From: a virus | Strand: one strand, 5' to 3' | DNA length: 64,000 bases | Virus record (IMG/VR): IMGVR_UViG_3300027899_000012 | Coordinates: 1 to 64,000 of that record | Shown here: one piece after another, positions 1 to 64,000 of the stretch | Numbering within the stretch: position 1 is the stretch's first letter | How the letters are laid out: each line of letters opens with the position of its first letter | The notes under the pieces: generated by a model | What the model was told of the DNA's origin: nothing | Seen by the model: the letters and a program-made list of their open reading frames with translations, nothing else | Database searches by the model: none | Translations under genes and position numbers: made by a program

Positions 1-132
1 CCACTGCGGTACGGGGCCGCGTTACCAAACGAATCCGTGGGACAAGGAGAGAGACTGTCATGGCAAAGATCCTCAACATTCGCGAGCGCGTTCATCAACC
101 GTACAGAGACGCGCTCATCCGGACCGCGGGCT
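1..132 (+). repeat. Direct repeat copy A (leader plus 5' end of candidate capsid gene), truncated by window start
   Basis: 1-132 matches 899-1030 with one mismatch (110 C vs 1008 T); period 898 bp. Confidence 0.95.
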
Positions 133-830
133 TCGCGACCGGCCGGCTGACTTCGTCCAGCGACCTTTTCATCACGCAGGGGCGGGATGAAGGCTGGACC
201 AACCTCAAGACAGCGGCCGTTCTCGCGAACGACTCCAGCATGATCGTGCTCGCCGCACGCGTGCTGCAGTGGTTCCGGGCACCCGTCGTCCGCTCGTTCG
301 ACGGCGTCACTGGCGTCATCGATCGCAACGGCGATATCGGACCCCAGAACGTTGCCGACGGTTGGGTCTTCCCCAACGGCGCAGGCCAGCCTGCCATCGG
401 AAACGGCATCGGCGACTTCGAAGACGTGTACCGCCTTCACTGGCAGTGCGCAGAGGGCCTCTTCTGGACGATGGGAGCCGGAGAGAAGGACAGCCTGAAG
501 TCCATGCCCAGCATGTACTTCCCCTACGGTGGCGGTCTTTCCGGTGACATCGGTGGGTCGAGCGAACTCATCCATCTGCAGAACGGTCTGCCGACGCACA
601 CGGCCATCCTTCGGGTTGCTCGCGCCATCACCATCACCCCGCGCCAGCTCATCCGCGTCAACGTCAACGCGGTTGCGTACGACGACGGCGGAAACGGGAC
701 ACTCTTCGGATCGTCCACCACGCAGGGCCGCAACATGCTCAATCCGATCGACAACCTGAACGCGGCCGACGCGATCATGAAGGTCGTTTCGATGACGATC
801 GACGGCTTGCTCAGCCGCGACGTGCAGTAG
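60..830 (+). CDS. Candidate jelly-roll major capsid protein, paralog 1
   Basis: SD AAGGAG; 256 aa; HQPYRD...LF...G...TNL....L.ND pattern I associate with single jelly-roll capsid-like proteins; paralog of 958-1734. CDS certain, product tentative. Confidence 0.5.
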   Translation: MAKILNIRERVHQPYRDALIRTAGFATGRLTSSSDLFITQGRDEGWTNLKTAAVLANDSSMIVLAARVLQWFRAPVVRSFDGVTGVIDRNGDIGPQNVADGWVFPNGAGQPAIGNGIGDFEDVYRLHWQCAEGLFWTMGAGEKDSLKSMPSMYFPYGGGLSGDIGGSSELIHLQNGLPTHTAILRVARAITITPRQLIRVNVNAVAYDDGGNGTLFGSSTTQGRNMLNPIDNLNAADAIMKVVSMTIDGLLSRDVQ

Positions 831-898
831 GCGTATCGACGCTGAAAACAGGCAAGGCGAACGAAGGACACGTAGGGACCAGGAACACGACACATTTC

Positions 899-1030
899 CC
901 ACTGCGGTACGGGGCCGCGTTACCAAACGAATCCGTGGGACAAGGAGAGAGACTGTCATGGCAAAGATCCTCAACATTCGCGAGCGCGTTCATCAACCGT
1001 ACAGAGATGCGCTCATCCGGACCGCGGGCT
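899..1030 (+). repeat. Direct repeat copy B
   Basis: Near-identical to 1-132. Confidence 0.95.
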
Positions 1031-1734
1031 ACAGCACGGGTGGCCTCGGAGCCAGCAGCGACCTGTTCATTGCGCAAGGACGAAATGAAGGCTTCACGAA
1101 TTTGAAGACCTCCGCCGTCCTTCCGAACGACTCCAGCATGATCGTGCTCGCAGCGCGCGTCATGCAGTGGTTCCGTCGCGGCACGATCCGCACCGAGAGC
1201 CAGGGCGTGGTCGTCAACAATGGCGACGGGAACCTGTTCCCGAACCTCGCAGGCCAGCCTGCGGAAGGCAACGCTGGAGGCGACTTCCTCGACGTGTACC
1301 GCCTTCACTGGCAGTGCGCAGAGGGCCTCTTCTGGACGCTCGGCGCCGGAGAGAAAGACAGCCTGAAGTCCATGCCCAGCATGTACTTCCCCTACGGTGG
1401 CGGCCTGGACGCCATCCTCGGCATGGCGGCGCGATGGACGGTGCGAAGTGAACTGGATACGATTCGGCCTCTGATTCACTTCAACAACGGCGAAGCCACT
1501 CACACGGCCATCCTTCGGCTCGCGCGCGCCATCACCCTGACGCCCCGCCAGCTGATCAAGGCGTCCGTGACGGCCATCTCGTACGACGACGGCGGCAACG
1601 CCCCGCTGTTCGGATCGCGCACGGCAACGGGCCGCAACATGCTCGACCCGATCGCCAACCTCAACGCCGTGGACTCGATCGCCAAGGTGGTCTCGCTCAC
1701 GATTGACGGCCTTCTCAGCCGCGACGTTCAGTAG
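958..1734 (+). CDS. Candidate jelly-roll major capsid protein, paralog 2
   Basis: Same leader, N-terminus and C-terminus (TIDGLLSRDVQ) as 60-830, with divergent internal segments. Confidence 0.5.
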   Translation: MAKILNIRERVHQPYRDALIRTAGYSTGGLGASSDLFIAQGRNEGFTNLKTSAVLPNDSSMIVLAARVMQWFRRGTIRTESQGVVVNNGDGNLFPNLAGQPAEGNAGGDFLDVYRLHWQCAEGLFWTLGAGEKDSLKSMPSMYFPYGGGLDAILGMAARWTVRSELDTIRPLIHFNNGEATHTAILRLARAITLTPRQLIKASVTAISYDDGGNAPLFGSRTATGRNMLDPIANLNAVDSIAKVVSLTIDGLLSRDVQ

Positions 1735-1743
1735 TCGCGCCGC

Positions 1744-1810
1744 CCGAAGAACGCTTCGGACGATACCGCGTGTGTATCGCGCCCCCGGCGCCCTCGCGCT
1801 GCCGGGGGCG
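1744..1810 (+). promoter_or_regulatory. Three consecutive stem-loops between capsid-like genes and next gene
   Basis: CCGAAG/CTTCGG 1744-1759, CGATAC/GTATCG 1761-1779, CGCCCCCGGC/GCCGGGGGCG 1780-1810. Confidence 0.6.
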
Positions 1811-1828
1811 TCTCCCAGGAGGAGCGAT

Positions 1829-2845
1829 ATGGATCTCAATCAACTTCAGCAAGTTCTCGCTCGCATCGAGGCCAAGGCCGACGGTGCCAACAAAGCCGCA
1901 CGTCAGGTGTGGGACAACGTCCAGCAGGCTCGCGGCGACGTGGCAAGTGTCGCGCGCGCTCACCAGGAACAAGCAGCGCAGGTGCAGCATCTTCACGGCC
2001 TGATGCAGGGTCTGAAGATCGGAGGCGGCAAGACGGGTGGTAGCGGTGAACCCCACCCCGCGCAGGTCGGCCGACCCGACATGCTCGCCATCGAAGAGAT
2101 TCCCGGGCGCCGCATCCCCTGGGACATCACCGTGCAGATCGGAATCCCCGACTCGCAGGTGAGCCCCTTGCCCGGCAGCTACCCCCTGAGCATGGACGGG
2201 CCCTTCGTGGCTGTCGCCAGGTACGCAACGTTCGTGTCCTCGTACACGTTCCAGGTCACCGACGGCGCGAACATCAACCGCTTCACGGGCCGAACCTGGG
2301 GCCGGCAGCGGCCGATCAGCAGCGTCCTGGACCTGATGGACGCCATGACCGGTTGGGCAGACGGCGTGGGCATCGAGTCGAGTGAGGCCCCGTGCGAGGA
2401 AGCAGATCCTGGCCCGGTTCCCGCTGTGATCTCCAGGCCCACGAGCCGAAACCCGGGCCGATCGATGGTCTTCGACGGCTACGTCAAGCTCACGAACGGC
2501 ACCTACCCGCGCCAGAACCAGCAAGTCCCGACGTCTCTGTGGGCACCTGGCTTCAACCAGATGCTTCAGCTGCCCGTCCTGGACTATTGGGAGAAGGGCG
2601 ACACGATCGAGTTCGAGGTCGAACCCTCGCACTCGAACAACGCCCCGCAGGGAAACATCCAAGCGCTGCTGGGAAGCATGCCCTACCTGGACGGACAGTT
2701 CGACGGCCAGGAAGGCATCATGTACCCGGAGTGGCAGTGCACTCCCGACGTTGCCGACGTGATTCAGCGCCGGCCCGCGGGCATTCTCATCGTGGGCCTG
2801 CTCGGCTTCAAGATCCTGCAGCCGCCGGGCGTCCGTCTCCGGTAA
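1829..2845 (+). CDS. Putative virion structural protein (N-terminal coiled coil plus beta-rich domain)
   Basis: SD AGGAGG before ATG 1829; follows capsid-like genes. Confidence 0.55.
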   Translation: MDLNQLQQVLARIEAKADGANKAARQVWDNVQQARGDVASVARAHQEQAAQVQHLHGLMQGLKIGGGKTGGSGEPHPAQVGRPDMLAIEEIPGRRIPWDITVQIGIPDSQVSPLPGSYPLSMDGPFVAVARYATFVSSYTFQVTDGANINRFTGRTWGRQRPISSVLDLMDAMTGWADGVGIESSEAPCEEADPGPVPAVISRPTSRNPGRSMVFDGYVKLTNGTYPRQNQQVPTSLWAPGFNQMLQLPVLDYWEKGDTIEFEVEPSHSNNAPQGNIQALLGSMPYLDGQFDGQEGIMYPEWQCTPDVADVIQRRPAGILIVGLLGFKILQPPGVRLR

Positions 2846-2856
2846 GGAGGTGACCC

Positions 2857-3681
2857 TTGGCTAATCGAATGCCCTTCTCGCTGCACACTTCCCGACTCGA
2901 TCGGGAGGGGTGCCCTGTCGATCCGACCTCGCCCGTTCCCCCTCCCTGGGATGGCCCAGGGGCGTCAGGAGCGCCAGGAGCATCCCCTGCGCGGGGTCCG
3001 AGCCGCTTCAGCGAAGTCGCTCAGATGATCGCGAAGTGGGGACGCAACCCTGAGTTCCTGCCGTACGAGGAAATCTTCCGGAGCGAGCCCAACGAGGCTT
3101 GGTTCGATCCGGCTCGTGACCCCGATCACCCCACGCAGTTCGAGATCGCGAGCGTCCGGCCCGAACGAGGCCAGACGATACTTCTGTTTGACTACGAAGT
3201 CATCCCGTACTCGTTTTCGGGCATCACGGCGCTCGACTACCAGCCCCTGGACGACGGCTTGCTTTCGGGCGTGTTCGGCTATTCCTTCCGGATCAACGGA
3301 CAGGAACCCGGGCAGCTCAAGTACCGACTAGACCCCGTGTCATCGACGATTCGGCAGCAATCGCAGCGCTTCAACCAGAAGCTGCAGAAGAACCTGACCG
3401 AGCTTTCCGCCGACGACTACGCGATCTCGCAGTCGCAGAACTACGCTGCGGCCGCAGGCTACGGCACGGGACTGCACCCGCAGACCCGGTCTCACTACGG
3501 CGCGAGAGGCGCTCCGTTCACGGAGTTCATCCACGACGAGCAAGTGCTCGCGGTCGTCGGGGTTGTGTACCGCCCTGTCGAAGTGCCGATCGCGTTCATT
3601 CAAGTCCGCCTTTCCGGCTTCAAGTGCGGCTCGACGATGGCCAAGCAACTGGAAGCTGATCTTCGCAACAATTTGCGCTAG
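2857..3681 (+). CDS. Putative virion structural protein
   Basis: SD AAGGAGG then TTG; 274 aa, beta-strand-like pattern. Confidence 0.55.
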   Translation: MANRMPFSLHTSRLDREGCPVDPTSPVPPPWDGPGASGAPGASPARGPSRFSEVAQMIAKWGRNPEFLPYEEIFRSEPNEAWFDPARDPDHPTQFEIASVRPERGQTILLFDYEVIPYSFSGITALDYQPLDDGLLSGVFGYSFRINGQEPGQLKYRLDPVSSTIRQQSQRFNQKLQKNLTELSADDYAISQSQNYAAAAGYGTGLHPQTRSHYGARGAPFTEFIHDEQVLAVVGVVYRPVEVPIAFIQVRLSGFKCGSTMAKQLEADLRNNLR

Positions 3682-3774
3682 GTTGTCCTACGAGCGCTTC
3701 CGTGTACGATCGGGGAGCGGCGCAAAGAAAAAGCGTCCGCTCACCCTGGCCTTCGTATCCGGGAGCGCTTGTTC

Positions 3775-4707
3775 ATGTTTGATGTAGCCGTCTGCGACAT
3801 TTTCTCGAACTTCGACTCGAACTTCGCGAACCTCGACGGGTACAACAAGTTCACCCCCGACAACGACTGGATCATGCGGGTCCTCGTGGACCAGTGGGAA
3901 ACGGTCGTTCCCCCGTCGAGCAAGATCCTCAGCGTCGCGGAAGCTGTCAGCACGACGCTCGCCGTGTGCAATCAGCTGAGCACCTACCAGGTCAAGGGCG
4001 TGTGCCTGCAGCAGGTGCCGCAGGGCCAGGAAACGGCTTCGTACAACATCAGCAAGCTGGCCTGGTCGTTTGGCAACCCGTGCAGCAACAAGATCGCGGC
4101 CGGCGACGGTACGTGGATGATCGACGTGGTGTTTCGGCCTCGCATCAGCACAACCAACTGGACGGGAGTGGACGGCAACCTGTGGGGCGAATACTTGCAG
4201 AAAGCCCTCGCGGGATCGCGAGGATCGCCGTCTGTCAAACCCGTAGCTCTTTTCCCGCTCATGGACGCTTCGGTCGGCGACTTCCAGAACACGTACAACG
4301 ACGCGAAGGCCTTCTGGTCGAACGTCCAGGCGTACTGGGAAGTCAATCAGACCAACTCTGCCACTTCTACCACCGGCTACGGATACGACCAGCGCCTGCA
4401 GATCAACAAAGATGGCCCCGCATGGGCAAGCTTGCCGCTGGTCGGGCAGGGCGGCGCCGGACTGGCGCTCGGCAGCGCGCTGGCTCCGCAGCTTCTGCAG
4501 CCGCTTCAGCACTCCGGCACCATCATCAACGGCATGGGGCCGGGAACTCCGGCCAACCTGAGCACAGCCAACCCGGACGATCCTTCTTCCTGGCCGATCT
4601 CGCTGCCCGCCGGATGGGGCTCGCTGGCCCCTTCCGAAAAAATCGTGGGCGTCGCGGCGGGTCTGCTGATCGGCTACGGCATCGCGAAGTGGTACCTACG
4701 CTGGTAG
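3775..4707 (+). CDS. Hypothetical protein with C-terminal membrane anchor
   Basis: Ends IVGVAAGLLIGYGIAKWYLRW. Confidence 0.7.
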   Translation: MFDVAVCDIFSNFDSNFANLDGYNKFTPDNDWIMRVLVDQWETVVPPSSKILSVAEAVSTTLAVCNQLSTYQVKGVCLQQVPQGQETASYNISKLAWSFGNPCSNKIAAGDGTWMIDVVFRPRISTTNWTGVDGNLWGEYLQKALAGSRGSPSVKPVALFPLMDASVGDFQNTYNDAKAFWSNVQAYWEVNQTNSATSTTGYGYDQRLQINKDGPAWASLPLVGQGGAGLALGSALAPQLLQPLQHSGTIINGMGPGTPANLSTANPDDPSSWPISLPAGWGSLAPSEKIVGVAAGLLIGYGIAKWYLRW

Positions 4708-4720
4708 AGCCCGCGCGCCG

Positions 4721-4749
4721 TTGTGCGTTTGGGGGCTCGCCCGTAGCAT
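4721..4749 (+). promoter_or_regulatory. Sigma70-like promoter
   Basis: TTGTGC-17nt-TAGCAT, then AGGAG and ATG 4769. Confidence 0.5.
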
Positions 4750-4768
4750 AGGGGCAGGAGATAGCCCC

Positions 4769-6091
4769 ATGGTTTGCTCGTCCTGCCTGATCGCGCTCGC
4801 TGGCTTCGGTGAAGACACGACGCCTGCTTCCCCCGCGCAGACTTTGCCCACCGCGGTGGGTGCTGAAGTGCTCGGAAGCCTCATGTACGTCGTCGGCGGT
4901 CCCGTCGTCGGCGCGATCGCGCTTTCGATCGTCGGAGCCGTCGCGTGGAAGTCCCACCGTGTGGCCGGCGGAGCCCTCGGTCTGGTCGGCGGAGGCATCC
5001 TGGGAGGCCTGGTAGGCTCCTACTTCGCCGCTCGCAAGATGGAAGCCGTCTTGCCCCAGCTGCAAGACGCGCTCGACGCAGCAGCGGAAAACTCCATCCC
5101 GGTGACGCAGGAAGGGATGTTCGCTCCGCCCCCCGGCGGCTGGACGATCGGGCCCCTCGAATTGCCCGCCGGCACGGTTGCGGCTCCTGGCTTGATTCCG
5201 GGGAACGTGTCGGTGCGGCCCGGCCAGCTTCTCGGCCTGCTCAGCATGGCCAAGCCACCGCCGGCCAACTCCGCTGGCCCCCTGAAGATGAACATGGGCA
5301 TCCCCGCCAAGCAGCCGCCACCTCCGGCCGCCACGGGCTGGAAGGTGCCCGTCATCAAGGCGTCGAGCCCGGTCGTGAAGGTGCCTGTGCTTCGTACGGC
5401 TTCGTCGTACGCGGCTTCGGCCGTCAAGGTGCCAGTGCTCCGAACGGCTTCTTCGTACAACGCCCCAGCGGCGTCGCAACCGGCGGTCGTGAGCACGAAA
5501 AAGGCATCTTCGTACAACGCACCGACCTCTTCGGTCGTGAGCACGCGCACGGCTTCTTCGTACAACGCGCCGCCCGCCGCGGTTGCGTGCGAGCAGCAGT
5601 GCTCGGACAAGTACTTGCCCAACAACGACCTGATGAACTGGGGAGGCTGCGTTCTCGGGTGCAATCCTTCGGCACCGGCGCCTGCCGTCACGTGCAAGCA
5701 GCAGTGTTCGCAGACGTACGGCCAGCAGATGCTCACCGGCGACAGCAGCGGCTGGTACAAGTGCTGGGTCGGCTGTGAAGCCGCAACTTCCCCGCAAGCT
5801 ACCGCGGCCGTGAGTACGCGCACGGCGTCGTCGTACAACGCTCCCAGGACAGGAACGGCGTCCACCAGCCCCCTGGCTCGCATCGGAGCGGCTATCCAGA
5901 CTCTGCTGGCTCCCAAGACGGCCATCCCGTCGAGTTCGGCAGTGAACCTGATCATGCCCGGGACCCAGGCCCCCACTTCGGGTCAGCCCGTGGTCAAGCC
6001 GGTCCTGCAGATCAGTTCAACAGCCCGTCAAGTTGTCGTGCCCACTGCAGCGGTCAACACGCCGTCGTACGGTACGACGAAATTGCTCTGA
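4769..6091 (+). CDS. Membrane protein with ASSYNAP repeats and duplicated Cys module
   Basis: SD AGGAG; two N-terminal hydrophobic helices; about 5 (T/K)ASSY(N/A)A repeats; two CxQQC...WxxCxxGC units. Confidence 0.75.
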   Translation: MVCSSCLIALAGFGEDTTPASPAQTLPTAVGAEVLGSLMYVVGGPVVGAIALSIVGAVAWKSHRVAGGALGLVGGGILGGLVGSYFAARKMEAVLPQLQDALDAAAENSIPVTQEGMFAPPPGGWTIGPLELPAGTVAAPGLIPGNVSVRPGQLLGLLSMAKPPPANSAGPLKMNMGIPAKQPPPPAATGWKVPVIKASSPVVKVPVLRTASSYAASAVKVPVLRTASSYNAPAASQPAVVSTKKASSYNAPTSSVVSTRTASSYNAPPAAVACEQQCSDKYLPNNDLMNWGGCVLGCNPSAPAPAVTCKQQCSQTYGQQMLTGDSSGWYKCWVGCEAATSPQATAAVSTRTASSYNAPRTGTASTSPLARIGAAIQTLLAPKTAIPSSSAVNLIMPGTQAPTSGQPVVKPVLQISSTARQVVVPTAAVNTPSYGTTKLL

Positions 6092-6095
6092 TCCC

Positions 6096-6329
6096 ATGCT
6101 GCCGCTGATGCTCCTTTCGCAGAACAAGCACGTCACGGACAAAGTCCTGGCGATCGCTGGCTATCTTGGCGGACTGGGCGAAATGGACGTGCGTGAGCTT
6201 TCAACCACCCGCATCCCCGTCTGGGCCGTCGCAGCAGCCGGAGGGGTTGTGGGACTGGTCGGCGGCTTCTGGTTGGTGCGCAAGCTGCCGGCGTCATGGG
6301 TGCTAGGCAAGGAGCATCGCACGCGATAA
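6096..6329 (+). CDS. Small membrane protein
   Basis: LGGLG motif then TM segment WAVAAAGGVVGLVGGFWLV. Confidence 0.7.
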   Translation: MLPLMLLSQNKHVTDKVLAIAGYLGGLGEMDVRELSTTRIPVWAVAAAGGVVGLVGGFWLVRKLPASWVLGKEHRTR

Positions 6330-6342
6330 GCTCGCGCTCACG

Positions 6343-6990
6343 ATGCCATCCATCCTCGACTTTTTTCGGGCGTCCATCAGCGGAGGCGGCGCGCAGGTAA
6401 ATCCCCTGCACATCGCCCAGGCCGTAGGGCAGTTCGCTCACACCCTGGAATCGTACGGAAATGACCGCGCCAAGGCTCTGCTCACGCACGTCCTGGCCCC
6501 GTGGGCGATCGGCATCGCGCAGAAGGCTCCCACCAAGTGGCTGCTGCCCGCTTCCGTTCCGCCCGTCTGCGCTCACGAAGAGCCCGCTGGGATCTGCGCC
6601 CAGTACGCCATGGGGGGGTGCCACCTGTGCGGCCGACCGGTGTGCCTCGGTCACGCCCTGGTCAGCGCCGACGCTACGCTGGTCTGCTGGGCCTGCATGA
6701 AACTGGCAGCTCAACACGCCACCCCCTGGCAACCGAGCCCTCAGCAGGCCCATGGCGTCGCAGGACAGGCCAACGATTGGGCCTACGACCTTCTGGGGAT
6801 CGAGAGAGACGCGACGGCGCTCGAAGCCAAGAAGGCGTACAAGCGAAAGATCGCCCAGTACCATCCCGACCGGCACGACAACGCGTCCGCCGACGAGAAG
6901 CGAGCCAATGGCGATCTAGTGCGAAGTTTGAAGAAGGCCTATGATCTGGTTGTTGCCGACATAGAAAAGCGAAAAGGCCGCCCAAAATGA
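6343..6990 (+). CDS. Zinc-binding plus DnaJ J-domain protein
   Basis: CxxC...CxxH...CxxC region; C-terminal AYDLLGI...KKAYKRKIAQYHPD...AYD J-domain with HPD. Confidence 0.9.
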   Translation: MPSILDFFRASISGGGAQVNPLHIAQAVGQFAHTLESYGNDRAKALLTHVLAPWAIGIAQKAPTKWLLPASVPPVCAHEEPAGICAQYAMGGCHLCGRPVCLGHALVSADATLVCWACMKLAAQHATPWQPSPQQAHGVAGQANDWAYDLLGIERDATALEAKKAYKRKIAQYHPDRHDNASADEKRANGDLVRSLKKAYDLVVADIEKRKGRPK

Positions 6991-7403
6991 GTTACGAACG
7001 CGCCAACGTGCTGGACAAGACCCCCGGGCTCGCCTTCGAGGCCTTCATTCCCGGAACAAGGAACCCGATGATCCCGCAAGCCATGTACCGACCCCGCGCC
7101 GCCGGTCCCCGCAGCCTCGTCGGGCTCGAAGGTCTCGGCGCGCACCAGTACTACGCGCCCCTGCGCCAGATGCGCCTTCCCCTGCAGGGGCTGGGCGCTG
7201 ACCCCATCACGGACCTTCTCGGCGGCACGCTCGACCAGGCCCTGCAGATGGTGATCGTGCGCAGCGCGCCTTTCATCCAGGCCCAGGTCAAGCCGATGAT
7301 TCAGCCCATTCAGATCCTGATGGGAATCACGGCTTTCGCGTCCGTCGTCGGCGCCGGCTTCGCTTTCCTCGCCTGGAAAAAGAGCAACGCTCTCGGATAT
7401 TAG
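6987..7403 (+). CDS. Small membrane protein
   Basis: ATGA overlap; LEGLG and LQGLG motifs; C-terminal TM. Confidence 0.75.
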   Translation: MSYERANVLDKTPGLAFEAFIPGTRNPMIPQAMYRPRAAGPRSLVGLEGLGAHQYYAPLRQMRLPLQGLGADPITDLLGGTLDQALQMVIVRSAPFIQAQVKPMIQPIQILMGITAFASVVGAGFAFLAWKKSNALGY

Positions 7404-7415
7404 CACGCGCGATGC

Positions 7416-7445
7416 TTGACGTAAGCACGTGCGCGCGCGTAGTCT
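7416..7445 (+). promoter_or_regulatory. Sigma70-like promoter, leaderless transcript
   Basis: TTGACG-18nt-TAGTCT-7nt-ATG(7453). Confidence 0.6.
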
Positions 7446-7452
7446 CGCCGAC

Positions 7453-8241
7453 ATGAGCGAGCCGAAGTCCGCCCCCCCCACGCAACCCGCCCCGCCGCCA
7501 GCCCCAGAGACCGCGCCGCAGCCTCGCGCCCCAGAGTGGGGCATGATGGCGGGAGACAGCCCCGCTCCCTTTGAGGAGGCGCCTGCGATGACGGACGAGC
7601 AACTGGACAGGGCCGTCGGGCTGCAGGAGCCCGAGGTCTGGGGCGCAAAGGGCGTCTGCCTGCCCCCCGGGGAAGCCAACAAGTATGCCGGCATCCAGGG
7701 CATCGTCCGGGGCGGCACCACCACCAGCGCCTACGACAACGCCCTGCAAGCCTCGATGGCCGATGCCGAGAAGCGCCGGGACCAGGACGACGCCGACAAG
7801 CGCCTGGCCCAGGTGCCCGTCGAACGCGGCGGCGCCATGATGTTCCAGCGGGAATTCGCCCCTCAGATGACCTCGCCCCGCGTGCTCATCCGGTACGTCG
7901 GCAAGGGCCGAGACGTCCTGAGCGAACAGCTGTGCGAACTGGTTGTGGATGACTCGTCGGGCCGCGAAGAGCACATGCTCATCTTCGTTTGCCCGGCCTG
8001 TTTCGAGCGTGGGGTACCCTCCGGATTTGCCCAGTGCCACGTCAAATCGACGCACCGAAAGTGGTACATCGATACGAAGGAAGCAGGGCAAATAAAGGCT
8101 GCTCGAAACTCCGATGCCCCCAGCGGGCAAGAGTTTTATACCACCGCCGGCACCGTCATGGATACCGACGTTCTGCGTTGCGACAACGTAAACTGCGGCG
8201 CGGCGTTCAAGATTCACAACAACGTCATGTACAGGGTGTAG
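7453..8241 (+). CDS. Hypothetical protein with C-terminal zinc-binding Cys motifs
   Basis: CPAC and CDNVNC; Pro-rich N-terminus. Confidence 0.7.
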   Translation: MSEPKSAPPTQPAPPPAPETAPQPRAPEWGMMAGDSPAPFEEAPAMTDEQLDRAVGLQEPEVWGAKGVCLPPGEANKYAGIQGIVRGGTTTSAYDNALQASMADAEKRRDQDDADKRLAQVPVERGGAMMFQREFAPQMTSPRVLIRYVGKGRDVLSEQLCELVVDDSSGREEHMLIFVCPACFERGVPSGFAQCHVKSTHRKWYIDTKEAGQIKAARNSDAPSGQEFYTTAGTVMDTDVLRCDNVNCGAAFKIHNNVMYRV

Positions 8242-8244
8242 CCG

Positions 8245-9594
8245 ATGGTCCAACCGCCCGATCTCGTGCCAGGTCTCGAAGAATTCTGGACGCCTGACGA
8301 AAGCCTGGAGGGGCTCGAAAAGGAAATCGCTCGCAAACCCCCCAAGTTCGGGCTCGGAAAGCCTCACCAGCACCCCTTCGGCGTCACCTACCGGGGCCCC
8401 TGGGAGACCATGCACGACGGCGTGTGCATCGCTGTTCGGCGAAACGCTTGCGCCCTTCGCAGAGCCAAGATTCCCGTGTTCCTGCAGAGCTTTTCACACA
8501 AGCACTGGAACCGCGGCATCGTCGAGTCTTCGTTCTACAAGGATTTGCCCCCGGCCGTCATTGAAGAGGTCGATCACCTGACTGAGCTTCACCACGAACG
8601 AAACGTGGCCATGATCCATCACTTCGTTCCATCGAAGGGTGAGTTTGCCGGCCAGCTTCACCCCGGTCCCATCCCCGGCGGCGAACAAGCTCGCGTGAGC
8701 ATGATCAAGCGAACGGCCGCCTACGCTGCCCTGGAATACGACAAGATCCCCGAGCAGTGGATCGAAGGCTTCAACGCGTTTGCGTGCGTCATCGTGCCCT
8801 GCGGCACCAACGCAGGCTGGCTGCGAGCAGCGGGCATCGGTGTGCCCGTGCACGTCGTGCCCCACCCCATGGCTCTGCGCGACCCGATGCGGTCGGCGAA
8901 GGCAAAGTACACGGCAGGGACGTTCAGGTTCCTGCACGTGGGCAAGTGGGAGCCTCGCAAGAACCAGCACGCGGTCATCGGGGCTTTCCTGCATGAGTTC
9001 GGCCCCAACGATGACGTGCAGATGGTCCTGAAATGCACTCCGTACTGGAGCGGCAAGGACTACCCGCAGAACGTGTCCGAGAGCGTCATGTACTGGTTGA
9101 AAAACCCGAAAGTGATCGAGAAAGGATGGACGGGCTCGAACGTTGCCAAACACCTGCAGGTTCTGTGGAAGAGGTCTCTGACTCGCGAAGAACTGGTGGA
9201 CCTGTACTCTTCTTGCCACTCGTACCTGCAGATCGGCCGGTCGGAAGGGTTCGACCTGCCGGCGTTCGACGCGCGGGTTGCGGGACTTCGGCTGGTGGCG
9301 ATGGCGTGGGGAGGCCCCGCGGACTTCATTGGCACGGACGACATTCGCATCAGGTACACCGATTTTTCGGCTCCTGCCGCTGCGTACGAGGCACCCGAAG
9401 GAACGCTGTGGCCCAAGCCCCCGATGGACGAACTGCAGGCCGCCATGGGAGCGGCTTTCATTCTGAGAAAGACGCCTTACGAAGTTTTCGATGCTTCTGC
9501 CTACACCATTGACGTGATCGGTCAGAAGTTGAGATCGATCGTCGAAACGATCGCTTTGACCGTCGGAGCGGACCTGGCGGGGTACGAGGCATGA
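8245..9594 (+). CDS. GT-B (GT4-like) glycosyltransferase
   Basis: FLHVGKWEPRKN and RSEGFDLP motifs. Confidence 0.9.
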   Translation: MVQPPDLVPGLEEFWTPDESLEGLEKEIARKPPKFGLGKPHQHPFGVTYRGPWETMHDGVCIAVRRNACALRRAKIPVFLQSFSHKHWNRGIVESSFYKDLPPAVIEEVDHLTELHHERNVAMIHHFVPSKGEFAGQLHPGPIPGGEQARVSMIKRTAAYAALEYDKIPEQWIEGFNAFACVIVPCGTNAGWLRAAGIGVPVHVVPHPMALRDPMRSAKAKYTAGTFRFLHVGKWEPRKNQHAVIGAFLHEFGPNDDVQMVLKCTPYWSGKDYPQNVSESVMYWLKNPKVIEKGWTGSNVAKHLQVLWKRSLTREELVDLYSSCHSYLQIGRSEGFDLPAFDARVAGLRLVAMAWGGPADFIGTDDIRIRYTDFSAPAAAYEAPEGTLWPKPPMDELQAAMGAAFILRKTPYEVFDASAYTIDVIGQKLRSIVETIALTVGADLAGYEA

Positions 9595-10691
9595 GCCGTT
9601 TCGTTCGCCTGTACGGCTGTTTCACCGGTCACAGCAGCATGGCTACCGTCACCGCCGGCTGGCTGTATTCTCTGCAGAGCGCCGGCCTTCTGGCCGGCAT
9701 ACTGTGGCCCGAAGAAGACATCCCTGAGAGCATGAGGGTGCTCAACACCGGTGAGGACGCACCGGTAGCGATCGTGGCGGACATGCGACAGTTGGGGATC
9801 GAGGGATTTTTCAATCACGCCAAGACCTACGTCGTTCTTGCCACGCACACATGCTGGCTTCCGGAAGACATGCTCGCTTTGATTCGATCGACGAAGGCCG
9901 AAGTGCTTGCGCCTTCTTCTTGGGTCGTGGGGCAGATGCAGGAAATTGCTCCCGACGTGCCTGTGCACCTGGTGCCCCACGGCGTCGGTCCTGGTTTTCG
10001 ACCTCTTGTGGCCGAGGAGAGAGAGCAGCTTGTAGCGTCGCCTCTGTGGCCAGCGTTCCGTGGTCCAGGCACGGCTTTCTTGCACATGGTCGAAAGTCAT
10101 ACCGACCGAAAAAGCACTTACCCCCTGCTTGAAGCCTTCGAGAATTGCCTTCGAGAGGGCATGGACGCGTCTTTGACCATTGTGTCCACCGGCCTCGAAC
10201 GAATGCGCATGGCGATGCGAGTGGCCGACAGCCCCATTCTCAAGGAGCGCGTCAGGGTCATGCCCCGGCTCGACGCGGTTGCAAGCAAGCTTCGGTGGGT
10301 GTACTCGTGCTTCGATTTCGTCGTGCAGCCTTCTCGGGCCGAAGGCTTCGGGTTGTGCCCCCTCGAAGCGCTGTGCTGCGGCACACCGGTTGTGGTGACC
10401 GTGGACTGCGGTCATAGAGAATGGGCTGACGTTCATCCAGTGTTCCAGGACACAGGCCTTCCGGGCGAGGTGGACGTTGAAACGGGGCCGGAAGGCCCGA
10501 CGGAGTTCGATCCCGCGCCGGCACCGACGGTCACGTCCGAGATGATTGCCGACGGCCTTCGGCACGCCTACGAACACAGGGCCAGGCTCAAGCAGGAGGC
10601 CGAGCAGGTCGCCGTCGATCTTGCTCGCGAGTGGGACTGGCTCAAGGTTACTCGACCGTTTCTGTCGCATATTGAAAGGGAATTTTCATGA
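9591..10691 (+). CDS. GT-B (GT4-like) glycosyltransferase
   Basis: APS, VPHGV, RK and PSRAEGFGLCPLEALCCGTPVV motifs. Confidence 0.92.
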   Translation: MSRFVRLYGCFTGHSSMATVTAGWLYSLQSAGLLAGILWPEEDIPESMRVLNTGEDAPVAIVADMRQLGIEGFFNHAKTYVVLATHTCWLPEDMLALIRSTKAEVLAPSSWVVGQMQEIAPDVPVHLVPHGVGPGFRPLVAEEREQLVASPLWPAFRGPGTAFLHMVESHTDRKSTYPLLEAFENCLREGMDASLTIVSTGLERMRMAMRVADSPILKERVRVMPRLDAVASKLRWVYSCFDFVVQPSRAEGFGLCPLEALCCGTPVVVTVDCGHREWADVHPVFQDTGLPGEVDVETGPEGPTEFDPAPAPTVTSEMIADGLRHAYEHRARLKQEAEQVAVDLAREWDWLKVTRPFLSHIEREFS

Positions 10692-10996
10692 TCAATCTCG
10701 CCGCTGCTGTTGACAATGACGTGTTCCTGCAATTCAAGCACGGAATCTACCTGATTGCGTCCCAGGGCGGGCGGCTTCTGCCGATCGTGACGGGAGAGCA
10801 GAACAACCCGGGCCCTCCGATGATCGTCGATCACCTCGAAGGTCGCCTTCGCGAGGACAAGGGATCGTTCGTTCTGTCGTACCTCAGCCCGATCGACCGG
10901 CAGTCGCAGATCGACTACGTGATCGATCCCGAGAACGTTGCCGGATGCTGGATGACTCGAAAAATCCAGGTAGTGTCGGCCATCACGGCTCCGTGA
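10688..10996 (+). CDS. Hypothetical protein
   Basis: ATGA coupling, SD GAAAGGG. Confidence 0.7.
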   Translation: MINLAAAVDNDVFLQFKHGIYLIASQGGRLLPIVTGEQNNPGPPMIVDHLEGRLREDKGSFVLSYLSPIDRQSQIDYVIDPENVAGCWMTRKIQVVSAITAP

Positions 10997-11492
10997 TGGG
11001 GTCGTCGTCGTCCTCGCCCTCGAATTCCAGAAGCACACACTCGATCGTTCCCCCTTCCAGCTGTCTGACCCCGTAGGTGGCCTTTCGCCACCCGGTGCGC
11101 AGGCAGGCCCCCACGTCGCTGGAGTCGGCTCGGTAGGTCCCAGACCTCCGAGCCCCCGCGCAGGCCCTCAGAGCCCTGCCAGGCTCGCTCATGGCCCCGG
11201 GGGTGCGCGTGTACACGAAGGAGTGGTCTCCGATGACCAGGAAGGGCGCGTGGGCCAACAGAACCTGATCCGCAGCGCTGGTGGCAGAGGGGGCTTTGGC
11301 AATCACGAGCCTCTTGAGGGCCGCTGTTCCGGGATGACCCACAACCGGCGCGAAAGTCGGGGTCAGGACGATTCTGCCGGCGGGGATGGGAAAGATTACG
11401 CACGAGGCCTTCATCGGACCGTGAGGCAGAGAGCGCTTGGGGACGATCACCAAACGACCGGACTCGACCGACACAATGCTTGGCTCGCTCAT
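10983..11492 (-). CDS. Hypothetical protein
   Basis: 169 aa ORF; TGC-TACCCT-7nt-ATG leaderless signal. Confidence 0.6.
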   Translation of the reverse strand: MSEPSIVSVESGRLVIVPKRSLPHGPMKASCVIFPIPAGRIVLTPTFAPVVGHPGTAALKRLVIAKAPSATSAADQVLLAHAPFLVIGDHSFVYTRTPGAMSEPGRALRACAGARRSGTYRADSSDVGACLRTGWRKATYGVRQLEGGTIECVLLEFEGEDDDDPITEP

Positions 11493-11545
11493 GGAGGAGA
11501 GGGTAGCACGAAATTTGATGCTTTCTCACTCCCCTCGCTTGGCTC

Positions 11546-12331
11546 TCACGGCATGCCCGCGTGGTACATGGTGAGCATGTCGGCGGCACTGAACACCGTG
11601 TCGTCGAAACCAGCTTCATGGTACTTGCCCGCTGAGTGCCGGTAGGAAGCCGTGTTCCAGCATCCGAGCGACCATCCTCCGGTCCCGGCGCACACGATGG
11701 GTTCGGCTTGATCGTAGTGAGCAACTTCGATGCCGTCGAGATACAGGCGGCTGGTCGCCCCGTCGTGCGTCAGACCGAACAGGTGAGGCACTCCCCAGGT
11801 CACGATGGCTGCGGACTTGAACGATGTCTGCAGCGAAGTGTAGGTGACGTATGCGACGGCTTTCTGATCGGTTCCGACCCCCAGGATGAAATTGCCACCG
11901 CTGTCGAAGTATCCGTGACGCCCCCAGATTTGTGGCAGCTTCCCGGCTCCTACGTCCACGGGCGTGTGCCATGCCCAGATCGAAACGTGGTCACCGAAGA
12001 ACGGCGCGTCGGCTGCGTCCTGGCGGTTCCATTCGATGCACTTGGCTGTCGCGGCTGACATTTCCAGGCATACCCCACCGAAGAGGCCACCCGCTGCGCC
12101 GTAGGTCGGAGCGCCGTCGCCTGCGACGTAGTCGAGGTTCAGGCCCACGCCGCGCAGCCCGTCGTTCACGAGCGGATCGGCCAAGTCTTCCAACTTGTAC
12201 CACTGCTGCGCGAACGACATGTCCATGCGATGAGCTACGAACGGACCAGTCCCGCTCCATCCGTGCGGGGGCCTCAAGTGCGAGGGCACGATCAGTTGAC
12301 TGCTTGGGCGGTGGATGCTTCGTGGGCTCAT
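11546..12331 (-). CDS. LamG/concanavalin-like domain protein
   Basis: HLFGLTHDGATSRLYLDG...WSLG...FSAADMLTMY. Confidence 0.85.
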   Translation of the reverse strand: MSPRSIHRPSSQLIVPSHLRPPHGWSGTGPFVAHRMDMSFAQQWYKLEDLADPLVNDGLRGVGLNLDYVAGDGAPTYGAAGGLFGGVCLEMSAATAKCIEWNRQDAADAPFFGDHVSIWAWHTPVDVGAGKLPQIWGRHGYFDSGGNFILGVGTDQKAVAYVTYTSLQTSFKSAAIVTWGVPHLFGLTHDGATSRLYLDGIEVAHYDQAEPIVCAGTGGWSLGCWNTASYRHSAGKYHEAGFDDTVFSAADMLTMYHAGMP

Positions 12332-14694
12332 AGCAATGCCTGTACGGCTGGCTCAAACAAGGAAGCAACCACCAAGAACCCCGCGTCGGTGAAATGCACC
12401 TTGTCCGCTGTCCGGTAGGTCAAGTCCGAAGCGTTGGCCATTCTCGCGTCGGCTTGGATGTCTACCCACCCATCGGAGTAGGTGGCATGGTTGGCCTGGA
12501 TGGCAGCGCGATATGCTGCGTACTCTGCCTGGATCGCGGGAGTGATCCCGGCGTAGTCGATTGCGGGCAACGTCCCAACGACGACCTTCCACCCGATTGC
12601 ACGCCTTGCCGCGCAGTAGGCGGCAAGCTCCGCGTGAGTGTCCGCTCCAGACTCTCCAAGCGCAATGTCGTTGGTGCCGTGCCACATCACGAGGACACAA
12701 GTACGGGTTGCGTCGTATGCCGCATCCACTTCATAGGCCAACGCAATGGCGTCTCCAATGAACGACGATCCGACCGCTTGATTGAGCCTCGCGTGCGGCG
12801 TAGTGGCGAGCATGCGAGCAGGGTACGTGTATTCTGGCCGCGTAGCCGCGTTGCCCTGTGTCAACGAATCCCCGACGTGGCAGACGATGGGAGCCGTGTG
12901 CGGAGTGAACGTGCGCTGAGTCAATCCGAATTTTGCCACGGCCCACGCGGTGATCTGCTGGATCTGCGCGTCCGTGAGCGCACTGGGAATCCACTGCGCG
13001 AATTTGACCGAAGCATCGTTGACCGCGCCGCTGATGCCCTGGAGCCCGATTGCGCCTGAACCCAGGGTGATGGCTCCCGCCGCGTTGGCGATCTCTTCTC
13101 CATCCACCAGTGTCCGCACGCGGCTGGCCTCGTAGGTACGGACGTGGACGTGGTACTCGTTCATCCAAGCGATGGCAGTTTCTGCCGCGTGAGGGAACAG
13201 TCCCACGTCGGAGCCGTACTGGTAGTCGCGTTGTCCGCTGGTGCCGATGAACTCGATCCCGGCCGCTACGCCCTGAGTGAGCGTCGTGTGAATCACGGTC
13301 TGATTCGCGGCAGTTTCTGGGTACGCTACGACGAGCACCTGTGAGTGCGAGGCGTTGCCAGTCACCCCTCCTGATGCTGCTACCAGTGCGGTGTTCGACG
13401 CTGCGGCCATTGTGAACACGCCGTTTTTCACCGCAGGGCGTTGAGGTGCCGATGCTGCTGTGAGCAAGACTGCTGGGTCGCGAAGGTTCTGCGCCGATTG
13501 CGCTGCGAGCCCGCCGATCACGGCGACCGTATGCTGCGCGTAGGGAGCAACAATGATCCCTCCAAGTTTGGCAGGAATATCGAAGCACCTGTCGATTAGC
13601 CACGCGGTTTCGTTGGCGACTTCCGCGTCGGTGATCGCGCGACGGGACACGACGATCCCTCCCGCACTCATGGCGGTGTATGCCGCGATGACGCCGAGCC
13701 GTCGCCAGCCGCCGACAGTGAACTGCCCAGGCGTTGCGACGCCGACGTTGAGCGCCGCTCCGTTGATGACCTTGATCCCGTCGATCCAAACGTCCACGGT
13801 TGTGCCGTTGAATCGGACGGTCATGATCTGCGCGACGGTCGATTGCGTGCCGCCGCTCGCTGTAGCTGACGCGCCCGTGTCGTCGTAGCGATAGACTTTG
13901 TACGCACCCGCATTGTACGTCGGAATCATCGCGCCTTGATTGACCGCGTCTCCGATTGACCAGAGGCATTGCAGCAATGCGGGAGCGTTGATCGTACCTG
14001 CAATGCTGATCGTAAATGGCGTGTCGTCGCCAGCGAACCAAGCGCCGATTGCGTCGGCAGTCATGGTGTGAGTTGAGCCGTTGAATAGCAGACCAGGATT
14101 GCCAGCGAAACCGAACTCAGAGTATCGAGGCGCGAGCGCGTGCGCTTGCACGAGCGGCGTTGTGCCGACGACAGGCGTCCAGACCGTTGCGTTGCGGTTT
14201 GTCGGAGTAGTGAGCGCCCATTCGGTCGATCCGCCCACGGCTGTGTAGAGGATCGGCAGGGCCGTGCCGTTGCACGCGAACTCGATGTCGAAATCCTGCC
14301 ACACCACCGATGACGTGCCCTGCCACTGCACGCCGAGAGCCGCATCCATCACAATCGGGATGCCTGTCGCGTCGCCTCTGACCTTGCCGACGTAGCGGAT
14401 CGTCGTGCCAGATACGGACGTTCCAGCCTGATACGCAAAGCTACTTGCTCCTGCGATCTTGAGTGCGTTGCCCCCACCGGGAGCGGTCGCCACCTTCGAC
14501 AACGCAGCGCCGCCTCCTGCTGTCCACGCGCCCACACCCGCTGCTGCGCATGACCAGTCTGTGCCGCCGAATGCTGGGACAGCGATCCCGTACGACGCCA
14601 GCCAGATCGCGTCAGCGTTTGGGGTCAGTATTGCCTGCAAGACGCCAGGGACTTCGTTGCGCGTTGGGTCGAGACAACCTTGAAATGCTCGCAT
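12328..14694 (-). CDS. Multi-domain LamG-like protein with C-terminal SGNH hydrolase
   Basis: Two beta-sandwich domains; GDSLT, GTND and DKVH SGNH blocks. Confidence 0.85.
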   Translation of the reverse strand: MRAFQGCLDPTRNEVPGVLQAILTPNADAIWLASYGIAVPAFGGTDWSCAAAGVGAWTAGGGAALSKVATAPGGGNALKIAGASSFAYQAGTSVSGTTIRYVGKVRGDATGIPIVMDAALGVQWQGTSSVVWQDFDIEFACNGTALPILYTAVGGSTEWALTTPTNRNATVWTPVVGTTPLVQAHALAPRYSEFGFAGNPGLLFNGSTHTMTADAIGAWFAGDDTPFTISIAGTINAPALLQCLWSIGDAVNQGAMIPTYNAGAYKVYRYDDTGASATASGGTQSTVAQIMTVRFNGTTVDVWIDGIKVINGAALNVGVATPGQFTVGGWRRLGVIAAYTAMSAGGIVVSRRAITDAEVANETAWLIDRCFDIPAKLGGIIVAPYAQHTVAVIGGLAAQSAQNLRDPAVLLTAASAPQRPAVKNGVFTMAAASNTALVAASGGVTGNASHSQVLVVAYPETAANQTVIHTTLTQGVAAGIEFIGTSGQRDYQYGSDVGLFPHAAETAIAWMNEYHVHVRTYEASRVRTLVDGEEIANAAGAITLGSGAIGLQGISGAVNDASVKFAQWIPSALTDAQIQQITAWAVAKFGLTQRTFTPHTAPIVCHVGDSLTQGNAATRPEYTYPARMLATTPHARLNQAVGSSFIGDAIALAYEVDAAYDATRTCVLVMWHGTNDIALGESGADTHAELAAYCAARRAIGWKVVVGTLPAIDYAGITPAIQAEYAAYRAAIQANHATYSDGWVDIQADARMANASDLTYRTADKVHFTDAGFLVVASLFEPAVQALL

Positions 14695-14698
14695 GGTC

Positions 14699-16681
14699 TT
14701 ACACCGTGGCGTCGAATGGATCGAACATGGGGAAGCTGTCGGAGCGCAGAACCGATCCCAGGCTGATGTACTGACTGGTGACGTGACTGGCTTCCGTTGC
14801 TTGAATCACCTGTGTCCAGGTCGTCCCCCAGGCTCCTCCGCACATCCAGATCGTCATACGACAATCGGAAGGACGCCGGTTGATGATCACCTCGTATTGC
14901 GTGTCCGCGACGATGCTGCCAACAGGACCGCTTCCAAGTGACGTGGCAACAGCCCCCGTCAGGCGAAACAGCCAAGGCTGACCGGCACTCAGGTAGATCA
15001 TGTAGCCGTTCTGTCCGGTGGCAGCGTAGGTTCCAGGCTGCGATGCGATGAACAGCACGTACTGCTCGTTCACGCTCACGGTACCTGGGCGCATGAAGAA
15101 ATGCCAAGTGCCGAACGCTTGCGAGCTTGGCCTCGACGCGGCCCCGTGGCCCGCTCCGATGTGCTTCATGCTGCGCCGACCCGTCGCGCTCTCCACGCAG
15201 GCCCAGGTGTCGCCGTACAGGGTCCATGGACCGATCTGCCCACCCGCCGCAACGCTCGCGGTCAGCGTCACGGGCACGTCCTCCAGGGTCTCGCGCAGGA
15301 TCAATCGCTGCGCCCACTGCAGATACTCTGTACGAACCTGAGCCGCTGTGAGAGCACGATTGAACATGCGTTCCTGTTTCGCCGCGATCTGAACCGCGAC
15401 GCCAGGGTTGCCATAGATCAGGCTTCCACCAGCGAGGTTCGGGGTAGTTGCAGGGACGGGTAGTCCAGCACCAGCAAACGTGAGCGCAACCTCTTCCCCG
15501 TCAACATACAGCTTCAAACGTCCCGCGTTTCCGACGCCTGCTCCATCGAACACGATAGCGACGTGCTGCTGCGTTCCCGTGCGCCACTGAGTTGAAGTAG
15601 TCGTAGCGGTGAACGTCACGCCACCCACAACCCATGTGATCGTGAGTGGTTGAACGGCGGCAGATGCAGCAACGTTGGACAGAACGATGAGATCCGCCGG
15701 ACCCTTCCCGAAGATGTAGGACAGCGCCGGAATGTTCCCCGGTCCCGTGTCAATCACCGTCTCGTAGGTGAACGCCGCCACGCTGTTGAACGCCGTTACG
15801 TCTCCCTGGTTCAAAGAGCATGCAGACGAAAACAGCATCCCCTCGTCGTTCTGCCCCGGCACCGGAATGCCAACGATGGTCCCCGGATAGCTGCCGACGA
15901 GGTCACGCACGGTCGTTGCGTTGATCCGCTTGAAGTCTGTGTCGAGCACGATGCCAGCCGCAGCGTACTCGCTGGCGCGCTTCGCGGGATACTGGTAGAC
16001 GAAGTTCTTGCGGGCGAGGTTCTTGACCCAGCCTTCCTGCAGAAACTCGTCCCAGAGTTGGGCGTGTTGGGCTCCGGTCAGCACGAGGTCGCAGACGCCT
16101 GCCAGCAGAACCGTTCCGCCGAATCCCTGCCCACCACCACCGGCACCGATACGAAAGTCGCTGAGTTGATTGACGACGGTCAACGTGGTGATCCCGCACG
16201 GGACTCCGTCCACGTAGAGAGTCGTGCCGTTGACAACGCCTGACTGGTACGACATGGCGAACAGATGCAGCAGCCCGGTTGGACCCTCGACGAACGTGGA
16301 AGCTCGCCACAAGCCAGAGTTCCAGTCGTACACACCGAATGCTCTCGGCTCTGCTGCCGGGTTGAATCCGAAGGTGTAGGCGTTCTGCTTGTTCAGGATG
16401 GCTTGGTACGCGGCTGTGGCCGACTCTGTCCTGCACCCCACAGCGAAGATCGTCCCGGTGTTCAGTTGAAGGGCAACCGGATTCCCAGGCGACACGTAAT
16501 TCGCTCCCGCGTTGGGTGTCCACAGCCCGTCCCCTCGATCCGTGTCCTTCCACAGCGGAGCCCCCGTGATCGCTAGAGCACCGAGAGCGCTGCTGCCCTG
16601 GTCGATGAGCGTGCCTCGCTTGAGGGTCGCGTACAGGGGGAGGTGCGATGTGGCTTTGAGGTAATCGATCAGCTTGCCCAT
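14699..16681 (-). CDS. Tandem LamG-like domain protein
   Basis: HLFAMSY..TLYVDG and HVAIVFDG...KLYVDG...RMFNRALTAAQV. Confidence 0.85.
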   Translation of the reverse strand: MGKLIDYLKATSHLPLYATLKRGTLIDQGSSALGALAITGAPLWKDTDRGDGLWTPNAGANYVSPGNPVALQLNTGTIFAVGCRTESATAAYQAILNKQNAYTFGFNPAAEPRAFGVYDWNSGLWRASTFVEGPTGLLHLFAMSYQSGVVNGTTLYVDGVPCGITTLTVVNQLSDFRIGAGGGGQGFGGTVLLAGVCDLVLTGAQHAQLWDEFLQEGWVKNLARKNFVYQYPAKRASEYAAAGIVLDTDFKRINATTVRDLVGSYPGTIVGIPVPGQNDEGMLFSSACSLNQGDVTAFNSVAAFTYETVIDTGPGNIPALSYIFGKGPADLIVLSNVAASAAVQPLTITWVVGGVTFTATTTSTQWRTGTQQHVAIVFDGAGVGNAGRLKLYVDGEEVALTFAGAGLPVPATTPNLAGGSLIYGNPGVAVQIAAKQERMFNRALTAAQVRTEYLQWAQRLILRETLEDVPVTLTASVAAGGQIGPWTLYGDTWACVESATGRRSMKHIGAGHGAASRPSSQAFGTWHFFMRPGTVSVNEQYVLFIASQPGTYAATGQNGYMIYLSAGQPWLFRLTGAVATSLGSGPVGSIVADTQYEVIINRRPSDCRMTIWMCGGAWGTTWTQVIQATEASHVTSQYISLGSVLRSDSFPMFDPFDATV

Positions 16682-16695
16682 GGTTCGATGCTACC

Positions 16696-17790
16696 TCACG
16701 TCGAGAGTTCCGACAGCAATCGGTTGTGAAACACCGATACCTGCTGCGGCGTCATCGGCAGTGGCCACACCGATGCGTGCAGCATCTTGGCTGTCGTGCG
16801 CCCCAGAAACACGCCGTCGCCGCCGACGTAGGTCGTGGTGCCCCCACCATCGAGCGCCCCGGTTGCAGCCGCGCTTCGCACCAGCAACCCATCCACGTAG
16901 AGCGACGCGATGCCCGTTGCGCCGACGTAGGTGCCCATAACCGTGTGCAGACCACCATCCGCCAGATCGATCCCCGCTGCGGAGATATACCTACCGAATC
17001 CAGTTCCCCCAACGTAGAACGTCGGGATGCGCCGACCCCCACCGTCAAGCTCTGCAGATAGCGACCATCCGGCGGTGCCCGTGCAGACCTTGCCCATCAG
17101 GCCGGGGTAGTTCACGGTCTTCTGCAACCCGACGAACTGCACGACTGCCGTGATGTCCGTGAGCGCCGGAAGGTCAGTGAGGCAGCGAAGGTTCACACCA
17201 GCCGCACCGTTGAGCGCAACGCCTCGACGCAGGCTGATGGAAGGGGTGAGCATCGTGGGAAACGTGGCCGGGGTGAGCCCGTCGCCGCACTGCACGTTGG
17301 TCGAAACGCTTCCGATGTTTCTGGTGAGGCACAGGGACGGGATGGCTTGCAGATCATCCGCATCCCAGGACTGTCCAGCCCCAAGCACGCCCTGATACAG
17401 ACCTATCTCCGCGTCGGTCGCGACGAACAGCCCGGTGTCGCCCTGTTGCCATGCGTTGTTGACCAGACCTGTCCACCGGACTGCGCCGCCACCGTAGATT
17501 CTCGGCGCGAACGTGCCGTCCGTTTTCTGCCACACCACGATCCTGTACGTTCCGCCGATGGTCAGACCGTTCTGGTATGCGTCGGTCGCTCCCCCAGTGG
17601 ATACTGCGTGCAGAACCTGCGTGCCGCTGCCACCTGGGCGACTGCCAGCGATCTTGGACAACGTCACGGCGGCTGCTGTGTAGGCAGCAGCGGTGGGAGC
17701 TTCCATGTTGCCGTCCACGACGGGATCTCTGGTCGCATCTTCCTCCAGGTAAATCGACCGCAAGGGCAAGTAGATCAGCGGGCGGCTCAT
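16696..17790 (-). CDS. Carbohydrate-binding-like plus LamG domain protein
   Basis: DGNME...DDL N-terminal domain; HTVMGTY..SLYVDG. Confidence 0.8.
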   Translation of the reverse strand: MSRPLIYLPLRSIYLEEDATRDPVVDGNMEAPTAAAYTAAAVTLSKIAGSRPGGSGTQVLHAVSTGGATDAYQNGLTIGGTYRIVVWQKTDGTFAPRIYGGGAVRWTGLVNNAWQQGDTGLFVATDAEIGLYQGVLGAGQSWDADDLQAIPSLCLTRNIGSVSTNVQCGDGLTPATFPTMLTPSISLRRGVALNGAAGVNLRCLTDLPALTDITAVVQFVGLQKTVNYPGLMGKVCTGTAGWSLSAELDGGGRRIPTFYVGGTGFGRYISAAGIDLADGGLHTVMGTYVGATGIASLYVDGLLVRSAAATGALDGGGTTTYVGGDGVFLGRTTAKMLHASVWPLPMTPQQVSVFHNRLLSELST

Positions 17791-18455
17791 TGGGGCGTGA
17801 TCTCCTGGGCCATGTCCTGCTGGTAATCGTCCAAGGCTTCCTCTGCGCTGAATGCGAAGTTGAACACCCTGAGAGTCTTGATCCGAAGTCCGGCTCGGGC
17901 CGCTCGCACAAAGTTCTCAGACAGAAAATTGAGCGGTGCGTTGACGGCTTCCAACTTCGCCGGAAGCGTTCCCGTCGAGTGTGACACTCCCACGGGCTGA
18001 CCGTTCAGGTACAGACCAAGCGTCGGGCCTGCGCCGTTGAATACCCACGCGATGCGGTAGGCGGTGTTCGCCAGGATGACTGCCGTCGTTCGGTCCGTGC
18101 TTGTGTTTCCAGCGGCCACGTTCGTGATGAACGAAAACAGGTAGGAAGACTCGATGTCGAACTCCCAAGCGCGAGATCCCGCTGCTCCGAACCGGCCGAA
18201 CAAGATGCTTGCGTTCACGATGTTGGCAGGCGTCACCAGATCGATCACCCAGGTGGCTTGCGTTGCCCCGTTCAGCACTCCGTGACCAGAAGCGAAGCTC
18301 ACGTCGTCGGTGTTGTCCGCGCTCACCAACAACCCCCTGTCGATGACCGGCGTGCCCCTGACTATTCCGCCCAGATCCGTGACTGCCAGCGTGTTGTAGA
18401 AGTCACAACGCCAGATCATCCCGTCGCCCGCAACGTGTCCTTCCTGAAGGCTCAT
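17787..18455 (-). CDS. LamG-like domain protein
   Basis: YRIAWVFNG..GLYLNG...LRVFNFAFSAEE. Confidence 0.8.
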   Translation of the reverse strand: MSLQEGHVAGDGMIWRCDFYNTLAVTDLGGIVRGTPVIDRGLLVSADNTDDVSFASGHGVLNGATQATWVIDLVTPANIVNASILFGRFGAAGSRAWEFDIESSYLFSFITNVAAGNTSTDRTTAVILANTAYRIAWVFNGAGPTLGLYLNGQPVGVSHSTGTLPAKLEAVNAPLNFLSENFVRAARAGLRIKTLRVFNFAFSAEEALDDYQQDMAQEITPQ

Positions 18456-19870
18456 TCGTACACCGCCGTGACGTATGCGCTCGCGCCCGTGATGATGAAG
18501 TACAAGCCCGTGTAGGTATCTCCCCCGACCTCGATGGAGACGGGAGAAGCATTCGCTGCAAGGTTCGTGTTGACGATCATGTTTCCGGCAGCAGGCGCAG
18601 CCACCGTGTCGTGGACGACGATTGTCGCGGCGTTGTTGCCCGTGTCAATGATGATCCTGTGCAGACGCCCTGGCCCAATCTTGATGCAAAGCCCTGCCGT
18701 GGCCTGCATCAGCTTGATCATAGGAGAGGTGGACTCGCGGCCCAGGCGCGTGATCGAGCCCGACCACGTCTCCATCGAAGCCGACGTGCCCAGTCCGAGC
18801 GCCAGGAAGGTCGCGGGCAAGTGCTGCGTGCCCGACAGGGGGGCCGTCGTTCCGTTGAAAGTGTGGATCAGGTTTCCATCGATGATGAAGCGCGCCTTGG
18901 AGATCGTCCAGACCACCTCGTAGGCATGACTGTTCTGGTCCACCACGTACTGGTTCACGTCACCGTTGAACGCGCCGCTCGCGACGGTTCTGCCGACTCG
19001 CGATCCGCCGACGTAGCAACTTAGGTTCAGCACGCCTGCCGCGTCCACGTCGAACGTGTAGCCGTCCACCGGGGCCAAGGGAGAGCCCGTCGTGGTCATC
19101 GGACCCCAGATACGTGTTGCGTTCGCGACGACGACCGTGGGCAAACGCACACGCTGGTAGGACCGATGCGCGTTGAGGTTGGTGTACCTCGCTCGCCGCA
19201 CGGTCTGGATCTGCGAGTGTGCGGGGTTCGTGGTTCCGGTCACAAGCGTCACGACGCCAGCGGTCACAATCGAAGCCGTGGCTGGTGCGCCGCCACCGCC
19301 AAGCAGAGCTACCTGCCAGAAGTTTCCGTCGATGCCTTCCGCGACCGTGCCGAACATCGTGCCCACGAGCCGGTAGGGCTGGTTCACATCCTGAAATCCG
19401 TGCGGGCTCATGCGAGCTTCGTCACCGAAGACACTGTACTGCCCGTAGGAAGCGACTCGCAGGTTGTTGTGCGCGTCCGTGGCCCTCGGAAGCGGCTCTG
19501 TGATCGGACACAGGAAGCCCGCGATCTTCACACCGGTCGAGATCGCTGCACCCAGGTTCACCACGCGGATGCGCCAGTACGCTGAGACTGCCTTGACCGT
19601 CGTGCCGATGGGTCGTCCGGGGACGAAGTCGAGCAGATCCGAGATCGTGGCCGTCACGGCCAAGGGGTTGTCATCCTGCTCGATGTACACGCTTCCAGGC
19701 TGGCCCATGGTGACCGTGGCCTGCAGAGCCGCGACCCCCAGCGTGCTCTTCCATGCCCCGGTGAAGCTGCCGCCGATGGCAATGTTCGCCGTGCTGCTGT
19801 TGCCAGCATCGACTTGCACGTCCTGAACGACAGCCACCGACCCTGCGCCGACGATTCCACCAAGGTGCAT
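18452..19870 (-). CDS. Beta-rich putative spike/receptor-binding protein
   Basis: SD GGAGG; HAYEVVW...FIIDG lectin-like domain; C-terminal GPGRLHRIII...GLYFII domain. Confidence 0.7.
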   Translation of the reverse strand: MHLGGIVGAGSVAVVQDVQVDAGNSSTANIAIGGSFTGAWKSTLGVAALQATVTMGQPGSVYIEQDDNPLAVTATISDLLDFVPGRPIGTTVKAVSAYWRIRVVNLGAAISTGVKIAGFLCPITEPLPRATDAHNNLRVASYGQYSVFGDEARMSPHGFQDVNQPYRLVGTMFGTVAEGIDGNFWQVALLGGGGAPATASIVTAGVVTLVTGTTNPAHSQIQTVRRARYTNLNAHRSYQRVRLPTVVVANATRIWGPMTTTGSPLAPVDGYTFDVDAAGVLNLSCYVGGSRVGRTVASGAFNGDVNQYVVDQNSHAYEVVWTISKARFIIDGNLIHTFNGTTAPLSGTQHLPATFLALGLGTSASMETWSGSITRLGRESTSPMIKLMQATAGLCIKIGPGRLHRIIIDTGNNAATIVVHDTVAAPAAGNMIVNTNLAANASPVSIEVGGDTYTGLYFIITGASAYVTAVYE

Positions 19871-19879
19871 GGCGACCTC

Positions 19880-20920
19880 CTACGAGCCCCATCCGTACGT
19901 CACGTAGGCAGTCGTGAGAATTGCGTTATCTCCTCCATCGACAGAACATGTGGCTTGAAATTGCACAAACGGATGAGAATTACTCACGTCCCATGTGACT
20001 GCGATCTTCTGATCCAGATCGATGTTGAGTTTCATCCGCTCTGGTTCAACGCCTATCGTCCATGTACCAGCAGCACCGGCAACGGACGGGTTGTAGATCG
20101 GCAGGCTGTATTCGTCTGCCCCAGCAGAAGTGTGCTTGCCGAGACATCGAATCATGATCCCGGTCATGGCGTTGATGTCGAGATCGATCCACAGCGTGAT
20201 GCGAGTGTACCCTTGCAGAGGGATCTCCGGTCCAACGTCAACCCAGTTCGGCGTGGTGGTTGTGATCGTGATCGGACCACCAAGAGAAAACGGGGTTTGT
20301 ACGTTTCGCGACCAGAGAGGAGCCGTCTCGAACACGCGCACCGCGTTGCTCGCCGCGTCGTATCCCTTGACGTTGACGTACAGGTAGCCGTCCGCGTCGA
20401 TGTTGAACTCGCAGTAGTCTCCGTCCGATCCCGCAGAGTTGATCGGAACGTCTCGACGCACGGCAAGGATGTTCTCGCCCCAGTCGCCCGAGGTGTGCGC
20501 CGTATCTTCCTGGTACAGGCCCCAGGCGGATGGAAGACCGGGAGTCACGGCGATGCCCAGGTCCGTCAGGCCGAACAAACCCCGGGCTTCGATTGTGCCT
20601 GAAGCGGTCGGGTTGGTCCCGCCCGTGAAGCCGATCGTCACGTACACGTCCGGCGACTCGGAAATCACCCTTTTCGGATCGGGCATCACGTTGTTGGCGG
20701 TCTGAATCTCGTGCGTCCCGATCAGTTCGACCGTGCCGGTCTGAATGCGCCAGAGAAACAGAATCAGAGAAGTCGGGTTGCCGGTTGTGACCAGGTTCTG
20801 AACCCGGAACTCCACGATCGACATGTTCGCGGGAAGGGCAACGCCCGAAGCTGCTGCAGGCGGCCCGGGGGCGTCGGCAACGGCAGCAACCAGGGTTCGG
20901 ATCAGGGTCCAGGCGCTCAT
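19880..20920 (-). CDS. Beta-rich putative structural protein, first gene of cassette
   Basis: SD GGAG; EDTAHTSGD.G...LAVRRD...DGDY motif of phage fibre-type proteins. Confidence 0.7.
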   Translation of the reverse strand: MSAWTLIRTLVAAVADAPGPPAAASGVALPANMSIVEFRVQNLVTTGNPTSLILFLWRIQTGTVELIGTHEIQTANNVMPDPKRVISESPDVYVTIGFTGGTNPTASGTIEARGLFGLTDLGIAVTPGLPSAWGLYQEDTAHTSGDWGENILAVRRDVPINSAGSDGDYCEFNIDADGYLYVNVKGYDAASNAVRVFETAPLWSRNVQTPFSLGGPITITTTTPNWVDVGPEIPLQGYTRITLWIDLDINAMTGIMIRCLGKHTSAGADEYSLPIYNPSVAGAAGTWTIGVEPERMKLNIDLDQKIAVTWDVSNSHPFVQFQATCSVDGGDNAILTTAYVTYGWGS

Positions 20921-21020
20921 GAGCGATCTCCGGGGTTCATGGGGACAGAGAATACGCTGACGCGGCCCAACCTACCAGAACGCACTGGTTGCCGCGCGCG
21001 CCAGCGGGTATGCTGGGCGC

Positions 21021-21431
21021 ATGGCCTCGATCCATCGCTCCTCGCTCCTTCGTCAGCCGATGCAGGGCAGCTTTTTCACCTCGACGCGCCGTCGAAAGGC
21101 CAAAGACATGCGCTTGGCGGCGAGCGACGTGTTCAGTCCGATGCCCGGTCCAACCGATGGGCAGGGAGGAGGGACATCTCCTCCTGGTCCGACGGCCACA
21201 GAGGACGGAAAACTCGTCGGAATCGTGATTCGGCAGACGCAGTACTCTTGGTTCGCTTATCGAACGAGCACGTGGGGTGGAACCGATTTCATCACGGACA
21301 CGATGAACAAGGCCCGGCAGTGGTTGGAGGGCGCGTGCGGAGGTCAGGTTCTTCGGCAGCACCAGATCCAGCTGCCAGGCGGGGCATTGGCGACCGAATT
21401 CTGGAACGACTCGTACGTGGCTCCGCCCTGA
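21021..21431 (+). CDS. Hypothetical protein
   Basis: TATGCT-6nt-ATG; fills gap, convergent with recombinase. Confidence 0.65.
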   Translation: MASIHRSSLLRQPMQGSFFTSTRRRKAKDMRLAASDVFSPMPGPTDGQGGGTSPPGPTATEDGKLVGIVIRQTQYSWFAYRTSTWGGTDFITDTMNKARQWLEGACGGQVLRQHQIQLPGGALATEFWNDSYVAPP

Positions 21432-24400
21432 TCAGGCGCTTCGGAGGGCTGCGAAGGCGAAGTCTATCGGGTGAGGCAGCGCGACGCCTCGTTTGGAAGG
21501 CGCATTTCGGATGATGCCCGGTTTCCACCCGTTGGGAACGTAGGACCCCGTGGCGCGGCTACCGGCTCTCTTCCAGTACGCGTACCGTTGCATCGCCCCC
21601 TCCCACCGGATCGCTCTTTCCAGAGGGTGCATGTCGGGATCGTTCGGCCATCCCATCTGCTGGACGATCGGATCGGCCGCGTCGTCGGTGGCAGGCGCTG
21701 GATACTGCGGCCACCTTGGTGCCCAGGGGCGCACGTCGAGCCAAATTGGGGGGCCTTCGGGGTTCTTGAGCATCGTGCTCGTTCCCGGGAATTCAACCGC
21801 GATTACCGCGGCTTTTCGCTCGAACTTCGCTTCGGTCATGGGCAGCAGGTTTGCCCCTGCTTTCGCCTGGCCGTCGCCCCGCTCGGGATACTTGTATCGA
21901 AAACGCAGCTTTCTTTCATCCATGTCCCAGAAAATTCGTGGTCGAAATCGCCTCAGCACCTGCTCGTAGCGGCGAAGCCGGGTCAAGTCGAAAGCTCCTG
22001 CGTAGGTCGGCGTTCCGAGCAAGATGTACTTCGCCGGGCTGCGAACGACGGTCCAGAACAAGTTCGGGTCGAGTTCCAGGGTTGTGTACCCCCTCTTTTC
22101 GGCCGTTCGAGCCATCTGTCCAGCTGCAGCGTCTGCTTCTTCGAGACGCTTTCGTCGCCGCTGCTCTTTTTCCTCGGGACTGAGCTTCGCCTCCCTGGCG
22201 GCCGCTCGTTCGGCCTCGAAGCTTTCGGCGTACTCTCCGGTCTGCTTGGCAGAGACCGGCGGGAAGGGGGAAGGCGGCATCGCTGGGGGGGGCGCAGGCG
22301 CTTCGGGAGCCGCCGAAGGCATCGGAGCAGTGGCCGGGGCTGAAGGCGGCTCCTGGGGCTGCTGGGGCTCGGGGACATCGGGCTCCGCTTCGATCCGATC
22401 GAGCGCCTGCTCTTCGGCTTGACTGCCCGAAACGATCTCCACCATCTCGGGCGAAAGCTGTTCGACGAATTCGTCGATCTCTTCGATCTCGCGATTCCAG
22501 AAAGTTTCGACGGCTTCCGGCGGGATCTGCGTGATCGGTCTCGCCCCCTGCCTGGCGCGGGCTCGATCGCAAAGGCCCGACCACATGACCTTCGAGGCCT
22601 TGATCAACTCGTCGATCGTTTGCGGAGCCTTCCAGCCGGCGTCTCGCATTCGTTTTTCCATCTCGGCCGGGCAAGGAATCAGAGAGGAAAGCTGCAAGTC
22701 GAAGTGCCGGACGATCAAACCCTGAGTCTGCGACTTGAGGCTTCTTCGTCGCCGGTCCCACAGCACCCTGATCGCTCTTCGGACAACGCACTCGGAATCG
22801 GTGCCGTATTTCTCGAACCAGTACCGCTTGGTGGCATCATCGTGAACGATCGTGCCGGCGGCGTTGAATGTCAGCAGGGCCGGATCGAGCAAGTGCTGCA
22901 TTCCGGCCCGTCGATCGAGCGTCGGCGTGAAAGCCGCCTGCACGTCGCTGAAGGGAACGCCTTCGGCCGTGAGCATTGCCGAGAGCCTGGCTTGGATTTG
23001 CTCCTGCAAGTTGGCCGCCGGCAGATCGGCCGTGATGGCTCGAACGTCGATCGTCTTGCCCTCCCACGAAAACTTCGGGAAACGATCGACGAAGAAATTT
23101 TCGATGCGCTTGGCCGAAGCTTCCAGATCGGCCATGTCCTTGGCTCCCGCTTGCCCCCGGGCCTTCGCCTGGTCGAACTGCTGGCGCCACTGCACCAGCC
23201 TGACCAGGATCTGCTCGGTCCACTGGTCAAATCTGACTCGGCTCGGGCGCTGTCCTTGAAGAGCCAGAATCCATCGCTGAAGCTCCAGGCGTTCGGCCGC
23301 CGGAAGTCCAACGTTCTCGTCCGTTAGCGGATCGGGCACGAAGAACCACGGGGGCAGGGTGTCCATGGCTGCGATGGCGATGTTGCCCCGGTTCTTGGCC
23401 GTCTTGTAGCCGGTTGCGGCCACGGCTCCGCCGTAGTCCTCCAGCCAAGCCATGATTTGTTCGACGTGGTGCTCCCGAACAACGCGCGCGTTCGGTGTGG
23501 ACGGAGTCTCAAACGAGATCCAGCTGTCCTTTCTCTCGGCCATGTCCCGGGTGAACTGCACGCTCGCCACGTCAAGAAGCTCGCCCAACCAGATCACGAG
23601 CGCTGCAGCTGCCGTCGGGCCCCGCGTGTTCCAGAATTCGTCATAGAGCCATCGAAGCTCTTCGAGAACGTACGCGTCATCGGCAGTTTCGGGGGCGATC
23701 TGCGCGTACGACAGGATGGGAGCCATCTGGGGTCCTTCCCATCGGTTGGCGCGTCCTGCCCACCAAGGAAGCCGGGACATTTTCCCTATCCGGAAGGTGG
23801 TCCAAAGGTGCCTGGCCCTGGCATCAGCCATCGCATTGAGACCCTTGGCGTACTCGGCCGTGTCTTGAGACTGCTCGGCAGCGGTCACGATCTGCTGGGC
23901 CGCCATTTCTCGATTCTTGGCTTCGATGCTGAATTTCGTGGCCGAAACTCCCGGCAAGTACGCGAGCATGGCGTCGCCAGCTTCGTAGGCCCAGAACGGG
24001 CTGGCAATGACTTGCTCTTTTTCGGGCTCGGACAGGGGAGTGACTCTCTTGGCTGCAGGGCCGCCGCCGCCGGGGGCCGCAGCGAGGGGTTCGGCCTCGA
24101 CGATCTCTGGTTCTTCAAGCGGGCTCTGGCTTCGAGGTTTCATGGAAGCAAGCTCTTCGGCCGTCATTGCAGTCTGCCGGTTGGTCACGCGGTAGACAGC
24201 AGCCGAGAACGCAGCCGATTTCTGAGGAGCGATCTGGATGTACGTCTCGGTCGTGCGAATCGAAAAGTGCCCCAGCATGTCTCGCACGTCCGTCAAAGGC
24301 ATCCCTCCGAGCGTGGAAGCCGTGGCTGCGTAGTGGCGGAAAGCGTGAGGGTGGACACGCTTCATCTCGTGATTGCAGACGCCGGTCTTGCACTGCGGCA

Positions 24401-25841
24401 AGCACTCGGTCAAGCGCCGCACCTCTCCCGTCGCCACGACCCTGACGCGTGCTCGGAGCGCGATGCGATCGATCATGGCTCGCACGCCGGACGTGTCCAG
24501 CCCTTGTCTTGCGTCAGAAAGTGCTTTTTCAGGCTCCTTGTCGGGATTGTTGCACCCCCACCTGGCAAGAGAGGGAACCAGGGGCGCTTCGGGATCCTGC
24601 AGAGCTTTGGCATACAGGGCGTTGTACGTGGGAACGCGAAGCGCGCTCTCGTTGACCATGGTCTTGGTCGCTTCGGCTTCGAGCGCTCCGTTCAAAAGAG
24701 TCCACGCGTCCTTGATTACCCCTGCCATGGGTAGCAAACGAACGAAATTTCCCTTGCCAAGAACAGCGATGTTGAGCACTCCATCGACGACGCGCACGTC
24801 CGATCGAAGCAACCCCGCGAGTTCTTCTGCCCGAACCCCTAAGTACGTGAGCATCGTGAGAGCGAAGAAGTCACGGCGGTTTTCGAGTTGCGCACCGAGC
24901 GCGGCATTGAGCATAGAGCGCACCAAAGGAATCGTCAGACCACGCTGCAGGCCGGATGCTTGAGCGTTCGCTCTCTCAAAGCGAAGTCTCTTGGTCCACA
25001 CAACCGCGGGTGATTTCCAAGGATTGAACACGAGCGCGGGCTCGTCGGGGGTTGTGGGCTTTGCCATCTCGCCCCACACGGCGCTCAAGGCAGAAAGGTG
25101 CGTGCAAACGCTCGAAACGGCAAACGCAGAGCGACCGAGAATCGCATATCGATACGTGTACGGATCCTGCTCGCGCACCGTCCAGTAGGATCCTTCTTCC
25201 CTTCGGATCTCGTTTGCGTTCGGCATGCGCACGATTTGGCGGCACGAGCGAATGAGCCTTCCCATCATCCTGTGAAGCTCGAACACGTTGAGTTCCTGGC
25301 GCGGATCGGTCGAGACCCGAACGAGCCTGTCACGAAGATCCCTCGGGAGAGCTTCCGCGATCTGCACGATGTTGGCTTCGCCGTACTGGCGGCACGACTT
25401 CTCCAGCGCTTCGTAGATGCCCACAAAGTCGTTTCCGAGCGCGGCAACGAAGTAGCGGCGAACGTCGGGACCTGCCTTGTCGCCGTGAAGCCACAACGCG
25501 TACTCGCTCGCTGTGTCGATGCTGATCTCGCGCGGAGCAAGCTCTCGCCCCCAGTTCGCGATGCTGTAGTACGACCACAGTTCCAAGGACTTCAGGTAGG
25601 TGCGGATCGTGTTGTTCTTGTCCTGCGGGCGGTCCTTGCCTCGCCTCTTGCCTCTCGCAGAAGACCCCGAAGCGACCCCGCCAAGCGTCAGCAGCCTCGC
25701 TACCAGGCGCTCGACAGCGGCTGCGTACCTGCTCTTGGAGTACGCCGCGCTCGGTACTTGAGACACGAGCGAATCAGGAAAGATTCCCAGGGCGTCGGGA
25801 CGGTTCGCCAACGCAAGCTTGTCGCTATCTTTCGGGTCCAT
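21432..25841 (-). CDS. Very large tyrosine recombinase (XerC/D-like core plus about 900-aa C-terminal extension)
   Basis: NTIRTY; LGVRAEEL (R); GKG (K); HPHAFRH (HxxR); LGHFSIRTTETY (H,Y). Confidence 0.92.
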   Translation of the reverse strand: MDPKDSDKLALANRPDALGIFPDSLVSQVPSAAYSKSRYAAAVERLVARLLTLGGVASGSSARGKRRGKDRPQDKNNTIRTYLKSLELWSYYSIANWGRELAPREISIDTASEYALWLHGDKAGPDVRRYFVAALGNDFVGIYEALEKSCRQYGEANIVQIAEALPRDLRDRLVRVSTDPRQELNVFELHRMMGRLIRSCRQIVRMPNANEIRREEGSYWTVREQDPYTYRYAILGRSAFAVSSVCTHLSALSAVWGEMAKPTTPDEPALVFNPWKSPAVVWTKRLRFERANAQASGLQRGLTIPLVRSMLNAALGAQLENRRDFFALTMLTYLGVRAEELAGLLRSDVRVVDGVLNIAVLGKGNFVRLLPMAGVIKDAWTLLNGALEAEATKTMVNESALRVPTYNALYAKALQDPEAPLVPSLARWGCNNPDKEPEKALSDARQGLDTSGVRAMIDRIALRARVRVVATGEVRRLTECLPQCKTGVCNHEMKRVHPHAFRHYAATASTLGGMPLTDVRDMLGHFSIRTTETYIQIAPQKSAAFSAAVYRVTNRQTAMTAEELASMKPRSQSPLEEPEIVEAEPLAAAPGGGGPAAKRVTPLSEPEKEQVIASPFWAYEAGDAMLAYLPGVSATKFSIEAKNREMAAQQIVTAAEQSQDTAEYAKGLNAMADARARHLWTTFRIGKMSRLPWWAGRANRWEGPQMAPILSYAQIAPETADDAYVLEELRWLYDEFWNTRGPTAAAALVIWLGELLDVASVQFTRDMAERKDSWISFETPSTPNARVVREHHVEQIMAWLEDYGGAVAATGYKTAKNRGNIAIAAMDTLPPWFFVPDPLTDENVGLPAAERLELQRWILALQGQRPSRVRFDQWTEQILVRLVQWRQQFDQAKARGQAGAKDMADLEASAKRIENFFVDRFPKFSWEGKTIDVRAITADLPAANLQEQIQARLSAMLTAEGVPFSDVQAAFTPTLDRRAGMQHLLDPALLTFNAAGTIVHDDATKRYWFEKYGTDSECVVRRAIRVLWDRRRRSLKSQTQGLIVRHFDLQLSSLIPCPAEMEKRMRDAGWKAPQTIDELIKASKVMWSGLCDRARARQGARPITQIPPEAVETFWNREIEEIDEFVEQLSPEMVEIVSGSQAEEQALDRIEAEPDVPEPQQPQEPPSAPATAPMPSAAPEAPAPPPAMPPSPFPPVSAKQTGEYAESFEAERAAAREAKLSPEEKEQRRRKRLEEADAAAGQMARTAEKRGYTTLELDPNLFWTVVRSPAKYILLGTPTYAGAFDLTRLRRYEQVLRRFRPRIFWDMDERKLRFRYKYPERGDGQAKAGANLLPMTEAKFERKAAVIAVEFPGTSTMLKNPEGPPIWLDVRPWAPRWPQYPAPATDDAADPIVQQMGWPNDPDMHPLERAIRWEGAMQRYAYWKRAGSRATGSYVPNGWKPGIIRNAPSKRGVALPHPIDFAFAALRSA

Positions 25842-25854
25842 GCGGGCGAGACTA

Positions 25855-26583
25855 TCATGGGTACGCTTCGGTCAAGTGCATCTTGCGAATTTCCTCGTTC
25901 GCTTCCTTGCACAAAGCTTCGGCTTCTCGAAGGCTTCCGCGGACTTTCAGAAGCTTTTCCTCCGTCTTGCGCGCGCCCGTTCCCACCACGAATACCTGGC
26001 CGCCGGCCAGAACGGGCTTGGTGACCAGAACGCCCATAGCGATCGCTCGCGTGATGAGATTTTCGAGCCTCTCTCGCTGGTAGGTGTCCCGGGAGCTTCG
26101 AGCTTTCCGTACTCGATGCCGCTTCGCTTCGGGCTCGGCCGTGTCCTCTACGTCGGCCGTCACGTCGTCCTCGACAAGAAGCATCGGCCTGGTGTCGAGA
26201 AAGACGCCCTGCGCCCATTGTCTGAAGCGCATTTCGTCCTCGGACGTGGCCGATGTCTCGGCCGCGAGAACGACGATGATTTCAAGAACTTCCTTGAGTT
26301 CCTGTACCCAGGTGTTCTCGATGGTCGCGCCCAGGCCGTTGAGAAGAGCCTGGATGTGCTCTCTTTGCCGGGCGTCGAGCCGCTGAGCGAAGATCGGAGA
26401 GTTGGCGGCACTTCGACAGGCGACGGCCAGGGCCACCATTCCCGAAGCGGCTTGAAGTGCCCCGGCGGCGCAGCCGTGGAAAGTCATGCTGATTTCGGGG
26501 ATGATCTCGGTTTCCTTGAGGACACTCAAGGCGTAGGAGATGAGGCGCGCGTCCACGTGGCGCCGGACGATGCCATCTGACAT
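25855..26583 (-). CDS. Hypothetical helical protein
   Basis: ORF; TTGACT-18nt-CATGCT-7nt-ATG. Confidence 0.7.
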   Translation of the reverse strand: MSDGIVRRHVDARLISYALSVLKETEIIPEISMTFHGCAAGALQAASGMVALAVACRSAANSPIFAQRLDARQREHIQALLNGLGATIENTWVQELKEVLEIIVVLAAETSATSEDEMRFRQWAQGVFLDTRPMLLVEDDVTADVEDTAEPEAKRHRVRKARSSRDTYQRERLENLITRAIAMGVLVTKPVLAGGQVFVVGTGARKTEEKLLKVRGSLREAEALCKEANEEIRKMHLTEAYP

Positions 26584-26616
26584 GGCGCTTAGCATGCACC
26601 ATGCATGTGATAAGAG

Positions 26617-27384
26617 TCAACGGGGGCGTTCGGCGGGCCAGGAAAAGCACACGGGATGCATCCCTGGCAAGCGAACCTTGACCACAACCGCCGTGCTCGG
26701 GCGGCCTCGGGGGTTGAGCCGCACTATCACCGGAGCGTCCACGGCAACCTCGCCGCCGAACAGAATAGCCATCTTCTTGGCTGTCGTTCCCACCTTCTGC
26801 TGCGTTTCCAGGGCGAACGCATCGGCGGAGGTGTGCGGGGAAAAAGCGGCATCGCTCACGACGATGGGGTTGCAGGCCCCGGTGAGAAGGCAAGCCTTGC
26901 TGGTGATGCCCTGCAGGACGGGACTTCGCACGTCGTAGCCCTGCCCGACGGCGTCTTTCAAAATACCGCCTTCGCGGAGAGCAAGATCGTTGGCGATTGC
27001 CATGCCTTGCAGGATCTGCTTGTTGTCCACGGCCGCCATGAACGAGTGCTCGATTTCGAGCGATTTGGCGATCGCACGCGCGTCGTTCTTTTTCACGTGC
27101 CACGTGAGTGTGGGGGGAAGGGGCAGTCTTTCCTCTCGCAGCAGAAACGCCAGCCCGGTCGTTTCTTGAAACGCAACAAACTCTCGAACCAGCACGCGCA
27201 CCAAGGCTTCGCTCACCCACCCGAACTTCCGACCCTCGTTTCGCGCGGCAGTCGTGAGAAACTCGATCGTGCTGTCCGTGCAATCGTGCAAGCGAAACGC
27301 GATGCTGCAGCCCCGTTGAACCACGAGCCGGATGATCTCCGACGTGCTCACGTCTTTGATGCGATCGGCGCCGACAACCAGCAT
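26617..27384 (-). CDS. Hypothetical protein
   Basis: ATG overlaps helicase stop (TGATG). Confidence 0.7.
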   Translation of the reverse strand: MLVVGADRIKDVSTSEIIRLVVQRGCSIAFRLHDCTDSTIEFLTTAARNEGRKFGWVSEALVRVLVREFVAFQETTGLAFLLREERLPLPPTLTWHVKKNDARAIAKSLEIEHSFMAAVDNKQILQGMAIANDLALREGGILKDAVGQGYDVRSPVLQGITSKACLLTGACNPIVVSDAAFSPHTSADAFALETQQKVGTTAKKMAILFGGEVAVDAPVIVRLNPRGRPSTAVVVKVRLPGMHPVCFSWPAERPR

Positions 27385-29720
27385 CAGGTCGCGGGCGTCG
27401 CTGGGCCCATGAGCGCTTCGAGAAACTTCGGAAACACGCTCTTCGGGTTCTGAATCGCGATCTGCTGACATAGCCACACCTCTCCGTCTGTAAGGGGACG
27501 CTTCGCTGCGCGAGCGAGCATGGGTTCGATGAACTTCGAGACGCGCTCGGGAAGGCTTCCGGGCATCTTCCACCCATCGAGCGCAAGCTTCGCGGACACG
27601 CGCTGCAGTTCTGTGGCCTTCGGGTACTCTTTTCGGGTCCCCTCGGGTTGTGCGTCGAGCGCTCGATCGATGACGAATTGTTTCTGCAAAGCCGACGCGA
27701 TGACGAGAGCTTCGATGGATCCGTCCACGACCAGGTACTGGATGAGAACGGGAAATTGCTGCCCAATGCGATGGATTCGATCTTCCATCTGAAGCAGAAC
27801 CCACGGCAGCCAGTCGCCTTCTGCGAAGACCATCAGGTCGGCCGCCGTGAGCGTGATGCCAACTCCGGCCGCGTGCATGCCCGCGATGAAAACTCGGATC
27901 TTCGGGTCGGTCTGGAAGCGATCAACGACGGCCTGCCGGTCCTTGACGGGCGTCTCGCCGTACAGGGAAACAGCCATCGGCCCGAACGCTTCTTCCAGGG
28001 CGCGAATCACCGATTGATGGTGCGCTGCGATGACGACCTTTCGAGGGGAAGCTTCCAGCGCATCGCGCACGTGTTCGACAACGAGCGGGACCTTCGCCAG
28101 GGCCGTGGCTTGGCGTTCCTTGGCGATGGCTTTCGCGTCGATTCCCGACAGGTCGGTCTGAAGTCGAGTCAAGGCCTGCTCGAACGCGAAGGAATCTCCC
28201 ACGGCCTCGGCGAGCATCGCTTCGAGAACGGTATCGCTCATGGACGGCACGAGCTTGAGCCAGGCTTCGCGCTCGGCGTCGGCTGCGTCGCGGATCTTGT
28301 CGCCGGACAGGGGAAGGATCTGGCGCGTCTTTTCGGGAAGGTCCGCTAGCACGTCTTTCTTGAGTCGGCGGATCATCAGGACCGAACGGAGCCGCTCCTG
28401 AAGCTCGTCCAGGTTGGTGGCCCCGTCGAAGTTCATAACCTCGATCTGCTTGCCCCGGCCGCCCTTCACGTAGATTTTGTCGCGCGTGGGACCGCAGTAC
28501 CGGAACAGAAAGTCGCCTTCCTTGCGGAACACGTCGGGCGCGAGAACGCTGATCAACGCCCACAGGTTCCGGACGCGGTTCGGGATCGGGGTTCCGGTCA
28601 GGGCCAGGATTCGATTGGATCGCTGCGCGATTCCCAGGGCCGCTTCTCGCTTTCGGCCTCGTCGGACTCCGAGCACGCGTTCGGACGTTGACGCCTTGAG
28701 GTTCACGAACCGGTGGGCCTCGTCGAGGATCAAGAGGTCCCAGGTGGTGGCCATCAGGATCTGCCAGAGGTTTCCGGCGCGCTCGGCACCGGCGAGATTG
28801 TGCGATGTATCTCCGATGACATGCGTCCAGCCGAAGGGTTGATCCTGCAGGATCACCTGCCCGACGCCTCCCGGCGGGACCCGAACGATGATCGGCCCAG
28901 GATGGCTGGCGAACACAAGCTCCCCGGGCGAATAGCCCACGGAGTACAGGACGCCCTCGGGAAAATCGGGTTTCGGAACGTCGGGCCACGCAACCCACAA
29001 GATGCGCTGGCGCTGATCGAGCTTCACCAGCTTGGCGAGGCGCTTGCCTTCCCTGTCCGGTGCGATCTTCGCGGAAACGCTTTCCGCGGTACGTGCACGT
29101 GTCGAAATCAGCCGCTCGGCATTTGTCACGCACCACTCGCGACCCGGGGCCGGGTCGGGAACGTCCTGGCCTTCTTCGCAGAGAGTCACCCTGGGGTTGT
29201 GAGCGTCCCAGAGCATGATTTCCTTGCGCCAGTTGGCTTTGAGAGACGCCGGACAGATCACCAGGATCCGGGATGTCGCCGACATCGTGTTGGCAATCGC
29301 GATCGCCTCAATCGATTTCCCGATCCCCATCTCGTCGCCGATCAGGACTCCCTTGCGGGTCGCGGCGTAGGCCACCGCCGCCAGCTGATACGGCCGCAGG
29401 ACGCGTCCGGGGGGCAGGGGCACTCTCACCATCGCCGAATCGGCTCGGGACGCTTCCAGCTGCCCAGGCGTGCGAGCAACCAGGGCTTTCGCGGAGGGGC
29501 TCAACTCCAGGCCCGTCTTGGACGCAATAGTCGGGTCGCGGGTGAACCAGACGAACGACGGAAGGCCAGCTTCGCAGGCGGAGCATCTCGGGGGGCAGCG
29601 CTGATCGCCGGTGGACCAGTGGAAGACCATGCCGTCTTTCTTGAGCTTGGCGCGGAGGTCGGCGTCCGTGTACGGAACGAGCACGTAGAACAGGCTCGCC
29701 TTGGCTTCGATGACGCTCAT
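27384..29720 (-). CDS. SNF2-family helicase/ATPase
   Basis: LRPYQ, DEMGIGKS, ICPASL, DEAH, LTGTP, RRLK, GVGITL, QMEDRIHRIGQ. Confidence 0.95.
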   Translation of the reverse strand: MSVIEAKASLFYVLVPYTDADLRAKLKKDGMVFHWSTGDQRCPPRCSACEAGLPSFVWFTRDPTIASKTGLELSPSAKALVARTPGQLEASRADSAMVRVPLPPGRVLRPYQLAAVAYAATRKGVLIGDEMGIGKSIEAIAIANTMSATSRILVICPASLKANWRKEIMLWDAHNPRVTLCEEGQDVPDPAPGREWCVTNAERLISTRARTAESVSAKIAPDREGKRLAKLVKLDQRQRILWVAWPDVPKPDFPEGVLYSVGYSPGELVFASHPGPIIVRVPPGGVGQVILQDQPFGWTHVIGDTSHNLAGAERAGNLWQILMATTWDLLILDEAHRFVNLKASTSERVLGVRRGRKREAALGIAQRSNRILALTGTPIPNRVRNLWALISVLAPDVFRKEGDFLFRYCGPTRDKIYVKGGRGKQIEVMNFDGATNLDELQERLRSVLMIRRLKKDVLADLPEKTRQILPLSGDKIRDAADAEREAWLKLVPSMSDTVLEAMLAEAVGDSFAFEQALTRLQTDLSGIDAKAIAKERQATALAKVPLVVEHVRDALEASPRKVVIAAHHQSVIRALEEAFGPMAVSLYGETPVKDRQAVVDRFQTDPKIRVFIAGMHAAGVGITLTAADLMVFAEGDWLPWVLLQMEDRIHRIGQQFPVLIQYLVVDGSIEALVIASALQKQFVIDRALDAQPEGTRKEYPKATELQRVSAKLALDGWKMPGSLPERVSKFIEPMLARAAKRPLTDGEVWLCQQIAIQNPKSVFPKFLEALMGPATPAT

Positions 29721-30121
29721 TTTCGAGCCTTTTTCTTCGTTCCGACGCCAGTGCCCTGGCATTTGGGGCACATGTTGGCTGCGGTCATGAAAGTGACGGC
29801 GCGAAACGAAGGATGGTTTGGATTTCTCCCCGTTCCCTGGCAGTGTGCACAAGGGGGCCCCTTCTGCTTTCGCAGGTGCGGAGTGAGAGCAGGCGGCGGC
29901 CGCTGGTTCTTGTCGTACACGGGAGGGGCGACGGGCTCCGGCGGGATCTCCTTCACGTCAAAGTCTTCCAGCGCCAGGTGGTATTTCGCGCACGCCTTCT
30001 GCCGTGCGTCGAACCACGTCTCCGCTTCCACGATTCCGATCGTGTTGATGAGCGTCAGGGGGCGGCCGTCTTGGGTTTTCGCGCTGGCAAACCTCTGAAA
30101 AACCTTGTACTTGCGAATCAT
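29717..30121 (-). CDS. Protein with DnaJ-type CxxCxGxG zinc finger
   Basis: CAHCQGTG and CPKCQGTG; ATGA overlaps at both ends. Confidence 0.75.
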   Translation of the reverse strand: MIRKYKVFQRFASAKTQDGRPLTLINTIGIVEAETWFDARQKACAKYHLALEDFDVKEIPPEPVAPPVYDKNQRPPPALTPHLRKQKGPPCAHCQGTGRNPNHPSFRAVTFMTAANMCPKCQGTGVGTKKKARK

Positions 30122-30939
30122 TCCGGGCCTCCCACGGTTGCGGCGTTGTCGTACGATGGCATCCACTCGCGAGCGTTCGTCCAGAGCGACTTCTCGCCCT
30201 TGGCTGCGAATTTTCGCCAGGCGCGCATGGCCTCGAACGGCAGCAGAATTCCCGTGTGCGCTTTCTGGCAGACATCCTCGCCACGAAGCAGCCAGTCTGA
30301 CAGCGTGTGCGGATCGAGCGCGAATCGACTCCCGGCCATGTGCAGGTCGAGGTTGCCTCGAAGTAAACCGAACCCGTCGATCGCGCACATGAGCGCGAAT
30401 CCGAACATTCCCGCCGCCGCGCGAGGGGGCATCACGTTCAAGGCGATCGCTTCGGGATCGCCGAAGTTGCGCTTGCAGACCCCCGCGGCGGGGCTGAAAA
30501 CCGAGCGGCAGGCGATCGGCCGGACTGCGTACGCGGCGCAGGATCTCTTGTGCGTGGGTTGATCTTCAGGACCGATCAACGCAGCGCACGGGATCTTCTT
30601 GGCGCAGTACGAGGTCAGGTCCCCCTTGCTGATCCGGTTGGCCGTTTCGCACACGTCGAGCGCGACTTTCGCCCCCTGCTTTCGCATCCAGATTCCCCAC
30701 AACGCCGCCTCGGGCACCGTCACCCCCACCTGCTGGTGGCAGCAGTAGGCGCAACCCGGACCGCACTCGGGCTTGGCGTTGTCGGGCAGGTCCGAGATCA
30801 GGCGGTTGGTGAGGGTTGTGAGGTTCGCGTAGGATTCGGCCTGCGCAGCGAGAACGCGCCGGGGTTCCTTGCTGGCGATGGCCCGCTGCATCCGGGAGTA
30901 CTCGCGAAGGGCCAGGGCGGTGATATCGCGGCCGTTCAT
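30118..30939 (-). CDS. YkgJ-family cysteine-cluster protein
   Basis: CGPGCAYCC...CAAL...CAAYAVRPIACR. Confidence 0.88.
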   Translation of the reverse strand: MNGRDITALALREYSRMQRAIASKEPRRVLAAQAESYANLTTLTNRLISDLPDNAKPECGPGCAYCCHQQVGVTVPEAALWGIWMRKQGAKVALDVCETANRISKGDLTSYCAKKIPCAALIGPEDQPTHKRSCAAYAVRPIACRSVFSPAAGVCKRNFGDPEAIALNVMPPRAAAGMFGFALMCAIDGFGLLRGNLDLHMAGSRFALDPHTLSDWLLRGEDVCQKAHTGILLPFEAMRAWRKFAAKGEKSLWTNAREWMPSYDNAATVGGPE

Positions 30940-31508
30940 TTCTTGCCCCTCTTCACGCTCGGGTTTTCCATGACGGCCACGATTTTGTCCAGGCGAACGC
31001 TCACGTTCCTTCCCACTTCTTCCGCCTCGTACCCCCGGACATCATGCAGGATCACCCAGTCGCCGCCGTCGATCGCGCACGACGCGAAGTCAAAGGCTCC
31101 CGTGCTCACAATAGCGCGCCATCCCCTCGGCACCGCGGGTCCTTCGCACGCTGCCAGAAGCTCGACGGGGTAGATGTTCATGCACCGGTCGCAGTGTCCA
31201 ATGCGCTTAGGGGGCATCTTAGCCCAACAGATAGTGCACTCCCCGGGACCGGCGAGCACTCGGGTAAGATTACCCGGGTTGCCGACTTGCTGCTCAACGG
31301 GCTTGGGGTCTAGGTAAACCTGCACCCACATGCCATCGGTAGGCAGCTTGGTGCGATCTTTCTGGGCGACGGTGTAGGTGGTTGCGTAGCCGCGCGCCAT
31401 CCACGTCTCCGCGGATTTGCTCCAGTACTCGTACGAGCCGGACTTGTCGGCGGCGCTCCCCCCCTTGCGAATGACCCACACGAGCTTGCTTGTTTGCTTG
31501 TTGCTCAC
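30936..31508 (-). CDS. Hypothetical protein
   Basis: Coupled ORF; two CxxC. Confidence 0.65.
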   Translation of the reverse strand: MSNKQTSKLVWVIRKGGSAADKSGSYEYWSKSAETWMARGYATTYTVAQKDRTKLPTDGMWVQVYLDPKPVEQQVGNPGNLTRVLAGPGECTICWAKMPPKRIGHCDRCMNIYPVELLAACEGPAVPRGWRAIVSTGAFDFASCAIDGGDWVILHDVRGYEAEEVGRNVSVRLDKIVAVMENPSVKRGKK

Positions 31509-31723
31509 GACATGCCTCCCAGTTCCCACAGTCGTTCCAGCGCCTTTTCAAACCCGTGCTCGTGAAAGTACGCGAGCGCTTCCGCTTGGGCCTCGCAGGA
31601 CACGACCCGGTTGTGGGGCTCGCGCTTGTTGTGGATTGCCAGGGCGAGGTCGAGCACCAGGCGTTCGTCCACGCTGGGTTGCTCAACCATCCAGAGCTGC
31701 ATCTGCCGGGCCTTGTCGGTCAT
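31505..31723 (-). CDS. Hypothetical protein
   Basis: Coupled ORF with SD and leader hairpin. Confidence 0.65.
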   Translation of the reverse strand: MTDKARQMQLWMVEQPSVDERLVLDLALAIHNKREPHNRVVSCEAQAEALAYFHEHGFEKALERLWELGGMS

Positions 31724-31920
31724 CGTGCGCTTCCCTTCTCAAGCGCCACGCGCTCGCGTTCGGAGGTTCGGATCGCGCTGCGAAGCTCGCGAAGGGCTCG
31801 CTGGCGGTTTCGCTCCCACCTCGGGTTGGCGTTCGGGCCCTCGGCCTCGATCTTGTCCACCTCGCTTCGCAGCCAGGCGAGCCCGCGATCGACCGCCTCT
31901 ACGTTGAGCGCAAGGGCCAT
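31720..31920 (-). CDS. Small coiled-coil protein
   Basis: SD AAGGAGG; MALALNVEAVD... Confidence 0.6.
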   Translation of the reverse strand: MALALNVEAVDRGLAWLRSEVDKIEAEGPNANPRWERNRQRALRELRSAIRTSERERVALEKGSAR

Positions 31921-31922
31921 GG

Positions 31923-32300
31923 CTACGCGCCCTCCTTGGCGTTCACCCAGACGAGCGTTCCGCCCCTGGGAAGCTTCTGGGGCATGTCCTCGACGCGAAG
32001 GCCCATGGCCTCGGCGATCTTGGGCAACCACTCGATCCACATCGCGTTGGTGACGCGCCCTTCGCCCGGATCCCCGTACCCGCGATTCAAGTCTTTGTGC
32101 CCGTTGTAAGACTCGCTGGTGGCGAGCATCCACTTGGGGCCGTAGTAGGACGAGCATCCCACGCCCGACCATCCGGTGTGCCCCTTGGTCTTGCACACGC
32201 ACACGCCGCCCTTGCGAATCATCACGTCCCTGTCGGTTCCCCAATCCACGCCGCAGGAATGCCGGGGCAGGATCTCACGGTCTTTTTTCGTCCACGCCAT
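31923..32300 (-). CDS. Hypothetical protein
   Basis: TGATG coupling; MAWTKK... Confidence 0.65.
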   Translation of the reverse strand: MAWTKKDREILPRHSCGVDWGTDRDVMIRKGGVCVCKTKGHTGWSGVGCSSYYGPKWMLATSESYNGHKDLNRGYGDPGEGRVTNAMWIEWLPKIAEAMGLRVEDMPQKLPRGGTLVWVNAKEGA

Positions 32301-32605
32301 CACATGCCTTCCAATTCTGCGAACGCCATGTCGCTGTAACCGGCCCACTCTTCCTCGCTCACCTCGCAGCGCTCGCGCGCCAGCTTGTCGAACTCGCGCT
32401 GTTGCTTCGCGCTAGTCGGTCGGCGGACGGGAACGCGCACCTCCGCTCCGCACGTGTCGCACCAGCACGTTGCCCAGTCTCCGTGCAGAAAGCACACGTT
32501 CTGCTTGCCTCCGCACCCGGGCTCCAGGCACGTGCCCACGGTTTCGCCCTTGATGCCCAGGGCGAACAGGGTTGCGGATGGCAGGCTGCGAACGACCGCG
32601 CTCAA
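32300..32605 (-). CDS. Small zinc-ribbon protein
   Basis: CLEPGC...CDTC; start codon uncertain. Confidence 0.55.
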   Translation of the reverse strand: MSAVVRSLPSATLFALGIKGETVGTCLEPGCGGKQNVCFLHGDWATCWCDTCGAEVRVPVRRPTSAKQQREFDKLARERCEVSEEEWAGYSDMAFAELEGM

Positions 32606-33234
32606 GTTGCGCCTCCCTTCCCACCGGTGGGTAGGAGCATCGCGCAAATGTACAGGTATCCGTAGGATGCGTTCGGGTTGGCGATCAGGCGCAACCCGGG
32701 GCGCTCGATCACGACAAGCCTACGCTCGTCCGGTCGAAGCCCAAGCTCCTTGATGCGCTTGCGCAGGATGGGAAGGCCCGTGTCGTTGCACCACTGGCAC
32801 AGCTTGTGAAGCTCGGCCTTGGGGCCAGCGTTCGCTTGCCTGTCGTGCAGGATGTCAATCATCAGCCCGCCCCGGAAATCATCCTGCAGGATCGCTCGCG
32901 CTCCCCATGCCGCGACGCAGGGAACGTCCGGTTGCAGGCCCCAGGCGAGGCGTTCGATAGGCTCGGGAGCGGGCGCGGTATCGTTGCTCGGCTCGGGGCC
33001 GTTCTGATCGTCCTGCAGGTCCACCTGCGAGCACAACCACTGCCAGTACTCGGGGGTGGGCTCGCCTCCTGCCCGCACACGGATCGCGCACTCGGGCACG
33101 CCTTCCATGCACGGTTCGATAGCGCTCAGGCAAGTGTTTTCGTACTCGACAGCGCTTTCCACGTTCGAGAACCGACCCAGGTAATCCTCACGCGTTGAAT
33201 CGCTCACAGTGGCCTGCCTTTCCGTGCCGCTCAT
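32602..33234 (-). CDS. Hypothetical phage protein
   Basis: ATGA coupling; AWGARAI and NASYGYLY motifs. Confidence 0.7.
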   Translation of the reverse strand: MSGTERQATVSDSTREDYLGRFSNVESAVEYENTCLSAIEPCMEGVPECAIRVRAGGEPTPEYWQWLCSQVDLQDDQNGPEPSNDTAPAPEPIERLAWGLQPDVPCVAAWGARAILQDDFRGGLMIDILHDRQANAGPKAELHKLCQWCNDTGLPILRKRIKELGLRPDERRLVVIERPGLRLIANPNASYGYLYICAMLLPTGGKGGAT

Positions 33235-33665
33235 TTGCTGTCGTCCTCGTCCGTGCGGTTGCGTTCGGCCTCGTACGCAGCCAGGAACACCTCGTAGGTG
33301 ATGGTTCCCTCCCGCACCAGCCGGTCGAGGATGTTTGCGGCCCATCCCTGGCGCTCTCCAATCTCGCGATCGAGGAACATGCGCGGGGTCTCCTGCACAG
33401 GCTCCATCGCGTGTACGAGCGAAGCCCACTCCTCCCTGTCGATGCGAGCGTCCATGTACGACCAGCTTCCTGTCCAGGCTGACAGGTAGGTGATGTGCTT
33501 GCCGTTCGCATCCTTGTCCACGAACCGATCCCGGACGCGCACGATCGTGCCCTTGCTCACGACCGGGCATTTGCGCCAGTCGCGCTTCATTCGACGGTCG
33601 GGTTCAGGCGTGTGCACGTCGCACGTCAGCACGTATGTCCCAGGCTTCACGTCCGCGAGTCTCAT
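33231..33665 (-). CDS. Hypothetical protein
   Basis: SD GGAAGGG plus leader hairpin. Confidence 0.7.
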   Translation of the reverse strand: MRLADVKPGTYVLTCDVHTPEPDRRMKRDWRKCPVVSKGTIVRVRDRFVDKDANGKHITYLSAWTGSWSYMDARIDREEWASLVHAMEPVQETPRMFLDREIGERQGWAANILDRLVREGTITYEVFLAAYEAERNRTDEDDSK

Positions 33666-33701
33666 GTCGGTCTGTCCCTTCCCGCACGCCACGCGTGCGA
33701 T

Positions 33702-33998
33702 TTACGGTCGTACGATCAGAAGCGCGCTCGCTCCCCGCTCGAATTCCATGTGCTCGGCTACACCCGAACGCGCATCCTTCGTTCGGAGCACGCATCCCTG
33801 GCGCATGGGGCATCCTTCGGGCCGATCCGCGTCGGCGTACTCGTCGCTCACAAGGAACGCGACGGCCGGGCTGAAGTAGTCGGTCAGTCGGTCGCCCTGC
33901 TCGGCTTCGAGCACCTTGATCTGCTCCCACAGCCGATCATTCACCAGGGCGAGCGTGTACTCGCCGTGTCCATGGTCCACCAGTACGATTGCGCTCAT
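33702..33998 (-). CDS. Hypothetical protein
   Basis: ATGA coupling; MSAIVLV... Confidence 0.6.
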   Translation of the reverse strand: MSAIVLVDHGHGEYTLALVNDRLWEQIKVLEAEQGDRLTDYFSPAVAFLVSDEYADADRPEGCPMRQGCVLRTKDARSGVAEHMEFERGASALLIVRP

Positions 33999-34516
33999 AC
34001 GTCCCCCAGCTTCGCCACGTACAGCATCCGATCGATCAGGTTCTGCACGTCCGCGCTCGTGAACGTGGAGCCCTCGTCCTGGCTCGCGATGATGCGTGCG
34101 ACGCGAGCGAGCACGATCGCTTGCTGCATTTCGCGCCCGATGAAACGCCAGCCCTGGCTGGAGCCCACGCTTACCGAAATGCACTGGTCCACGAACATCC
34201 GGATCTGCCGGGTGGTGAACCGCGCTCGCTTCTTGGTGGGCTCGCCCTGCCCGGGAATCACGCTTCCGTCAGGGAGCGTGAAAGGCTCGCGAAGCGCGGC
34301 CTGTACAAGCTCCGTGTTGCACCAAATGGGCGTCAGGTTCGGGAACGCGATCGGCTCCTTGCACTGCGGGCATCGCGTCTTGCCCGGTGGGGCGTACAGC
34401 CCATCGTTGTGATCGTGTCCGCTCTGGTTGACCAGCCGCGTGTTGCAATGCGGGCACGTGACTGCGACCGCCGAGACGTGCATGTTCACGGGCCTGTAGT
34501 GAATGGGCTTGCTCAC
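33995..34516 (-). CDS. Zinc-ribbon hypothetical protein
   Basis: CPHC...CPQC; coupled. Confidence 0.65.
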   Translation of the reverse strand: MSKPIHYRPVNMHVSAVAVTCPHCNTRLVNQSGHDHNDGLYAPPGKTRCPQCKEPIAFPNLTPIWCNTELVQAALREPFTLPDGSVIPGQGEPTKKRARFTTRQIRMFVDQCISVSVGSSQGWRFIGREMQQAIVLARVARIIASQDEGSTFTSADVQNLIDRMLYVAKLGDV

Positions 34517-34980
34517 AGCACAATCCCCTGTCCGCCGCAGTTCGGGCACTCGGGGTTCACTTCGATCCAGCCCGTCTCCGTGTTCGGCTCACCGCACCCT
34601 TCGCACCCGTGCGTCTCGTTCCAGGCGTTCTGCCCGTCTGCGTCCGCGTAGGCCACGCACTTGTCCCACGTCTCGGTCGCACACGGGAACGTGATCCCGT
34701 GCGGAGGAAACAAGCTGTCCGTGCCCTCGCAGTACCCCTGCACGATCACCTGAAACACGCCCTCGCCCTGGGAGTTGGGAATGAACGCGACCGAACAGCC
34801 GCACGACGTGGCCTTGTAGACCCGGTTGCGAATGCGCGAGATGACAGCCGCCGCTTCGTCGCCCTGGCGCACGTCGGCACCAACGTGTTCCGCGAGGTCA
34901 TGCAGCCCGCCGATGATCCCTTCGGCCAGCCTGCGGGTTCCGAACGCGCTACCGAACGTGTCCGCTTTGTGCGTGCTCAT
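34513..34980 (-). CDS. Hypothetical phage protein
   Basis: RVYKATSCG; C-terminal CPNCGGQG. Confidence 0.7.
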   Translation of the reverse strand: MSTHKADTFGSAFGTRRLAEGIIGGLHDLAEHVGADVRQGDEAAAVISRIRNRVYKATSCGCSVAFIPNSQGEGVFQVIVQGYCEGTDSLFPPHGITFPCATETWDKCVAYADADGQNAWNETHGCEGCGEPNTETGWIEVNPECPNCGGQGIVL

Positions 34981-35783
34981 GATCTGCTCCCCAACAGGCC
35001 CCGCGCCAGTCCACGCGGGAAGCTGTCATAGTCGCCGTACGCCTTGTTTTCCTTGAGCGCAGCCTCGACGGGCTCTCGCACCTCCGCGGGCAACTCGTCG
35101 CCGTCGTGGTTCTTCCAGCCTGCGTCCTGCAGGTACTTGAGCAACGCTTCGCACTTGGTGTTGCGAAGGGAGCGCTCTTCCTCGGCGAGCGCCTTTTCCA
35201 GCGGCTCTAGCTGCGCTTTGATGGCGCTGATCGCGTCGTGGAAGGGAGCGATGTTCGCGTGCTCCACGAACCACTCTGTGGCTACTCCGCGCAGCAGCAA
35301 GCGCTTCTGCTCCTCTACGAACCTGTACTGGTGTTGGCTCACAAGCTCTTGGATCTCGTAGTTCGCTTGCTTCACGACCGCGGCCATAAGCTCGCCTTGC
35401 TCGATGCGCTTGCGAAGCTCGGCGGCAGCGTTCGCCCGGCGCGCAGCCTTCTTGGCCTCGGTCGCGCACCCCCGGTAGTCGAATTGGTCCGTGAGCGTAG
35501 TGGCCCAGAAAGCGCGCTTCTGCAAGCCGTTGAATGGGACCGTGGGCATGACGTTCGCCGCGTCGATCTGCGCGTACACTTCATCGTGCAGCACGCCGCG
35601 TTGCTTGCCCCACACGGATGTGCCCCCCTGCGTGGCCTCGTGGAATTCCACCTCGCCAAAGACGAAGTCTTCGGGCACCAGCTTGCGCACCAGGACCACG
35701 TACCGGTCCTCGGGAGCGAAATCCTTGCGCCCGATGGGGGCGATGGTGCGAACGACGGGACCGATCGATTCCAATGTGCTCAT
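34977..35783 (-). CDS. Coiled-coil hypothetical protein
   Basis: 268 aa; SD AGGAAGG plus leader hairpin. Confidence 0.75.
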   Translation of the reverse strand: MSTLESIGPVVRTIAPIGRKDFAPEDRYVVLVRKLVPEDFVFGEVEFHEATQGGTSVWGKQRGVLHDEVYAQIDAANVMPTVPFNGLQKRAFWATTLTDQFDYRGCATEAKKAARRANAAAELRKRIEQGELMAAVVKQANYEIQELVSQHQYRFVEEQKRLLLRGVATEWFVEHANIAPFHDAISAIKAQLEPLEKALAEEERSLRNTKCEALLKYLQDAGWKNHDGDELPAEVREPVEAALKENKAYGDYDSFPRGLARGLLGSRS

Positions 35784-35840
35784 GATCCTGAACCTTCCTG
35801 CCCGCCACGCGGGCTTATGTGCTGCTCGCTTTGTGGGCCG

Positions 35841-36596
35841 CTAGGTCGGCGGCAACGCGCGCCCCTCCCCGGCCTTCGCGATCTTGCACGCTCCGCACTC
35901 GCAGCCTTCGGGGTCGCACAGGTCATGGCCGCAGTCCGTGCAAAGGGTGTTGGTGTAGGGTTGTACGAGATTGCAACACGCGCACGTTTGAATGCTCGGC
36001 TCGGTGATGCTCACCGGCTTTCGCTCGCGCGAAATCCACACGTGAGCACACTCACCGTTGCTGCACACCAAGTCTCTGCTTTGCCCCTTGTAGCAAGCGG
36101 TGCCCTTGAAGCAAATCGGACACGGAAACCCGGGTATTGCTTCGCGAACGTCGTCTGACCAGCCTCCGCTGTCTGCCCAACCTACGCTCTTTTCGTCCAC
36201 GCAGAACGCTCCCCATTGCTTGCACAACGCGCACTGCACCTCGCATCCCAGATCCGTGGACGAGCACGACCGGACCGTTGCGTAGTCGGGCTCGTGCCTG
36301 CAGCGCGATTTTTCCAGGCGCCGGCAGGTTGAGCAGTCGCAATCCGCCGGATCGCCCAGTTCCACGCGAGCGGGCAGCGCCTCCAATCCTTCCAGCATGG
36401 CTCGCTCGATTACCGTGGGCCAGTCGTTCTCGCTTTCGCTGTCGAGCAACTCGATCAACGCCTCGACGGTCCTGCATTCGAGCAATGCTTTCCGTGCTCG
36501 TTCCGCAAGCTCAGCACGAGGCGTCGTCGAGCGTGCGTGCATCACAACCGTGTAGGGAACGTGGAGTACGGCCATGCCGTGGGCATTGAATCGCAT
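35841..36596 (-). CDS. Cys-rich hypothetical protein
   Basis: Multiple CxxC; SD GGAAGG. Confidence 0.65.
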   Translation of the reverse strand: MRFNAHGMAVLHVPYTVVMHARSTTPRAELAERARKALLECRTVEALIELLDSESENDWPTVIERAMLEGLEALPARVELGDPADCDCSTCRRLEKSRCRHEPDYATVRSCSSTDLGCEVQCALCKQWGAFCVDEKSVGWADSGGWSDDVREAIPGFPCPICFKGTACYKGQSRDLVCSNGECAHVWISRERKPVSITEPSIQTCACCNLVQPYTNTLCTDCGHDLCDPEGCECGACKIAKAGEGRALPPT

Positions 36597-36997
36597 CACG
36601 CACCTTCCTTCGGAACGATCGACAGCGAGTCGATCACGCATTCCACAACCTGTTGTGCCCATGAGCCGTGCCCACGCTTCACGTCCATCTTGCAGACGCG
36701 ATCCGGGATCGCTCCCCTTCCCCAATGCCGATCCCACACGATCTCTACGATGTACTGGCGCACCGGCGTCCAACCTGCCCTTGCAGCGCGGTCCAGGGCG
36801 ATGTCCAGCGTCGGACCGTACCCGAAGGCGCCGCCTCCTTCCTTGCCGCAAGCGATGCTCACCTTCCACTTGGGTTGCGGAATGGGCTCGTTCTCGGGAT
36901 AGTCGGGAGCGCCCTCCCGGAGCTTGGCCAGGGTCATGGCCGGAAGCGGGGGAACGTCAGAGAGGCGAGATAGTTCGTGAGCCTTCAGGGCAATCAT
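36596..36997 (-). CDS. Hypothetical protein
   Basis: Leader hairpin plus AGAAAGC points to ATG of MIALKAH. Confidence 0.65.
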   Translation of the reverse strand: MIALKAHELSRLSDVPPLPAMTLAKLREGAPDYPENEPIPQPKWKVSIACGKEGGGAFGYGPTLDIALDRAARAGWTPVRQYIVEIVWDRHWGRGAIPDRVCKMDVKRGHGSWAQQVVECVIDSLSIVPKEGA

Positions 36998-37103
36998 CGT
37001 TGCAGTCGCTTTCTGCACGCCACGCGTGCGTTCCGTCACTGGCAGCGCTCGCCGGTTTAACCCGACCAGCGCACGTGCAGGTTAACCGCTGCACCGGGAT
37101 CGA

Positions 37104-37409
37104 TCACTCGATGACTTGATCCTCCAGCGGGGCGAGATCGTCGGGCAAGTCCTCATCCTGGGAGAGCAACCACCGCGCAGCTTCTTGCGGTGATACCCAC
37201 TCCGCATGCGGCAGGGTGCCTTGCCACTGGCTCGTGCACTCCAGCCAGTATCGACCCTTTCGCGACCGGTGAAGCTTCTGGTGCGTGAACTGGCTACCCG
37301 TGGCACGGCTCACGTGGTTGTTGCCGTTCCAACGTGTGCCTTCAGTCCAGGACTGCGTTGCATTCGCAGTGTCCACAACCGTCCCATCTTCCATTCGGTA
37401 TCTGCTCAT
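37104..37409 (-). CDS. Conserved phage hypothetical protein
   Basis: SD AGGAGG; HQKLHRSRKGRYW...EAARWL pattern. Confidence 0.8.
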   Translation of the reverse strand: MSRYRMEDGTVVDTANATQSWTEGTRWNGNNHVSRATGSQFTHQKLHRSRKGRYWLECTSQWQGTLPHAEWVSPQEAARWLLSQDEDLPDDLAPLEDQVIE

Positions 37410-37460
37410 CGGTAAACCTCCTGCGCACGTGGCGCATTTGTGTTTTCGTTGACGGGCAAT

Positions 37461-37937
37461 TCAGTCGTCGCCTTCGTCTCCTTCCTCGTCGTTCTCTTCG
37501 TCTGCGTCGGCGGCCCCTTGGTTGTCCGGGTCGTTGGCGTCCTGGTGTTCCTTCTCGACCGTGGGCCAGTCCGTCTGCTTGACGGAAAGGGCCAGGGCAG
37601 CGTTGAAAATCGCCTCGGTGCCAGCGTGCAGTCGCGCCGCGAGAATCAGGCCCATGAACGCCAAGTCCTCGTTTCCTTCAGACTCATCGTCGGCCGCATT
37701 CGCAATCTCGCACGCAACGTCAAACGCTTCGTCGGCCGTGAAGCTGGAAAGCGGAGTCACAGGCGCGGGCCGTCGCCCGTCGCCTCGTTCCGATCTCCTA
37801 CCTCCGCCGCCCCTTCGATGTCCTCGCATTTTATCCTCCACACGTACAGGTTTGTTTCGCAAGTCGTAGACCTTGACGCCTGCTGATCGCAAGGCTTCGA
37901 GCGCACGAGCTTCCCTTCTCTTGGGACAGCCGGCCAC
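37461..37937 (-). CDS. Hypothetical protein with acidic tail (start uncertain)
   Basis: D/E-rich C-terminus. Confidence 0.5.
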   Translation of the reverse strand: MAGCPKRREARALEALRSAGVKVYDLRNKPVRVEDKMRGHRRGGGGRRSERGDGRRPAPVTPLSSFTADEAFDVACEIANAADDESEGNEDLAFMGLILAARLHAGTEAIFNAALALSVKQTDWPTVEKEHQDANDPDNQGAADADEENDEEGDEGDD

Positions 37938-37939
37938 GG

Positions 37940-39076
37940 CTAGAATTCCCCCTGCCCGATGTTCTTGACGGCTGCGGCGTAGGCTTCAACCAAGGTCGTG
38001 CCCTTGCCCTTGCCGATCGGCGTGGATTTGTCCGCGATCGTGGTCGAGTAGATCGTGACCCACGCCTGCCCGTTCTTGCCATGACCGGCCGAAAGCGACC
38101 ATTTGTGCAGGTCGGCTTCGATCAACGGGTTCCCGATCGGAGCGGCCTCGACGGGGGCCGGGGTTGCGGGTGCAGTTGCCTTGGTTGTCGTTGTCTCGCT
38201 CATGGGTTGCTCGGCTTTCTCGCACGCCACGCGTGCGGTTTCGTTCGCGGGCACCTCGCCCGCAGGTTGGATTGCCACAATGGGGTAGGGGTGCGAGGCA
38301 ATGTGCTCCTCGACGGATTCAAAATGCCGCCCGACCGTGCGGTCAGCGGTGAAGCTCACCGTGGGATAGCTGTGCCAGGGTTGATCGATGGTCATGGGTA
38401 CGCGCAAGCGTCCCTTGCCGCCGTGCCACGTGAACGTCAGGCGAGGCGCGCGACCGTTCCATCCCAGGTTCCAATCGATCCGGACGGTCCAATCGCGGCA
38501 CCGGAGCGAATCCAGGGTGCGAACGACGCTCCGGAGCTTCAACGCGTCCGCGTACCAGCAATGATCCTCGAAATCCACGCGTAGGTTTGTTCTGCCCTTG
38601 CAGGATGCGAGAATGAGCGCCTTGAACGGTACGCGCTCCAGGATCGCGGTCCAGTCATCGTGGATCATGCTCGCCTGCAGATGCGACCGGGCCGCGCAAA
38701 CGGTGGGGTGGTCGTTCGGAACTGCCTCGCCCCTTTCGTCGGCTCTCCGTGCGCCACCTTTGACGCTTCCCAGGAACATGCCCGCGAGCTTCGCGTCGTC
38801 GATCGCTTGGATCTGCTCTCGCAAACCGTCGGCGCCGGTGTGCCACCAGTACGCGAAGGCGTCCAGGCTCGCAATCATGGCGTCGCGAATCTCGAACGTG
38901 TCGGCGCCTTCCTTCGGAGCGTCCGCGATTCGGTACTCTTCATCGTTCGCCTTGACGATCCTCTTTGCCATCTTGACGATCGGAACCAGCATGGCCTCGA
39001 ATTCGTGGCGCGTGCACGGGGGAACGGGTTCGGGCGTTGCTTCGCTTGCTTCCACGTCAACGGGTTGGCAACTCAT
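37940..39076 (-). CDS. Hypothetical protein with probable in-frame internal start at 38203
   Basis: ATGA coupling at 39076; internal leader hairpin plus AGAAAGC before MSETTTT. Confidence 0.7.
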   Translation of the reverse strand: MSCQPVDVEASEATPEPVPPCTRHEFEAMLVPIVKMAKRIVKANDEEYRIADAPKEGADTFEIRDAMIASLDAFAYWWHTGADGLREQIQAIDDAKLAGMFLGSVKGGARRADERGEAVPNDHPTVCAARSHLQASMIHDDWTAILERVPFKALILASCKGRTNLRVDFEDHCWYADALKLRSVVRTLDSLRCRDWTVRIDWNLGWNGRAPRLTFTWHGGKGRLRVPMTIDQPWHSYPTVSFTADRTVGRHFESVEEHIASHPYPIVAIQPAGEVPANETARVACEKAEQPMSETTTTKATAPATPAPVEAAPIGNPLIEADLHKWSLSAGHGKNGQAWVTIYSTTIADKSTPIGKGKGTTLVEAYAAAVKNIGQGEF

Positions 39077-39291
39077 GGCGCATACCTCACGCATCGGATC
39101 TGGAATTCCGCGGCCGCCCCTCCGCCGCCCGTGTACGTTTCACCGGGCTCCAAGCGTTGGATCGCGTCCAGGACTTCCGCGAGGTACGTGTCAGCCTGGA
39201 CGTCGTTCGTCGCGCGCCACTGATCGAGCGTAAACAGGGCCGGAAAGGCATCGCCTGTTTCCGGGTCTAGTTCCTGGTAAAGCTTTGTCAT
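39073..39291 (-). CDS. Small phage hypothetical protein
   Basis: LEPGETYTGGGGAA motif; coupled. Confidence 0.7.
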   Translation of the reverse strand: MTKLYQELDPETGDAFPALFTLDQWRATNDVQADTYLAEVLDAIQRLEPGETYTGGGGAAAEFQIRCVRYAP

Positions 39292-39515
39292 CACGCCACC
39301 AGCCCGATCCGTCGCTCGTACGCAAGGCACGCCGCGCACGTAACGACCGGGTTGGCTGTTCCCGCGTCCAGGACACGCCAGGACCGCGGCACGTAGGCGA
39401 CCCACCCGTGGACCCGGACCACGCGCCCGCAACCATCGCAGGCCACAACCACGGGCCAGCGCGATGCGTTCGGGGTCCGCTCGCCGGGCTGGACCTTGAC
39501 GGCTCGGCTACTCAC
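39291..39515 (-). CDS. Small zinc-ribbon protein
   Basis: CDGC...CAAC; GTGA coupling. Confidence 0.5.
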   Translation of the reverse strand: MSSRAVKVQPGERTPNASRWPVVVACDGCGRVVRVHGWVAYVPRSWRVLDAGTANPVVTCAACLAYERRIGLVA

Positions 39516-39766
39516 GACACGCCCCCAGGGCTCGGGAAGGACACGCCTTCGACAACCACGGACCCGGGGGGCGGGGTTCCGTCGCGCATGGCGCGCGCGG
39601 CGTTCGTCGCGGCTTCGAGCACGGCCACGGGATCGGCTCCGATGGCTTGGGCCACCTGGACAAGGCAATGCGTGAGCGCTGCCATGACGTCCGCCGGACC
39701 ATCGTCGGGGCCGGTCATGACGTTAACCATAATCGGGGGGGAACTGGGATCGTTCTGGCTGGACAT
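39512..39766 (-). CDS. Hypothetical protein
   Basis: SD GGAGG; downstream of promoter 39828-39856. Confidence 0.7.
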   Translation of the reverse strand: MSSQNDPSSPPIMVNVMTGPDDGPADVMAALTHCLVQVAQAIGADPVAVLEAATNAARAMRDGTPPPGSVVVEGVSFPSPGGVS

Positions 39767-39827
39767 GGTTTCTACCTCCGGGATCGACACTCGATCCGTC
39801 CGGGCGAACTGCCCGGGTGCAAGGTGG

Positions 39828-39856
39828 ATGGTACGTTGCAAGGTCGTAACAGTCAA
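39828..39856 (-). promoter_or_regulatory. Sigma70-like promoter
   Basis: TTGACT-17nt-TACCAT. Confidence 0.75.
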
Positions 39857-40089
39857 GGGGCGATCGCACCTAACCCTGCGCTTTTCTTGCGAAAACGTGT
39901 ACGTGTTTGCAGGGTGCTTCGCTCGTGCGTAACACGCGCACGTGTCCGGAAGGGTGGGGTGCGGAGCGTTGCAAGGTCGCAACAACTTGCGCGCCATGGT
40001 CGCCGCGGTCGGAACGGGCGATCGGGTAGGGGGCGAAACATTGCGCGAAGCGTGCTGCGGCATGGCGGCGATCCCTGGGATGGCGGGAA

Positions 40090-40112
40090 GGGGGAACCCC
40101 GAAGGGTTCCCC
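40090..40112 (-). terminator. Stable hairpin after 40123 gene (terminator or 3' stabiliser)
   Basis: GGGGAACCC-TTCG-GGGTTCCCC on minus strand; only a weak U-tract. Confidence 0.55.
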
Positions 40113-40122
40113 CGGTGGACCG

Positions 40123-41622
40123 TCAGCCGGCGGCCGGCGGGGTGGAGCCCGATCCGTTGCCTTCGGCAACGGGAGCGCGCGCCTTGAATTTACGCGGCCC
40201 GGCCTTGCCCACGCCAAGGGTTCGGAGCGCTTCGCGCGCCCCGTCAAGCTTTGCGGCGATGGCATCGCGAGCGGTTCCAGACTCCCGGACCGCTTGCCAG
40301 TCCGCAACCCCGTCCAGGGTCGCCTTGATTTGTGCAGCCACGGCCGCGAGCGCCGTATCGTTTGTGACGTCCTTGGCGGCGAGATCCTTGAGCCATCCCT
40401 GAAGGCTCGCGATACGGACGTCGCGGAACGCCTTCCGCTTGCCATCCTCGCCCGGTCGCAGCAGGGCGGTTAGTTCATCGAGCATGGTGCCCGCTTGCAC
40501 GCGTGCGGCCGCCCGGATTTCGGCCCACGCTTCGCGCTGCTGTACTTTCATCGCTTCTGCATTTCGGGCCGCCATGGCCGTGTCCAGCCGCTTTGAACCC
40601 GTGAGATCCACCCATGTCGTGCTCGCCGTGTAGGACGCAACCGCGACCGATCGCGGCACGTAATCGGACGCGCGCCATACTCCCGGCAGTTCACGGATCC
40701 CGGTCATGGGATCGAGCCGTTCAACGACGTCCCGATCGTCGATGACAGCCTGATCGTAAACGTTGCCCAGCGCTTGCACCAGGGCAGGGCGGGTGCTGGT
40801 GATATAGTCGGCGGCGAGCGCTTCAACGCGATCCATCAAGGCGATCGGCACGGGATAGATCCCGCGCAGCTGGGAAGGCAACGCAACGGACCGGATCGCG
40901 AGCCGGAACGAATTGTCAGCGGCTTCGATGCTCGCATGCTCCGGGCAAGCGCTCAGAAGCTTGACGGTCGTTTTTGTGGACTTTTTACCCTTACCGCTTG
41001 CCGCCGGATCGGCCGGCGCTTGCGCGTCAAGGCTCGTTACCCGCACGCGATCCGTGATATCGCGGCCCACGCCAAGGCGGCCGAAATCCGCGCGGAACCA
41101 TACGACGTTCTTAAACGGATCCGTGATTTCCTTCGGCGCTTCTGCAAGGGCAGCGCGGAGCGCGGCATCCTCCGCCGTTTCACCGGTTGGGCCTTCGGCG
41201 GGGGGGGGCGCATCGCTGGACGGCTCCGCCGTCGCTTCGCTGGCAGCGGCCGCCACGGCCGCCGCGCCTTCGGCCTGTACCTCGATCGGGTTGCTCGCAA
41301 CCCGGGCTGGCAAGGGTTCGGGCTCCGGGTCCGCTTCGGGTTGCGCGACCGGTTCGACCGGTTCGCCTACCGCGATCGATTCGAGCCATCCCACGATCGC
41401 GATCCGAGCATCCGCCCGGGTCCCCTTCGGCAGCGCTCCGAGCAACGCGGCCGCCGCGCCGAACACGGGCAGCGCGGCCGTTGGCATCGTAGCGGCTTCG
41501 CGCTCGATTTCTGCCACGATTTCGGCGCGCTTCGATCCGCCGTCGAAAGTCGCAAGCAACGCATTGGACAGAACCGCATATTGATCAGAGGTGAGGGAGT
41601 AACGGGTTGTGCTGGTATTCAT
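40123..41622 (-). CDS. DUF3150-like protein
   Basis: GIYPVP...DY.P...helical C-terminus with DGKRKAFRD and DVTND; context with AAA module. Confidence 0.6.
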   Translation of the reverse strand: MNTSTTRYSLTSDQYAVLSNALLATFDGGSKRAEIVAEIEREAATMPTAALPVFGAAAALLGALPKGTRADARIAIVGWLESIAVGEPVEPVAQPEADPEPEPLPARVASNPIEVQAEGAAAVAAAASEATAEPSSDAPPPAEGPTGETAEDAALRAALAEAPKEITDPFKNVVWFRADFGRLGVGRDITDRVRVTSLDAQAPADPAASGKGKKSTKTTVKLLSACPEHASIEAADNSFRLAIRSVALPSQLRGIYPVPIALMDRVEALAADYITSTRPALVQALGNVYDQAVIDDRDVVERLDPMTGIRELPGVWRASDYVPRSVAVASYTASTTWVDLTGSKRLDTAMAARNAEAMKVQQREAWAEIRAAARVQAGTMLDELTALLRPGEDGKRKAFRDVRIASLQGWLKDLAAKDVTNDTALAAVAAQIKATLDGVADWQAVRESGTARDAIAAKLDGAREALRTLGVGKAGPRKFKARAPVAEGNGSGSTPPAAG

Positions 41623-41666
41623 GGCTTCGTCTGCTTTCTGCCCGGACACTCCGGGCGTTTGTGGGC

Positions 41667-41918
41667 CTATTGCTTGATCCGTTCGGGTTGCTTGGCTTGC
41701 TCGCGTACCATGCCCTTGACCACGCGAGCGGAGCTTTCGATCGTCACGTTCGCCGCTCGCGCAAATGCCGCGATCGCGTCCGCCACGGTCGAATGCGACG
41801 TCTGCATTTTTCCGGTCACGATCTTGATCACCCCAGACGGGGCGATCGTGATTTCGAGCGTATCCGTTGCCACGGTTTCACCGTTCGGGCCGTGTGAATG
41901 ATTGGAATTGCCGCACAT
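41667..41918 (-). CDS. DUF2997-like small protein
   Basis: DTLEITIAPSGVIKIVTG beta-hairpin; context; SD GGAGG. Confidence 0.6.
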   Translation of the reverse strand: MCGNSNHSHGPNGETVATDTLEITIAPSGVIKIVTGKMQTSHSTVADAIAAFARAANVTIESSARVVKGMVREQAKQPERIKQ

Positions 41919-41926
41919 GGTTGCAC

Positions 41927-42313
41927 CTACCTCCGGAACGTGAGCTTAACCGCCCCGTCGCTTTGTTTCACCGTGCTCGTATGCTTGAATCCGAACCGTT
42001 TGAGCGACACTTGGGCCGCCTTTGTGCCGTACGCCTGTCGGATCTCGCCGGTCATGCGCTCGACGTCCGCTTCCGTCCCTTCCTCGATCCGGATCCGCGA
42101 TCCGGACTGCCGAACGTTCAACGTTGACGTCCCCTTGCGAGCTACCAGCAAATCGCTGGCCAGCTTGACGTTCCGAGCATGGCCCCGAACGATCGCCCCT
42201 TCCTGGTACAGGGTGACGGTCCAACCGTCGCTTTCGAGCGCTTGCGCCAGCATGGCGCGATCCATCCCGTCCAGGTTGAGCCTGGAAGTCGTGTACTTTG
42301 TATCGCATGGCAT
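41927..42313 (-). CDS. DUF1257/Ycf35-like protein
   Basis: MPC...LAQALESDGW...IRQAYG...KRFGF pattern; context. Confidence 0.65.
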   Translation of the reverse strand: MPCDTKYTTSRLNLDGMDRAMLAQALESDGWTVTLYQEGAIVRGHARNVKLASDLLVARKGTSTLNVRQSGSRIRIEEGTEADVERMTGEIRQAYGTKAAQVSLKRFGFKHTSTVKQSDGAVKLTFRR

Positions 42314-42315
42314 GA

Positions 42316-43965
42316 CTAAAAATCCTCGCCCGGGTCGGGAGTTTCCGTAGGGGGGGGCGCAGCAGGAGCCGGAGCGGCCGCCCGAAGCTTGCGACCGGCC
42401 GCCGGTGTCATCAGTGCGGCCGCAGACGGCGCGACATACGGGCGCCCCGTGGACGCGTCCGTATAGCTGTTTTCTGCGGCGATTCGATTGCGCTCGGCTA
42501 CTTCCTTGCCCACCTTTCGCAAGCTTGCCACGTGCCGCTCCGCCGCTTGCTGGACGGTGATACCGTAATCGAGCGACTTCTGGATCGCCTGCACGATATC
42601 GCGACCCGTCCATCCCTGGTAGAGCGCTTGCGGCGGCCGCTCGGACGGCGGGAGCCCGAATTTGCGCAACTGGGCAAGCCAGATCCCTTCCAGCTGGGCA
42701 GCGTCGGGCACCCCAAAGTAGAACGTCTCAACCATGCGCGATGTAAACTCTTCGCGAAATAGCGGGGCGCCGGTGTCATCGTGCGTCCGATTGCAGGTTG
42801 CGAACCATAGGTGCACGCCCCCGAACGCTACCAGCCGTGCGAACGCTTGCTCCGCGTTTCTTTTTGACGCTCCGACATACTCGTTTTTTAGACTGTCCGT
42901 ATCCAGCATGACGATCGGGCACTGGGCAAGGCTGGCCACAACCCTGGCCAGCGTGGACTTGCCCACGCCCGGCAATCCGCTTGACAGGATCGTGATGTTC
43001 CGGAGCACGCGCGGATCCGGGTAAGCAAGGTGAGTGAGCAGCGACTTGAAAATCCCGGCCGTCGCTCCGCCGTCGCGCGCATCCGACCCGGATTGTACGA
43101 TTTTTTCGGCTTCATCCAACAACACGACAAGGCGGATCGGGATCCGCTTCACTAGATCCCCTGCCCAGTCCAGGACATAGGGTATGCCTGCGAAGTGTTC
43201 GGGCCGTTCGGGCTGATCAATCGTGATACCGGGCAGCGCGCCCAACATTTCGCGGGTCCGTGCGCCGACCACGTCAAGGTCAAGGCGTCCCGTGGCGCAC
43301 CCCAGGGATCCAGCCTGCGACACTTGGAACCCCGTGAGCGAAGCCGTGGCCCCGCTTGCCGCCGCAATCGAGCGATCGTCCGCGGGAATGCTATTTTCCG
43401 CGCACAAGTCGCGAACGACCCCGGCGCGCTCCGCGTCCGATGGCAAGGGATCCCGGACAAGCAAGACGTCACCCTGTATCAGGGCAGGGATCCGACCCGG
43501 GTCGTTACCCAACCCAATGACCATGGATTCCGATCCGCCCGCACAAAGCCAGTCGCGAAGGCGTAGCAGGGCGAGCGCAACCCCGGGTTTGTTCCAGACG
43601 TCGTCCGCGTCCCACCATACCAGGACGGACCGGGGCGGGATCCCGTATCGTCGGGTTGTTTCCGGGTCGATCCAGGGGCGCATAGCCTTGCACGCTTCAA
43701 GCGGCTCGCAAAGCATGCTCGGATCCTTCTCGCCGCAGAAGTCGCCGATCGAATCGCGCGCAGCGTCGTTCAAGGGTTCGAGTCCCCAGGTTGAGTCAAG
43801 GTGCCACATGGGGGGGCAGTCCAGACCGCGGGCCGCCGCGTCGTTGGCGATCGATTCTGCGATCGCCGATTCGGCAGCAGGCTGATCACCCGTGGCGAGG
43901 TACGCGATCGGAACGGATACGCCGTACGCTAGGACAATTTGAGCCGTGAATTTCGGGGCCGTCAT
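42316..43965 (-). CDS. Ycf46-like AAA+ ATPase with permuted Walker motif order
   Basis: VVLLDEAEK, GLPGVGKS, YVGAS, FATCN, GWTGRDI. Confidence 0.88.
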   Translation of the reverse strand: MTAPKFTAQIVLAYGVSVPIAYLATGDQPAAESAIAESIANDAAARGLDCPPMWHLDSTWGLEPLNDAARDSIGDFCGEKDPSMLCEPLEACKAMRPWIDPETTRRYGIPPRSVLVWWDADDVWNKPGVALALLRLRDWLCAGGSESMVIGLGNDPGRIPALIQGDVLLVRDPLPSDAERAGVVRDLCAENSIPADDRSIAAASGATASLTGFQVSQAGSLGCATGRLDLDVVGARTREMLGALPGITIDQPERPEHFAGIPYVLDWAGDLVKRIPIRLVVLLDEAEKIVQSGSDARDGGATAGIFKSLLTHLAYPDPRVLRNITILSSGLPGVGKSTLARVVASLAQCPIVMLDTDSLKNEYVGASKRNAEQAFARLVAFGGVHLWFATCNRTHDDTGAPLFREEFTSRMVETFYFGVPDAAQLEGIWLAQLRKFGLPPSERPPQALYQGWTGRDIVQAIQKSLDYGITVQQAAERHVASLRKVGKEVAERNRIAAENSYTDASTGRPYVAPSAAALMTPAAGRKLRAAAPAPAAPPPTETPDPGEDF

Positions 43966-44007
43966 TTTCTGTACTCGCTTTCTGCGGCGACACTCGCCGC
44001 ACCAGGG

Positions 44008-44035
44008 AAGTTAGCACGTGCACCGCACGTGTCAA
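44008..44035 (-). promoter_or_regulatory. Sigma70-like promoter of AAA operon
   Basis: TTGACA-16nt-TAACTT with extended TG. Confidence 0.65.
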
Positions 44036-44061
44036 CGGTAAAACGTACGCGTGATTTTGGG

Positions 44062-44080
44062 GAAACCGTGAAACGGTTTC
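44062..44080 (-). terminator. Hairpin after 44094 gene
   Basis: GAAACCGT-GAA-ACGGTTTC inverted repeat. Confidence 0.45.
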
Positions 44081-44093
44081 GAGGGTGGGGCGA

Positions 44094-44405
44094 TTATTCG
44101 AGCTTGGTCAGCAAATCCGCCAAGGGCGGACCGTCCAACGCGGGCAACGCTTCAAGGCGCACGTTGAACCCTAGATCGTGCTTGTCGCGAACGTTCAGCG
44201 CTTCCGTGAATGCTTCCGCTATGTTGCCCGATTGCAGCAGGGCAACGAAGCGATCCCATTTGACCGGATCGTCCAGGAGCGCGACGTCCAGAATGCAGGA
44301 AAGCGCTTCCCGTTGCGCGCTTTCCTCGGTTGGACAAAGCGCAACGTGCTGGATTTGTTCGTTGCGGTCCTGGAACACTACAACGAAGGCCACGGGCGCG
44401 TTCAT
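44094..44405 (-). CDS. Hypothetical protein
   Basis: ATGA coupling; MNAPVAFVVV... Confidence 0.7.
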   Translation of the reverse strand: MNAPVAFVVVFQDRNEQIQHVALCPTEESAQREALSCILDVALLDDPVKWDRFVALLQSGNIAEAFTEALNVRDKHDLGFNVRLEALPALDGPPLADLLTKLE

Positions 44406-44590
44406 TTGCCCCCCTTTGCCGCTCGGCTCCACGCAGCGGGAAGGAACCCACCACCGCGGATCCATTCGTCCATGGCCAGCACTAGCTCTGCTAGTCGATC
44501 GGCTACAGGTGTCATACCGCCCGAAGGTTTGCCGTCAACGACGGCAGTGGCAAGGCGGACTTGTTCGGCTAGGTTCGCGTCCGGATCCAT
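44402..44590 (-). CDS. Conserved small phage protein
   Basis: MDPDANL...RLAELV.AMDEWI..GGFLP..W, a pattern I recognise from small phage early proteins. Confidence 0.8.
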   Translation of the reverse strand: MDPDANLAEQVRLATAVVDGKPSGGMTPVADRLAELVLAMDEWIRGGGFLPAAWSRAAKGGK

Positions 44591-44593
44591 GTT

Positions 44594-45166
44594 TCAATCG
44601 CTTTCTGGGGTGCCATGCGCCCCATTGGGTTGTGTGTCTGGCGCATCGCACATGTTGCGCACCTGCGAAGCATCGCCATTTTTTGCGGAGGGTCTGATCG
44701 GAAACATTGCGTCAGGCGCGCTGGCCATCGTGGTCGGCAGCACGGGCCAGCGATCCGCGGAGCCCTGCCCGGCGACTCGGCGGACGTCGGCCAGCGTCCG
44801 GCCGCAACGCCAGCCTGCAGCCGTCCGGAGGGCTCGCCCGCTCACCAGGGAGGGGGCGCAACCCGGGCGCACCAGGATGGCCACGACGCGAAGCAACCGG
44901 GAGGGCTCGCCGGAGTCAAGCGCTCGCTCGGAAGGTCGGGCGGACGGATCGGGGTGAGCATCAAGCAGGACAAGCGCCCCCCCGTCAACCAGGGGAAGGA
45001 CTGCGCCAGTGTCGCGCACCCTGCGCTCCCACGTCGAGGGGGCGAAAAGGGAGCCATCCGAAATCCCAGCTTGCCCACACGTGAGGGGCAAGCGCACACC
45101 ATGCGCGGCAAGGACAAGCGCCAGCCTTGCGAGCGGTTCGGGGTGCGTTGTTCGTTCGGATACCAT
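44594..45166 (-). CDS. Hypothetical protein
   Basis: ORF preceded by TTGCAC-17nt-TATAGG. Confidence 0.45.
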   Translation of the reverse strand: MVSERTTHPEPLARLALVLAAHGVRLPLTCGQAGISDGSLFAPSTWERRVRDTGAVLPLVDGGALVLLDAHPDPSARPSERALDSGEPSRLLRVVAILVRPGCAPSLVSGRALRTAAGWRCGRTLADVRRVAGQGSADRWPVLPTTMASAPDAMFPIRPSAKNGDASQVRNMCDAPDTQPNGAHGTPESD

Positions 45167-45629
45167 GCAAATATGCCTATAGCACGCGAGAGATCCGGGT
45201 GCAACCATGCAACACGCGATCGATCATACGCGCAAATGTGCGCCCGGTTCACGGTCGGGTTGTGCCGTACCAGGGAGCGGCCCGCGGTTCCTCGGACGGC
45301 GAGCCGGTCGGCACGGTCGGCACCAGGGGCGGACGGACCGATCGAGCCGTGGACGGTCGGATCCTGGTAGAAGGGCCAGCACCCCACCCCCTCCGGACCC
45401 CGCCGGGATGTCGTGGCGATAGTGCCGAACTATCTGCACGATGTCGAAAACATCGTGGCGATAAGAGAGAGTCAACGAGCGCGTGCGATCCCTCCTTCCC
45501 CTGTGCCCCCTTCCTCCCTTCTTCCCGCGTTCTTCCTTCGGAATCCCGCTCCCGACTTCGTCGCCCGATCGCGTTCCTTTTCCCTGGAGCGCACTGGAGT
45601 CAACGCTAGCTCCCGTGTACGATTCGATC

Positions 45630-45893
45630 ATGGGACGAAGACCCCGCAACATCTATGGGACGCCACAACCCAAGAAGCGTAAGCTTCCCCCTGTGTGCAC
45701 TTGCAGGGTTTTTCAGCACTTTGTTGGGCACAGATGCACCCCGGCCTATTACCTTCGGGGACACGGAACGGAGAAAGGAAGAATCGTCCAGGTGCTACGA
45801 CGCGACGAGCGGTTCCTCACCGCTATCGTTCTCGTTCGCTGGGATGACGGCGAAGAAAACGAGCGGCACACTGATGACTTGTGGATTTGGTGA
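45630..45893 (+). CDS. Small SH3-like beta-barrel protein
   Basis: TACGAT-6nt-ATG; GRIV...VLVRWDDG...DDL. Confidence 0.6.
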   Translation: MGRRPRNIYGTPQPKKRKLPPVCTCRVFQHFVGHRCTPAYYLRGHGTEKGRIVQVLRRDERFLTAIVLVRWDDGEENERHTDDLWIW

Positions 45894-45955
45894 CACTCGA
45901 CTGACCGGGTTTGGTGCACTTCCATCAAACAGCCTATTACTGGTAAGCTTTCACG

Positions 45956-46138
45956 ATGTGCAACGGATGTGCTTCGCAAAACGTGCTCGGAAAATCGGGT
46001 TGCTCTTGCACCAAAGGCCTTGGTGCAACGCCAAATCCGAACGCTGTGATTTGGGGCGCTTTCGCTGTAGGAGTCGCAGGTTTCCTTGGCGTGCTGTACT
46101 TGGCCATGCGAGGCATTTCTCGCGCTTCGGAGCGATGA
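45956..46138 (+). CDS. Small Cys-rich membrane protein
   Basis: TAAGCT-6nt-ATG; CxxC, GLGA, C-terminal TM. Confidence 0.7.
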   Translation: MCNGCASQNVLGKSGCSCTKGLGATPNPNAVIWGAFAVGVAGFLGVLYLAMRGISRASER

Positions 46139-46139
46139 C

Positions 46140-46508
46140 GTGCTGCGAGTGACGTTTCGACCTGGGCTTGGAACTGAGGTTCCAGTCGCTGCACAACCCG
46201 GGCTCCCTGGCTCGGATCCGACCCCTGCTCCCGTTCCAATTCTTCCCATGCCCCTGATGACGGTCGAAGACCTCGCGCGGCTGCAGGGCGCGGTTCTGTG
46301 CCCGCACTGGCAGAGGTTGAACCTTCGCGGCAACTGCGTGGACCAGTGGTGGGTGGGGCCTCCGCTCTCCTGGTTCGCGGCCGCGGTAGTTACCACGCTC
46401 GGGATGGGACTTATCGGCTGGGCCCTGGTTGCGGCAAGCAAGATCAAGCCACTGGAAAAGACGGTTTTCCGGATGCGAAAGGTTGTGAAAGCTCCCACGT
46501 GGGAGTAG
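46140..46508 (+). CDS. Small membrane protein
   Basis: GLG near N-terminus; TM WFAAAVVTTLGMGLIGWALV; start uncertain. Confidence 0.6.
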   Translation: MLRVTFRPGLGTEVPVAAQPGLPGSDPTPAPVPILPMPLMTVEDLARLQGAVLCPHWQRLNLRGNCVDQWWVGPPLSWFAAAVVTTLGMGLIGWALVAASKIKPLEKTVFRMRKVVKAPTWE

Positions 46509-46520
46509 AACGACCCGATC

Positions 46521-46724
46521 ATGCGAGCGGAAGACTACGAGTACAGGGCGAGGGCGAAGGACTTTCGGTTCGATCAGATGATGCAAGAGGGCCTGTCGAA
46601 CTGTTGTTTCGAGCGTCTCGAACTCGCGAAGCGAGAATGCCCGGCGTTGCTCAACCCGAAGGACCCCTTCGCTTGCTCGGTGGTAGCTCTTGCTGCTCGT
46701 TCAGGAAGAAAACCCGCGGCCTGA
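46521..46724 (+). CDS. Hypothetical protein
   Basis: 67 aa ORF following previous gene. Confidence 0.45.
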   Translation: MRAEDYEYRARAKDFRFDQMMQEGLSNCCFERLELAKRECPALLNPKDPFACSVVALAARSGRKPAA

Positions 46725-46850
46725 AAATCACACGAGCGCGACGAGAGAAGCTTGACGAAGAAGCCATTAGCGTGAAGCCCATCCGGATGTGCGCCTTCCA
46801 GATGCAGCATCCCCCTGCGAAGCTTTCGAGGCTGCGGAAGCAGTAGAACG

Positions 46851-47021
46851 TCACGGCGTTTCCTCCGGCTGGCAGTCAGGTGATGTTCCCTTTCCCTGGC
46901 ATCGACGGCACTGGAACCATCCCAGCATGACCGTGCCCCTTCCGTCGCACCAGAGGCACCGTTCCGGTTGAGGGCCAGGCACGTTGGGCCACACCAGGAG
47001 CTTGCGGAGCCAGGCTAGCAT
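46851..47021 (-). CDS. Small CxxCxGxG zinc-finger protein
   Basis: CLWCDGRG...CRRCQGKG. Confidence 0.6.
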   Translation of the reverse strand: MLAWLRKLLVWPNVPGPQPERCLWCDGRGTVMLGWFQCRRCQGKGTSPDCQPEETP

Positions 47022-47191
47022 CACAGCACCAGCCCGTTCTTGCTCACCGCGATGATGACCGGGATCTCCACGAACTCGGGACCGTTCGGATCGAGGCGAA
47101 GGCGCACGCGAGTGCGGAACATAGGCTTCACACGAGCCTTTTTCTCCCGTTCGAGTCTTCCATCGTTCCACCAGCGCCGGTCGCATTTCAT
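47021..47191 (-). CDS. Small hypothetical protein (56 aa, below ORF-track cutoff)
   Basis: MKCDRRWW...KNGLVL; coupled at both ends. Confidence 0.55.
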   Translation of the reverse strand: MKCDRRWWNDGRLEREKKARVKPMFRTRVRLRLDPNGPEFVEIPVIIAVSKNGLVL

Positions 47192-47604
47192 GACTTCACA
47201 AACTCCACGTTCGAGCCCGAAGCGATCTGCGGCACGTGACCTTCAATCGCGGTCGCGGGAAGGCAAGTCATCGCAACCGGGGGGGATTCTGGCGAGCCGA
47301 TTCTGATCTCCGCCTGCACCATGATTGGCAGGTTGAAGTCTACCGGGAACGTGCTCGTGAACAGAACCCGGGCGAAGATTTCCTTCGCACCCTCGAACTT
47401 CGGTCGCAGCTTCAAGAGGTCGCCTTTCATCCACTTGAGCTGCCATTCTGGCAGGTCGCGAGCGGGCGTCTGGGAGTCTCCCATGTCCACGTAGTCGATC
47501 CAGGTGAGCCGGTCGAGGGAAGAGCCCGCAGCCGGGGGTTGAGCGAGGGAAGGCTTCGGAGGGATGACGCCGAAGATGTCCAGCTGGTCGTTAGCGATCT
47601 TCAT
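47188..47604 (-). CDS. Hypothetical protein
   Basis: ATGA-coupled ORF. Confidence 0.7.
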   Translation of the reverse strand: MKIANDQLDIFGVIPPKPSLAQPPAAGSSLDRLTWIDYVDMGDSQTPARDLPEWQLKWMKGDLLKLRPKFEGAKEIFARVLFTSTFPVDFNLPIMVQAEIRIGSPESPPVAMTCLPATAIEGHVPQIASGSNVEFVKS

Positions 47605-47840
47605 GCGGGCGGCTGCAATTCTCCCACGGAACGGGACACAGACTCCATCCCTTCAGCGATAGATTTTCCACATGTCTCGATCGCCTCCGCAACGGACATT
47701 CCCTCCCGTTCGCTGTATTTGAGGGCGTAGAGCAGTTTCGTTTGCGCCTCAGCAACAGCGTGAAGGCCAGCAGCCACGTTCAAGACCGCGTTCACCATCG
47801 GATCATCTACACCTACGAAATTCACAGGTTTCCAGTCCAT
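47601..47840 (-). CDS. Hypothetical protein
   Basis: SD GGAGG; coupled. Confidence 0.7.
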   Translation of the reverse strand: MDWKPVNFVGVDDPMVNAVLNVAAGLHAVAEAQTKLLYALKYSEREGMSVAEAIETCGKSIAEGMESVSRSVGELQPPA

Positions 47841-48245
47841 TTATCCTACCTCCATCGTTCCGTCCCATCCGAGCGCGAATGCCTTCGCGAGGCCCAAAGC
47901 GCACGCGTTCGTGTAGTCGTCGCCGAAACGCGTGATGACGTCCATTTGCGAAGAACGCTGCTGCGGCAAACCGATCCACACTTCGATCCAGCGCCCCTCG
48001 CTTGCCTGCTCTTTCGATGCCGCGTTCTGAGCCGCGGTGCGATAGGGAGCAACGTCGCAAAGGGCTTCGCTGCGCTCTCCCAGCAAGCGCACGAGGAAGC
48101 GATCTTCGCTCCATCTCGCCGATGCCACGTCTGTGCCGAAGAACTGGTGGATGACTTTGAGCACCTGCTCGCGCGAGGGCTTCACGCGTTGTCCCGAGGT
48201 TTGGCCGCTCTTGTGCTTCCAGTACACGAAGATGTCACTTGCCAT
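47841..48245 (-). CDS. Hypothetical protein
   Basis: SD GGAGAGG; MASDIFVYW... Confidence 0.7.
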   Translation of the reverse strand: MASDIFVYWKHKSGQTSGQRVKPSREQVLKVIHQFFGTDVASARWSEDRFLVRLLGERSEALCDVAPYRTAAQNAASKEQASEGRWIEVWIGLPQQRSSQMDVITRFGDDYTNACALGLAKAFALGWDGTMEVG

Positions 48246-48528
48246 CGCGCACGACCTCTCCTTCCGTATCGCTACCGACGCGGAGGGATCCTTCGGGTCC
48301 TTTTTTCTGGTGCTCGCGCACCACACGGATGTTGTGGACCTTCATGTCTCCGCCCATGAGCGCGCAGTATAGGATGCTTCGCGTGTCCGCGACACCAGTG
48401 GTAGATCCAACACCCACGAACCTGCCCTCCTCGTCGGTGACGATCACCACAACCCGGCATCCGGGCTCGGGTAAAACAACGGCTTTCGCAGTGGATTGAG
48501 CGAGTGTTGCCATTTCTTCGCGCTTCAT
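48235..48528 (-). CDS. Hypothetical protein
   Basis: SD GAGG. Confidence 0.65.
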   Translation of the reverse strand: MKREEMATLAQSTAKAVVLPEPGCRVVVIVTDEEGRFVGVGSTTGVADTRSILYCALMGGDMKVHNIRVVREHQKKGPEGSLRVGSDTEGEVVRDGK

Positions 48529-48532
48529 GTCC

Positions 48533-48829
48533 TCACCAGTCCTGCTTGTTGCGCCATTTGAAGTACGAGTCGCCGTACACGGCGTTCATGGCCGCTTCAT
48601 ACACGTAGTACTTGAAATCGTCGTCGGGAGCCTGATGAACGACTTCTGCTTCCACTCCCCTCGCGATCACCTGTCGAAGAACAGTGAAATCCGGCGAGGC
48701 GACCATCATGGGAACATCTGTGGCCGCGCGCGTTCTTCGTTCGAGTTCCTCCGCAATTTTTCCCTCGCGCATCCTTCGCTCAAGCTCCGCCTGAATCACG
48801 GACAAGGGAATGTCTTTGAGTTCGGTCAT
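48533..48829 (-). CDS. Hypothetical phage protein
   Basis: DFKYYVYEAAMNAVYG motif; coupled. Confidence 0.7.
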   Translation of the reverse strand: MTELKDIPLSVIQAELERRMREGKIAEELERRTRAATDVPMMVASPDFTVLRQVIARGVEAEVVHQAPDDDFKYYVYEAAMNAVYGDSYFKWRNKQDW

Positions 48830-49041
48830 GGGTTCTGCCCGCCTTTCATCGCTTCTGCGTTCGATCTGGAGAGAGCGCGAGCGGCCGAACTGGCGGAACG
48901 AGCTTCGGGTGACGACGAAATGAACCGGTGGCCGTACGGTCGGTTGCAATCCAAACAGACCCATTCGGATCCTTGACCGTAGTCTGGACTTTTTAACTCG
49001 ACGCGAGAGCCTCCGCAGTCAGGACAAAGAACCTTACCCAT
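48826..49041 (-). CDS. Small zinc-ribbon protein
   Basis: CPDC...CLDC. Confidence 0.55.
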   Translation of the reverse strand: MGKVLCPDCGGSRVELKSPDYGQGSEWVCLDCNRPYGHRFISSSPEARSASSAARALSRSNAEAMKGGQNP

Positions 49042-49633
49042 TCTGCCCGCCTTTCTTGGCCTGCCGGGTCGTGTACCAAGCTCGCAACCGCTTGGCTTCC
49101 CTCTCCAAGGTCGCCACCACGTCCTCCGTGACTTCGTCAGGATGGCCGCAGAATCGATGAACGCCCGTCTCGCAGCCCCCGGAGCACCAGACCCAGTGGA
49201 GCGCGTCCAGGGCCCGGTTCCGGCGCTCGGCAGCGGTTTGCATGCCGGCGATCGTCCCTCGCAACCGCTTGATGACCGCAAGGGCCCCCAGGAGCTTCAG
49301 CTCGTGTGCCGACTGCTCGCACTGGCTCTGCGCCTTGGCGACAATGGCTGTGATAATCTGCTCGGAAATGATCGTGGCTCCGCACATGGCGCAGCAGCCG
49401 TCCTCGTCGCACTTCTCGACCTGGCCGCACTGCGGGCACCACATGGGCTCGGGCCGGGCGGGAACGGCCAGGATGGAAGGGGGCGGAGGGCCGGCGTTCA
49501 CGTCCGAGACCATCCTGTAGAAGTCGTCGCTGATTCTCCGTGTGCGAAAAGCAGCTATGCGGAACTTGAATGCGCACGTTCCAGCGTCGCACGTGGACAG
49601 GTTGTCCGGAGTGGATTTCTTGCAGTCGTTCAT
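49034..49633 (-). CDS. Cys-rich hypothetical protein
   Basis: LDALHWVWCSGGC motif; coupled. Confidence 0.7.
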   Translation of the reverse strand: MNDCKKSTPDNLSTCDAGTCAFKFRIAAFRTRRISDDFYRMVSDVNAGPPPPSILAVPARPEPMWCPQCGQVEKCDEDGCCAMCGATIISEQIITAIVAKAQSQCEQSAHELKLLGALAVIKRLRGTIAGMQTAAERRNRALDALHWVWCSGGCETGVHRFCGHPDEVTEDVVATLEREAKRLRAWYTTRQAKKGGQNG

Positions 49634-50256
49634 CACAACCTCTGCAGTTCTTCGAGGATACGACTGATCGCCCACGCCTTTTCGGGATCGGTCGGAAACT
49701 CGTCCTCGGTGTCGGGATCCTCAGAACCGTCCTCGCCGTTGGACTCCTCCCGGGCGTTGTCGCCATCGCAGTGGCCCTGGATGTACGCTTCTTTCACGAG
49801 CGATCGAAGCCTGTTGGAGACAAGCTCCGCCGTGTGCGCCCTGCACCGCCAACGCTCGAACGCTGGCGACGGGCCGTCTGGATCTGGCCCTTGCGCCTCG
49901 CGGGCTATGTGAGCTTCTAACCGCTCTATGTCTTTGCGATCGATGTCTCGGCACCTTCGCAACGTCTCGCATTCGGCTTCCGCGCTCTTGGCCGACACGA
50001 GCGCGTCCACGAGCTTGGCGCCCATCTCGACATTCGCTCGGATCGTGTTCTTGTAGTCCTCGCGAAGCTGCTCCAACTCCACGAGGAAACCCGCCTTCAA
50101 GAACGATCGAGCCATCGAAAGCGCGGCGCCACCGAAGCGGGTCATCTTCGCCAGGAACTGCTGCTGGCGGAGGTGCTTGTCGCGCGAAGGCGCCCCCATC
50201 CAATCCACGAAGGTGCGGCTGAGTTCTTCCAGCTGTTCCGCGGTCGGAGCGTTCAT
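49633..50256 (-). CDS. Coiled-coil hypothetical protein
   Basis: Coupled ORF. Confidence 0.7.
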   Translation of the reverse strand: MNAPTAEQLEELSRTFVDWMGAPSRDKHLRQQQFLAKMTRFGGAALSMARSFLKAGFLVELEQLREDYKNTIRANVEMGAKLVDALVSAKSAEAECETLRRCRDIDRKDIERLEAHIAREAQGPDPDGPSPAFERWRCRAHTAELVSNRLRSLVKEAYIQGHCDGDNAREESNGEDGSEDPDTEDEFPTDPEKAWAISRILEELQRL

Positions 50257-51845
50257 TTTCGCGTCTCCACAACGGCGTGCACCCACTGGTCGAAAATCTT
50301 GTCTTGATCGGGCGTGTTGGTGTCGCATGGCCGGACGAGGAAGAATTGGCCGTCCACGAGCTTGCGTGACAGGCGAATGATCTCGCGTGCAGTGTCTCGC
50401 TCCCTTCGCATGATCGTGATCGCGGCCAGAGCCTTCGCCATGTTGGTGCCTGGCTCGGGGACGGGAAGCAGGAGTTCTCCGGCAGCTGCAACAACGTCGG
50501 CGCGAGCTTCCCTCAGCTTCTCATCCAACTGCCGAACGAGGTCGTGGCGGTTGTGCATCCACTGTCCCAGGCTGCCGTTGACTTGCAGGTCCCAGCCGAG
50601 CTTGCGGGCGTCCTGCGTGAGCGCGTTCAGGACTTCGTCGCGTTCTTTGACGCGTTCTCTCAGTACCTCGATCGTGGTCTGGCAAGTGGTTGCCTCTCCC
50701 ACCAGCCCCTGAAGGAATTCGTCCGACACCGAATCGGACAGGCTCGCACCGATCGCTCGCCCTACGTCAATCAGCGTGGATCGAAGCGCACGGACACGAT
50801 TTTCTTCGTGCTTCCAGTTCGCGCAGGGGTCGCAAAGGGCGGGGCTGTCATCGCCCGCTCCGTGCGAGACGGGCCAGACCAGGCCACAACCGGCGCATCG
50901 GAACGTGGCGTTTGGATCGATCGGTAGAACGTCGAGGACCGTGTCGAAGCGGCCACCGGCCGATGTAGAGAGACAGACGCCGGTGACGACCGTGTAGCGT
51001 TGCCCACCCTCGATGACTTCTTGAAGCGTGTCACTGTTCGCGTACAGCATCTGCCGGGGACCGGCAGCGAAGCACCAGCCCTTCAGGCCTTCGGGGGCGG
51101 GCTCAACTGCGCGGTGTTCCGTCGGGTTCAGCGTCTGCTTGTGGCTCCACGTCACAAGGTCCTCGACCGTCGAATTGCCCATGCGTCGTCCGGTGCAAAG
51201 CATGTAGTTCGCCACCAACTCGTCGATCGCCTTGTGAAGGAAAGCATGGCGCTCGACGTGCTCATCCTTCGCTTGTTGGACGGGTTGCGGCGAGGGGGAG
51301 CCGGGGCTCGGGCTTCCCGACTTCTTCCACAGGCCCTCGAAGTAGGAGGCGTTTGTGAACAGGCGATCGATTGCCTTCGCCACCTCGTGACCCTTGGGCG
51401 TCAGCTGCCCCCAGGCCTGCCCCACAGACGCTTGCCACAACCCATCGAGGTCCCGCTGGTGCATCGATCGCTCGTCGTCGAGCGCGCGCTGCGTGGACGC
51501 GAGCTTGTCTCTTAGATCCTGCATTTCCTCTTGGGCGCGGCCCCAAGCCTTCTGGTTTGCTTCGAGCGCCGACTTCGCTTCGGCAAGCTCGACCCTCACG
51601 CTGTGCAACGCGGCACCTGTCAGTTCCCATTCCTCCGGTCCAGGGGCCTTCGACGACTTCGCATCCGGCCCCACGAGTTTCGCCCAGTACACGAGCGATG
51701 CAGCGTACGCGCACGCTTCCGTTCGATCCATGTACGCCACCGCCATGCCGCCGGTTTCAGGAAGAGTCATCGACAAAGCGACGCATTTCTTCCCCTGCAC
51801 CGGCTCGCCCAATCCGACGGTCACGTTTGCTCTGAAAAGTTCCAT
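50253..51845 (-). CDS. Mosaic multi-domain coiled-coil protein
   Basis: 530 aa; SD GGAAGGG. Confidence 0.75.
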   Translation of the reverse strand: MELFRANVTVGLGEPVQGKKCVALSMTLPETGGMAVAYMDRTEACAYAASLVYWAKLVGPDAKSSKAPGPEEWELTGAALHSVRVELAEAKSALEANQKAWGRAQEEMQDLRDKLASTQRALDDERSMHQRDLDGLWQASVGQAWGQLTPKGHEVAKAIDRLFTNASYFEGLWKKSGSPSPGSPSPQPVQQAKDEHVERHAFLHKAIDELVANYMLCTGRRMGNSTVEDLVTWSHKQTLNPTEHRAVEPAPEGLKGWCFAAGPRQMLYANSDTLQEVIEGGQRYTVVTGVCLSTSAGGRFDTVLDVLPIDPNATFRCAGCGLVWPVSHGAGDDSPALCDPCANWKHEENRVRALRSTLIDVGRAIGASLSDSVSDEFLQGLVGEATTCQTTIEVLRERVKERDEVLNALTQDARKLGWDLQVNGSLGQWMHNRHDLVRQLDEKLREARADVVAAAGELLLPVPEPGTNMAKALAAITIMRRERDTAREIIRLSRKLVDGQFFLVRPCDTNTPDQDKIFDQWVHAVVETRK

Positions 51846-51849
51846 GTGC

Positions 51850-52557
51850 TCAGCACCCTTCCGTCATCGCGTCCTGAATTTGTCGGCGTAGATCGTTCAC
51901 CTGCGACATGAGCTTGTTGCGCTCATCGGCCGCCGCTCCGTACCGGCGTTCGCTCTCGTCGAGGAGGTGTCGAAGTTCCTGCACGTCGGCGATTGCGGCA
52001 TCGACCACAACCGGGGCGTTGCCTGCGCCGGGCTCCAAGGCCTCCCCGATCGCGCCGAACAGACTGCGCTGCGTTTGGACGAGGCAAGCGTAGCTGTGAT
52101 CTCGCGCCGCGAACCCGTCTGCCATCTGCTTCTTGAGCGATTGCACGACCAAGGCATGATCCTTCTCGTGCTGCTGGCAAACATCGAGTTCCCTCATCAG
52201 CCGCTTGGCTACGCTGGTAAGAGTCTCGGTTGAAGTGCTGTGCAGAATCCCGTGCAACACGTCTGCCTCGTGCTGCTCCATCGGCTCAACATCAGGCATG
52301 GCGTGCACGAGTTCGTCGCGCCAGTCGGCGCGGAGCCTTTTCGCCTCGTCTTCCAACTTCACGAAGCGCTTCTCTCCTTTCATCAGCGCCCGATCGATGT
52401 GCTCGCGAAGCAGAGCGGCCATGGCCGTCACCTGCTCCTTCGACTCCGCGCGAAGCTTCTCGGACATCGCTTCCACCTGGCGTTGCGCGCACTCCCCAGA
52501 GTGATTTTCCGCGCCCACGAGCACCTTTCCGCAGTACGCGCACGAGAAGGTTCCCAT
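51850..52557 (-). CDS. Coiled-coil protein with N-terminal zinc motif
   Basis: CAYC..H...C; SD GGAGG. Confidence 0.72.
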   Translation of the reverse strand: MGTFSCAYCGKVLVGAENHSGECAQRQVEAMSEKLRAESKEQVTAMAALLREHIDRALMKGEKRFVKLEDEAKRLRADWRDELVHAMPDVEPMEQHEADVLHGILHSTSTETLTSVAKRLMRELDVCQQHEKDHALVVQSLKKQMADGFAARDHSYACLVQTQRSLFGAIGEALEPGAGNAPVVVDAAIADVQELRHLLDESERRYGAAADERNKLMSQVNDLRRQIQDAMTEGC

Positions 52558-52558
52558 A

Positions 52559-53398
52559 TCAGCCTCCCACCATCACGACCGCCTCTTCCCACAACCGGGC
52601 GAGAAGTCCGTCGGGAGCGATGACGCGCACTTCTCTCTGGCGACCGCAGTTGTCGCTCACGTTGATGTGCACTTGCCACAGTGGGCCGTCTGCCGGCGTT
52701 TCTCTAAGCACTTCGGCGTTGCAATTCGAGAGGATGAAGGGGCGATTGTCGAAGCGTCCCTCGCCTTCCACTGGATCCAAGATGCCCGGTCGCGCCTTGC
52801 TGGCGAGGGCCCGCACCATGCGCGCCAGCCTGATATCGGTGTCCCTGTCGAGGATGGCGAAACTTTCGCTCACGGAGAAGCCTGTCTTTCGCGCCCAGGC
52901 AACCGGATCGTTCACCCTGCTCCCCAGGATCGATTTCTCGTAATCGATCGCCCACCGAAGAAGCGCGTTCTCCAGCGGCTCCACGTCTCCTGCCGCCCAC
53001 TCGTTCCATGCGCGCGTGAAAGCCCGCAGCCCGACGTGCAACCTCTCCCCGTCGCCCTTGTAGGATTGGCCGTTGCTGGATGCGTGCAACACCAAACATC
53101 GATCGGGCGTGTCCCCGTCGCCCAGCATCACGCATCCTACGAAATGGTGGATGGAGGTGCCGGTGATCGTGATGCAGTCCGCCTGCACGACCGCCTGTGC
53201 GGACACGCCCGCCTTCGTCACAGCGGCCGACAGGATCTGCCAGTCCTTCTGCGACATGTGAGAGCGCTTGCACCAACACTGGCTCGGGATGGGAGGGACG
53301 CTGAGTTCTCGCACCTTCTCTTCGTATCGCTCCCGTTCCTTGGCAATCTGGGCCACGCCGATGCGCTGAATGAACGAGCCTTCCAACTTGAACGTCAT
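52559..53398 (-). CDS. Hypothetical protein
   Basis: 279 aa; SD AAGGAG. Confidence 0.75.
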   Translation of the reverse strand: MTFKLEGSFIQRIGVAQIAKERERYEEKVRELSVPPIPSQCWCKRSHMSQKDWQILSAAVTKAGVSAQAVVQADCITITGTSIHHFVGCVMLGDGDTPDRCLVLHASSNGQSYKGDGERLHVGLRAFTRAWNEWAAGDVEPLENALLRWAIDYEKSILGSRVNDPVAWARKTGFSVSESFAILDRDTDIRLARMVRALASKARPGILDPVEGEGRFDNRPFILSNCNAEVLRETPADGPLWQVHINVSDNCGRQREVRVIAPDGLLARLWEEAVVMVGG

Positions 53399-53622
53399 TG
53401 ATCATCTCCTTCGATCTCAGGATTCGCCAGCATCTTGCTCACCATGGCGTCGATGTGCTCCGGCGGGATCCCCTGCTTCACCATGCCCTTGCGCACGGAA
53501 ATCAACGCTTCGATCGCTTCCGGCGTCATCGTGGTGACGCAGCGGTGGCACTCCTGGTAGGCCCATCCCGTGCGTTCCTGCAGAGCGCGCGCCTTCTTCT
53601 TGTGCGGGCTTTTCTGCGTCAT
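53395..53622 (-). CDS. Small helical protein (UBA-like/EF-Ts N-terminus-like)
   Basis: ARALQERTGWAYQEC; SD GGAGG. Confidence 0.6.
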   Translation of the reverse strand: MTQKSPHKKKARALQERTGWAYQECHRCVTTMTPEAIEALISVRKGMVKQGIPPEHIDAMVSKMLANPEIEGDDQ

Positions 53623-53624
53623 GG

Positions 53625-53810
53625 TCAGCCTCCCCCTTCCATCATGGAGCGGTAGGGATCCCAGCACGCATCGTGGATCCAGAATTCGCGCCCTTCCTCG
53701 CCGATGCTCAACCGGCGGCCCTTCTCAACGGCCTGGTTGCACCAGACGCATTTCGTCGGCTTGGGGGGAACGGTGGGGGGCGGCGATTGATCGTCGAGGG
53801 GGCATCGCAT
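53625..53810 (-). CDS. Small zinc-binding protein
   Basis: CVWC...HDAC; TTGACG-17nt-TAAGCA leaderless promoter. Confidence 0.6.
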   Translation of the reverse strand: MRCPLDDQSPPPTVPPKPTKCVWCNQAVEKGRRLSIGEEGREFWIHDACWDPYRSMMEGGG

Positions 53811-53848
53811 CGCACATGCTTAGCAAGTGCGTAGCTTTGCGTCAACGG

Positions 53849-54124
53849 CTATTTCGGAGGGGCGTCTTTCGCGGCTTCTTCGGCGGCGAACACCTCGCAC
53901 AGCGTCTTGCCGACGGGCTTCACGCTCAGCCACCGACAGACCTGCACCTTGGCTGTACCGTCCTCCGCGAACGATTCAACTCGCCACATCCAGCCCGGCG
54001 CTCCGGGAACCAGGAAGTGCCACGCAGCCAGGCGGCTTTTTCGTTGCGCGACGGTGTCGTACGGCTGCTTCAAGTGCTCTCGCACGTCAGCTTCGATAGC
54101 GCTCATTTTCTCCGCGGTCATCAT
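53849..54124 (-). CDS. Hypothetical protein
   Basis: Coupled to FmdB-like gene. Confidence 0.6.
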   Translation of the reverse strand: MMTAEKMSAIEADVREHLKQPYDTVAQRKSRLAAWHFLVPGAPGWMWRVESFAEDGTAKVQVCRWLSVKPVGKTLCEVFAAEEAAKDAPPK

Positions 54125-54309
54125 CACTTGTACCCCGTGCTTCCCCACCGGCCGCCCTTGAGCGCGAAGTTGCAGGACGAGATCAGCCTGTGGGCGCTTT
54201 CTTTCTTGCACTTCGGGCACACCTTGTCGGGATCTTCCTTGATGCTTTGTTCCTGCTCCCAGCTGTGCGCGCAGTCAGGATCCAAGCACTCGTAGTCGTA
54301 GGTCGGCAT
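54124..54309 (-). CDS. FmdB-family zinc-ribbon protein
   Basis: MPTYDYEC...C...CPKC...RLIS..NFALKGGRW...Y. Confidence 0.9.
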   Translation of the reverse strand: MPTYDYECLDPDCAHSWEQEQSIKEDPDKVCPKCKKESAHRLISSCNFALKGGRWGSTGYK

Positions 54310-54311
54310 CG

Positions 54312-54539
54312 CTAGTTCACCATCGTTGTGGGAGACAGTCCTCTCTTCTCGTTCCAGGCCGCCGCACACTGCCCTCCGCACACGGGCTTGTTCGTGCCCA
54401 TCTCGAACCACCAGCCGTAGACGGACGCCGCAATCATTTGAGCTTCCTCCGCGCCCGCCGGAGTCGATACGATGAGCATCTTCCTGCAGTTTTCGCACGT
54501 GAACTTGTGCTCGACCTCGATCTTGGCGGGCTCGCTCAT
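54312..54539 (-). CDS. Small zinc-binding protein
   Basis: CENC...GWW...CGGQC. Confidence 0.6.
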   Translation of the reverse strand: MSEPAKIEVEHKFTCENCRKMLIVSTPAGAEEAQMIAASVYGWWFEMGTNKPVCGGQCAAAWNEKRGLSPTTMVN

Positions 54540-54781
54540 TTGCCTTCCTCGTGGATGTTCACAACCCCGGCGTCGATGCACTTCTTGAAGGTTTCTGCGT
54601 TGATATGCACGTTGTACACCGTGCCGCCGATCTCGACGCCTGCGTAGTAGTAGGGTCGAGGCGCTCTCCCACCGACAAAGGTCACCGGAAGCAACCGAAC
54701 GTGCCGGATGCTGAGCGAGAGCGAGGCTTCCTGCTCACGCAGGTGTCGAACAAGCTTTCGGAAAGAACCAGCAGCGGGCAT
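54536..54781 (-). CDS. Hypothetical protein
   Basis: 81 aa coupled ORF. Confidence 0.6.
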   Translation of the reverse strand: MPAAGSFRKLVRHLREQEASLSLSIRHVRLLPVTFVGGRAPRPYYYAGVEIGGTVYNVHINAETFKKCIDAGVVNIHEEGK

Positions 54782-54801
54782 GGCCCGTGCGTATCACATG
54801 C

Positions 54802-55473
54802 TTACGGCGAGGGCAAGAGGGTCGCGACCGGCCCGGAGGGGGTGGCGGCCACTTCGATTGCGGGCGGCGCGGGCATCGGCTTGTTGTTGAGCTTCTTCGC
54901 CAACCGGATTCGCCGCTCGCTCTTGTTTCGGCCGTCTTCGCTCGTGGCGTTGCCGGCGGCGTAGATGACCAGACGGTAGTCGAGAGGCAATCCTGGGGTG
55001 GATGAGAACGAGCGTCGGGCAGCGTGGAGGGTGGCCCGGATGCACTTCTCCCGGTCCTGGACCAGGTCCCGACCGCTCCAACCTTCAGATGTGCGTTCGG
55101 CGCTGTCGTAGCCCCCTCCGGGAAGCATCTTGAGTCCCAAGTTGTGCTGGCCCATGCACCAGGATCGACCGTGGTCCTGCCATCCGGTGCCTGCGAGTCG
55201 AAGTCGGTCGATGTCCAAGTCCACGTCCCGGCGCCAGCCGGCAGACTCGTGGAAAGTGAGCGAAATCAGCAGCGAAGCAGTGAACTTCCGAGAAAGAACC
55301 GGTTCCTCCGAAGGATCCTGAACGACTCTACGAATTACCTCTGCGATTTCCGTGTACCGCTGCTTACCGTCCTCTACGCTTTCCTTGGCAGCGGTGATGA
55401 ATGTGGGCCGGCCGGGAGGGGCCAACGCAACCATGGTCGTGAAGATCCATGTACTCAAGGTTGTGGGGTCCAT
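54802..55473 (-). CDS. Putative lysozyme-fold/transglycosylase-like protein
   Basis: FHES...WRRDVD...DHGRSWCMGQ resembles ES...GxxQ of SLT-like folds. Confidence 0.55.
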   Translation of the reverse strand: MDPTTLSTWIFTTMVALAPPGRPTFITAAKESVEDGKQRYTEIAEVIRRVVQDPSEEPVLSRKFTASLLISLTFHESAGWRRDVDLDIDRLRLAGTGWQDHGRSWCMGQHNLGLKMLPGGGYDSAERTSEGWSGRDLVQDREKCIRATLHAARRSFSSTPGLPLDYRLVIYAAGNATSEDGRNKSERRIRLAKKLNNKPMPAPPAIEVAATPSGPVATLLPSP

Positions 55474-55586
55474 GGCCGAAGTGGTGACACAGGGCCGGTC
55501 GTGAAGTCAACACGGCCCGTTCACGGTGGCGGGCGCTGGCCGGCGGCGCTCTCGTGGGAAGCAAGCGGTGCGGGTAGGATGGGTTT

Positions 55587-56039
55587 ATGGCGAGCATGGT
55601 TATTTTGCCGGTGTGGGACTCTCAGGTGGCGATGACGGGGCGCGCGGCGGGGTCGAAAGGCCCAGGTCGGGGCGGCATCTTTGGATTGGGAGCGGCCGCT
55701 CCTCTCACCCCGGCGCCTGGCCCCACGGACGTCGTGGTTGACAGCCTCCCGGCCAACTGTCCCGACTGCCCGCCGACGATCTCGTGCGCTCCCTGCCCCC
55801 CAACATCCTGTCCGAAGCTCCCCGAAAGCCTGGCGAAGCAGGTGGGATGGCACTTCTGGGGGGACCCGGCCACCGGCAAGACCATGTGCGTCCGAACGCG
55901 CGCACCATCAGAGGCAATGGATGTCACCCCGGGATATCTCGCATGGATCGAGGCCCACGCGATGGTTTCCGCCATCATCTTCGGCGTCGGAGTGCTCGGC
56001 ATCGGAGCCTGCGTCGCTTACTCTCGCCGCCATGGTTGA
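55587..56039 (+). CDS. Membrane protein with Cys/Pro-rich segment
   Basis: TAGGAT-6nt-ATG; IFGLG; CPDCPP..CAPCPP..CP; C-terminal TM. Confidence 0.75.
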   Translation: MASMVILPVWDSQVAMTGRAAGSKGPGRGGIFGLGAAAPLTPAPGPTDVVVDSLPANCPDCPPTISCAPCPPTSCPKLPESLAKQVGWHFWGDPATGKTMCVRTRAPSEAMDVTPGYLAWIEAHAMVSAIIFGVGVLGIGACVAYSRRHG

Positions 56040-56064
56040 CACGTGCTCAGCACACCGATAGCGT
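56036..56064 (+). promoter_or_regulatory. Sigma70-like promoter, leaderless
   Basis: TTGACA-17nt-TAGCGT-6nt-ATG(56071). Confidence 0.7.
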
Positions 56065-56070
56065 GTGCGC

Positions 56071-56460
56071 ATGAGCCGCCTCCCCGAATCCCTCATGGCC
56101 CTGGCCGACGTTCTCGAAGAAGCCCTACTCTTTGACCCGTGCGACTACGACGCGGCCATTGTCGGTTGTGTCGAAAACTCGAAGGGGGAGAAAGTCGTTG
56201 CCTACGACTACGAAAAGCTCGCGGAAATTACCGCGCTCATCTGCGGCGCTTCACCAGGAACCCCGGGCTGGGAAGACGCCTGCGAGGAGGCCATGCAGCA
56301 CGTGGACTACAACATGGTCCGCGGAGCGATGTACATGCAGAACAAGCGAGGCCCGGTCGTGCTCGCGAAGGTTCAGGACGAGCAGGCCCTGCTGGAGGCC
56401 GACGAGGACGACCCGACGGTGATCGTGGAGCTTGCCGGAGAGCGCTGGACGTACGCTTGA
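56071..56460 (+). CDS. Conserved phage hypothetical protein
   Basis: YDAAIVG...VVAYDYEK...EEAM...YN..GA.M...GP pattern. Confidence 0.8.
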   Translation: MSRLPESLMALADVLEEALLFDPCDYDAAIVGCVENSKGEKVVAYDYEKLAEITALICGASPGTPGWEDACEEAMQHVDYNMVRGAMYMQNKRGPVVLAKVQDEQALLEADEDDPTVIVELAGERWTYA

Positions 56461-56645
56461 GCGACTGCCGAGCTTGCGAAGGGCGAGGAAAGGTCTGGGT
56501 CCGGCACTGGGACCCGTGGATCGGCCTTTGCGTGGTCTACGAGGACGTGTGCGAAGCCTGTTACGGCGCCGGAATTGACCTGGCGGACGACGATGCTTGG
56601 GAAGAAGCGGGCCTTCCGAACAAGCCAAAGCCCCGAAGCCGATGA
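56457..56645 (+). CDS. Small CxxCxGxG zinc-finger protein
   Basis: CRACEGRG...CEACYGAG; TTGA coupling. Confidence 0.6.
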   Translation: MSDCRACEGRGKVWVRHWDPWIGLCVVYEDVCEACYGAGIDLADDDAWEEAGLPNKPKPRSR

Positions 56646-56729
56646 GAGCCGCGGGCCTCAGCCCAGGCGAAGGCGAACGCCTGACGCGAAGGGAATGAGT
56701 CATCATTCTACGCGCCTACCCCTTTGCCG

Positions 56730-57173
56730 TCAACCCCCTTCGATCCAGGCTTCGTCCAGCCAGGTGCCAACGTCCGGCAGCGGAGAGTCTCCGTCGATCG
56801 CCCACCACAGGTGCTCGACGCCTTCCTGCTCCGGGTCCTGATCGTGCTTGCCTGCGCAGCCGTACGGCATCATCACGTGCAAAACGATCGCGTGCTCCGG
56901 GTAGAACATGCGATGGAGCAGGTTCAACTCAGAGCGCCTCACGGGCTTGCCGTCCCGGTGGCCGACGATCAGATGCCACCACCTCTTGCCAGAAGCGTCC
57001 TGGGTGCCAACAGCGCGCGCGCACAGGCCGTCATCGCGCTCGTACATCCCCCCGTCGTGGCAGTTCTCAACCCGGGCCCAGCCCTTGGGAAGCCGAGCGG
57101 GCAGGTTAAGAAGGGCCCACGTGATGGGAACGGGCTGGTCCTTGATCATCTTCGCGAGGGTGCCAGGTCGCAT
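56730..57173 (-). CDS. Conserved phage hypothetical protein
   Basis: DASGKRWWHLIV...HLW; TTGACG-17nt-TAGTTT-6nt-ATG. Confidence 0.75.
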   Translation of the reverse strand: MRPGTLAKMIKDQPVPITWALLNLPARLPKGWARVENCHDGGMYERDDGLCARAVGTQDASGKRWWHLIVGHRDGKPVRRSELNLLHRMFYPEHAIVLHVMMPYGCAGKHDQDPEQEGVEHLWWAIDGDSPLPDVGTWLDEAWIEGG

Positions 57174-57262
57174 CCCCGGAAACTACGCGCGTGCGCAGCA
57201 TGCGTCAAGCTCTGACAAAGCGCGATGTTGACGGCACGTCTAGCACGTGATACGCACGTCTC

Positions 57263-57526
57263 ATGTCTGCAGCGACCAGCAAGAAATCGACGAAGACCCC
57301 CAAGCGCGAAACCTACGAGGCGACGGTGATGCTCAGAATCACCAGCGAATTCACCGAGCGGTTGGACAGGGCAGCAGACTTGCTCGCGACCAAGGAGCGA
57401 GCATTCGGGCGCGCGAGGAAAGTTGGCCGGGCGACTGTTGTCTACGAAGCGATGGTGCTAGGGCTTCCATTGCTGGAAAAGGACGTGGCAACGAAGAAGG
57501 GAGCGGCCGATGACGCAGCAGAGTGA
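57263..57526 (+). CDS. Ribbon-helix-helix-like DNA-binding protein
   Basis: Strand TVMLRI then helices EFTERLDRAA and RATVVYEAMVLGL. Confidence 0.65.
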   Translation: MSAATSKKSTKTPKRETYEATVMLRITSEFTERLDRAADLLATKERAFGRARKVGRATVVYEAMVLGLPLLEKDVATKKGAADDAAE

Positions 57527-57902
57527 GGAGAAGCCGGGTCTGGCGAAAGCCGGAGTGCCCGCGGAGATCGCGGAAGTGCAGTCGGAGCCCGCACCCACGA
57601 TCGAAGTGGTCGATGCCCAGGAAATGCTGCTTCAACGCGTCTTGCAGCACGCTTTGAACGTCCTGGTGGCCTTCCGGATCCGCGCCATCGATCGCACCGT
57701 GTACCTGCTCAAGGACATGAGCGCCGAGGATCTAGAAACGGCCGTGTCCGTGGCCGAACTCACCAAGCTCGCGATCGAGCACAAGTGCGAGGGCATCGAC
57801 CTGCTGACCAAGCCGCCCGTGGTAATCGTCACCGAGACGGCCATCCGCGACAGGAACGACACGGTAGTGACCGGTGCAGGCGGGGTTTTCAACGATCGCT
57901 AA
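57510..57902 (+). CDS. Hypothetical protein
   Basis: SD AAGGGAG; overlaps RHH gene. Confidence 0.7.
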   Translation: MTQQSEEKPGLAKAGVPAEIAEVQSEPAPTIEVVDAQEMLLQRVLQHALNVLVAFRIRAIDRTVYLLKDMSAEDLETAVSVAELTKLAIEHKCEGIDLLTKPPVVIVTETAIRDRNDTVVTGAGGVFNDR

Positions 57903-58432
57903 GAGGTCGCGGTATCCGCGGGCAATTCGTCCGCCATCTCGTACTTCGCGAACTTCGTCTTGCTGCCCACGCGTTTGACCACTCCCATCGATTCCAGCCA
58001 CTTCATCGCCATCCGAACCCGGAACCGGCTCACGCCGAAGCTCCGAAGGTGATCGTGCGCTTCGGTCAGCGAAACGGGCGCTCCGATCGAAATCATGAAA
58101 TCTCGAAGCTCGGACCGGATCATGTCCGGAGACGTGTCCTGCATGCAGGCAGGCCCGCGAGCGTCCGAGTTTCGGGCTTTGCGGAGCGACTTGGCGACGC
58201 GCGCTCGCTGGTAGCCAGGCCCTGACAGGTGATTGCCTCCCCTGCCCTCCGCCGTGATCGTGAGGCGCACGTCTCCTTCGGCGACCGGAACGGCCGACAG
58301 TCCGCGCGCGAACTCGATGTGCAGCTGCGCGTGCATGACCGCAAGAGAATCAGCCACGTCCGCGGGGTAGTATCGCTCGAATACTTCCTTGAAACCCCGC
58401 TTCAAATGCATGTGATTGATTGTGTCTGGCAC
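57899..58432 (-). CDS. Protein with C-terminal winged-helix-like domain
   Basis: VRMAMKWLESMGVVKRVGSKTKFAKY. Confidence 0.65.
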   Translation of the reverse strand: MPDTINHMHLKRGFKEVFERYYPADVADSLAVMHAQLHIEFARGLSAVPVAEGDVRLTITAEGRGGNHLSGPGYQRARVAKSLRKARNSDARGPACMQDTSPDMIRSELRDFMISIGAPVSLTEAHDHLRSFGVSRFRVRMAMKWLESMGVVKRVGSKTKFAKYEMADELPADTATS

Positions 58433-58468
58433 GTGCTAAGCATCGCATGATGCTTCGCCAGGCGCAAC

Positions 58469-59179
58469 CTACCGTCGGGGTGGGCCGCCGAAAGCTTCCC
58501 AAATTCGCCCGGTGATATCCCAATGGATGTCGGCGAAGAAGAATCCCACCGTGGCGAGGCAGAAAACGACGACGCCCGCTTGCATGCCCACTCCGACTTC
58601 TCCGCCCACGGCTGGTCGGGCCAGGCCCATGTTGGCGAACGTGTTGGCCGCGCGCACGAAGTTCGCGACGTAGTCGTTCTGGCCGTACATGCCCAGAATG
58701 CCGGGGCCCGAAGTCATACCGGTGTCCTTGCACGCGCTGCCACCGTTGTAGGCCTTGACGCCCGAGAGAACGCATCCTCCGTGCGCGGCCGTGTTTTTCA
58801 GGATCACGTCGGCCGCATCCGGGATCTGATCGGCCGGGTTCGACATGTAGTACGAGCAGTCGGGGTGGCCGTACATTCTGCAGGTGAAAGGCATGAACTG
58901 CATCAACCCGCACGCGCCAGCAGACGAGCACAGTTTCGGGTTGCCGCCCGTCTCGATCTTCATGATCGCGACCAGCCACGAGGTCGGGATCGAGTATTTG
59001 TCGGCGGCGGCCTGGATCGGGACGCCCCAGTCTTCCCAAATCTTCGCGATCTGCTTGCCGTGCGCTCCCGCTGCGTCCCAGGCGGGGAAGCCTGCCCCCT
59101 CCACTTCAAAGCGGCCGTCGGGCAGCCAGCGGTAGGGCACGCCGCAGGGGTTGTGCCAGGTATTCGGGGCGATGAGCAT
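58469..59179 (-). CDS. Lytic transglycosylase (SLT) with C-terminal TM anchor
   Basis: AIMKIETGGNP..SSAGACGLMQFMP, AYNGG, YV. Confidence 0.93.
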   Translation of the reverse strand: MLIAPNTWHNPCGVPYRWLPDGRFEVEGAGFPAWDAAGAHGKQIAKIWEDWGVPIQAAADKYSIPTSWLVAIMKIETGGNPKLCSSAGACGLMQFMPFTCRMYGHPDCSYYMSNPADQIPDAADVILKNTAAHGGCVLSGVKAYNGGSACKDTGMTSGPGILGMYGQNDYVANFVRAANTFANMGLARPAVGGEVGVGMQAGVVVFCLATVGFFFADIHWDITGRIWEAFGGPPRR

Positions 59180-59235
59180 GTCCCCGAGGATAGCGGCGTT
59201 GTGGCGATCGCGGGAGTGCGCGTACCATGTGCACC

Positions 59236-59841
59236 ATGGAAGTGCAGTGGAAGTGGGTGATGATTGCGGGCGGCGTGATCGTGGCGGTGCCCGTGATCGC
59301 GTACCTGCTGGAACGAAACGCCCTGGCGGCACTCCCCGTTGGGGTCCCCGGCACAACCGGGGGGACAGCCAACGCGCAGTCGCAGGCGAACTTCGGGCCC
59401 CTTGAATTCGTGCCAGACCCGCAGTCGAACAACCCGGAGGCGATCAAGATCACCAACGGCTGGGCCGAAGCGAATGTCGTGAGCGTCCCGATCCCGCAGC
59501 TGGGCAAGAACGTCGCCTGGCACCGGAAATGCGCTGACCAGCTGGTGCAGCTGTTCGACGCCTGGGAGCAGGCTGGGCTGATCGGACAGATCATCACATG
59601 GGGCGGCTCTTGGAACCCGCGCTTCGTGAGAGGTAGCCGCACCAGTCTCTCCAACCACGCGTTCGCCACAGCATTCGACATCAACGCGCAATGGAACCCC
59701 ATGGGCAGCCCGGCAGCGGCATCCGGCGAGTACGGCAGCGTGCAAGACCTCGCATTGATCGCCAAGTCTCTCGGCTGGCGCTGGGGAGGGGATTACACCG
59801 GAAGGCCCGACGGGATGCACTTCGAGCGGCTGTCCTGCTGA
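59236..59841 (+). CDS. M15-family peptidoglycan peptidase with N-terminal TM
   Basis: R...SNHAFATAFDIN...WGGDY...DGMHFE. Confidence 0.92.
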   Translation: MEVQWKWVMIAGGVIVAVPVIAYLLERNALAALPVGVPGTTGGTANAQSQANFGPLEFVPDPQSNNPEAIKITNGWAEANVVSVPIPQLGKNVAWHRKCADQLVQLFDAWEQAGLIGQIITWGGSWNPRFVRGSRTSLSNHAFATAFDINAQWNPMGSPAAASGEYGSVQDLALIAKSLGWRWGGDYTGRPDGMHFERLSC

Positions 59842-61108
59842 GCCAGATCGTTCTGGATCTTATTTATATGGCGTGGTAGACATGAGTGGTGTCGCACAGA
59901 AACATCGAGATCGCGTGGACTCCAAACGGAAAAGCCGCTTGGGCGACGTTCACGGCCAGTCGCAAGGAGGCTGCTCGTCTTTGGTGCGATCTCGTCAAGC
60001 GCCACGCGCGTCTTCGTCGGCTTAACTGGAAATGGCCGTCACTTTCTCGCTGGCAGCGCTGGGGCAAAAAGCGGTATCCGGGATTGCTAGCGCAGAGCGT
60101 TCAACAGATCATTACGGAATTCTGCGAAGCCGTGAATTCGGCGACGCAACTGCGCAAGCGGGGTCACGCCGACGCTCGCTACCCATGTCGACTTCCGAAG
60201 TATCACGACGTCACGTACACGAATCAGGGTGCCCGCATTCGCGATGGAAATTTGTTTTTGCCAAATGGCAAGAGCGGTACGCTGCGTGTAAAGATACCCA
60301 GCACGCTAACGCTGCCGGGACGATTGATGGAAGTACAGGTGGCTTTCGGGCGAGTACTTATCTCGTGCGAGATAGCCGATGATGTGCGCCACGTCTCGGG
60401 CGTGATAGGGGTGGATCTCGGCGTGAATACGCTGATCGCGGCAGGCGACGACCAGCGCGCCGTACTGGTGAGTGGGAGAGAAGCCAAGGCCACGGTGCAG
60501 TGGCGTGCCAAGAAGCTCGCGTCGATATGGTCGGCACAATCTTCGCGAACGAAGGGCTCGCGGCGGTGGAGGCGACTGGAACGCAGAAAACATCGCATGC
60601 TCGACAAAGCGCAGTTCCGTATCCGAGACATCACGCACAAGGCGACGAGAATCGTCGCGGACGCCTTCCCGCGCGCCAGTGCAGTGGTGGGAAAGCCATT
60701 CAACGGCGCTGGCGACAAACTAGGAAAAAAACAAGCTCAGCAAGTGTCTCAGGCCTGCAACGCGAAAATAATCGCGTTGCTAGATTACAAGTGTTCGGGA
60801 GCTGTGGAAATCCCCGAGCCGTACACCTCGCAGACCTGTCCGGTATGCGGGGAGCGTCGCCGCTGTGGGCGAGTCTTTCGGTGTGCGTGCGGACTAGTGG
60901 TCCCGCGCGACGTGGTTGGTTTTACGAACATTCGACGAATCGGGTTGCGCGGGAGGATGGCCCCGTCTCCCGAGGTTGCAACAAACATCATGTTTGTGAG
61001 GCCGACTCGCAAGTATCCCGTGGCAGCACGGGTAGTTCCGGCGGAACCCCGGCAAGTAGCTCAGGCTCAAGCCTGAGAAGCCCCATCCTTCGGGATGGGG
61101 AGGTTCAC
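59842..61108 (+). mobile_element. IS200/IS605-family tnpB-only element (left end approximate)
   Basis: tnpB, right-end hairpin CCCCATCC-TTCG-GGATGGGG and terminal TTCAC; no tnpA in window. Confidence 0.75.
59886..61076 (+). CDS. tnpB: RNA-guided endonuclease TnpB
   Basis: AQSVQQ, GVDLGV, HKATR, EPYTSQTCPVCG, CACG, RDVVGFTNI. Confidence 0.93.
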   Translation: MVSHRNIEIAWTPNGKAAWATFTASRKEAARLWCDLVKRHARLRRLNWKWPSLSRWQRWGKKRYPGLLAQSVQQIITEFCEAVNSATQLRKRGHADARYPCRLPKYHDVTYTNQGARIRDGNLFLPNGKSGTLRVKIPSTLTLPGRLMEVQVAFGRVLISCEIADDVRHVSGVIGVDLGVNTLIAAGDDQRAVLVSGREAKATVQWRAKKLASIWSAQSSRTKGSRRWRRLERRKHRMLDKAQFRIRDITHKATRIVADAFPRASAVVGKPFNGAGDKLGKKQAQQVSQACNAKIIALLDYKCSGAVEIPEPYTSQTCPVCGERRRCGRVFRCACGLVVPRDVVGFTNIRRIGLRGRMAPSPEVATNIMFVRPTRKYPVAARVVPAEPRQVAQAQA

Positions 61109-61128
61109 CAGTGGGGTGGTGGTCGCGT
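60960..61128 (+). ncRNA. Predicted omegaRNA/reRNA scaffold plus guide (5' end approximate)
   Basis: By analogy with known TnpB loci; predicted guide 61109-61128 CAGTGGGGTGGTGGTCGCGT. Confidence 0.5.
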
Positions 61129-61220
61129 GGGAGGGGGATAGGGGCCAAGTTCTCGCTGGTTTAGGTCATTTCGGCTGAGCGCGGTTGTGCGCCGCTTGCC
61201 TATCGACGTACCATAGGCCC

Positions 61221-61994
61221 GTGGACTACCGCGCCTCAACCCCCTGGCTTCTCGGCGGCATCTTGATGCTCACCGGCGTCGGCATCGTGTACGCGATGCG
61301 ACAAGGAGCCGGCGTGTGCAACGTCTCGGTGCGGCCGGGAGACCGGGTGCTGCTGTTCGGTGACAGCCTGGCCGTAGGTCTCTCGGCTCCGTTCCGATCG
61401 GTCGCCAAGCAGGGAGGATGCGATTTCACTTCCCAGGCCGAAACGAGCACGAGCATGGCGCAGTGGCTCAGCGAGCCACGCCAATCGCAGCTGCAGGCGC
61501 TGATGGCTTCTTTTCAGCCGACAGTCGTGCTGGTGAGCCTTGGGACGAACGACTCCAAGGGAAACGCGGAGACGTCGAGACTCGCCGCCCAGATCGTGCA
61601 GATCCGAGACTGGATCGCGAGCACCGGCGCCAAGCTGGTCTGGGTGCTGCCCCCGAAGCTTCCCTTCCCCGAACGCGTGAGCGCTGGCGTTCGAGCCGCA
61701 GGCATTGACGGCTTTCCGTCAGCGAACCTCCCCTTGCCCCAGGTGGACGGAATCCATCTGACGGGGCGAGGATACGCGGGGTGGGCCGAACACATCTGGG
61801 CCTTCCTCAGTTGCTCTCCCACGCCCTCGGACGCCCTGGCGGGGCTGGGCGCGGCGCTGCATCCTGTCCTGCCGTCGTTCATGGTCCCTGCGCGGCCGGC
61901 GCGAGTTCAGCAGACTACGCAGGCGCAGCAGCAGATGCAGCAGAGGTCGCGGAGCAACAAGAGAAGGCGGGGCAAGAAGCGGAGGATGGGCTAG
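61221..61994 (+). CDS. SGNH/GDSL hydrolase with N-terminal TM
   Basis: GDSL, SLGTND, DGIHLTGRGY; TTGTGC-18nt-TACCAT-6nt-GTG. Confidence 0.9.
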   Translation: MDYRASTPWLLGGILMLTGVGIVYAMRQGAGVCNVSVRPGDRVLLFGDSLAVGLSAPFRSVAKQGGCDFTSQAETSTSMAQWLSEPRQSQLQALMASFQPTVVLVSLGTNDSKGNAETSRLAAQIVQIRDWIASTGAKLVWVLPPKLPFPERVSAGVRAAGIDGFPSANLPLPQVDGIHLTGRGYAGWAEHIWAFLSCSPTPSDALAGLGAALHPVLPSFMVPARPARVQQTTQAQQQMQQRSRSNKRRRGKKRRMG

Positions 61995-62353
61995 TACGCG
62001 CAGCCGATGCATGTCGGCGGCATGTCCAGTTGCGATCCCGAAGGACCGCCGGGCAGAAGCTTCGCGCACGAGATGGCTCCCAAGTCGTGGATGCAATCGT
62101 TGCAGTATCCCGTGGCCGGAGTGTTGCACCCTCCTTTGCAGCAGTCGGTGACCTCGGCCTGGGTAGGGCTCTCGCAGGATTGCCCCGGAGACAGGCTCAG
62201 CCCGCACTGCACGAGCTTGGTGCACAGAACGCTCATAACGTCCTCGCAAACTCCGTAAACGGTGTAGGTGTTTGCGGCCGGTTTGGGGCTCGAATCAGAA
62301 GATGAGCACGCTGAAAGAGCAGCGAGCATCGAAATTAGAATCGACAGTTTCAT
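61991..62353 (-). CDS. Cys-rich lipoprotein
   Basis: Signal peptide with lipobox LSAC; about 10 further Cys. Confidence 0.8.
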   Translation of the reverse strand: MKLSILISMLAALSACSSSDSSPKPAANTYTVYGVCEDVMSVLCTKLVQCGLSLSPGQSCESPTQAEVTDCCKGGCNTPATGYCNDCIHDLGAISCAKLLPGGPSGSQLDMPPTCIGCAY

Positions 62354-62376
62354 GGGTGTCCGACTTTCTGTTGCAC

Positions 62377-62769
62377 TCACGCCTTCGCTCCGGGCTTGCC
62401 GCCGGTTAGAGTTGCTTCCATGGCCGAAATGAACGATCCGAACGCCGGCCCTCCCGGGTCGAGACCGTAGAGCTTGAACAGGGCGCGGAGGTCGTTAGCG
62501 AGCCGCGCTTCCCAACCCGGGGTGCCGAGATGCTTCTCCGGTGCGGCAGGCATAGGGAAGATGATCTTGTTCTTGCCGTTGAGTGTGCACCCCCAGCAAG
62601 TTCCGTGTTTCTCGTGATGCGCGTACACAGTATCAAACATGGCCCCAACCCTCCCGGTGCCAGGGCAGTGGTTTTCCTCGATGTCCTCCTGCGCGCTGTA
62701 CCCACCTTCTTCGTCGTCGGGGACTTCCACTTCAATCTCGTACGTGCATCGAACTCGAACCTTTCTCAC
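62377..62769 (-). CDS. Hypothetical protein
   Basis: GTGA coupling; SD GGAGG; EENHCPGTG. Confidence 0.65.
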   Translation of the reverse strand: MRKVRVRCTYEIEVEVPDDEEGGYSAQEDIEENHCPGTGRVGAMFDTVYAHHEKHGTCWGCTLNGKNKIIFPMPAAPEKHLGTPGWEARLANDLRALFKLYGLDPGGPAFGSFISAMEATLTGGKPGAKA

Positions 62770-63551
62770 TTTGCACCTCCGCCCTTGGCCGCAGCTTCCG
62801 CCCTTCGAGCGGCCACGGCCTCGTCGTGCTTGATCTGCGCTTGCCTCATCGCAGGCAGCACTTCTTCGAGCCTGTGAGGCAGCTTCGGTGCCATGGCGAG
62901 AAGGATGCGACCGGCCGCGTAGGCGTCGCCCTTGGCCCGGTGCTTGTGCCAGTCGCCGACCCCCCACCTCTCTGCTACCGAGGCCAATCCCCTTCCCTTT
63001 GCGCTCGGATTGAGCACGATGTCGAGCGCCATCGTGTCCAGAATCACCTTGTGCTCGCTTTCGATTTCGTCGAGGGAAGCTTCGGAAGGCTTGATCGTGC
63101 CGGCAGCGAGGCACCTGGTGATCTCGACTTGAAGCATGCGCTGGTCAAATCGAGCGTTGTGGGCCACGCGAACGGCCGCCTGGTGAAAGACGTGCCTCAC
63201 GAGCCAGAAATTCTGGGCAAATGTTGGCGCTGTTGCGATGTCGGCGACAGTCAAACCGTTGACCCCAAGCGCCTCCACAACCCGGGCGTCGGTCGTGTCT
63301 ATCGAGCCGGGGTTCACGAAGAACGCCCAGTCAACGACCTTGACGCCATCCTCCCAAAGTACGGCACCGAATTCAAGGATGCGAGCGTCGTCGTCCGTTC
63401 CGGTGGTCTCGGTGTCGAACGCGACGATCCTGTGCGCCCACGAGGGCAAGACGACCGGCGCGGGCGGGGGCTTGGGCGGAGGGGGTTTGGCCGCTGGCAG
63501 CTTCGCGCCCTCGTCTGGCGGCATGATGAAGTCGTCGTTGGGATCGCTCAT
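62766..63551 (-). CDS. DEDDh 3'-5' exonuclease (DnaQ-like)
   Basis: AFDTETTG, AHNARFD, LDT, HRAKGDA. Confidence 0.93.
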   Translation of the reverse strand: MSDPNDDFIMPPDEGAKLPAAKPPPPKPPPAPVVLPSWAHRIVAFDTETTGTDDDARILEFGAVLWEDGVKVVDWAFFVNPGSIDTTDARVVEALGVNGLTVADIATAPTFAQNFWLVRHVFHQAAVRVAHNARFDQRMLQVEITRCLAAGTIKPSEASLDEIESEHKVILDTMALDIVLNPSAKGRGLASVAERWGVGDWHKHRAKGDAYAAGRILLAMAPKLPHRLEEVLPAMRQAQIKHDEAVAARRAEAAAKGGGAK

Positions 63552-63553
63552 GG

Positions 63554-64000
63554 CTAGTTGTTTCCCGGGGGAGGGGTGCTGCGGAGCATGTGTGCTCCCT
63601 CCGGCTCCATCACGGTCGCAAAGCCGTCCCACTCGTCGATCGCGGTCAAGCCGAAGGATGCGATCTGGCTCGACTCAGTCAGGCCGTACTGGTTGGCGAG
63701 CGAGCATCCCACCACGTACCAGGGGCACGCGAGATCGGAGTCAGGAAGGCAGTCGATCCCGTTCTTCACCAGGAAGCGAATCATCCCGGCCAGGTACGCC
63801 AGAAGCGGAGCGATCGCTTCAGCTTTCACTCCAGCGTGAGGGTTAGGGGAAAGCCTCTTGAATGATTCGACTGCGGCTGCGCGGTAGTCGGCCATCAGCT
63901 GAGCAAGCGGCGTAGGAGAGCCCACAACCCTGGCCTTCGGGGGAAGGCGTTCGACGATGTTGTCTCGCTCCGGCTTGCCATGCCCTCCCCGGCATATTCC
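63554..64000 (-). CDS. Hypothetical protein, probably 5'-truncated by window end
   Basis: Frame is open to position 64000. Confidence 0.6.
   Translation of the reverse strand, partial: GICRGGHGKPERDNIVERLPPKARVVGSPTPLAQLMADYRAAAVESFKRLSPNPHAGVKAEAIAPLLAYLAGMIRFLVKNGIDCLPDSDLACPWYVVGCSLANQYGLTESSQIASFGLTAIDEWDGFATVMEPEGAHMLRSTPPPGNN

What the first reader, a model, noticed from the sequence alone, without database searches (positions are those of the whole stretch)
31742..44624. Covarying GUG-triloop hairpin at a fixed distance upstream of nine early-gene start codons
Seen (plus-strand text; the mRNA loop reads GUG): AGCGC-CAC-GCGCT 31742; CGCACGC-CAC-GCGTGCG 33683; GCCCGC-CAC-GCGGGC 35800; GCACGC-CAC-GCGTGC 37015; CGCACGC-CAC-GCGTGCG 38221; GGATCGA-CAC-TCGATCC 39781; GCCCGGA-CAC-TCCGGGC 41640; TGCGGCGA-CAC-TCGCCGCA 43983; and an AUG-loop variant TGGGGTGC-CAT-GCGCCCCA 44606. 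Stems change sequence but keep pairing. The loop lies 24-28 nt from the downstream ATG every time. The stem is followed by AGAAAGC (5 cases) or a GAAGG/GGAGG-type SD. Sites recur about every 0.6-2.3 kb, and I did not notice them before genes outside this region. Inference: a dedicated cis-element, such as a binding site for a viral translation/antitermination protein, an RNA processing or stabilising signal, or a hairpin promoter analogous to coliphage N4 virion-RNAP promoters (short stem, 3-nt loop).
Basis: partly seen in the sequence, partly recalled or inferred. Interest (0 to 1): 0.85.

Follow-up and report, generated by a model that had tools for sequence, protein, structure and literature searches.

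The report
Start-site hairpins in a lake virus
An uncultured freshwater virus puts the same tiny hairpin, whose stem letters change while the pairing is kept, directly in front of the ribosome-binding stretch of nine genes in one 13-kb block, including a start inside a conserved gene; it is a real signal for starting protein synthesis that resembles signals seen in other phages.

Summary
Nine hairpins with a 3-nt loop lie on the minus strand between 31.7 and 44.6 kb. Eight have a GUG loop and one has AUG. Each stem ends 14-17 nt before an ATG that opens an ORF of 62-549 codons. CAC-loop hairpins with stems of 6 bp or more number 7, against 0.56 +/- 0.68 in 200 shuffles. A covariance model finds no tenth copy in the 90-kb genome.

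New here:
- The stem abuts a purine tract (AGAAAGC or GGAAGG type) with no gap.
- Two copies lie inside coding sequence. H5 sits inside a conserved 384-aa protein, just before an in-frame Met.
- In 6 of 9 homologues of that protein (25-79% identity) the peptide at this spot takes five further forms (ARVSG, GRVAT, ARVPG, ARVAS, ARMAG). Each can still encode a perfect 6-bp hairpin, followed by a Met 8-10 codons on.

No RNA polymerase, sigma factor or Rfam family was found.

Best reading: an mRNA leader module that marks independent translation starts and is probably recognised by a specific factor. An N4-like hairpin promoter is unlikely but not excluded.

The scan noted similar hairpin-plus-ribosome-site leaders before, on other phage DNA (e1-5774393, e1-5868149).

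Verdict: a new variant of a known kind.

The parts
31740..31756 (-). H1: CGAGCGC-GUG-GCGCUUG (5 bp perfect, 7 bp with one G.U), then AGAAGGGAAGC, with the ATG at 31723. It lies inside the 3' end of ORF 31720..31920, whose stop overlaps the next start (ATGA).
   Evidence: (32.1 bits)
33683..33699 (-). H2: CGCACGC-GUG-GCGUGCG, then GGAAGGG, with the ATG at 33665. The upstream TAA lies 2 nt before the stem.
   Evidence: (37.7 bits)
35800..35814 (-). H3: GCCCGC-GUG-GCGGGC, then AGGAAGG, with the ATG at 35783. The upstream TAA touches the stem.
   Evidence: (32.0 bits)
37015..37029 (-). H4: GCACGC-GUG-GCGUGC, then AGAAAGC, with the ATG at 36997.
   Evidence: (29.0 bits)
38221..38237 (-). H5: CGCACGC-GUG-GCGUGCG, then AGAAAGC. 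It lies inside ORF 37940..39094, where it encodes ARVAC.
   Evidence: (36.7 bits)
38201..38203 (-). Internal in-frame ATG (Met298 of the 384-aa ORF), 26 nt after the H5 loop centre. It would give an 87-aa C-terminal product. A Met stands at this aligned column in 8 of the 10 aligned proteins (this one included).
39781..39797 (-). H6: GGAUCGA-GUG-UCGAUCC, then C and GGAGG, with the ATG at 39766.
   Evidence: (31.7 bits)
41640..41656 (-). H7: GCCCGGA-GUG-UCCGGGC, then AGAAAGC, with the ATG at 41622 (499-aa protein). The upstream TAG lies 10 nt before the stem.
   Evidence: (35.2 bits)
43983..44001 (-). H8: UGCGGCGA-GUG-UCGCCGCA, then GAAAGC, with the ATG at 43965 (549-aa AAA ATPase).
   Evidence: (32.8 bits)
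44606..44624 (-). H9: UGGGGCGC-AUG-GCACCCCA (one C.A mismatch in the RNA sense, T.G on the plus DNA strand), then GAAAGC, with the ATG at 44590 (62-aa ORF).
   Evidence: (32.4 bits)
44008..44035 (-). Sigma-70-like promoter TTGACA-16-TAACTT with the palindrome CACGTGC-GGT-GCACGTG in its spacer. The seventh base after the -10 box is the first base of H8. The start of the transcript is inferred from spacing, not mapped.
39828..39856 (-). Sigma-70-like promoter TTGACT-17-TACCAT upstream of H6.
39800..39816 (-). Extra hairpin CCGGGC-AGUUC-GCCCGG, 2 nt before H6.
38247..38263 (-). Extra hairpin GCGGGC-GAGGU-GCCCGC, 9 nt before H5 and also inside the ORF.
37421..37435 (-). Looser relative of the element: UGCGC-CACGU-GCGCA (5-nt loop) abutting GGAGG, with the ATG at 37409. 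It scores only 10 bits with R1 and is not counted as a member.

Best explanation
The element is an mRNA leader module with this layout: an A-rich flank, a 6-8 bp hairpin with an RUG triloop, a purine tract that serves as or overlaps the ribosome-binding site, about 10 nt, then AUG. It marks the places in one 13-kb gene block where ribosomes start on their own rather than by coupling to the gene before.

Shown:
- The geometry of all nine copies.
- Strand specificity, and restriction to one block.
- Two copies inside coding sequence.
- A conserved internal in-frame Met after one copy.
- Peptide traces of the hairpin in relatives.

Inferred:
- The hairpin acts on the RNA. It sits as close to the ribosome-binding tract as it can without covering it. 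There it keeps the tract unpaired and insulated from upstream sequence.
- Where it is the first thing in the transcript (H8), or after a cut in the A-rich flank, it also shields the 5' end.
- The loop (RUG) and the two pairs next to it (G-C, then C-G or A-U) never vary, while the outer stem is free to change. A sequence-specific reader is therefore likely. This could be a viral or host protein that switches these nine cistrons together, or the ribosome itself.

A speculative detail: AGAAAG is the exact complement of a 16S rRNA 3' end of the form ...CCUCCUUUCU (recalled, host unknown). The rRNA-mRNA duplex could then stack end-to-end on the hairpin.
For: (1) In 9 of 9 copies the stem ends 14-17 nt before an ATG opening an ORF of 62-549 codons. 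The background rate is 2.5% of positions.

(2) The purine tract begins at the first base after the stem in H1-H5 and H7, one base inside the stem in H8 and H9, and one base later in H6.

(3) H1 lies in the last codons of ORF 31720..31920, which overlaps the next start. H5 lies in ORF 37940..39094. That ORF is a single conserved protein: P0006 at 75% identity and P0007 at 41%, both covering 97-98%. A terminator or a plain gene-spacer element would not sit there.

(4) At the H5 site 7 of 10 aligned proteins (the window's own and six homologues at 25-79% identity) carry x-R-V/M-x-x peptides. These take six different forms: ARVAC, ARVSG, GRVAT, ARVPG, ARVAS and ARMAG. Each can be encoded as a perfect 6-bp stem around a GTG or ATG codon. 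All seven have a Met 8-10 codons later. The background for V- or M-centred pentapeptides in the same proteins is 19 of 334, the 7 site peptides included.

(5) P0002 and P0003, homologues of the protein after H7 at 84% and 66% identity, were called with N-terminal extensions ...GNPSGVSGQKAxExM. Those are the translation of hairpin plus AGAAAGC; here the same frame reads GPQTPGVSGQKADEAM.

(6) The genome has host-type promoters. The strict TTGAC-N16-18-TAnnnT pattern occurs 7 times, against 2.27 +/- 1.41 in shuffles. At the one before H8, the seventh base after the -10 box is the first base of the stem. That is the same spacing as at four promoters where an ATG follows the -10 box by 6-7 nt.

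(7) Each hairpin folds alone at -9.2 to -13.8 kcal/mol, and 7 of 9 appear in the minimum-energy fold of a 155-nt context. H1 and H8 do not.

(8) H1 gains two pairs through a G.U, which is possible only in the sense strand.

(9) No RNA polymerase or sigma gene was found.
Against: - No RNA data exist. The only run that holds the sequence is the source DNA metagenome, so no 5' end, cleavage or expression level is known.
- No DNA of any relative could be read. Conservation in relatives rests on peptides, which show compatibility with a hairpin, not the hairpin itself.
- P0011, P0013 and P0014 lack a compatible peptide.
- H9 has a C.A mismatch in the RNA sense and would pair better (T.G) on the plus, template DNA strand.
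- No candidate binding protein was identified. Most proteins of the block match no Pfam or PHROG family.
- AGAAAG is not a common ribosome site elsewhere in the genome. Among 121 genes without the hairpin, AGAAA occurs 2 times against 1.1 expected and GAAAG 4 against 1.9, while AGGAG occurs 27 against 1.25. The tract may therefore be part of the element rather than a ribosome site.
- The 16S tail is recalled and the host is unknown.
- Geometry alone does not separate this reading from a promoter that starts about 11 nt after the loop.
Confidence: 0.5

Rival explanations
1. A processing and stability signal only. The polycistronic RNA is cut in the A-rich single-stranded flank just 5' of the stem, which often reads A then C before the stem. 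The hairpin then becomes the 5' end of the downstream RNA and protects it from 5'-end-dependent nucleases, without any direct role in translation.
For: - A-rich 5' flanks (GAAAC, CAAAC, GGAAC, UAAAU, CAUAA, CCAAU), with 'AC' directly before the stem in 5 of 9.
- At the promoter before H8 the inferred first base of the transcript is the first base of the stem.
- A purine tract follows the stem, as in known 5' stabilisers (recalled: the ompA 5' stem-loop; the polypurine stabiliser of Bacillus phage SP82).
Against: - It does not explain the invariant loop and the two invariant closing pairs.
- At H6 another hairpin lies nearer to the inferred 5' end.
- A cut before H5 would destroy the mRNA of the long 384-aa form.
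- There are no RNA data.
Confidence: 0.2
2. Hairpin promoters in the manner of coliphage N4. The template (plus) strand extrudes a CAC-loop hairpin that an unrecognised viral RNA polymerase reads, starting about 11 nt downstream within AGAAAGC.
For: - The form matches what the N4 review describes (passages of PMC4496689 read): a 5-7 bp stem, a 3-nt loop, a conserved GC-rich heptamer centred on the loop, and variable flanks that only need to pair.
- Here the core is G[C/A]GTG[G/T]C.
- The central base of the template-strand loop is a purine (A) in 9 of 9.
- H9 pairs better on the template strand.
- A fixed tract begins 8-9 nt after the loop centre.
- A promoter could also explain a separate product from the internal start after H5.
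Against: - No T7-like polymerase was found (PF00940, no match at E up to 10; that family rang in none of the 14 bacterial and archaeal control genomes, where it is not expected, so sensitivity is unproven).
- No multisubunit polymerase or sigma factor was found (controls rang in 14 of 14).
- The largest ORF is 1469 aa, and of four large proteins scanned none matched a polymerase family.
- A C-A-C loop cannot form the sheared G:A pair that the review gives as the reason N4 hairpins extrude.
- There are nine copies spread over 13 kb, two of them in coding sequence, against three at one genome end in N4.
- Host-type promoters are present.
- A start at +11 would leave the five AGAAAGC genes with 14-16 nt leaders and no ribosome site.
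Confidence: 0.1
3. Joints for gene shuffling or site-specific recombination. This would resemble PeSL cassettes of T4-type phages, or sites for the 1469-aa tyrosine recombinase encoded at 21432..25841. The repeated hairpins would serve as crossover points that move gene cassettes.
For: - The hairpins flank mostly orphan genes.
- H2, H4 and H5 share an identical 15-nt core.
- A very large tyrosine recombinase is encoded nearby.
- PeSL stem-loops were shown to be crossover points (passages of PMC2839356 read).
Against: - Only 2 of 9 have a promoter, which is a defining PeSL part.
- The repeats are only 15-19 nt and differ in sequence, so they offer little homology.
- The fixed distance to ATG and the copy kept inside a conserved protein across distant homologues point to expression, not mobility.
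Confidence: 0.05
4. Transcription terminators or attenuators between genes, for sense transcription or for antisense transcription.
For: - GC-rich stems lie right after stop codons at H2, H3 and H7.
- On the plus strand the A-rich flank reads as a short T-rich tail, and the scan flagged H5 that way.
Against: - No U tract follows the stem on the sense strand in 9 of 9.
- The scan lists no terminator-like site on the minus strand at any hairpin. Terminator-like sites in the region number 12, against 17.1 expected.
- H1 and H5 lie inside coding sequence.
- A terminator needs no fixed loop and no fixed distance to the next ATG.
Confidence: 0.04

Closest known systems
Start-associated sequences (SAS) and extended SAS of cluster K mycobacteriophages (Pope et al. 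2011, PMC3203893; passages read)
   Same: Repeated 11-19 times per genome, in one orientation. Confined to the non-structural half of the genome. Placed a few bases before start codons, mostly ATG. They overlap the ribosome-binding position but are more conserved than pairing with rRNA needs. They are conserved across relatives in front of different gene families. Their function is unknown, and a role in translation initiation has been proposed.
   Different: SAS is a fixed 13-bp sequence (GGGATAGGAGCCC) 3-7 bp from the start. It is absent here beyond chance: 1 match with 2 mismatches against 1.48 expected. The ESAS inverted repeats are 17 bp with a 4-13 bp spacer and, by the authors' account, do not keep RNA pairing. 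Here the stem sequence is free and the pairing is kept.
PeSL (promoter-early stem-loop) cassettes of T4-type phages (Arbiol et al. 2010, PMC2839356; abstract and passages read)
   Same: Short repeated modules between orphan genes that end in a Shine-Dalgarno sequence and a start codon and contain a stem-loop.
   Different: A PeSL is built on a strong sigma-70-like promoter with an AT-rich upstream region, and its stem-loop acts as a terminator. Here only 2 of 9 have a promoter-like site, no U tract follows, the loop is invariant, and two copies lie in coding sequence.
Early promoters P1-P3 of coliphage N4, read by the injected virion RNA polymerase (review PMC4496689; passages read)
   Same: A short hairpin with a 3-nt loop, a conserved heptamer centred on the loop, outer stem bases that only need to pair, and a fixed distance to a downstream functional point.
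   Different: No polymerase gene was found. The loop cannot make the sheared G:A pair. There are nine dispersed copies rather than three at a genome end. The hairpin abuts a ribosome-binding tract.
C(UUCG)G hairpins in T4 intercistronic regions and 5'-terminal stem-loop stabilisers such as ompA
   Same: Small, very stable hairpins between phage cistrons or at mRNA 5' ends that affect mRNA life and expression.
   Different: Those rest on loop stability or on position at the 5' end, not on a fixed distance to the start codon. A GUG triloop is not a known extra-stable loop.
In-frame internal starts giving two products from one phage gene, such as T7 gene 4A/4B (recalled from memory; no paper read)
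   Same: An internal ribosome site and Met within a longer ORF would yield a short C-terminal product.
   Different: In those cases no conserved hairpin is known upstream of the internal site. Here the hairpin appears to be kept by matched codon changes.
Earlier notes of this scan on other phage DNA: e1-5774393 (11 copies of a triloop hairpin fused to GGAG) and e1-5868149 (two-hairpin leader fused to ribosome sites)
   Same: Covarying small hairpins fused to ribosome-binding sites in front of many genes of one block, on one strand.
   Different: They come from other genomes. Their sequences were not shown to me and I did not test them, so whether the loops or spacing agree is unknown.

Membership tests
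N4-type hairpin promoter | A 5-7 bp stem and a 3-nt loop, with a conserved heptamer centred on the loop and variable paired flanks | tested here: met
   Stems are 5-8 bp, the loop is 3 nt, the core is G[C/A]GTG[G/T]C and the outer pairs covary.
N4-type hairpin promoter | The template-strand loop forms a sheared G:A pair that makes the DNA hairpin unusually stable and able to extrude | tested here: not met
   The template-strand loop is C-A-C (C-A-T in H9) and the other strand is G-T-G, so no G...A pair is possible. The feature is as described in PMC4496689.
N4-type hairpin promoter | A cognate virion RNA polymerase of the T7-like family encoded by the virus | tested here: not met
   PF00940 gives no match at E up to 10 in six frames (the family rang in none of the 14 control genomes, so sensitivity is unproven). 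The largest ORF is 1469 aa. Pfam and PHROG scans of the 1469-, 822-, 788- and 660-aa proteins found no polymerase. The record is estimated 91% complete, so a gene could be missing.
N4-type hairpin promoter | Transcription starts about 11 nt after the loop centre | not testable with these tools
   No RNA run holds the sequence.
PeSL cassette | A strong sigma-70-like promoter within each cassette | tested here: not met
   Promoter-like sites stand before H6 and H8 only, 2 of 9. The upstream 130 nt of the others were read by eye without finding a match.
PeSL cassette | The stem-loop works as a terminator or attenuator | tested here: inconclusive
   No U tract follows in 9 of 9, and no minus-strand terminator-like call was made at the sites. 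Function itself is not testable here.
SAS/ESAS of cluster K mycobacteriophages | The 13-bp consensus GGGATAGGAGCCC 3-7 bp before the start codon | tested here: not met
   One match with 2 mismatches in the window, at 61135, against 1.48 expected by chance.
SAS/ESAS of cluster K mycobacteriophages | Repeated, one orientation, immediately upstream of starts, confined to one part of the genome | tested here: met
   Nine of 9 are on the minus strand, 14-17 nt before an ATG, all within 31.7-44.6 kb of 90 kb.
Intrinsic terminator | A GC-rich hairpin followed by a U tract on the transcribed strand | tested here: not met
   The stems are followed by AGAAAGC, GGAAGG or CGGAGG. The scan lists none on the minus strand at these sites.
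Any Rfam family | A match at the gathering score | tested here: not met
   No match at gathering score in the 64-kb window. One chance-level match (E 0.82, at 45920-46027) in 31.0-47.5 kb with E up to 1.
dsDNA operator or stoperator type repeat | A conserved sequence, with pairing between the half-sites not required | tested here: not met
   There are six different stem sequences with pairing kept. Six of 8 pairs change on both sides.

The most novel reading that the evidence does not exclude
The hairpins are single-stranded-DNA promoters of the N4 kind, read by a polymerase that no current profile recognises, in a virus that also lacks any recognisable capsid, portal or terminase gene. That would be a second, independent transcription system that reads extruded hairpins. 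It would also explain how the short product of the 384-aa gene gets its own transcript.
Probability: 0.1. Interest if true: 0.85.

Novelty: new variant of a known kind. Interest (0 to 1): 0.55.

Why it matters
Repeated signals that sit at gene starts are known from a few phage groups (SAS/ESAS, PeSL), and none has an established mechanism. This case is clean in four ways.
- The signal is tiny.
- Its pairing is kept by matched changes.
- Its loop is fixed.
- It abuts the ribosome-binding tract to the base.

One copy sits inside a conserved protein. There the genetic code lets the hairpin be traced in distant relatives through matched amino-acid changes: Ala-Cys, Ser-Gly, Ala-Thr with Gly, Pro-Gly and Ala-Ser. 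That gives a rare handle for asking whether an RNA structure is selected within a coding region, and whether it drives an internal start.

If a specific reader of the loop exists, nine genes form a small regulon controlled after transcription in a virus whose genes are almost all unknown.

As a tool, a 17-nt hairpin plus a 7-nt tract that sets off independent translation could serve as an insulator part for high-GC hosts.

Tried and rejected
**Relatives' DNA**
- No near match in the phage collection.
- tblastn of the 499-aa protein against the phage collection found nothing.
- tblastn of the AAA ATPase found one distant hit, 25% identity, in Tunturiibacter phage Tunturi_3. I did not follow it.
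- The search for related loci found no locus with the 499-aa protein, its alignment A1, P0002 or P0004 in viral contigs, metagenome contigs (both scans used) or genome contigs.
- An exact-pattern scan for the H4/H5 hairpin plus AGAAAGC in viral contigs gave 0 hits.
- A looser pattern gave 115 single hits, of which 80 were listed. R1 scored those 80 loci at 24.2 bits or less, against 29 or more for the nine. Only L055 had two weak matches. I read five by eye and judged them chance. The 35 loci not listed were not scored.
- Earlier notes hold no look-alike stretches.

**Expression**
- No RNA holder is listed. The only run is the source DNA metagenome.
- Laying its contigs showed no variant letters.

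**A reader protein**
- The C-terminal 65-aa domain after the internal start has a G-K-G...EAYAAA pattern that reminded me of a double-stranded-RNA-binding domain (recall).
- No support was found. Pfam on all 10 family members gave no dsrm match at E up to 10. PF00035 found nothing in six frames. A profile search against PDB sequences gave only designed repeat proteins.
- No fold could be made.

**Homologues of the 66-aa protein that holds H1**
- None, so no second in-frame test was possible.

**Literature**
- Two word searches for a described hairpin-before-ribosome-site repeat in phages gave none or nothing relevant among the 20 listed of 157 (listing only).
- A claim of 'not in print' rests on these two searches.
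- Supplements were not opened.

**Rejected readings**
- dsDNA operator: the pairing covaries.
- nut/boxB: this is a triloop, there are nine copies, and they abut ribosome sites (from recall of boxB).
- REP or attC: these hairpins are too short and lack their recalled core motifs.

Full report
**Setting**

The window is the first 64 kb of a 90,242-bp single-contig virus record. IMG/VR classes it as linear, CheckV estimates it 91% complete, and it comes from a freshwater metagenome. G+C is 60-66%.

Almost nothing in it matches known families.
- Matches found: an SNF2 helicase, a 1469-aa protein with a tyrosine-recombinase domain, an AAA ATPase, LamG, GDSL and glycosyltransferase proteins, and, beyond the window, RecE-like, RecT-like, ParB-like and methyltransferase genes.
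- No head, portal or terminase family turned up among the 30 larger proteins scanned.
- The phage collection has no near relative.

**The observation**

The genes of the region run on the minus strand.

A scan for perfect hairpins with a 3-nt loop finds 141 with stems of 5 bp or more in the genome. CAC is the commonest loop (11).

With stems of 6 bp or more there are 7 CAC-loop hairpins, against 0.56 +/- 0.68 (largest 3) in 200 dinucleotide shuffles.

The ninth site (44615) has a CAT/AUG loop and one mismatch.

Read on the minus strand, all nine have the same layout:
- an A-rich flank;
- a stem of 6-8 bp;
- an RUG loop;
- the stem's other arm;
- a purine tract beginning at the first base after the stem (AGAAAGC in five; AGGAAGG, GGAAGGG, AGAAGGG or CGGAGG in the rest);
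- about 10 nt;
- ATG.

The stem ends 14-17 nt before the ATG in 9 of 9, and each ATG opens an ORF of 62-549 codons. Only 2.5% of minus-strand positions meet that test.

The invariant part is the loop plus two pairs, G[C/A]-GUG-[G/U]C. Further out there are six different stem sequences, and 6 of 8 pairs change on both sides (with the caveat that the set was chosen for pairing).

A covariance model built from the nine and run over the whole genome without filters scores them at 29.0-37.7 bits and nothing else above 15.4 bits. The family is therefore nine copies, one strand, one 13-kb block.

Rfam has no match.

**Where the copies sit**

- H2, H3 and H7 follow the stop codon of the gene before by 2, 0 and 10 nt.
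- H4, H6 and H8 lie in longer gaps.
- H6 and H8 are each preceded by a sigma-70-like promoter: TTGACT-17-TACCAT and TTGACA-16-TAACTT.

The strict pattern TTGAC-N16-18-TAnnnT occurs 7 times in the genome, against 2.27 +/- 1.41 in shuffles. At four of these an ATG follows the -10 box by 6-7 nt, as in leaderless genes. With the same spacing, the transcript from the promoter before H8 would begin at the first base of the H8 stem. This is inferred, not mapped.

H5 and H6 each have a second, unrelated 6-bp hairpin a few bases upstream.

Two copies lie inside coding sequence.
- H1 is in the last codons of ORF 31720..31920, whose TGA overlaps the next ATG.
- H5 lies in ORF 37940..39094. That ORF has no stop across the site, and the frame with high third-position G+C is continuous through it.

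**The copy inside a gene**

The 384-aa ORF is one conserved protein. P0006 (75% identity, 383 aa) and P0007 (41%, 402 aa) cover 97-98% of it. An exhaustive profile search added more distant members, and I aligned ten in all.

At the H5 site the protein reads ARVAC, encoded as GCA CGC GUG GCG UGC. An invariant-looking Met comes nine codons later, followed by MSETTT..., which looks like an N-terminus.

The homologues read as follows:

| Protein | Peptide at the H5 site | Compatible with a perfect 6-bp stem |
|---|---|---|
| window, P0006 | ARVAC | yes |
| P0007 | ARVSG | yes |
| P0008 | GRVAT | yes |
| P0009 | ARVPG | yes |
| P0010 | ARVAS | yes |
| P0012 | ARMAG | yes |
| P0011 | VVVEW | no |
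| P0013 | EKTAQ | no |
| P0014 | TETTM | no |

In a hairpin read in this frame, codon 4 is the reverse complement of codon 2, and codon 5 of codon 1.
- Arg CGC, CGA or CGG forces Ala, Ser or Pro at position 4.
- Ala GCA, GCC or GCU forces Cys, Gly or Ser at position 5.
- Gly at position 1 forces a residue with C in the middle of its codon, such as Thr.

Every one of the six different peptides obeys this. A script confirms that 7 of 10 can be encoded as a perfect 6-bp Watson-Crick stem. The background is 19 of 334 V- or M-centred pentapeptides in the same proteins, the site itself included, and 80 of 3,734 pentapeptides overall.

All seven have a Met 8-10 codons after the loop codon. The residues between can encode AGAAAG (EK, KK) or GGAGG-like strings (back-translation is my inference).

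ARMAG shows that the AUG-loop form seen at H9 also occurs elsewhere.

Likewise, P0002 and P0003 are homologues of the 499-aa protein after H7. They were called with N-terminal extensions GNPSGVSGQKAxExM, which are the translation of the hairpin's 3' arm plus AGAAAGC and are compatible with a hairpin.

So the element is older than this genome and is kept in relatives. Peptides show compatibility only.

**How it most likely works**

The stem-to-tract abutment, the fixed distance to the start codon, the presence inside coding sequence and the conserved internal start all tie the hairpin to the start of protein synthesis of the downstream cistron.

Genes of the block that lack the hairpin mostly overlap the preceding gene or carry a canonical GGAGG. 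Among 121 genes without the hairpin, AGGAG and GGAGG are enriched 21- and 10-fold in the ribosome-site window. AGAAA and GAAAG are not clearly enriched.

I therefore read the module as an mRNA leader that sets up an independent ribosome entry site. The hairpin holds the purine tract open and insulated. The invariant loop and closing pairs call for a sequence-specific reader. At the head of a transcript, or after a cut in the A-rich flank, the hairpin would also protect the 5' end.

AGAAAG is the exact complement of the last six bases of a 16S rRNA ending ...CCUCCUUUCU. That ending is recalled as common, for instance in actinobacteria; the host is unknown. AAAGG is enriched 7.8-fold at other genes. 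With such a tail, the first base after the stem would pair with the last base of the rRNA in H1-H5 and H7, so the two helices could stack. This is speculation with a clear test: insert bases between stem and tract.

Both loop forms, GUG and AUG, are start codons. I note this and have no test for it.

**Rivals**

An N4-type hairpin promoter matches in form, with a purine at the centre of the template-strand loop, and H9 pairs better on that strand. Against it:
- no T7-like polymerase, multisubunit polymerase or sigma factor was found;
- the loop cannot make the sheared G:A pair;
- host-type promoters are present;
- the copies are dispersed and partly inside genes.

A pure processing or stability signal explains the flanks and H8 but not the fixed loop.

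Terminators are excluded by the lack of U tracts and the copies in coding sequence.

A PeSL-like shuffling joint lacks the promoter in 7 of 9 and offers little homology.

A dsDNA operator is excluded by the covariation.

**What is known, and novelty**

The nearest described things are the SAS/ESAS repeats of cluster K mycobacteriophages and PeSL cassettes. This element shares their start association and restriction to one part of the genome.

It differs in being a covarying hairpin with a fixed triloop, and in occurring within a conserved ORF before an internal start.

The SAS consensus is absent.

Earlier notes of this scan describe similar hairpin-plus-ribosome-site leaders in other uncultured phages, so the kind recurs. 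I did not see or test those sequences.

I rate it a new variant of a known kind, with the mechanism open.

**Limits**

- No RNA data.
- No DNA of relatives.
- No structure prediction (closed).
- Host unknown.
- The 'early' label is untested.
- My gene map comes from a crude third-position G+C caller with manual fixes.

Noticed in passing
window 7416-7445 (+), 56036-56064 (+), 57180-57208 (-); L001 3088-3115 (+) = genome 65088-65115: Four sigma-70-like promoters (TTGAC-N16-18-TAnnnT) are followed by an ATG only 6-7 nt after the -10 box, which suggests leaderless mRNAs, as is common in actinobacteria (recalled). Looser matches seen by eye stand before 53810 (-) and 25841 (-). This may hint at the host.
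   Followed up: partly
window 44008-44035 (-), 56036-56064 (+), 7416-7445 (+); genome 65088-65115 (+): The spacers of these promoters share GCACG/CACGTGC-like strings. [quoted passage not shown] This is a possible operator of a repressor.
   Followed up: no
window 37940-38134 (-): The C-terminal domain of about 65 aa after the internal Met is conserved in 10 family members, with the pattern ADLD.Y.WNAS...VVLY....K.A.GKG.T..EAYAAARK.AL. It reminded me of a double-stranded-RNA-binding domain (recall). Pfam, a six-frame dsrm search and PDB profile searches gave no support, and no fold could be made.
   Followed up: partly
window 44625-47020: A stretch of about 2.4 kb upstream of H9 has a weak and shifting coding signal on both strands. 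None of six candidate ORFs matches Pfam. It could be a regulatory or origin region.
   Followed up: partly
window 37880-37960 (-) and 31724-31740 (-): The string GAGAAGGGAAGC occurs both after H1 and before the putative GTG start at 37937. There it follows a 5-bp hairpin with a UGGC loop (AGCCG-UGGC-CGGCU) placed right after a TAG.
   Followed up: no
window 33690-33692 and 41647-41649 (-): In H2 and H7 the loop GUG is in frame with the downstream ATG, 27 nt away. ORF finders and gene callers can therefore extend these genes through the hairpin.
   Followed up: yes
window 21432-25841 (-): A 1469-aa protein has a tyrosine-recombinase domain only at residues 241-561 and about 900 aa of unknown sequence after it. 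It is preceded by a promoter-like site close to its ATG.
   Followed up: no
window 41927-43965 (-): The gene after H8 is an AAA ATPase (PF00004, E 9e-11). It is followed by a 128-aa protein with a weak DUF1257 match (E 0.003, below the curated cut-off). Its only phage hit is at 25% identity, in Tunturiibacter phage Tunturi_3.
   Followed up: partly

Follow-up and report, generated by a model that had tools for sequence, protein, structure and literature searches.

The closest described relatives of the protein analyzed here are the Ycf46-like AAA ATPases of phages and bacteria, in which the chain runs in the normal order, with the Walker A block ahead of the Walker B block, and which include mycobacteriophage Corndog gp96, Pseudomonas phage SM1 gp026, Rhizobium phage vB_RleS_L338C 050, Aeromonas phage HJ05 65, Rhodobacter phage RcTiptonus gp60, Streptococcus satellite phage Javan368 0002, and Planctomycetota proteins at four of the loci collected here (L162-L165). 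Also similar are cyanobacterial and plastid Ycf46, a protein whose function is itself poorly known, and the type II classical AAA proteins with two modules, namely p97/Cdc48, Rix7/NVL, Pex1/Pex6, and NSF, all of which have the normal Walker order and the first modules of which appear to bind nucleotide. DUF1257 is Ycf35, and it clusters with DUF2997 in cyanobacteria (PMC4284462, PMC13060386). A departure from the usual motif order has a probable parallel in the circularly permuted GTPases of the YjeQ/RsgA and YlqF type, which are also P-loop NTPases with conserved motifs in an unusual order and a retained fold; there, however, the whole domain is circularly permuted, and the Walker B-type motif seems still to follow the P-loop.

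In the sections below, we describe a phage gene that encodes an AAA ATPase in which the segment carrying the Walker B residues lies in front of the ATP-binding loop instead of behind it, a rearrangement shared by a large family that keeps the catalytic residues. The gene lies in a window of 64,000 nucleotides, corresponding to positions 1 to 64,000 of the metagenome-derived IMG/VR virus record IMGVR_UViG_3300027899_000012. A preliminary description, made from the sequence alone, had noted the unusual order and inferred an internal segment swap that keeps all catalytic residues and gives a rewired AAA core; our analysis confirms the observation and supports the inference. Full-text searches of the literature, which covered papers selectively and no supplementary files, found no report of an AAA protein with Walker B ahead of Walker A (PMC4284462, PMC13060386, PMC7824862, PMC10954446, and PMC12870095 being among those consulted).

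Sequence Organization of the Permuted ATPase

The open reading frame at 42316..43965 (-) encodes 549 amino acids plus a stop codon, is a single open frame without internal stops, and matches positions 3-501 of the 506-position family profile at E 1.5e-123. Residues 1-243 (43237..43965, -) form an N-terminal AAA-like module, consisting of an a/b core and a four-helix lid, which lacks a P-loop and in which R137 and P175 are near-invariant (R in 227 of 228 and P in 228 of 228 sequences). The second module begins with helix a0 (residues 262-274; 43144..43182, -), which runs directly into the Walker B strand instead of into b1. Block A (residues 276-318; 43012..43140, -) comprises strand b3 with Walker B, K288, a Gly-rich loop (G300), and helix a3; its VVLLDEAEK stretch (residues 280-288) maps to 43128-43102, with D284/E285 at 43111-43116. 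Block B (residues 322-382; 42820..43002, -) follows, with b1, the Walker A motif GLPGVGKS (residues 330-337; 42978-42955), a1, b2, a short helix, the pore loop YVG (residues 363-365; 42871-42879), and a2, so that Walker B lies 45 residues before Walker A. Block C (residues 383-500; 42466..42819, -) contains b4 with the WFATCN stretch (residues 387-392) and sensor I N392 (42790-42792), R410 at the arginine-finger position (42736-42738), b5, and a helical lid with GWTGRDI. The C-terminal tail (residues 501-549; 42319..42465, -) is Pro/Ala-rich at its end and is modeled with low confidence (pLDDT 73, 53, 66, and 63 in the last four blocks). No acidic hhhhDE strand lies between helix a2 (364-381) and the sensor I strand (384-391).

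Standard domain models recover only part of this organization. Pfam PF00004 scores 42.7 bits against a cutoff of 21.2, but matches only residues 327-377, on profile positions 2-52 of 131, and the PHROG, NCBIfam, and PADLOC hits likewise stop at about residue 375-388. The protein does not match the IetA/IteA anti-phage ATPase over its full length, since only the P-loop stretch 324-375 is hit, at 25.3 bits against a cutoff of 510, with a partial PADLOC hit to IetA at E 1.8e-6.

Conservation of the Block Order and Catalytic Residues

The order is family-wide: block A precedes block B in 402 of 406 distinct full-length sequences, and the 4 exceptions are normal-order Planctomycetota proteins. D284 is D in 395 and E in 7 of 406, E285 is E in 401, K336 is K in 405, G365 is G in 403, and N392 and R410 are each kept in 403 of 406. 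This protein has one Arg in the second region of homology (SRM), whereas the family consensus is RRRF, and its YVG pore loop is mostly LVG in the family. Two members carry inteins inside the P-loop. These observations all but eliminate the possibility that the order is an artifact of assembly, frameshift, or gene fusion, a concern raised by the metagenomic source of the record: the sequences come from viral contigs, from bacterial genome assemblies including the complete Nitrospira moscoviensis chromosome, and from a cultured phage, Tunturi_3, and an independent reassembly (a Logan contig of 22,388 bp, probably from the source sample) covers 42395-43965 with 0 differences. Among cultured phages, only Tunturiibacter phage Tunturi_3 carries a permuted member at E<=1e-5, and a tblastn search of plasmids gave no match. 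A word-index search with a 148-row profile returned 13 hits and was dominated by generic AAA words.

Homology of the Exchanged Blocks

When the family profile was compared with sequences of known structure, Cdc48 D2 was matched out of order, with chain 528-586 aligning to profile 302-360, chain 584-626 to profile 259-298, and chain 630-722 to profile 361-448. Against close normal-order relatives the same pattern is much stronger: 6 of 6 tested phage proteins give the order N-B-A-C with abutting blocks, as exemplified by Corndog gp96 (N 27-286, B 315-372, A 373-412, C 414-538), and the profile of the DE segment scores 38-49 bits on their Walker B/a3 segment, compared with 3.7 bits for the best of 1600 shuffled sequences. 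The N-domain profile scores 19-65 bits on the same 6 of 6 proteins, which thus share the P-loop-less module. Against distant AAA proteins, however, the block A match is weak, being clear in 2 of 8, borderline at the right place in 2, borderline at a wrong place in 1, and absent in 3.

The preliminary description had itself raised the possibility that the DE motif is the leftover Walker B of a degenerate N-terminal AAA module, in which case nothing would be permuted. Although the protein does have such a P-loop-less module, this reading is very unlikely, as the module is complete without the DE strand: in the AlphaFold2 model its strands are 20-24, 53-57, 114-118, 148-153, and 168-171, its four lid helices run from 177 to 242, and helix a0 of the second module comes before the DE strand (277-283). 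In addition, in normal-order relatives the N-domain profile ends at about 226-286, while block A lies after Walker A at 331-412.

Predicted Fold and Coevolution

The AlphaFold2 model (pLDDT 93.3, pTM 0.87) has the strand and helix order given above, including a short helix (356-359) between b2 and a2, which appears to be typical of the classical clade. Residues 1..509 of the model align to p97 D1+D2 207..764 (Z 18.6, rmsd 4.0, 408 aligned), the best solved-structure match over both modules, with Pex1/Pex6 and Rix7 at Z 14.8, although sequence identity to the type II proteins is only 13-18%. Residues 1..247 align to NSF D2 (Z 10.0), Rubisco activase (Z 10.1), and a clamp-loader-like chain (Z 11.2), whereas residues 244..500 align as one unit to p97 D2 465..763 (Z 15.3, rmsd 2.8, 204 aligned) and also to Vps4 (Z 15.3). 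The predicted structure is similar over its whole length to an Atlas cluster named 'ycf46' (507 aa, TM 0.67/0.72, 436 residues aligned over 6-512).

The position of the moved strand within the sheet is inferred from coevolution and topology rather than from model coordinates, and is therefore best regarded as an apparent retention of the fold. In an alignment of 406 sequences (effective number 295), pairs 279-382 and 286-389 rank 3 and 6 of 31,626, pairs 281-387, 281-354, and 280-386 rank 51, 54, and 60, and 8 a3-a2 pairs fall in the top 100. Among 10 strand pairs, b3-b4 ranks first, b3-b2 second, and b1-b5 third, while a direct b2-b4 pairing ranks 7th and is reached by 30% of null windows. 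These scores are only moderately above the null, b3-b4 being reached by 2.6% and b3-b2 by 3.8% of null windows; the known neighbors b1-b4, which rank fifth, reach only 7%, and one non-neighbor pair, b4-b5, ranks 4th. Taken as they stand, the data appear to place the moved strand beside b4 and b2 and to pack a3 on a2, as in the normal fold.

It could still be argued that the DE strand, although real and conserved, is a structural strand elsewhere, such as an edge strand or part of the linker to the N-terminal module, and that the protein binds but does not hydrolyze nucleotide, or uses another acid. D284 and E285 indeed show no coevolution with the P-loop (invariant residues such as D284, E285, and K336 rank 1470-8251 in a run with 228 sequences), although invariant columns cannot show any, and an acidic residue also follows b2 (LDTD, residues 354-357). 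We consider this alternative unlikely, given the homology of block A to the segment that is Walker B plus a3 in normal-order relatives, the coevolution of the strand with b4 and b2, and the lack of room for another strand between a2, which ends at 381, and b4, which starts at 384; the conservation of D284/E285, N392, and R410, each in at least 395 of 406 sequences, is hard to explain without hydrolysis.

Evolutionary Origin

In a tree, 106 of 106 sampled permuted sequences form one clade (SH-like support 0.879), which is sister to normal-order Planctomycetota proteins (0.917) and nested among normal-order phage proteins, indicating that the swap arose once, from a normal-order ancestor. Support is FastTree SH-like only, and only 10 normal-order sequences were included. 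The likeliest route is inferred to be duplication of the two blocks followed by loss of the outer copies, but this route has no direct trace, as no extra block A or B above 8 bits was found in 406 sequences.

Gene Neighborhood

The gene heads a conserved module. The first downstream gene (41927..42313, -; 128 aa) is DUF1257/Ycf35-like, with a Pfam DUF1257 match at E 0.0028 and 18.3 bits, below the 22.2 cutoff, and its ATG lies 2 nt after the ATPase stop codon (TAG-tc-ATG). The second (41667..41918, -; 83 aa) encodes a small protein with no Pfam hit. The third (40123..41649, -; 508 aa) has a DUF3150-like C-terminal region of ~300 aa and a poorly modeled N-terminal extension; one homologue reaches PF11348 DUF3150 at 25.3 bits against a cutoff of 24.9. 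Homologues of the three genes lie on the same strand in 136, 45, and 139 of 161 family loci, respectively. DUF1257-like and small partner genes also lie downstream in 4 of 6 normal-order phages, and the normal-order Planctomycetota locus L163 has DUF1257-like and DUF3150-like neighbors.

The partners gave no informative family or fold match. Pfam searches of the neighboring genes gave only four chance-level hits below their cutoffs, and PHROGs gave none. For the third partner, the profile has no PDB sequence match below E 0.2, and its AlphaFold2 model (pLDDT 71.4) has no Foldseek match below E 1.1. PADLOC found nothing for the window's three partner proteins, although one relative's third partner gave a marginal HamB hit at E 0.0032.

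Discussion

We conclude with high confidence that the gene encodes a Ycf46-like, classical-clade AAA ATPase built from two AAA-type modules. The first module has lost its P-loop and probably serves as a structural ring or partner-binding platform, whereas the second (residues 244-500) is the motor, in which two neighboring blocks of the chain have changed places. Normal relatives run a0, [b1-WalkerA-a1-b2-pore loop-a2], [b3-WalkerB-loop-a3], b4-sensor I, whereas this protein runs a0, [b3-WalkerB-loop-a3], [b1-WalkerA-a1-b2-pore loop-a2], b4-sensor I, so that the links a0-b1, a2-b3, and a3-b4 are replaced by a0-b3, a3-b1, and a2-b4. The ends of the domain stay in place. The moved strand is inferred still to sit between b2 and b4, so that D284/E285 would face the P-loop (K336/S337), sensor I (N392), and the neighbor's R410, with all three changed links remaining right-handed crossovers on the usual faces of the sheet. 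On this inference, the protein should bind and hydrolyze ATP as a ring and pull on a protein substrate with its pore loop, and it likely acts together with the apparently co-transcribed DUF1257-like, small, and DUF3150-like proteins.

A broader reading, which we regard as somewhat more likely than not, is that this protein belongs to the first known natural lineage in which the core of an AAA+ ATPase is rewired by a non-circular permutation, and that this lineage, having arisen once, has since spread to more than a thousand sequence clusters in phages and bacteria. The motor would still work, but with changed internal couplings, the pore-loop-1 helix a2 being joined directly to the sensor I strand and helix a3 to the P-loop strand, while the a3-b4 loop, which probably relays signals between subunits in ordinary classical AAA proteins, would no longer exist.

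The AAA+ core is one of the most studied protein folds, and to our knowledge its chain order of Walker A, then Walker B, then sensor I is treated as fixed and is assumed by domain models and annotation pipelines, which is why the Pfam, PHROG, NCBIfam, and PADLOC models match only about 50 residues of this protein. The finding flags a widespread four-gene phage and bacterial module of unknown function as worth studying. A large, conserved, and apparently active family with the two blocks exchanged suggests that the fold tolerates non-circular rewiring, offers a natural test of which covalent links matter for coupling ATP hydrolysis to pore-loop movement, and gives a dated, single evolutionary event with living normal-order sister proteins for comparison.

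Sequence order and motif positions

The ORF at 42316..43965 on the minus strand encodes 549 residues, and its motifs lie exactly where the preliminary description had placed them: VVLLDEAEK is residues 280-288 (43128-43102), GLPGVGKS is residues 330-337 (42978-42955), YVG is residues 363-365, and WFATCN is residues 387-392. The AAA model of Pfam matches only residues 327-377, on profile positions 2-52 of 131, and the PHROG, NCBIfam, and PADLOC models also stop at about residue 375-388; the protein therefore stops being colinear with ordinary AAA domains right after the pore-loop helix. The window is part of a 90,242-bp virus record that is rated 91% complete by CheckV. Upstream of the ATPase start, at 43984-44000 on the minus strand, a 7-bp stem with a GTG loop (GCGGCGA-GTG-TCGCCGC) lies about 20 nt before the ATG, and a TTGACA box is found at 44035-44030, although a consensus scan listed no promoter there.

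Conservation of the order across the family

The unusual order is a family trait, not an error. An exhaustive phmmer search gave 1210 cluster representatives at E<=1e-3 and 780 at E<=1e-10. These representatives were then pooled with 80 viral-contig loci (220 relatives among 587 pattern stretches), with 80 bacterial-genome loci (335 relatives among 600 stretches), mostly from Acidobacteriota, Nitrospirota (including the complete Nitrospira moscoviensis chromosome), Planctomycetota, and Myxococcota, and with 118 further proteins found with the N-terminal domain, giving 406 distinct full-length sequences. The counts at the key positions, each of 406, are D in 395 and E in 7 at D284, E in 401 at E285, 405 for K336, 403 for N392, and 403 for R410. 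Block A (Walker B plus a3) precedes block B (Walker A to a2) in 402 of 406 sequences, whereas the other four, the loci L162-L165, all from Planctomycetota genomes, have the normal order and are thus true normal-order relatives rather than errors. In addition, a separate assembly of the probable source run covers 42395-43965 without a difference.

Three relatives outside the window (proteins P0177, P0260, and P0164) carry intein-like inserts, two of which sit inside the Walker A loop, after GPPG and before AKS, and are about 280 aa long (P0260 carries Pfam PF14890), while one sits in the lid after GWTGAEIKQCC and is about 245 aa long. One viral contig (locus L028) also carries a second, ordinary-order AAA gene of 583 aa, at 6604-8355, directly after the permuted one.

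Exchange of two blocks

A profile of 148 members searched against all PDB sequences hits Cdc48/p97 best, but out of order: in Cdc48 D2, chain 528-586 aligns to profile 302-360, chain 584-626 to profile 259-298, and chain 630-722 to profile 361-448. Against such distant proteins the block A hit is weak, at 13.6 bits in this search, and in a separate comparison it was clear in only 2 of 8 ordinary AAA proteins. We turned to six normal-order Ycf46-like phage proteins, namely Corndog gp96, SM1 gp026, L338C 050, HJ05 65, RcTiptonus gp60, and Javan368 0002. All six match the N-domain profile (19-65 bits) and then match block B, block A (38-49 bits, against 3.7 for the best of 1600 shuffles), and block C, in that order and abutting, with the ranges in Corndog gp96 being N 27-286, B 315-372, A 373-412, and C 414-538. 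So normal relatives read N-B-A-C and this family reads N-A-B-C, a clean exchange of two blocks.

Predicted organization of the two modules

The AlphaFold2 model built on the 148-row alignment is confident (pLDDT 93.3, pTM 0.87), and in it residues 1-243 (43237-43965) form a complete a/b core plus a four-helix lid. On their own, these residues align to NSF D2 (Z 10.0), Rubisco activase (Z 10.1), and clamp-loader subunits (Z up to 11.2), while the whole model aligns to p97 D1+D2 (Z 18.6, rmsd 4.0, 408 residues aligned). This first module has no P-loop; it keeps near-invariant residues, with R137 in 227 of 228 sequences and P175 in 228 of 228. The second module then runs from helix a0 (262-274) into the DE strand (277-283), a helix at 287-293, and a3 (301-313), followed by b1 (323-330), a1 (336-346), b2 (351-354), a short helix (356-359), a2 (364-381), b4 (384-391), and b5 (413-417), with the lid after b5; the DE strand belongs to the second module. 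Residues 244..500 align to p97 D2 465..763 (Z 15.3, rmsd 2.8), with 204 residues aligned, which leaves about the size of the moved block unaligned.

The position of the moved strand in space was inferred from coevolution rather than from the coordinates of the model, using mean-field direct coupling on residues 244-500, first with 228 sequences and then with 406 (effective number 295). Of 31,626 pairs, 279-382 ranks 3 and 286-389 ranks 6, the pairs 281-387, 281-354, and 280-386 rank 51, 54, and 60, and eight of the top 100 pairs join a3 to a2. Scoring of the ten possible strand pairs placed b3-b4 first (reached by 2.6% of null windows), b3-b2 second (3.8%), b1-b5 third, and b1-b4 fifth, whereas a direct b2-b4 pairing is seventh (30%). 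The margins are modest, and one non-neighbour pair (b4-b5) ranks fourth, but the ranking is consistent with the normal spatial order b5-b1-b4-b3-b2. Reasoning from the usual AAA topology, rather than from a computation, suggests that the three new links (a0 to b3, a3 to b1, and a2 to b4) can all stay right-handed crossovers on the same faces of the sheet as in the normal fold.

Origin of the permuted clade

FastTree trees were built on the 216 aligned columns of blocks B, A, and C, placed in a common order. All sampled permuted sequences fall in one clade, 75 of 75 in a first tree and 106 of 106 in a second (SH-like support 0.879), from which two rows, an intein-bearing fragment and a truncated ORF, had been dropped. 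This clade is sister to the normal-order Planctomycetota proteins (0.917), represented by L162-L165, and is nested among normal-order phage proteins, with FtsH-like and p97-like proteins as outgroups. Duplication of the two blocks followed by loss of the outer copies is the standard route to such an exchange, but it has no direct trace here, as no relic block copies were found.

Relationship to known proteins

The closest known proteins are the normal-order Ycf46-like ATPases, and an Atlas cluster named ycf46 is the nearest named structural neighbour (TM 0.67/0.72). No member of the family has a solved structure, and full-text literature searches, which left most subscription journals uncovered and so do not prove absence, found no description of an AAA with Walker B ahead of Walker A. 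What sets the protein apart from these relatives is an internal, non-circular exchange of two blocks within what is inferred to be an AAA+ motor.

Genomic context and inferred function

The ATPase gene is followed, 2 nt after its stop, by a 128-aa gene whose product hits DUF1257/Ycf35 just below the cut-off, and next come an 83-aa gene and a 508-aa gene. Iterative searches from these three proteins find same-strand homologues in 136, 45, and 139 of 161 family loci, respectively, with the commonest orders being AAA-1-3 (47 loci) and AAA-1-2-3 (28 loci). Four of six normal-order phage ATPases have the first two partners downstream, and the normal-order Planctomycetota locus L163 has DUF1257-like and DUF3150-like neighbours. 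One homologue of the third protein passes the Pfam DUF3150 cut-off. This DUF3150-like protein (40123-41649, minus strand) is 508 aa here, against about 300 aa in relatives, and the extra ~200 N-terminal residues are Ala/Pro-rich and modelled at pLDDT below 60. Its homologue in Tunturiibacter phage Tunturi_3 (gp96; locus L001, 8270-9298) is annotated as "HNH endonuclease" in the phage record, but our profile links it to the partner family at E 2.9e-82, and we saw nothing that supports the HNH name. None of the partners has an informative family, defence-system, or fold match. From the motifs we infer a ring-forming, ATP-driven protein-remodelling motor that works with these partners.
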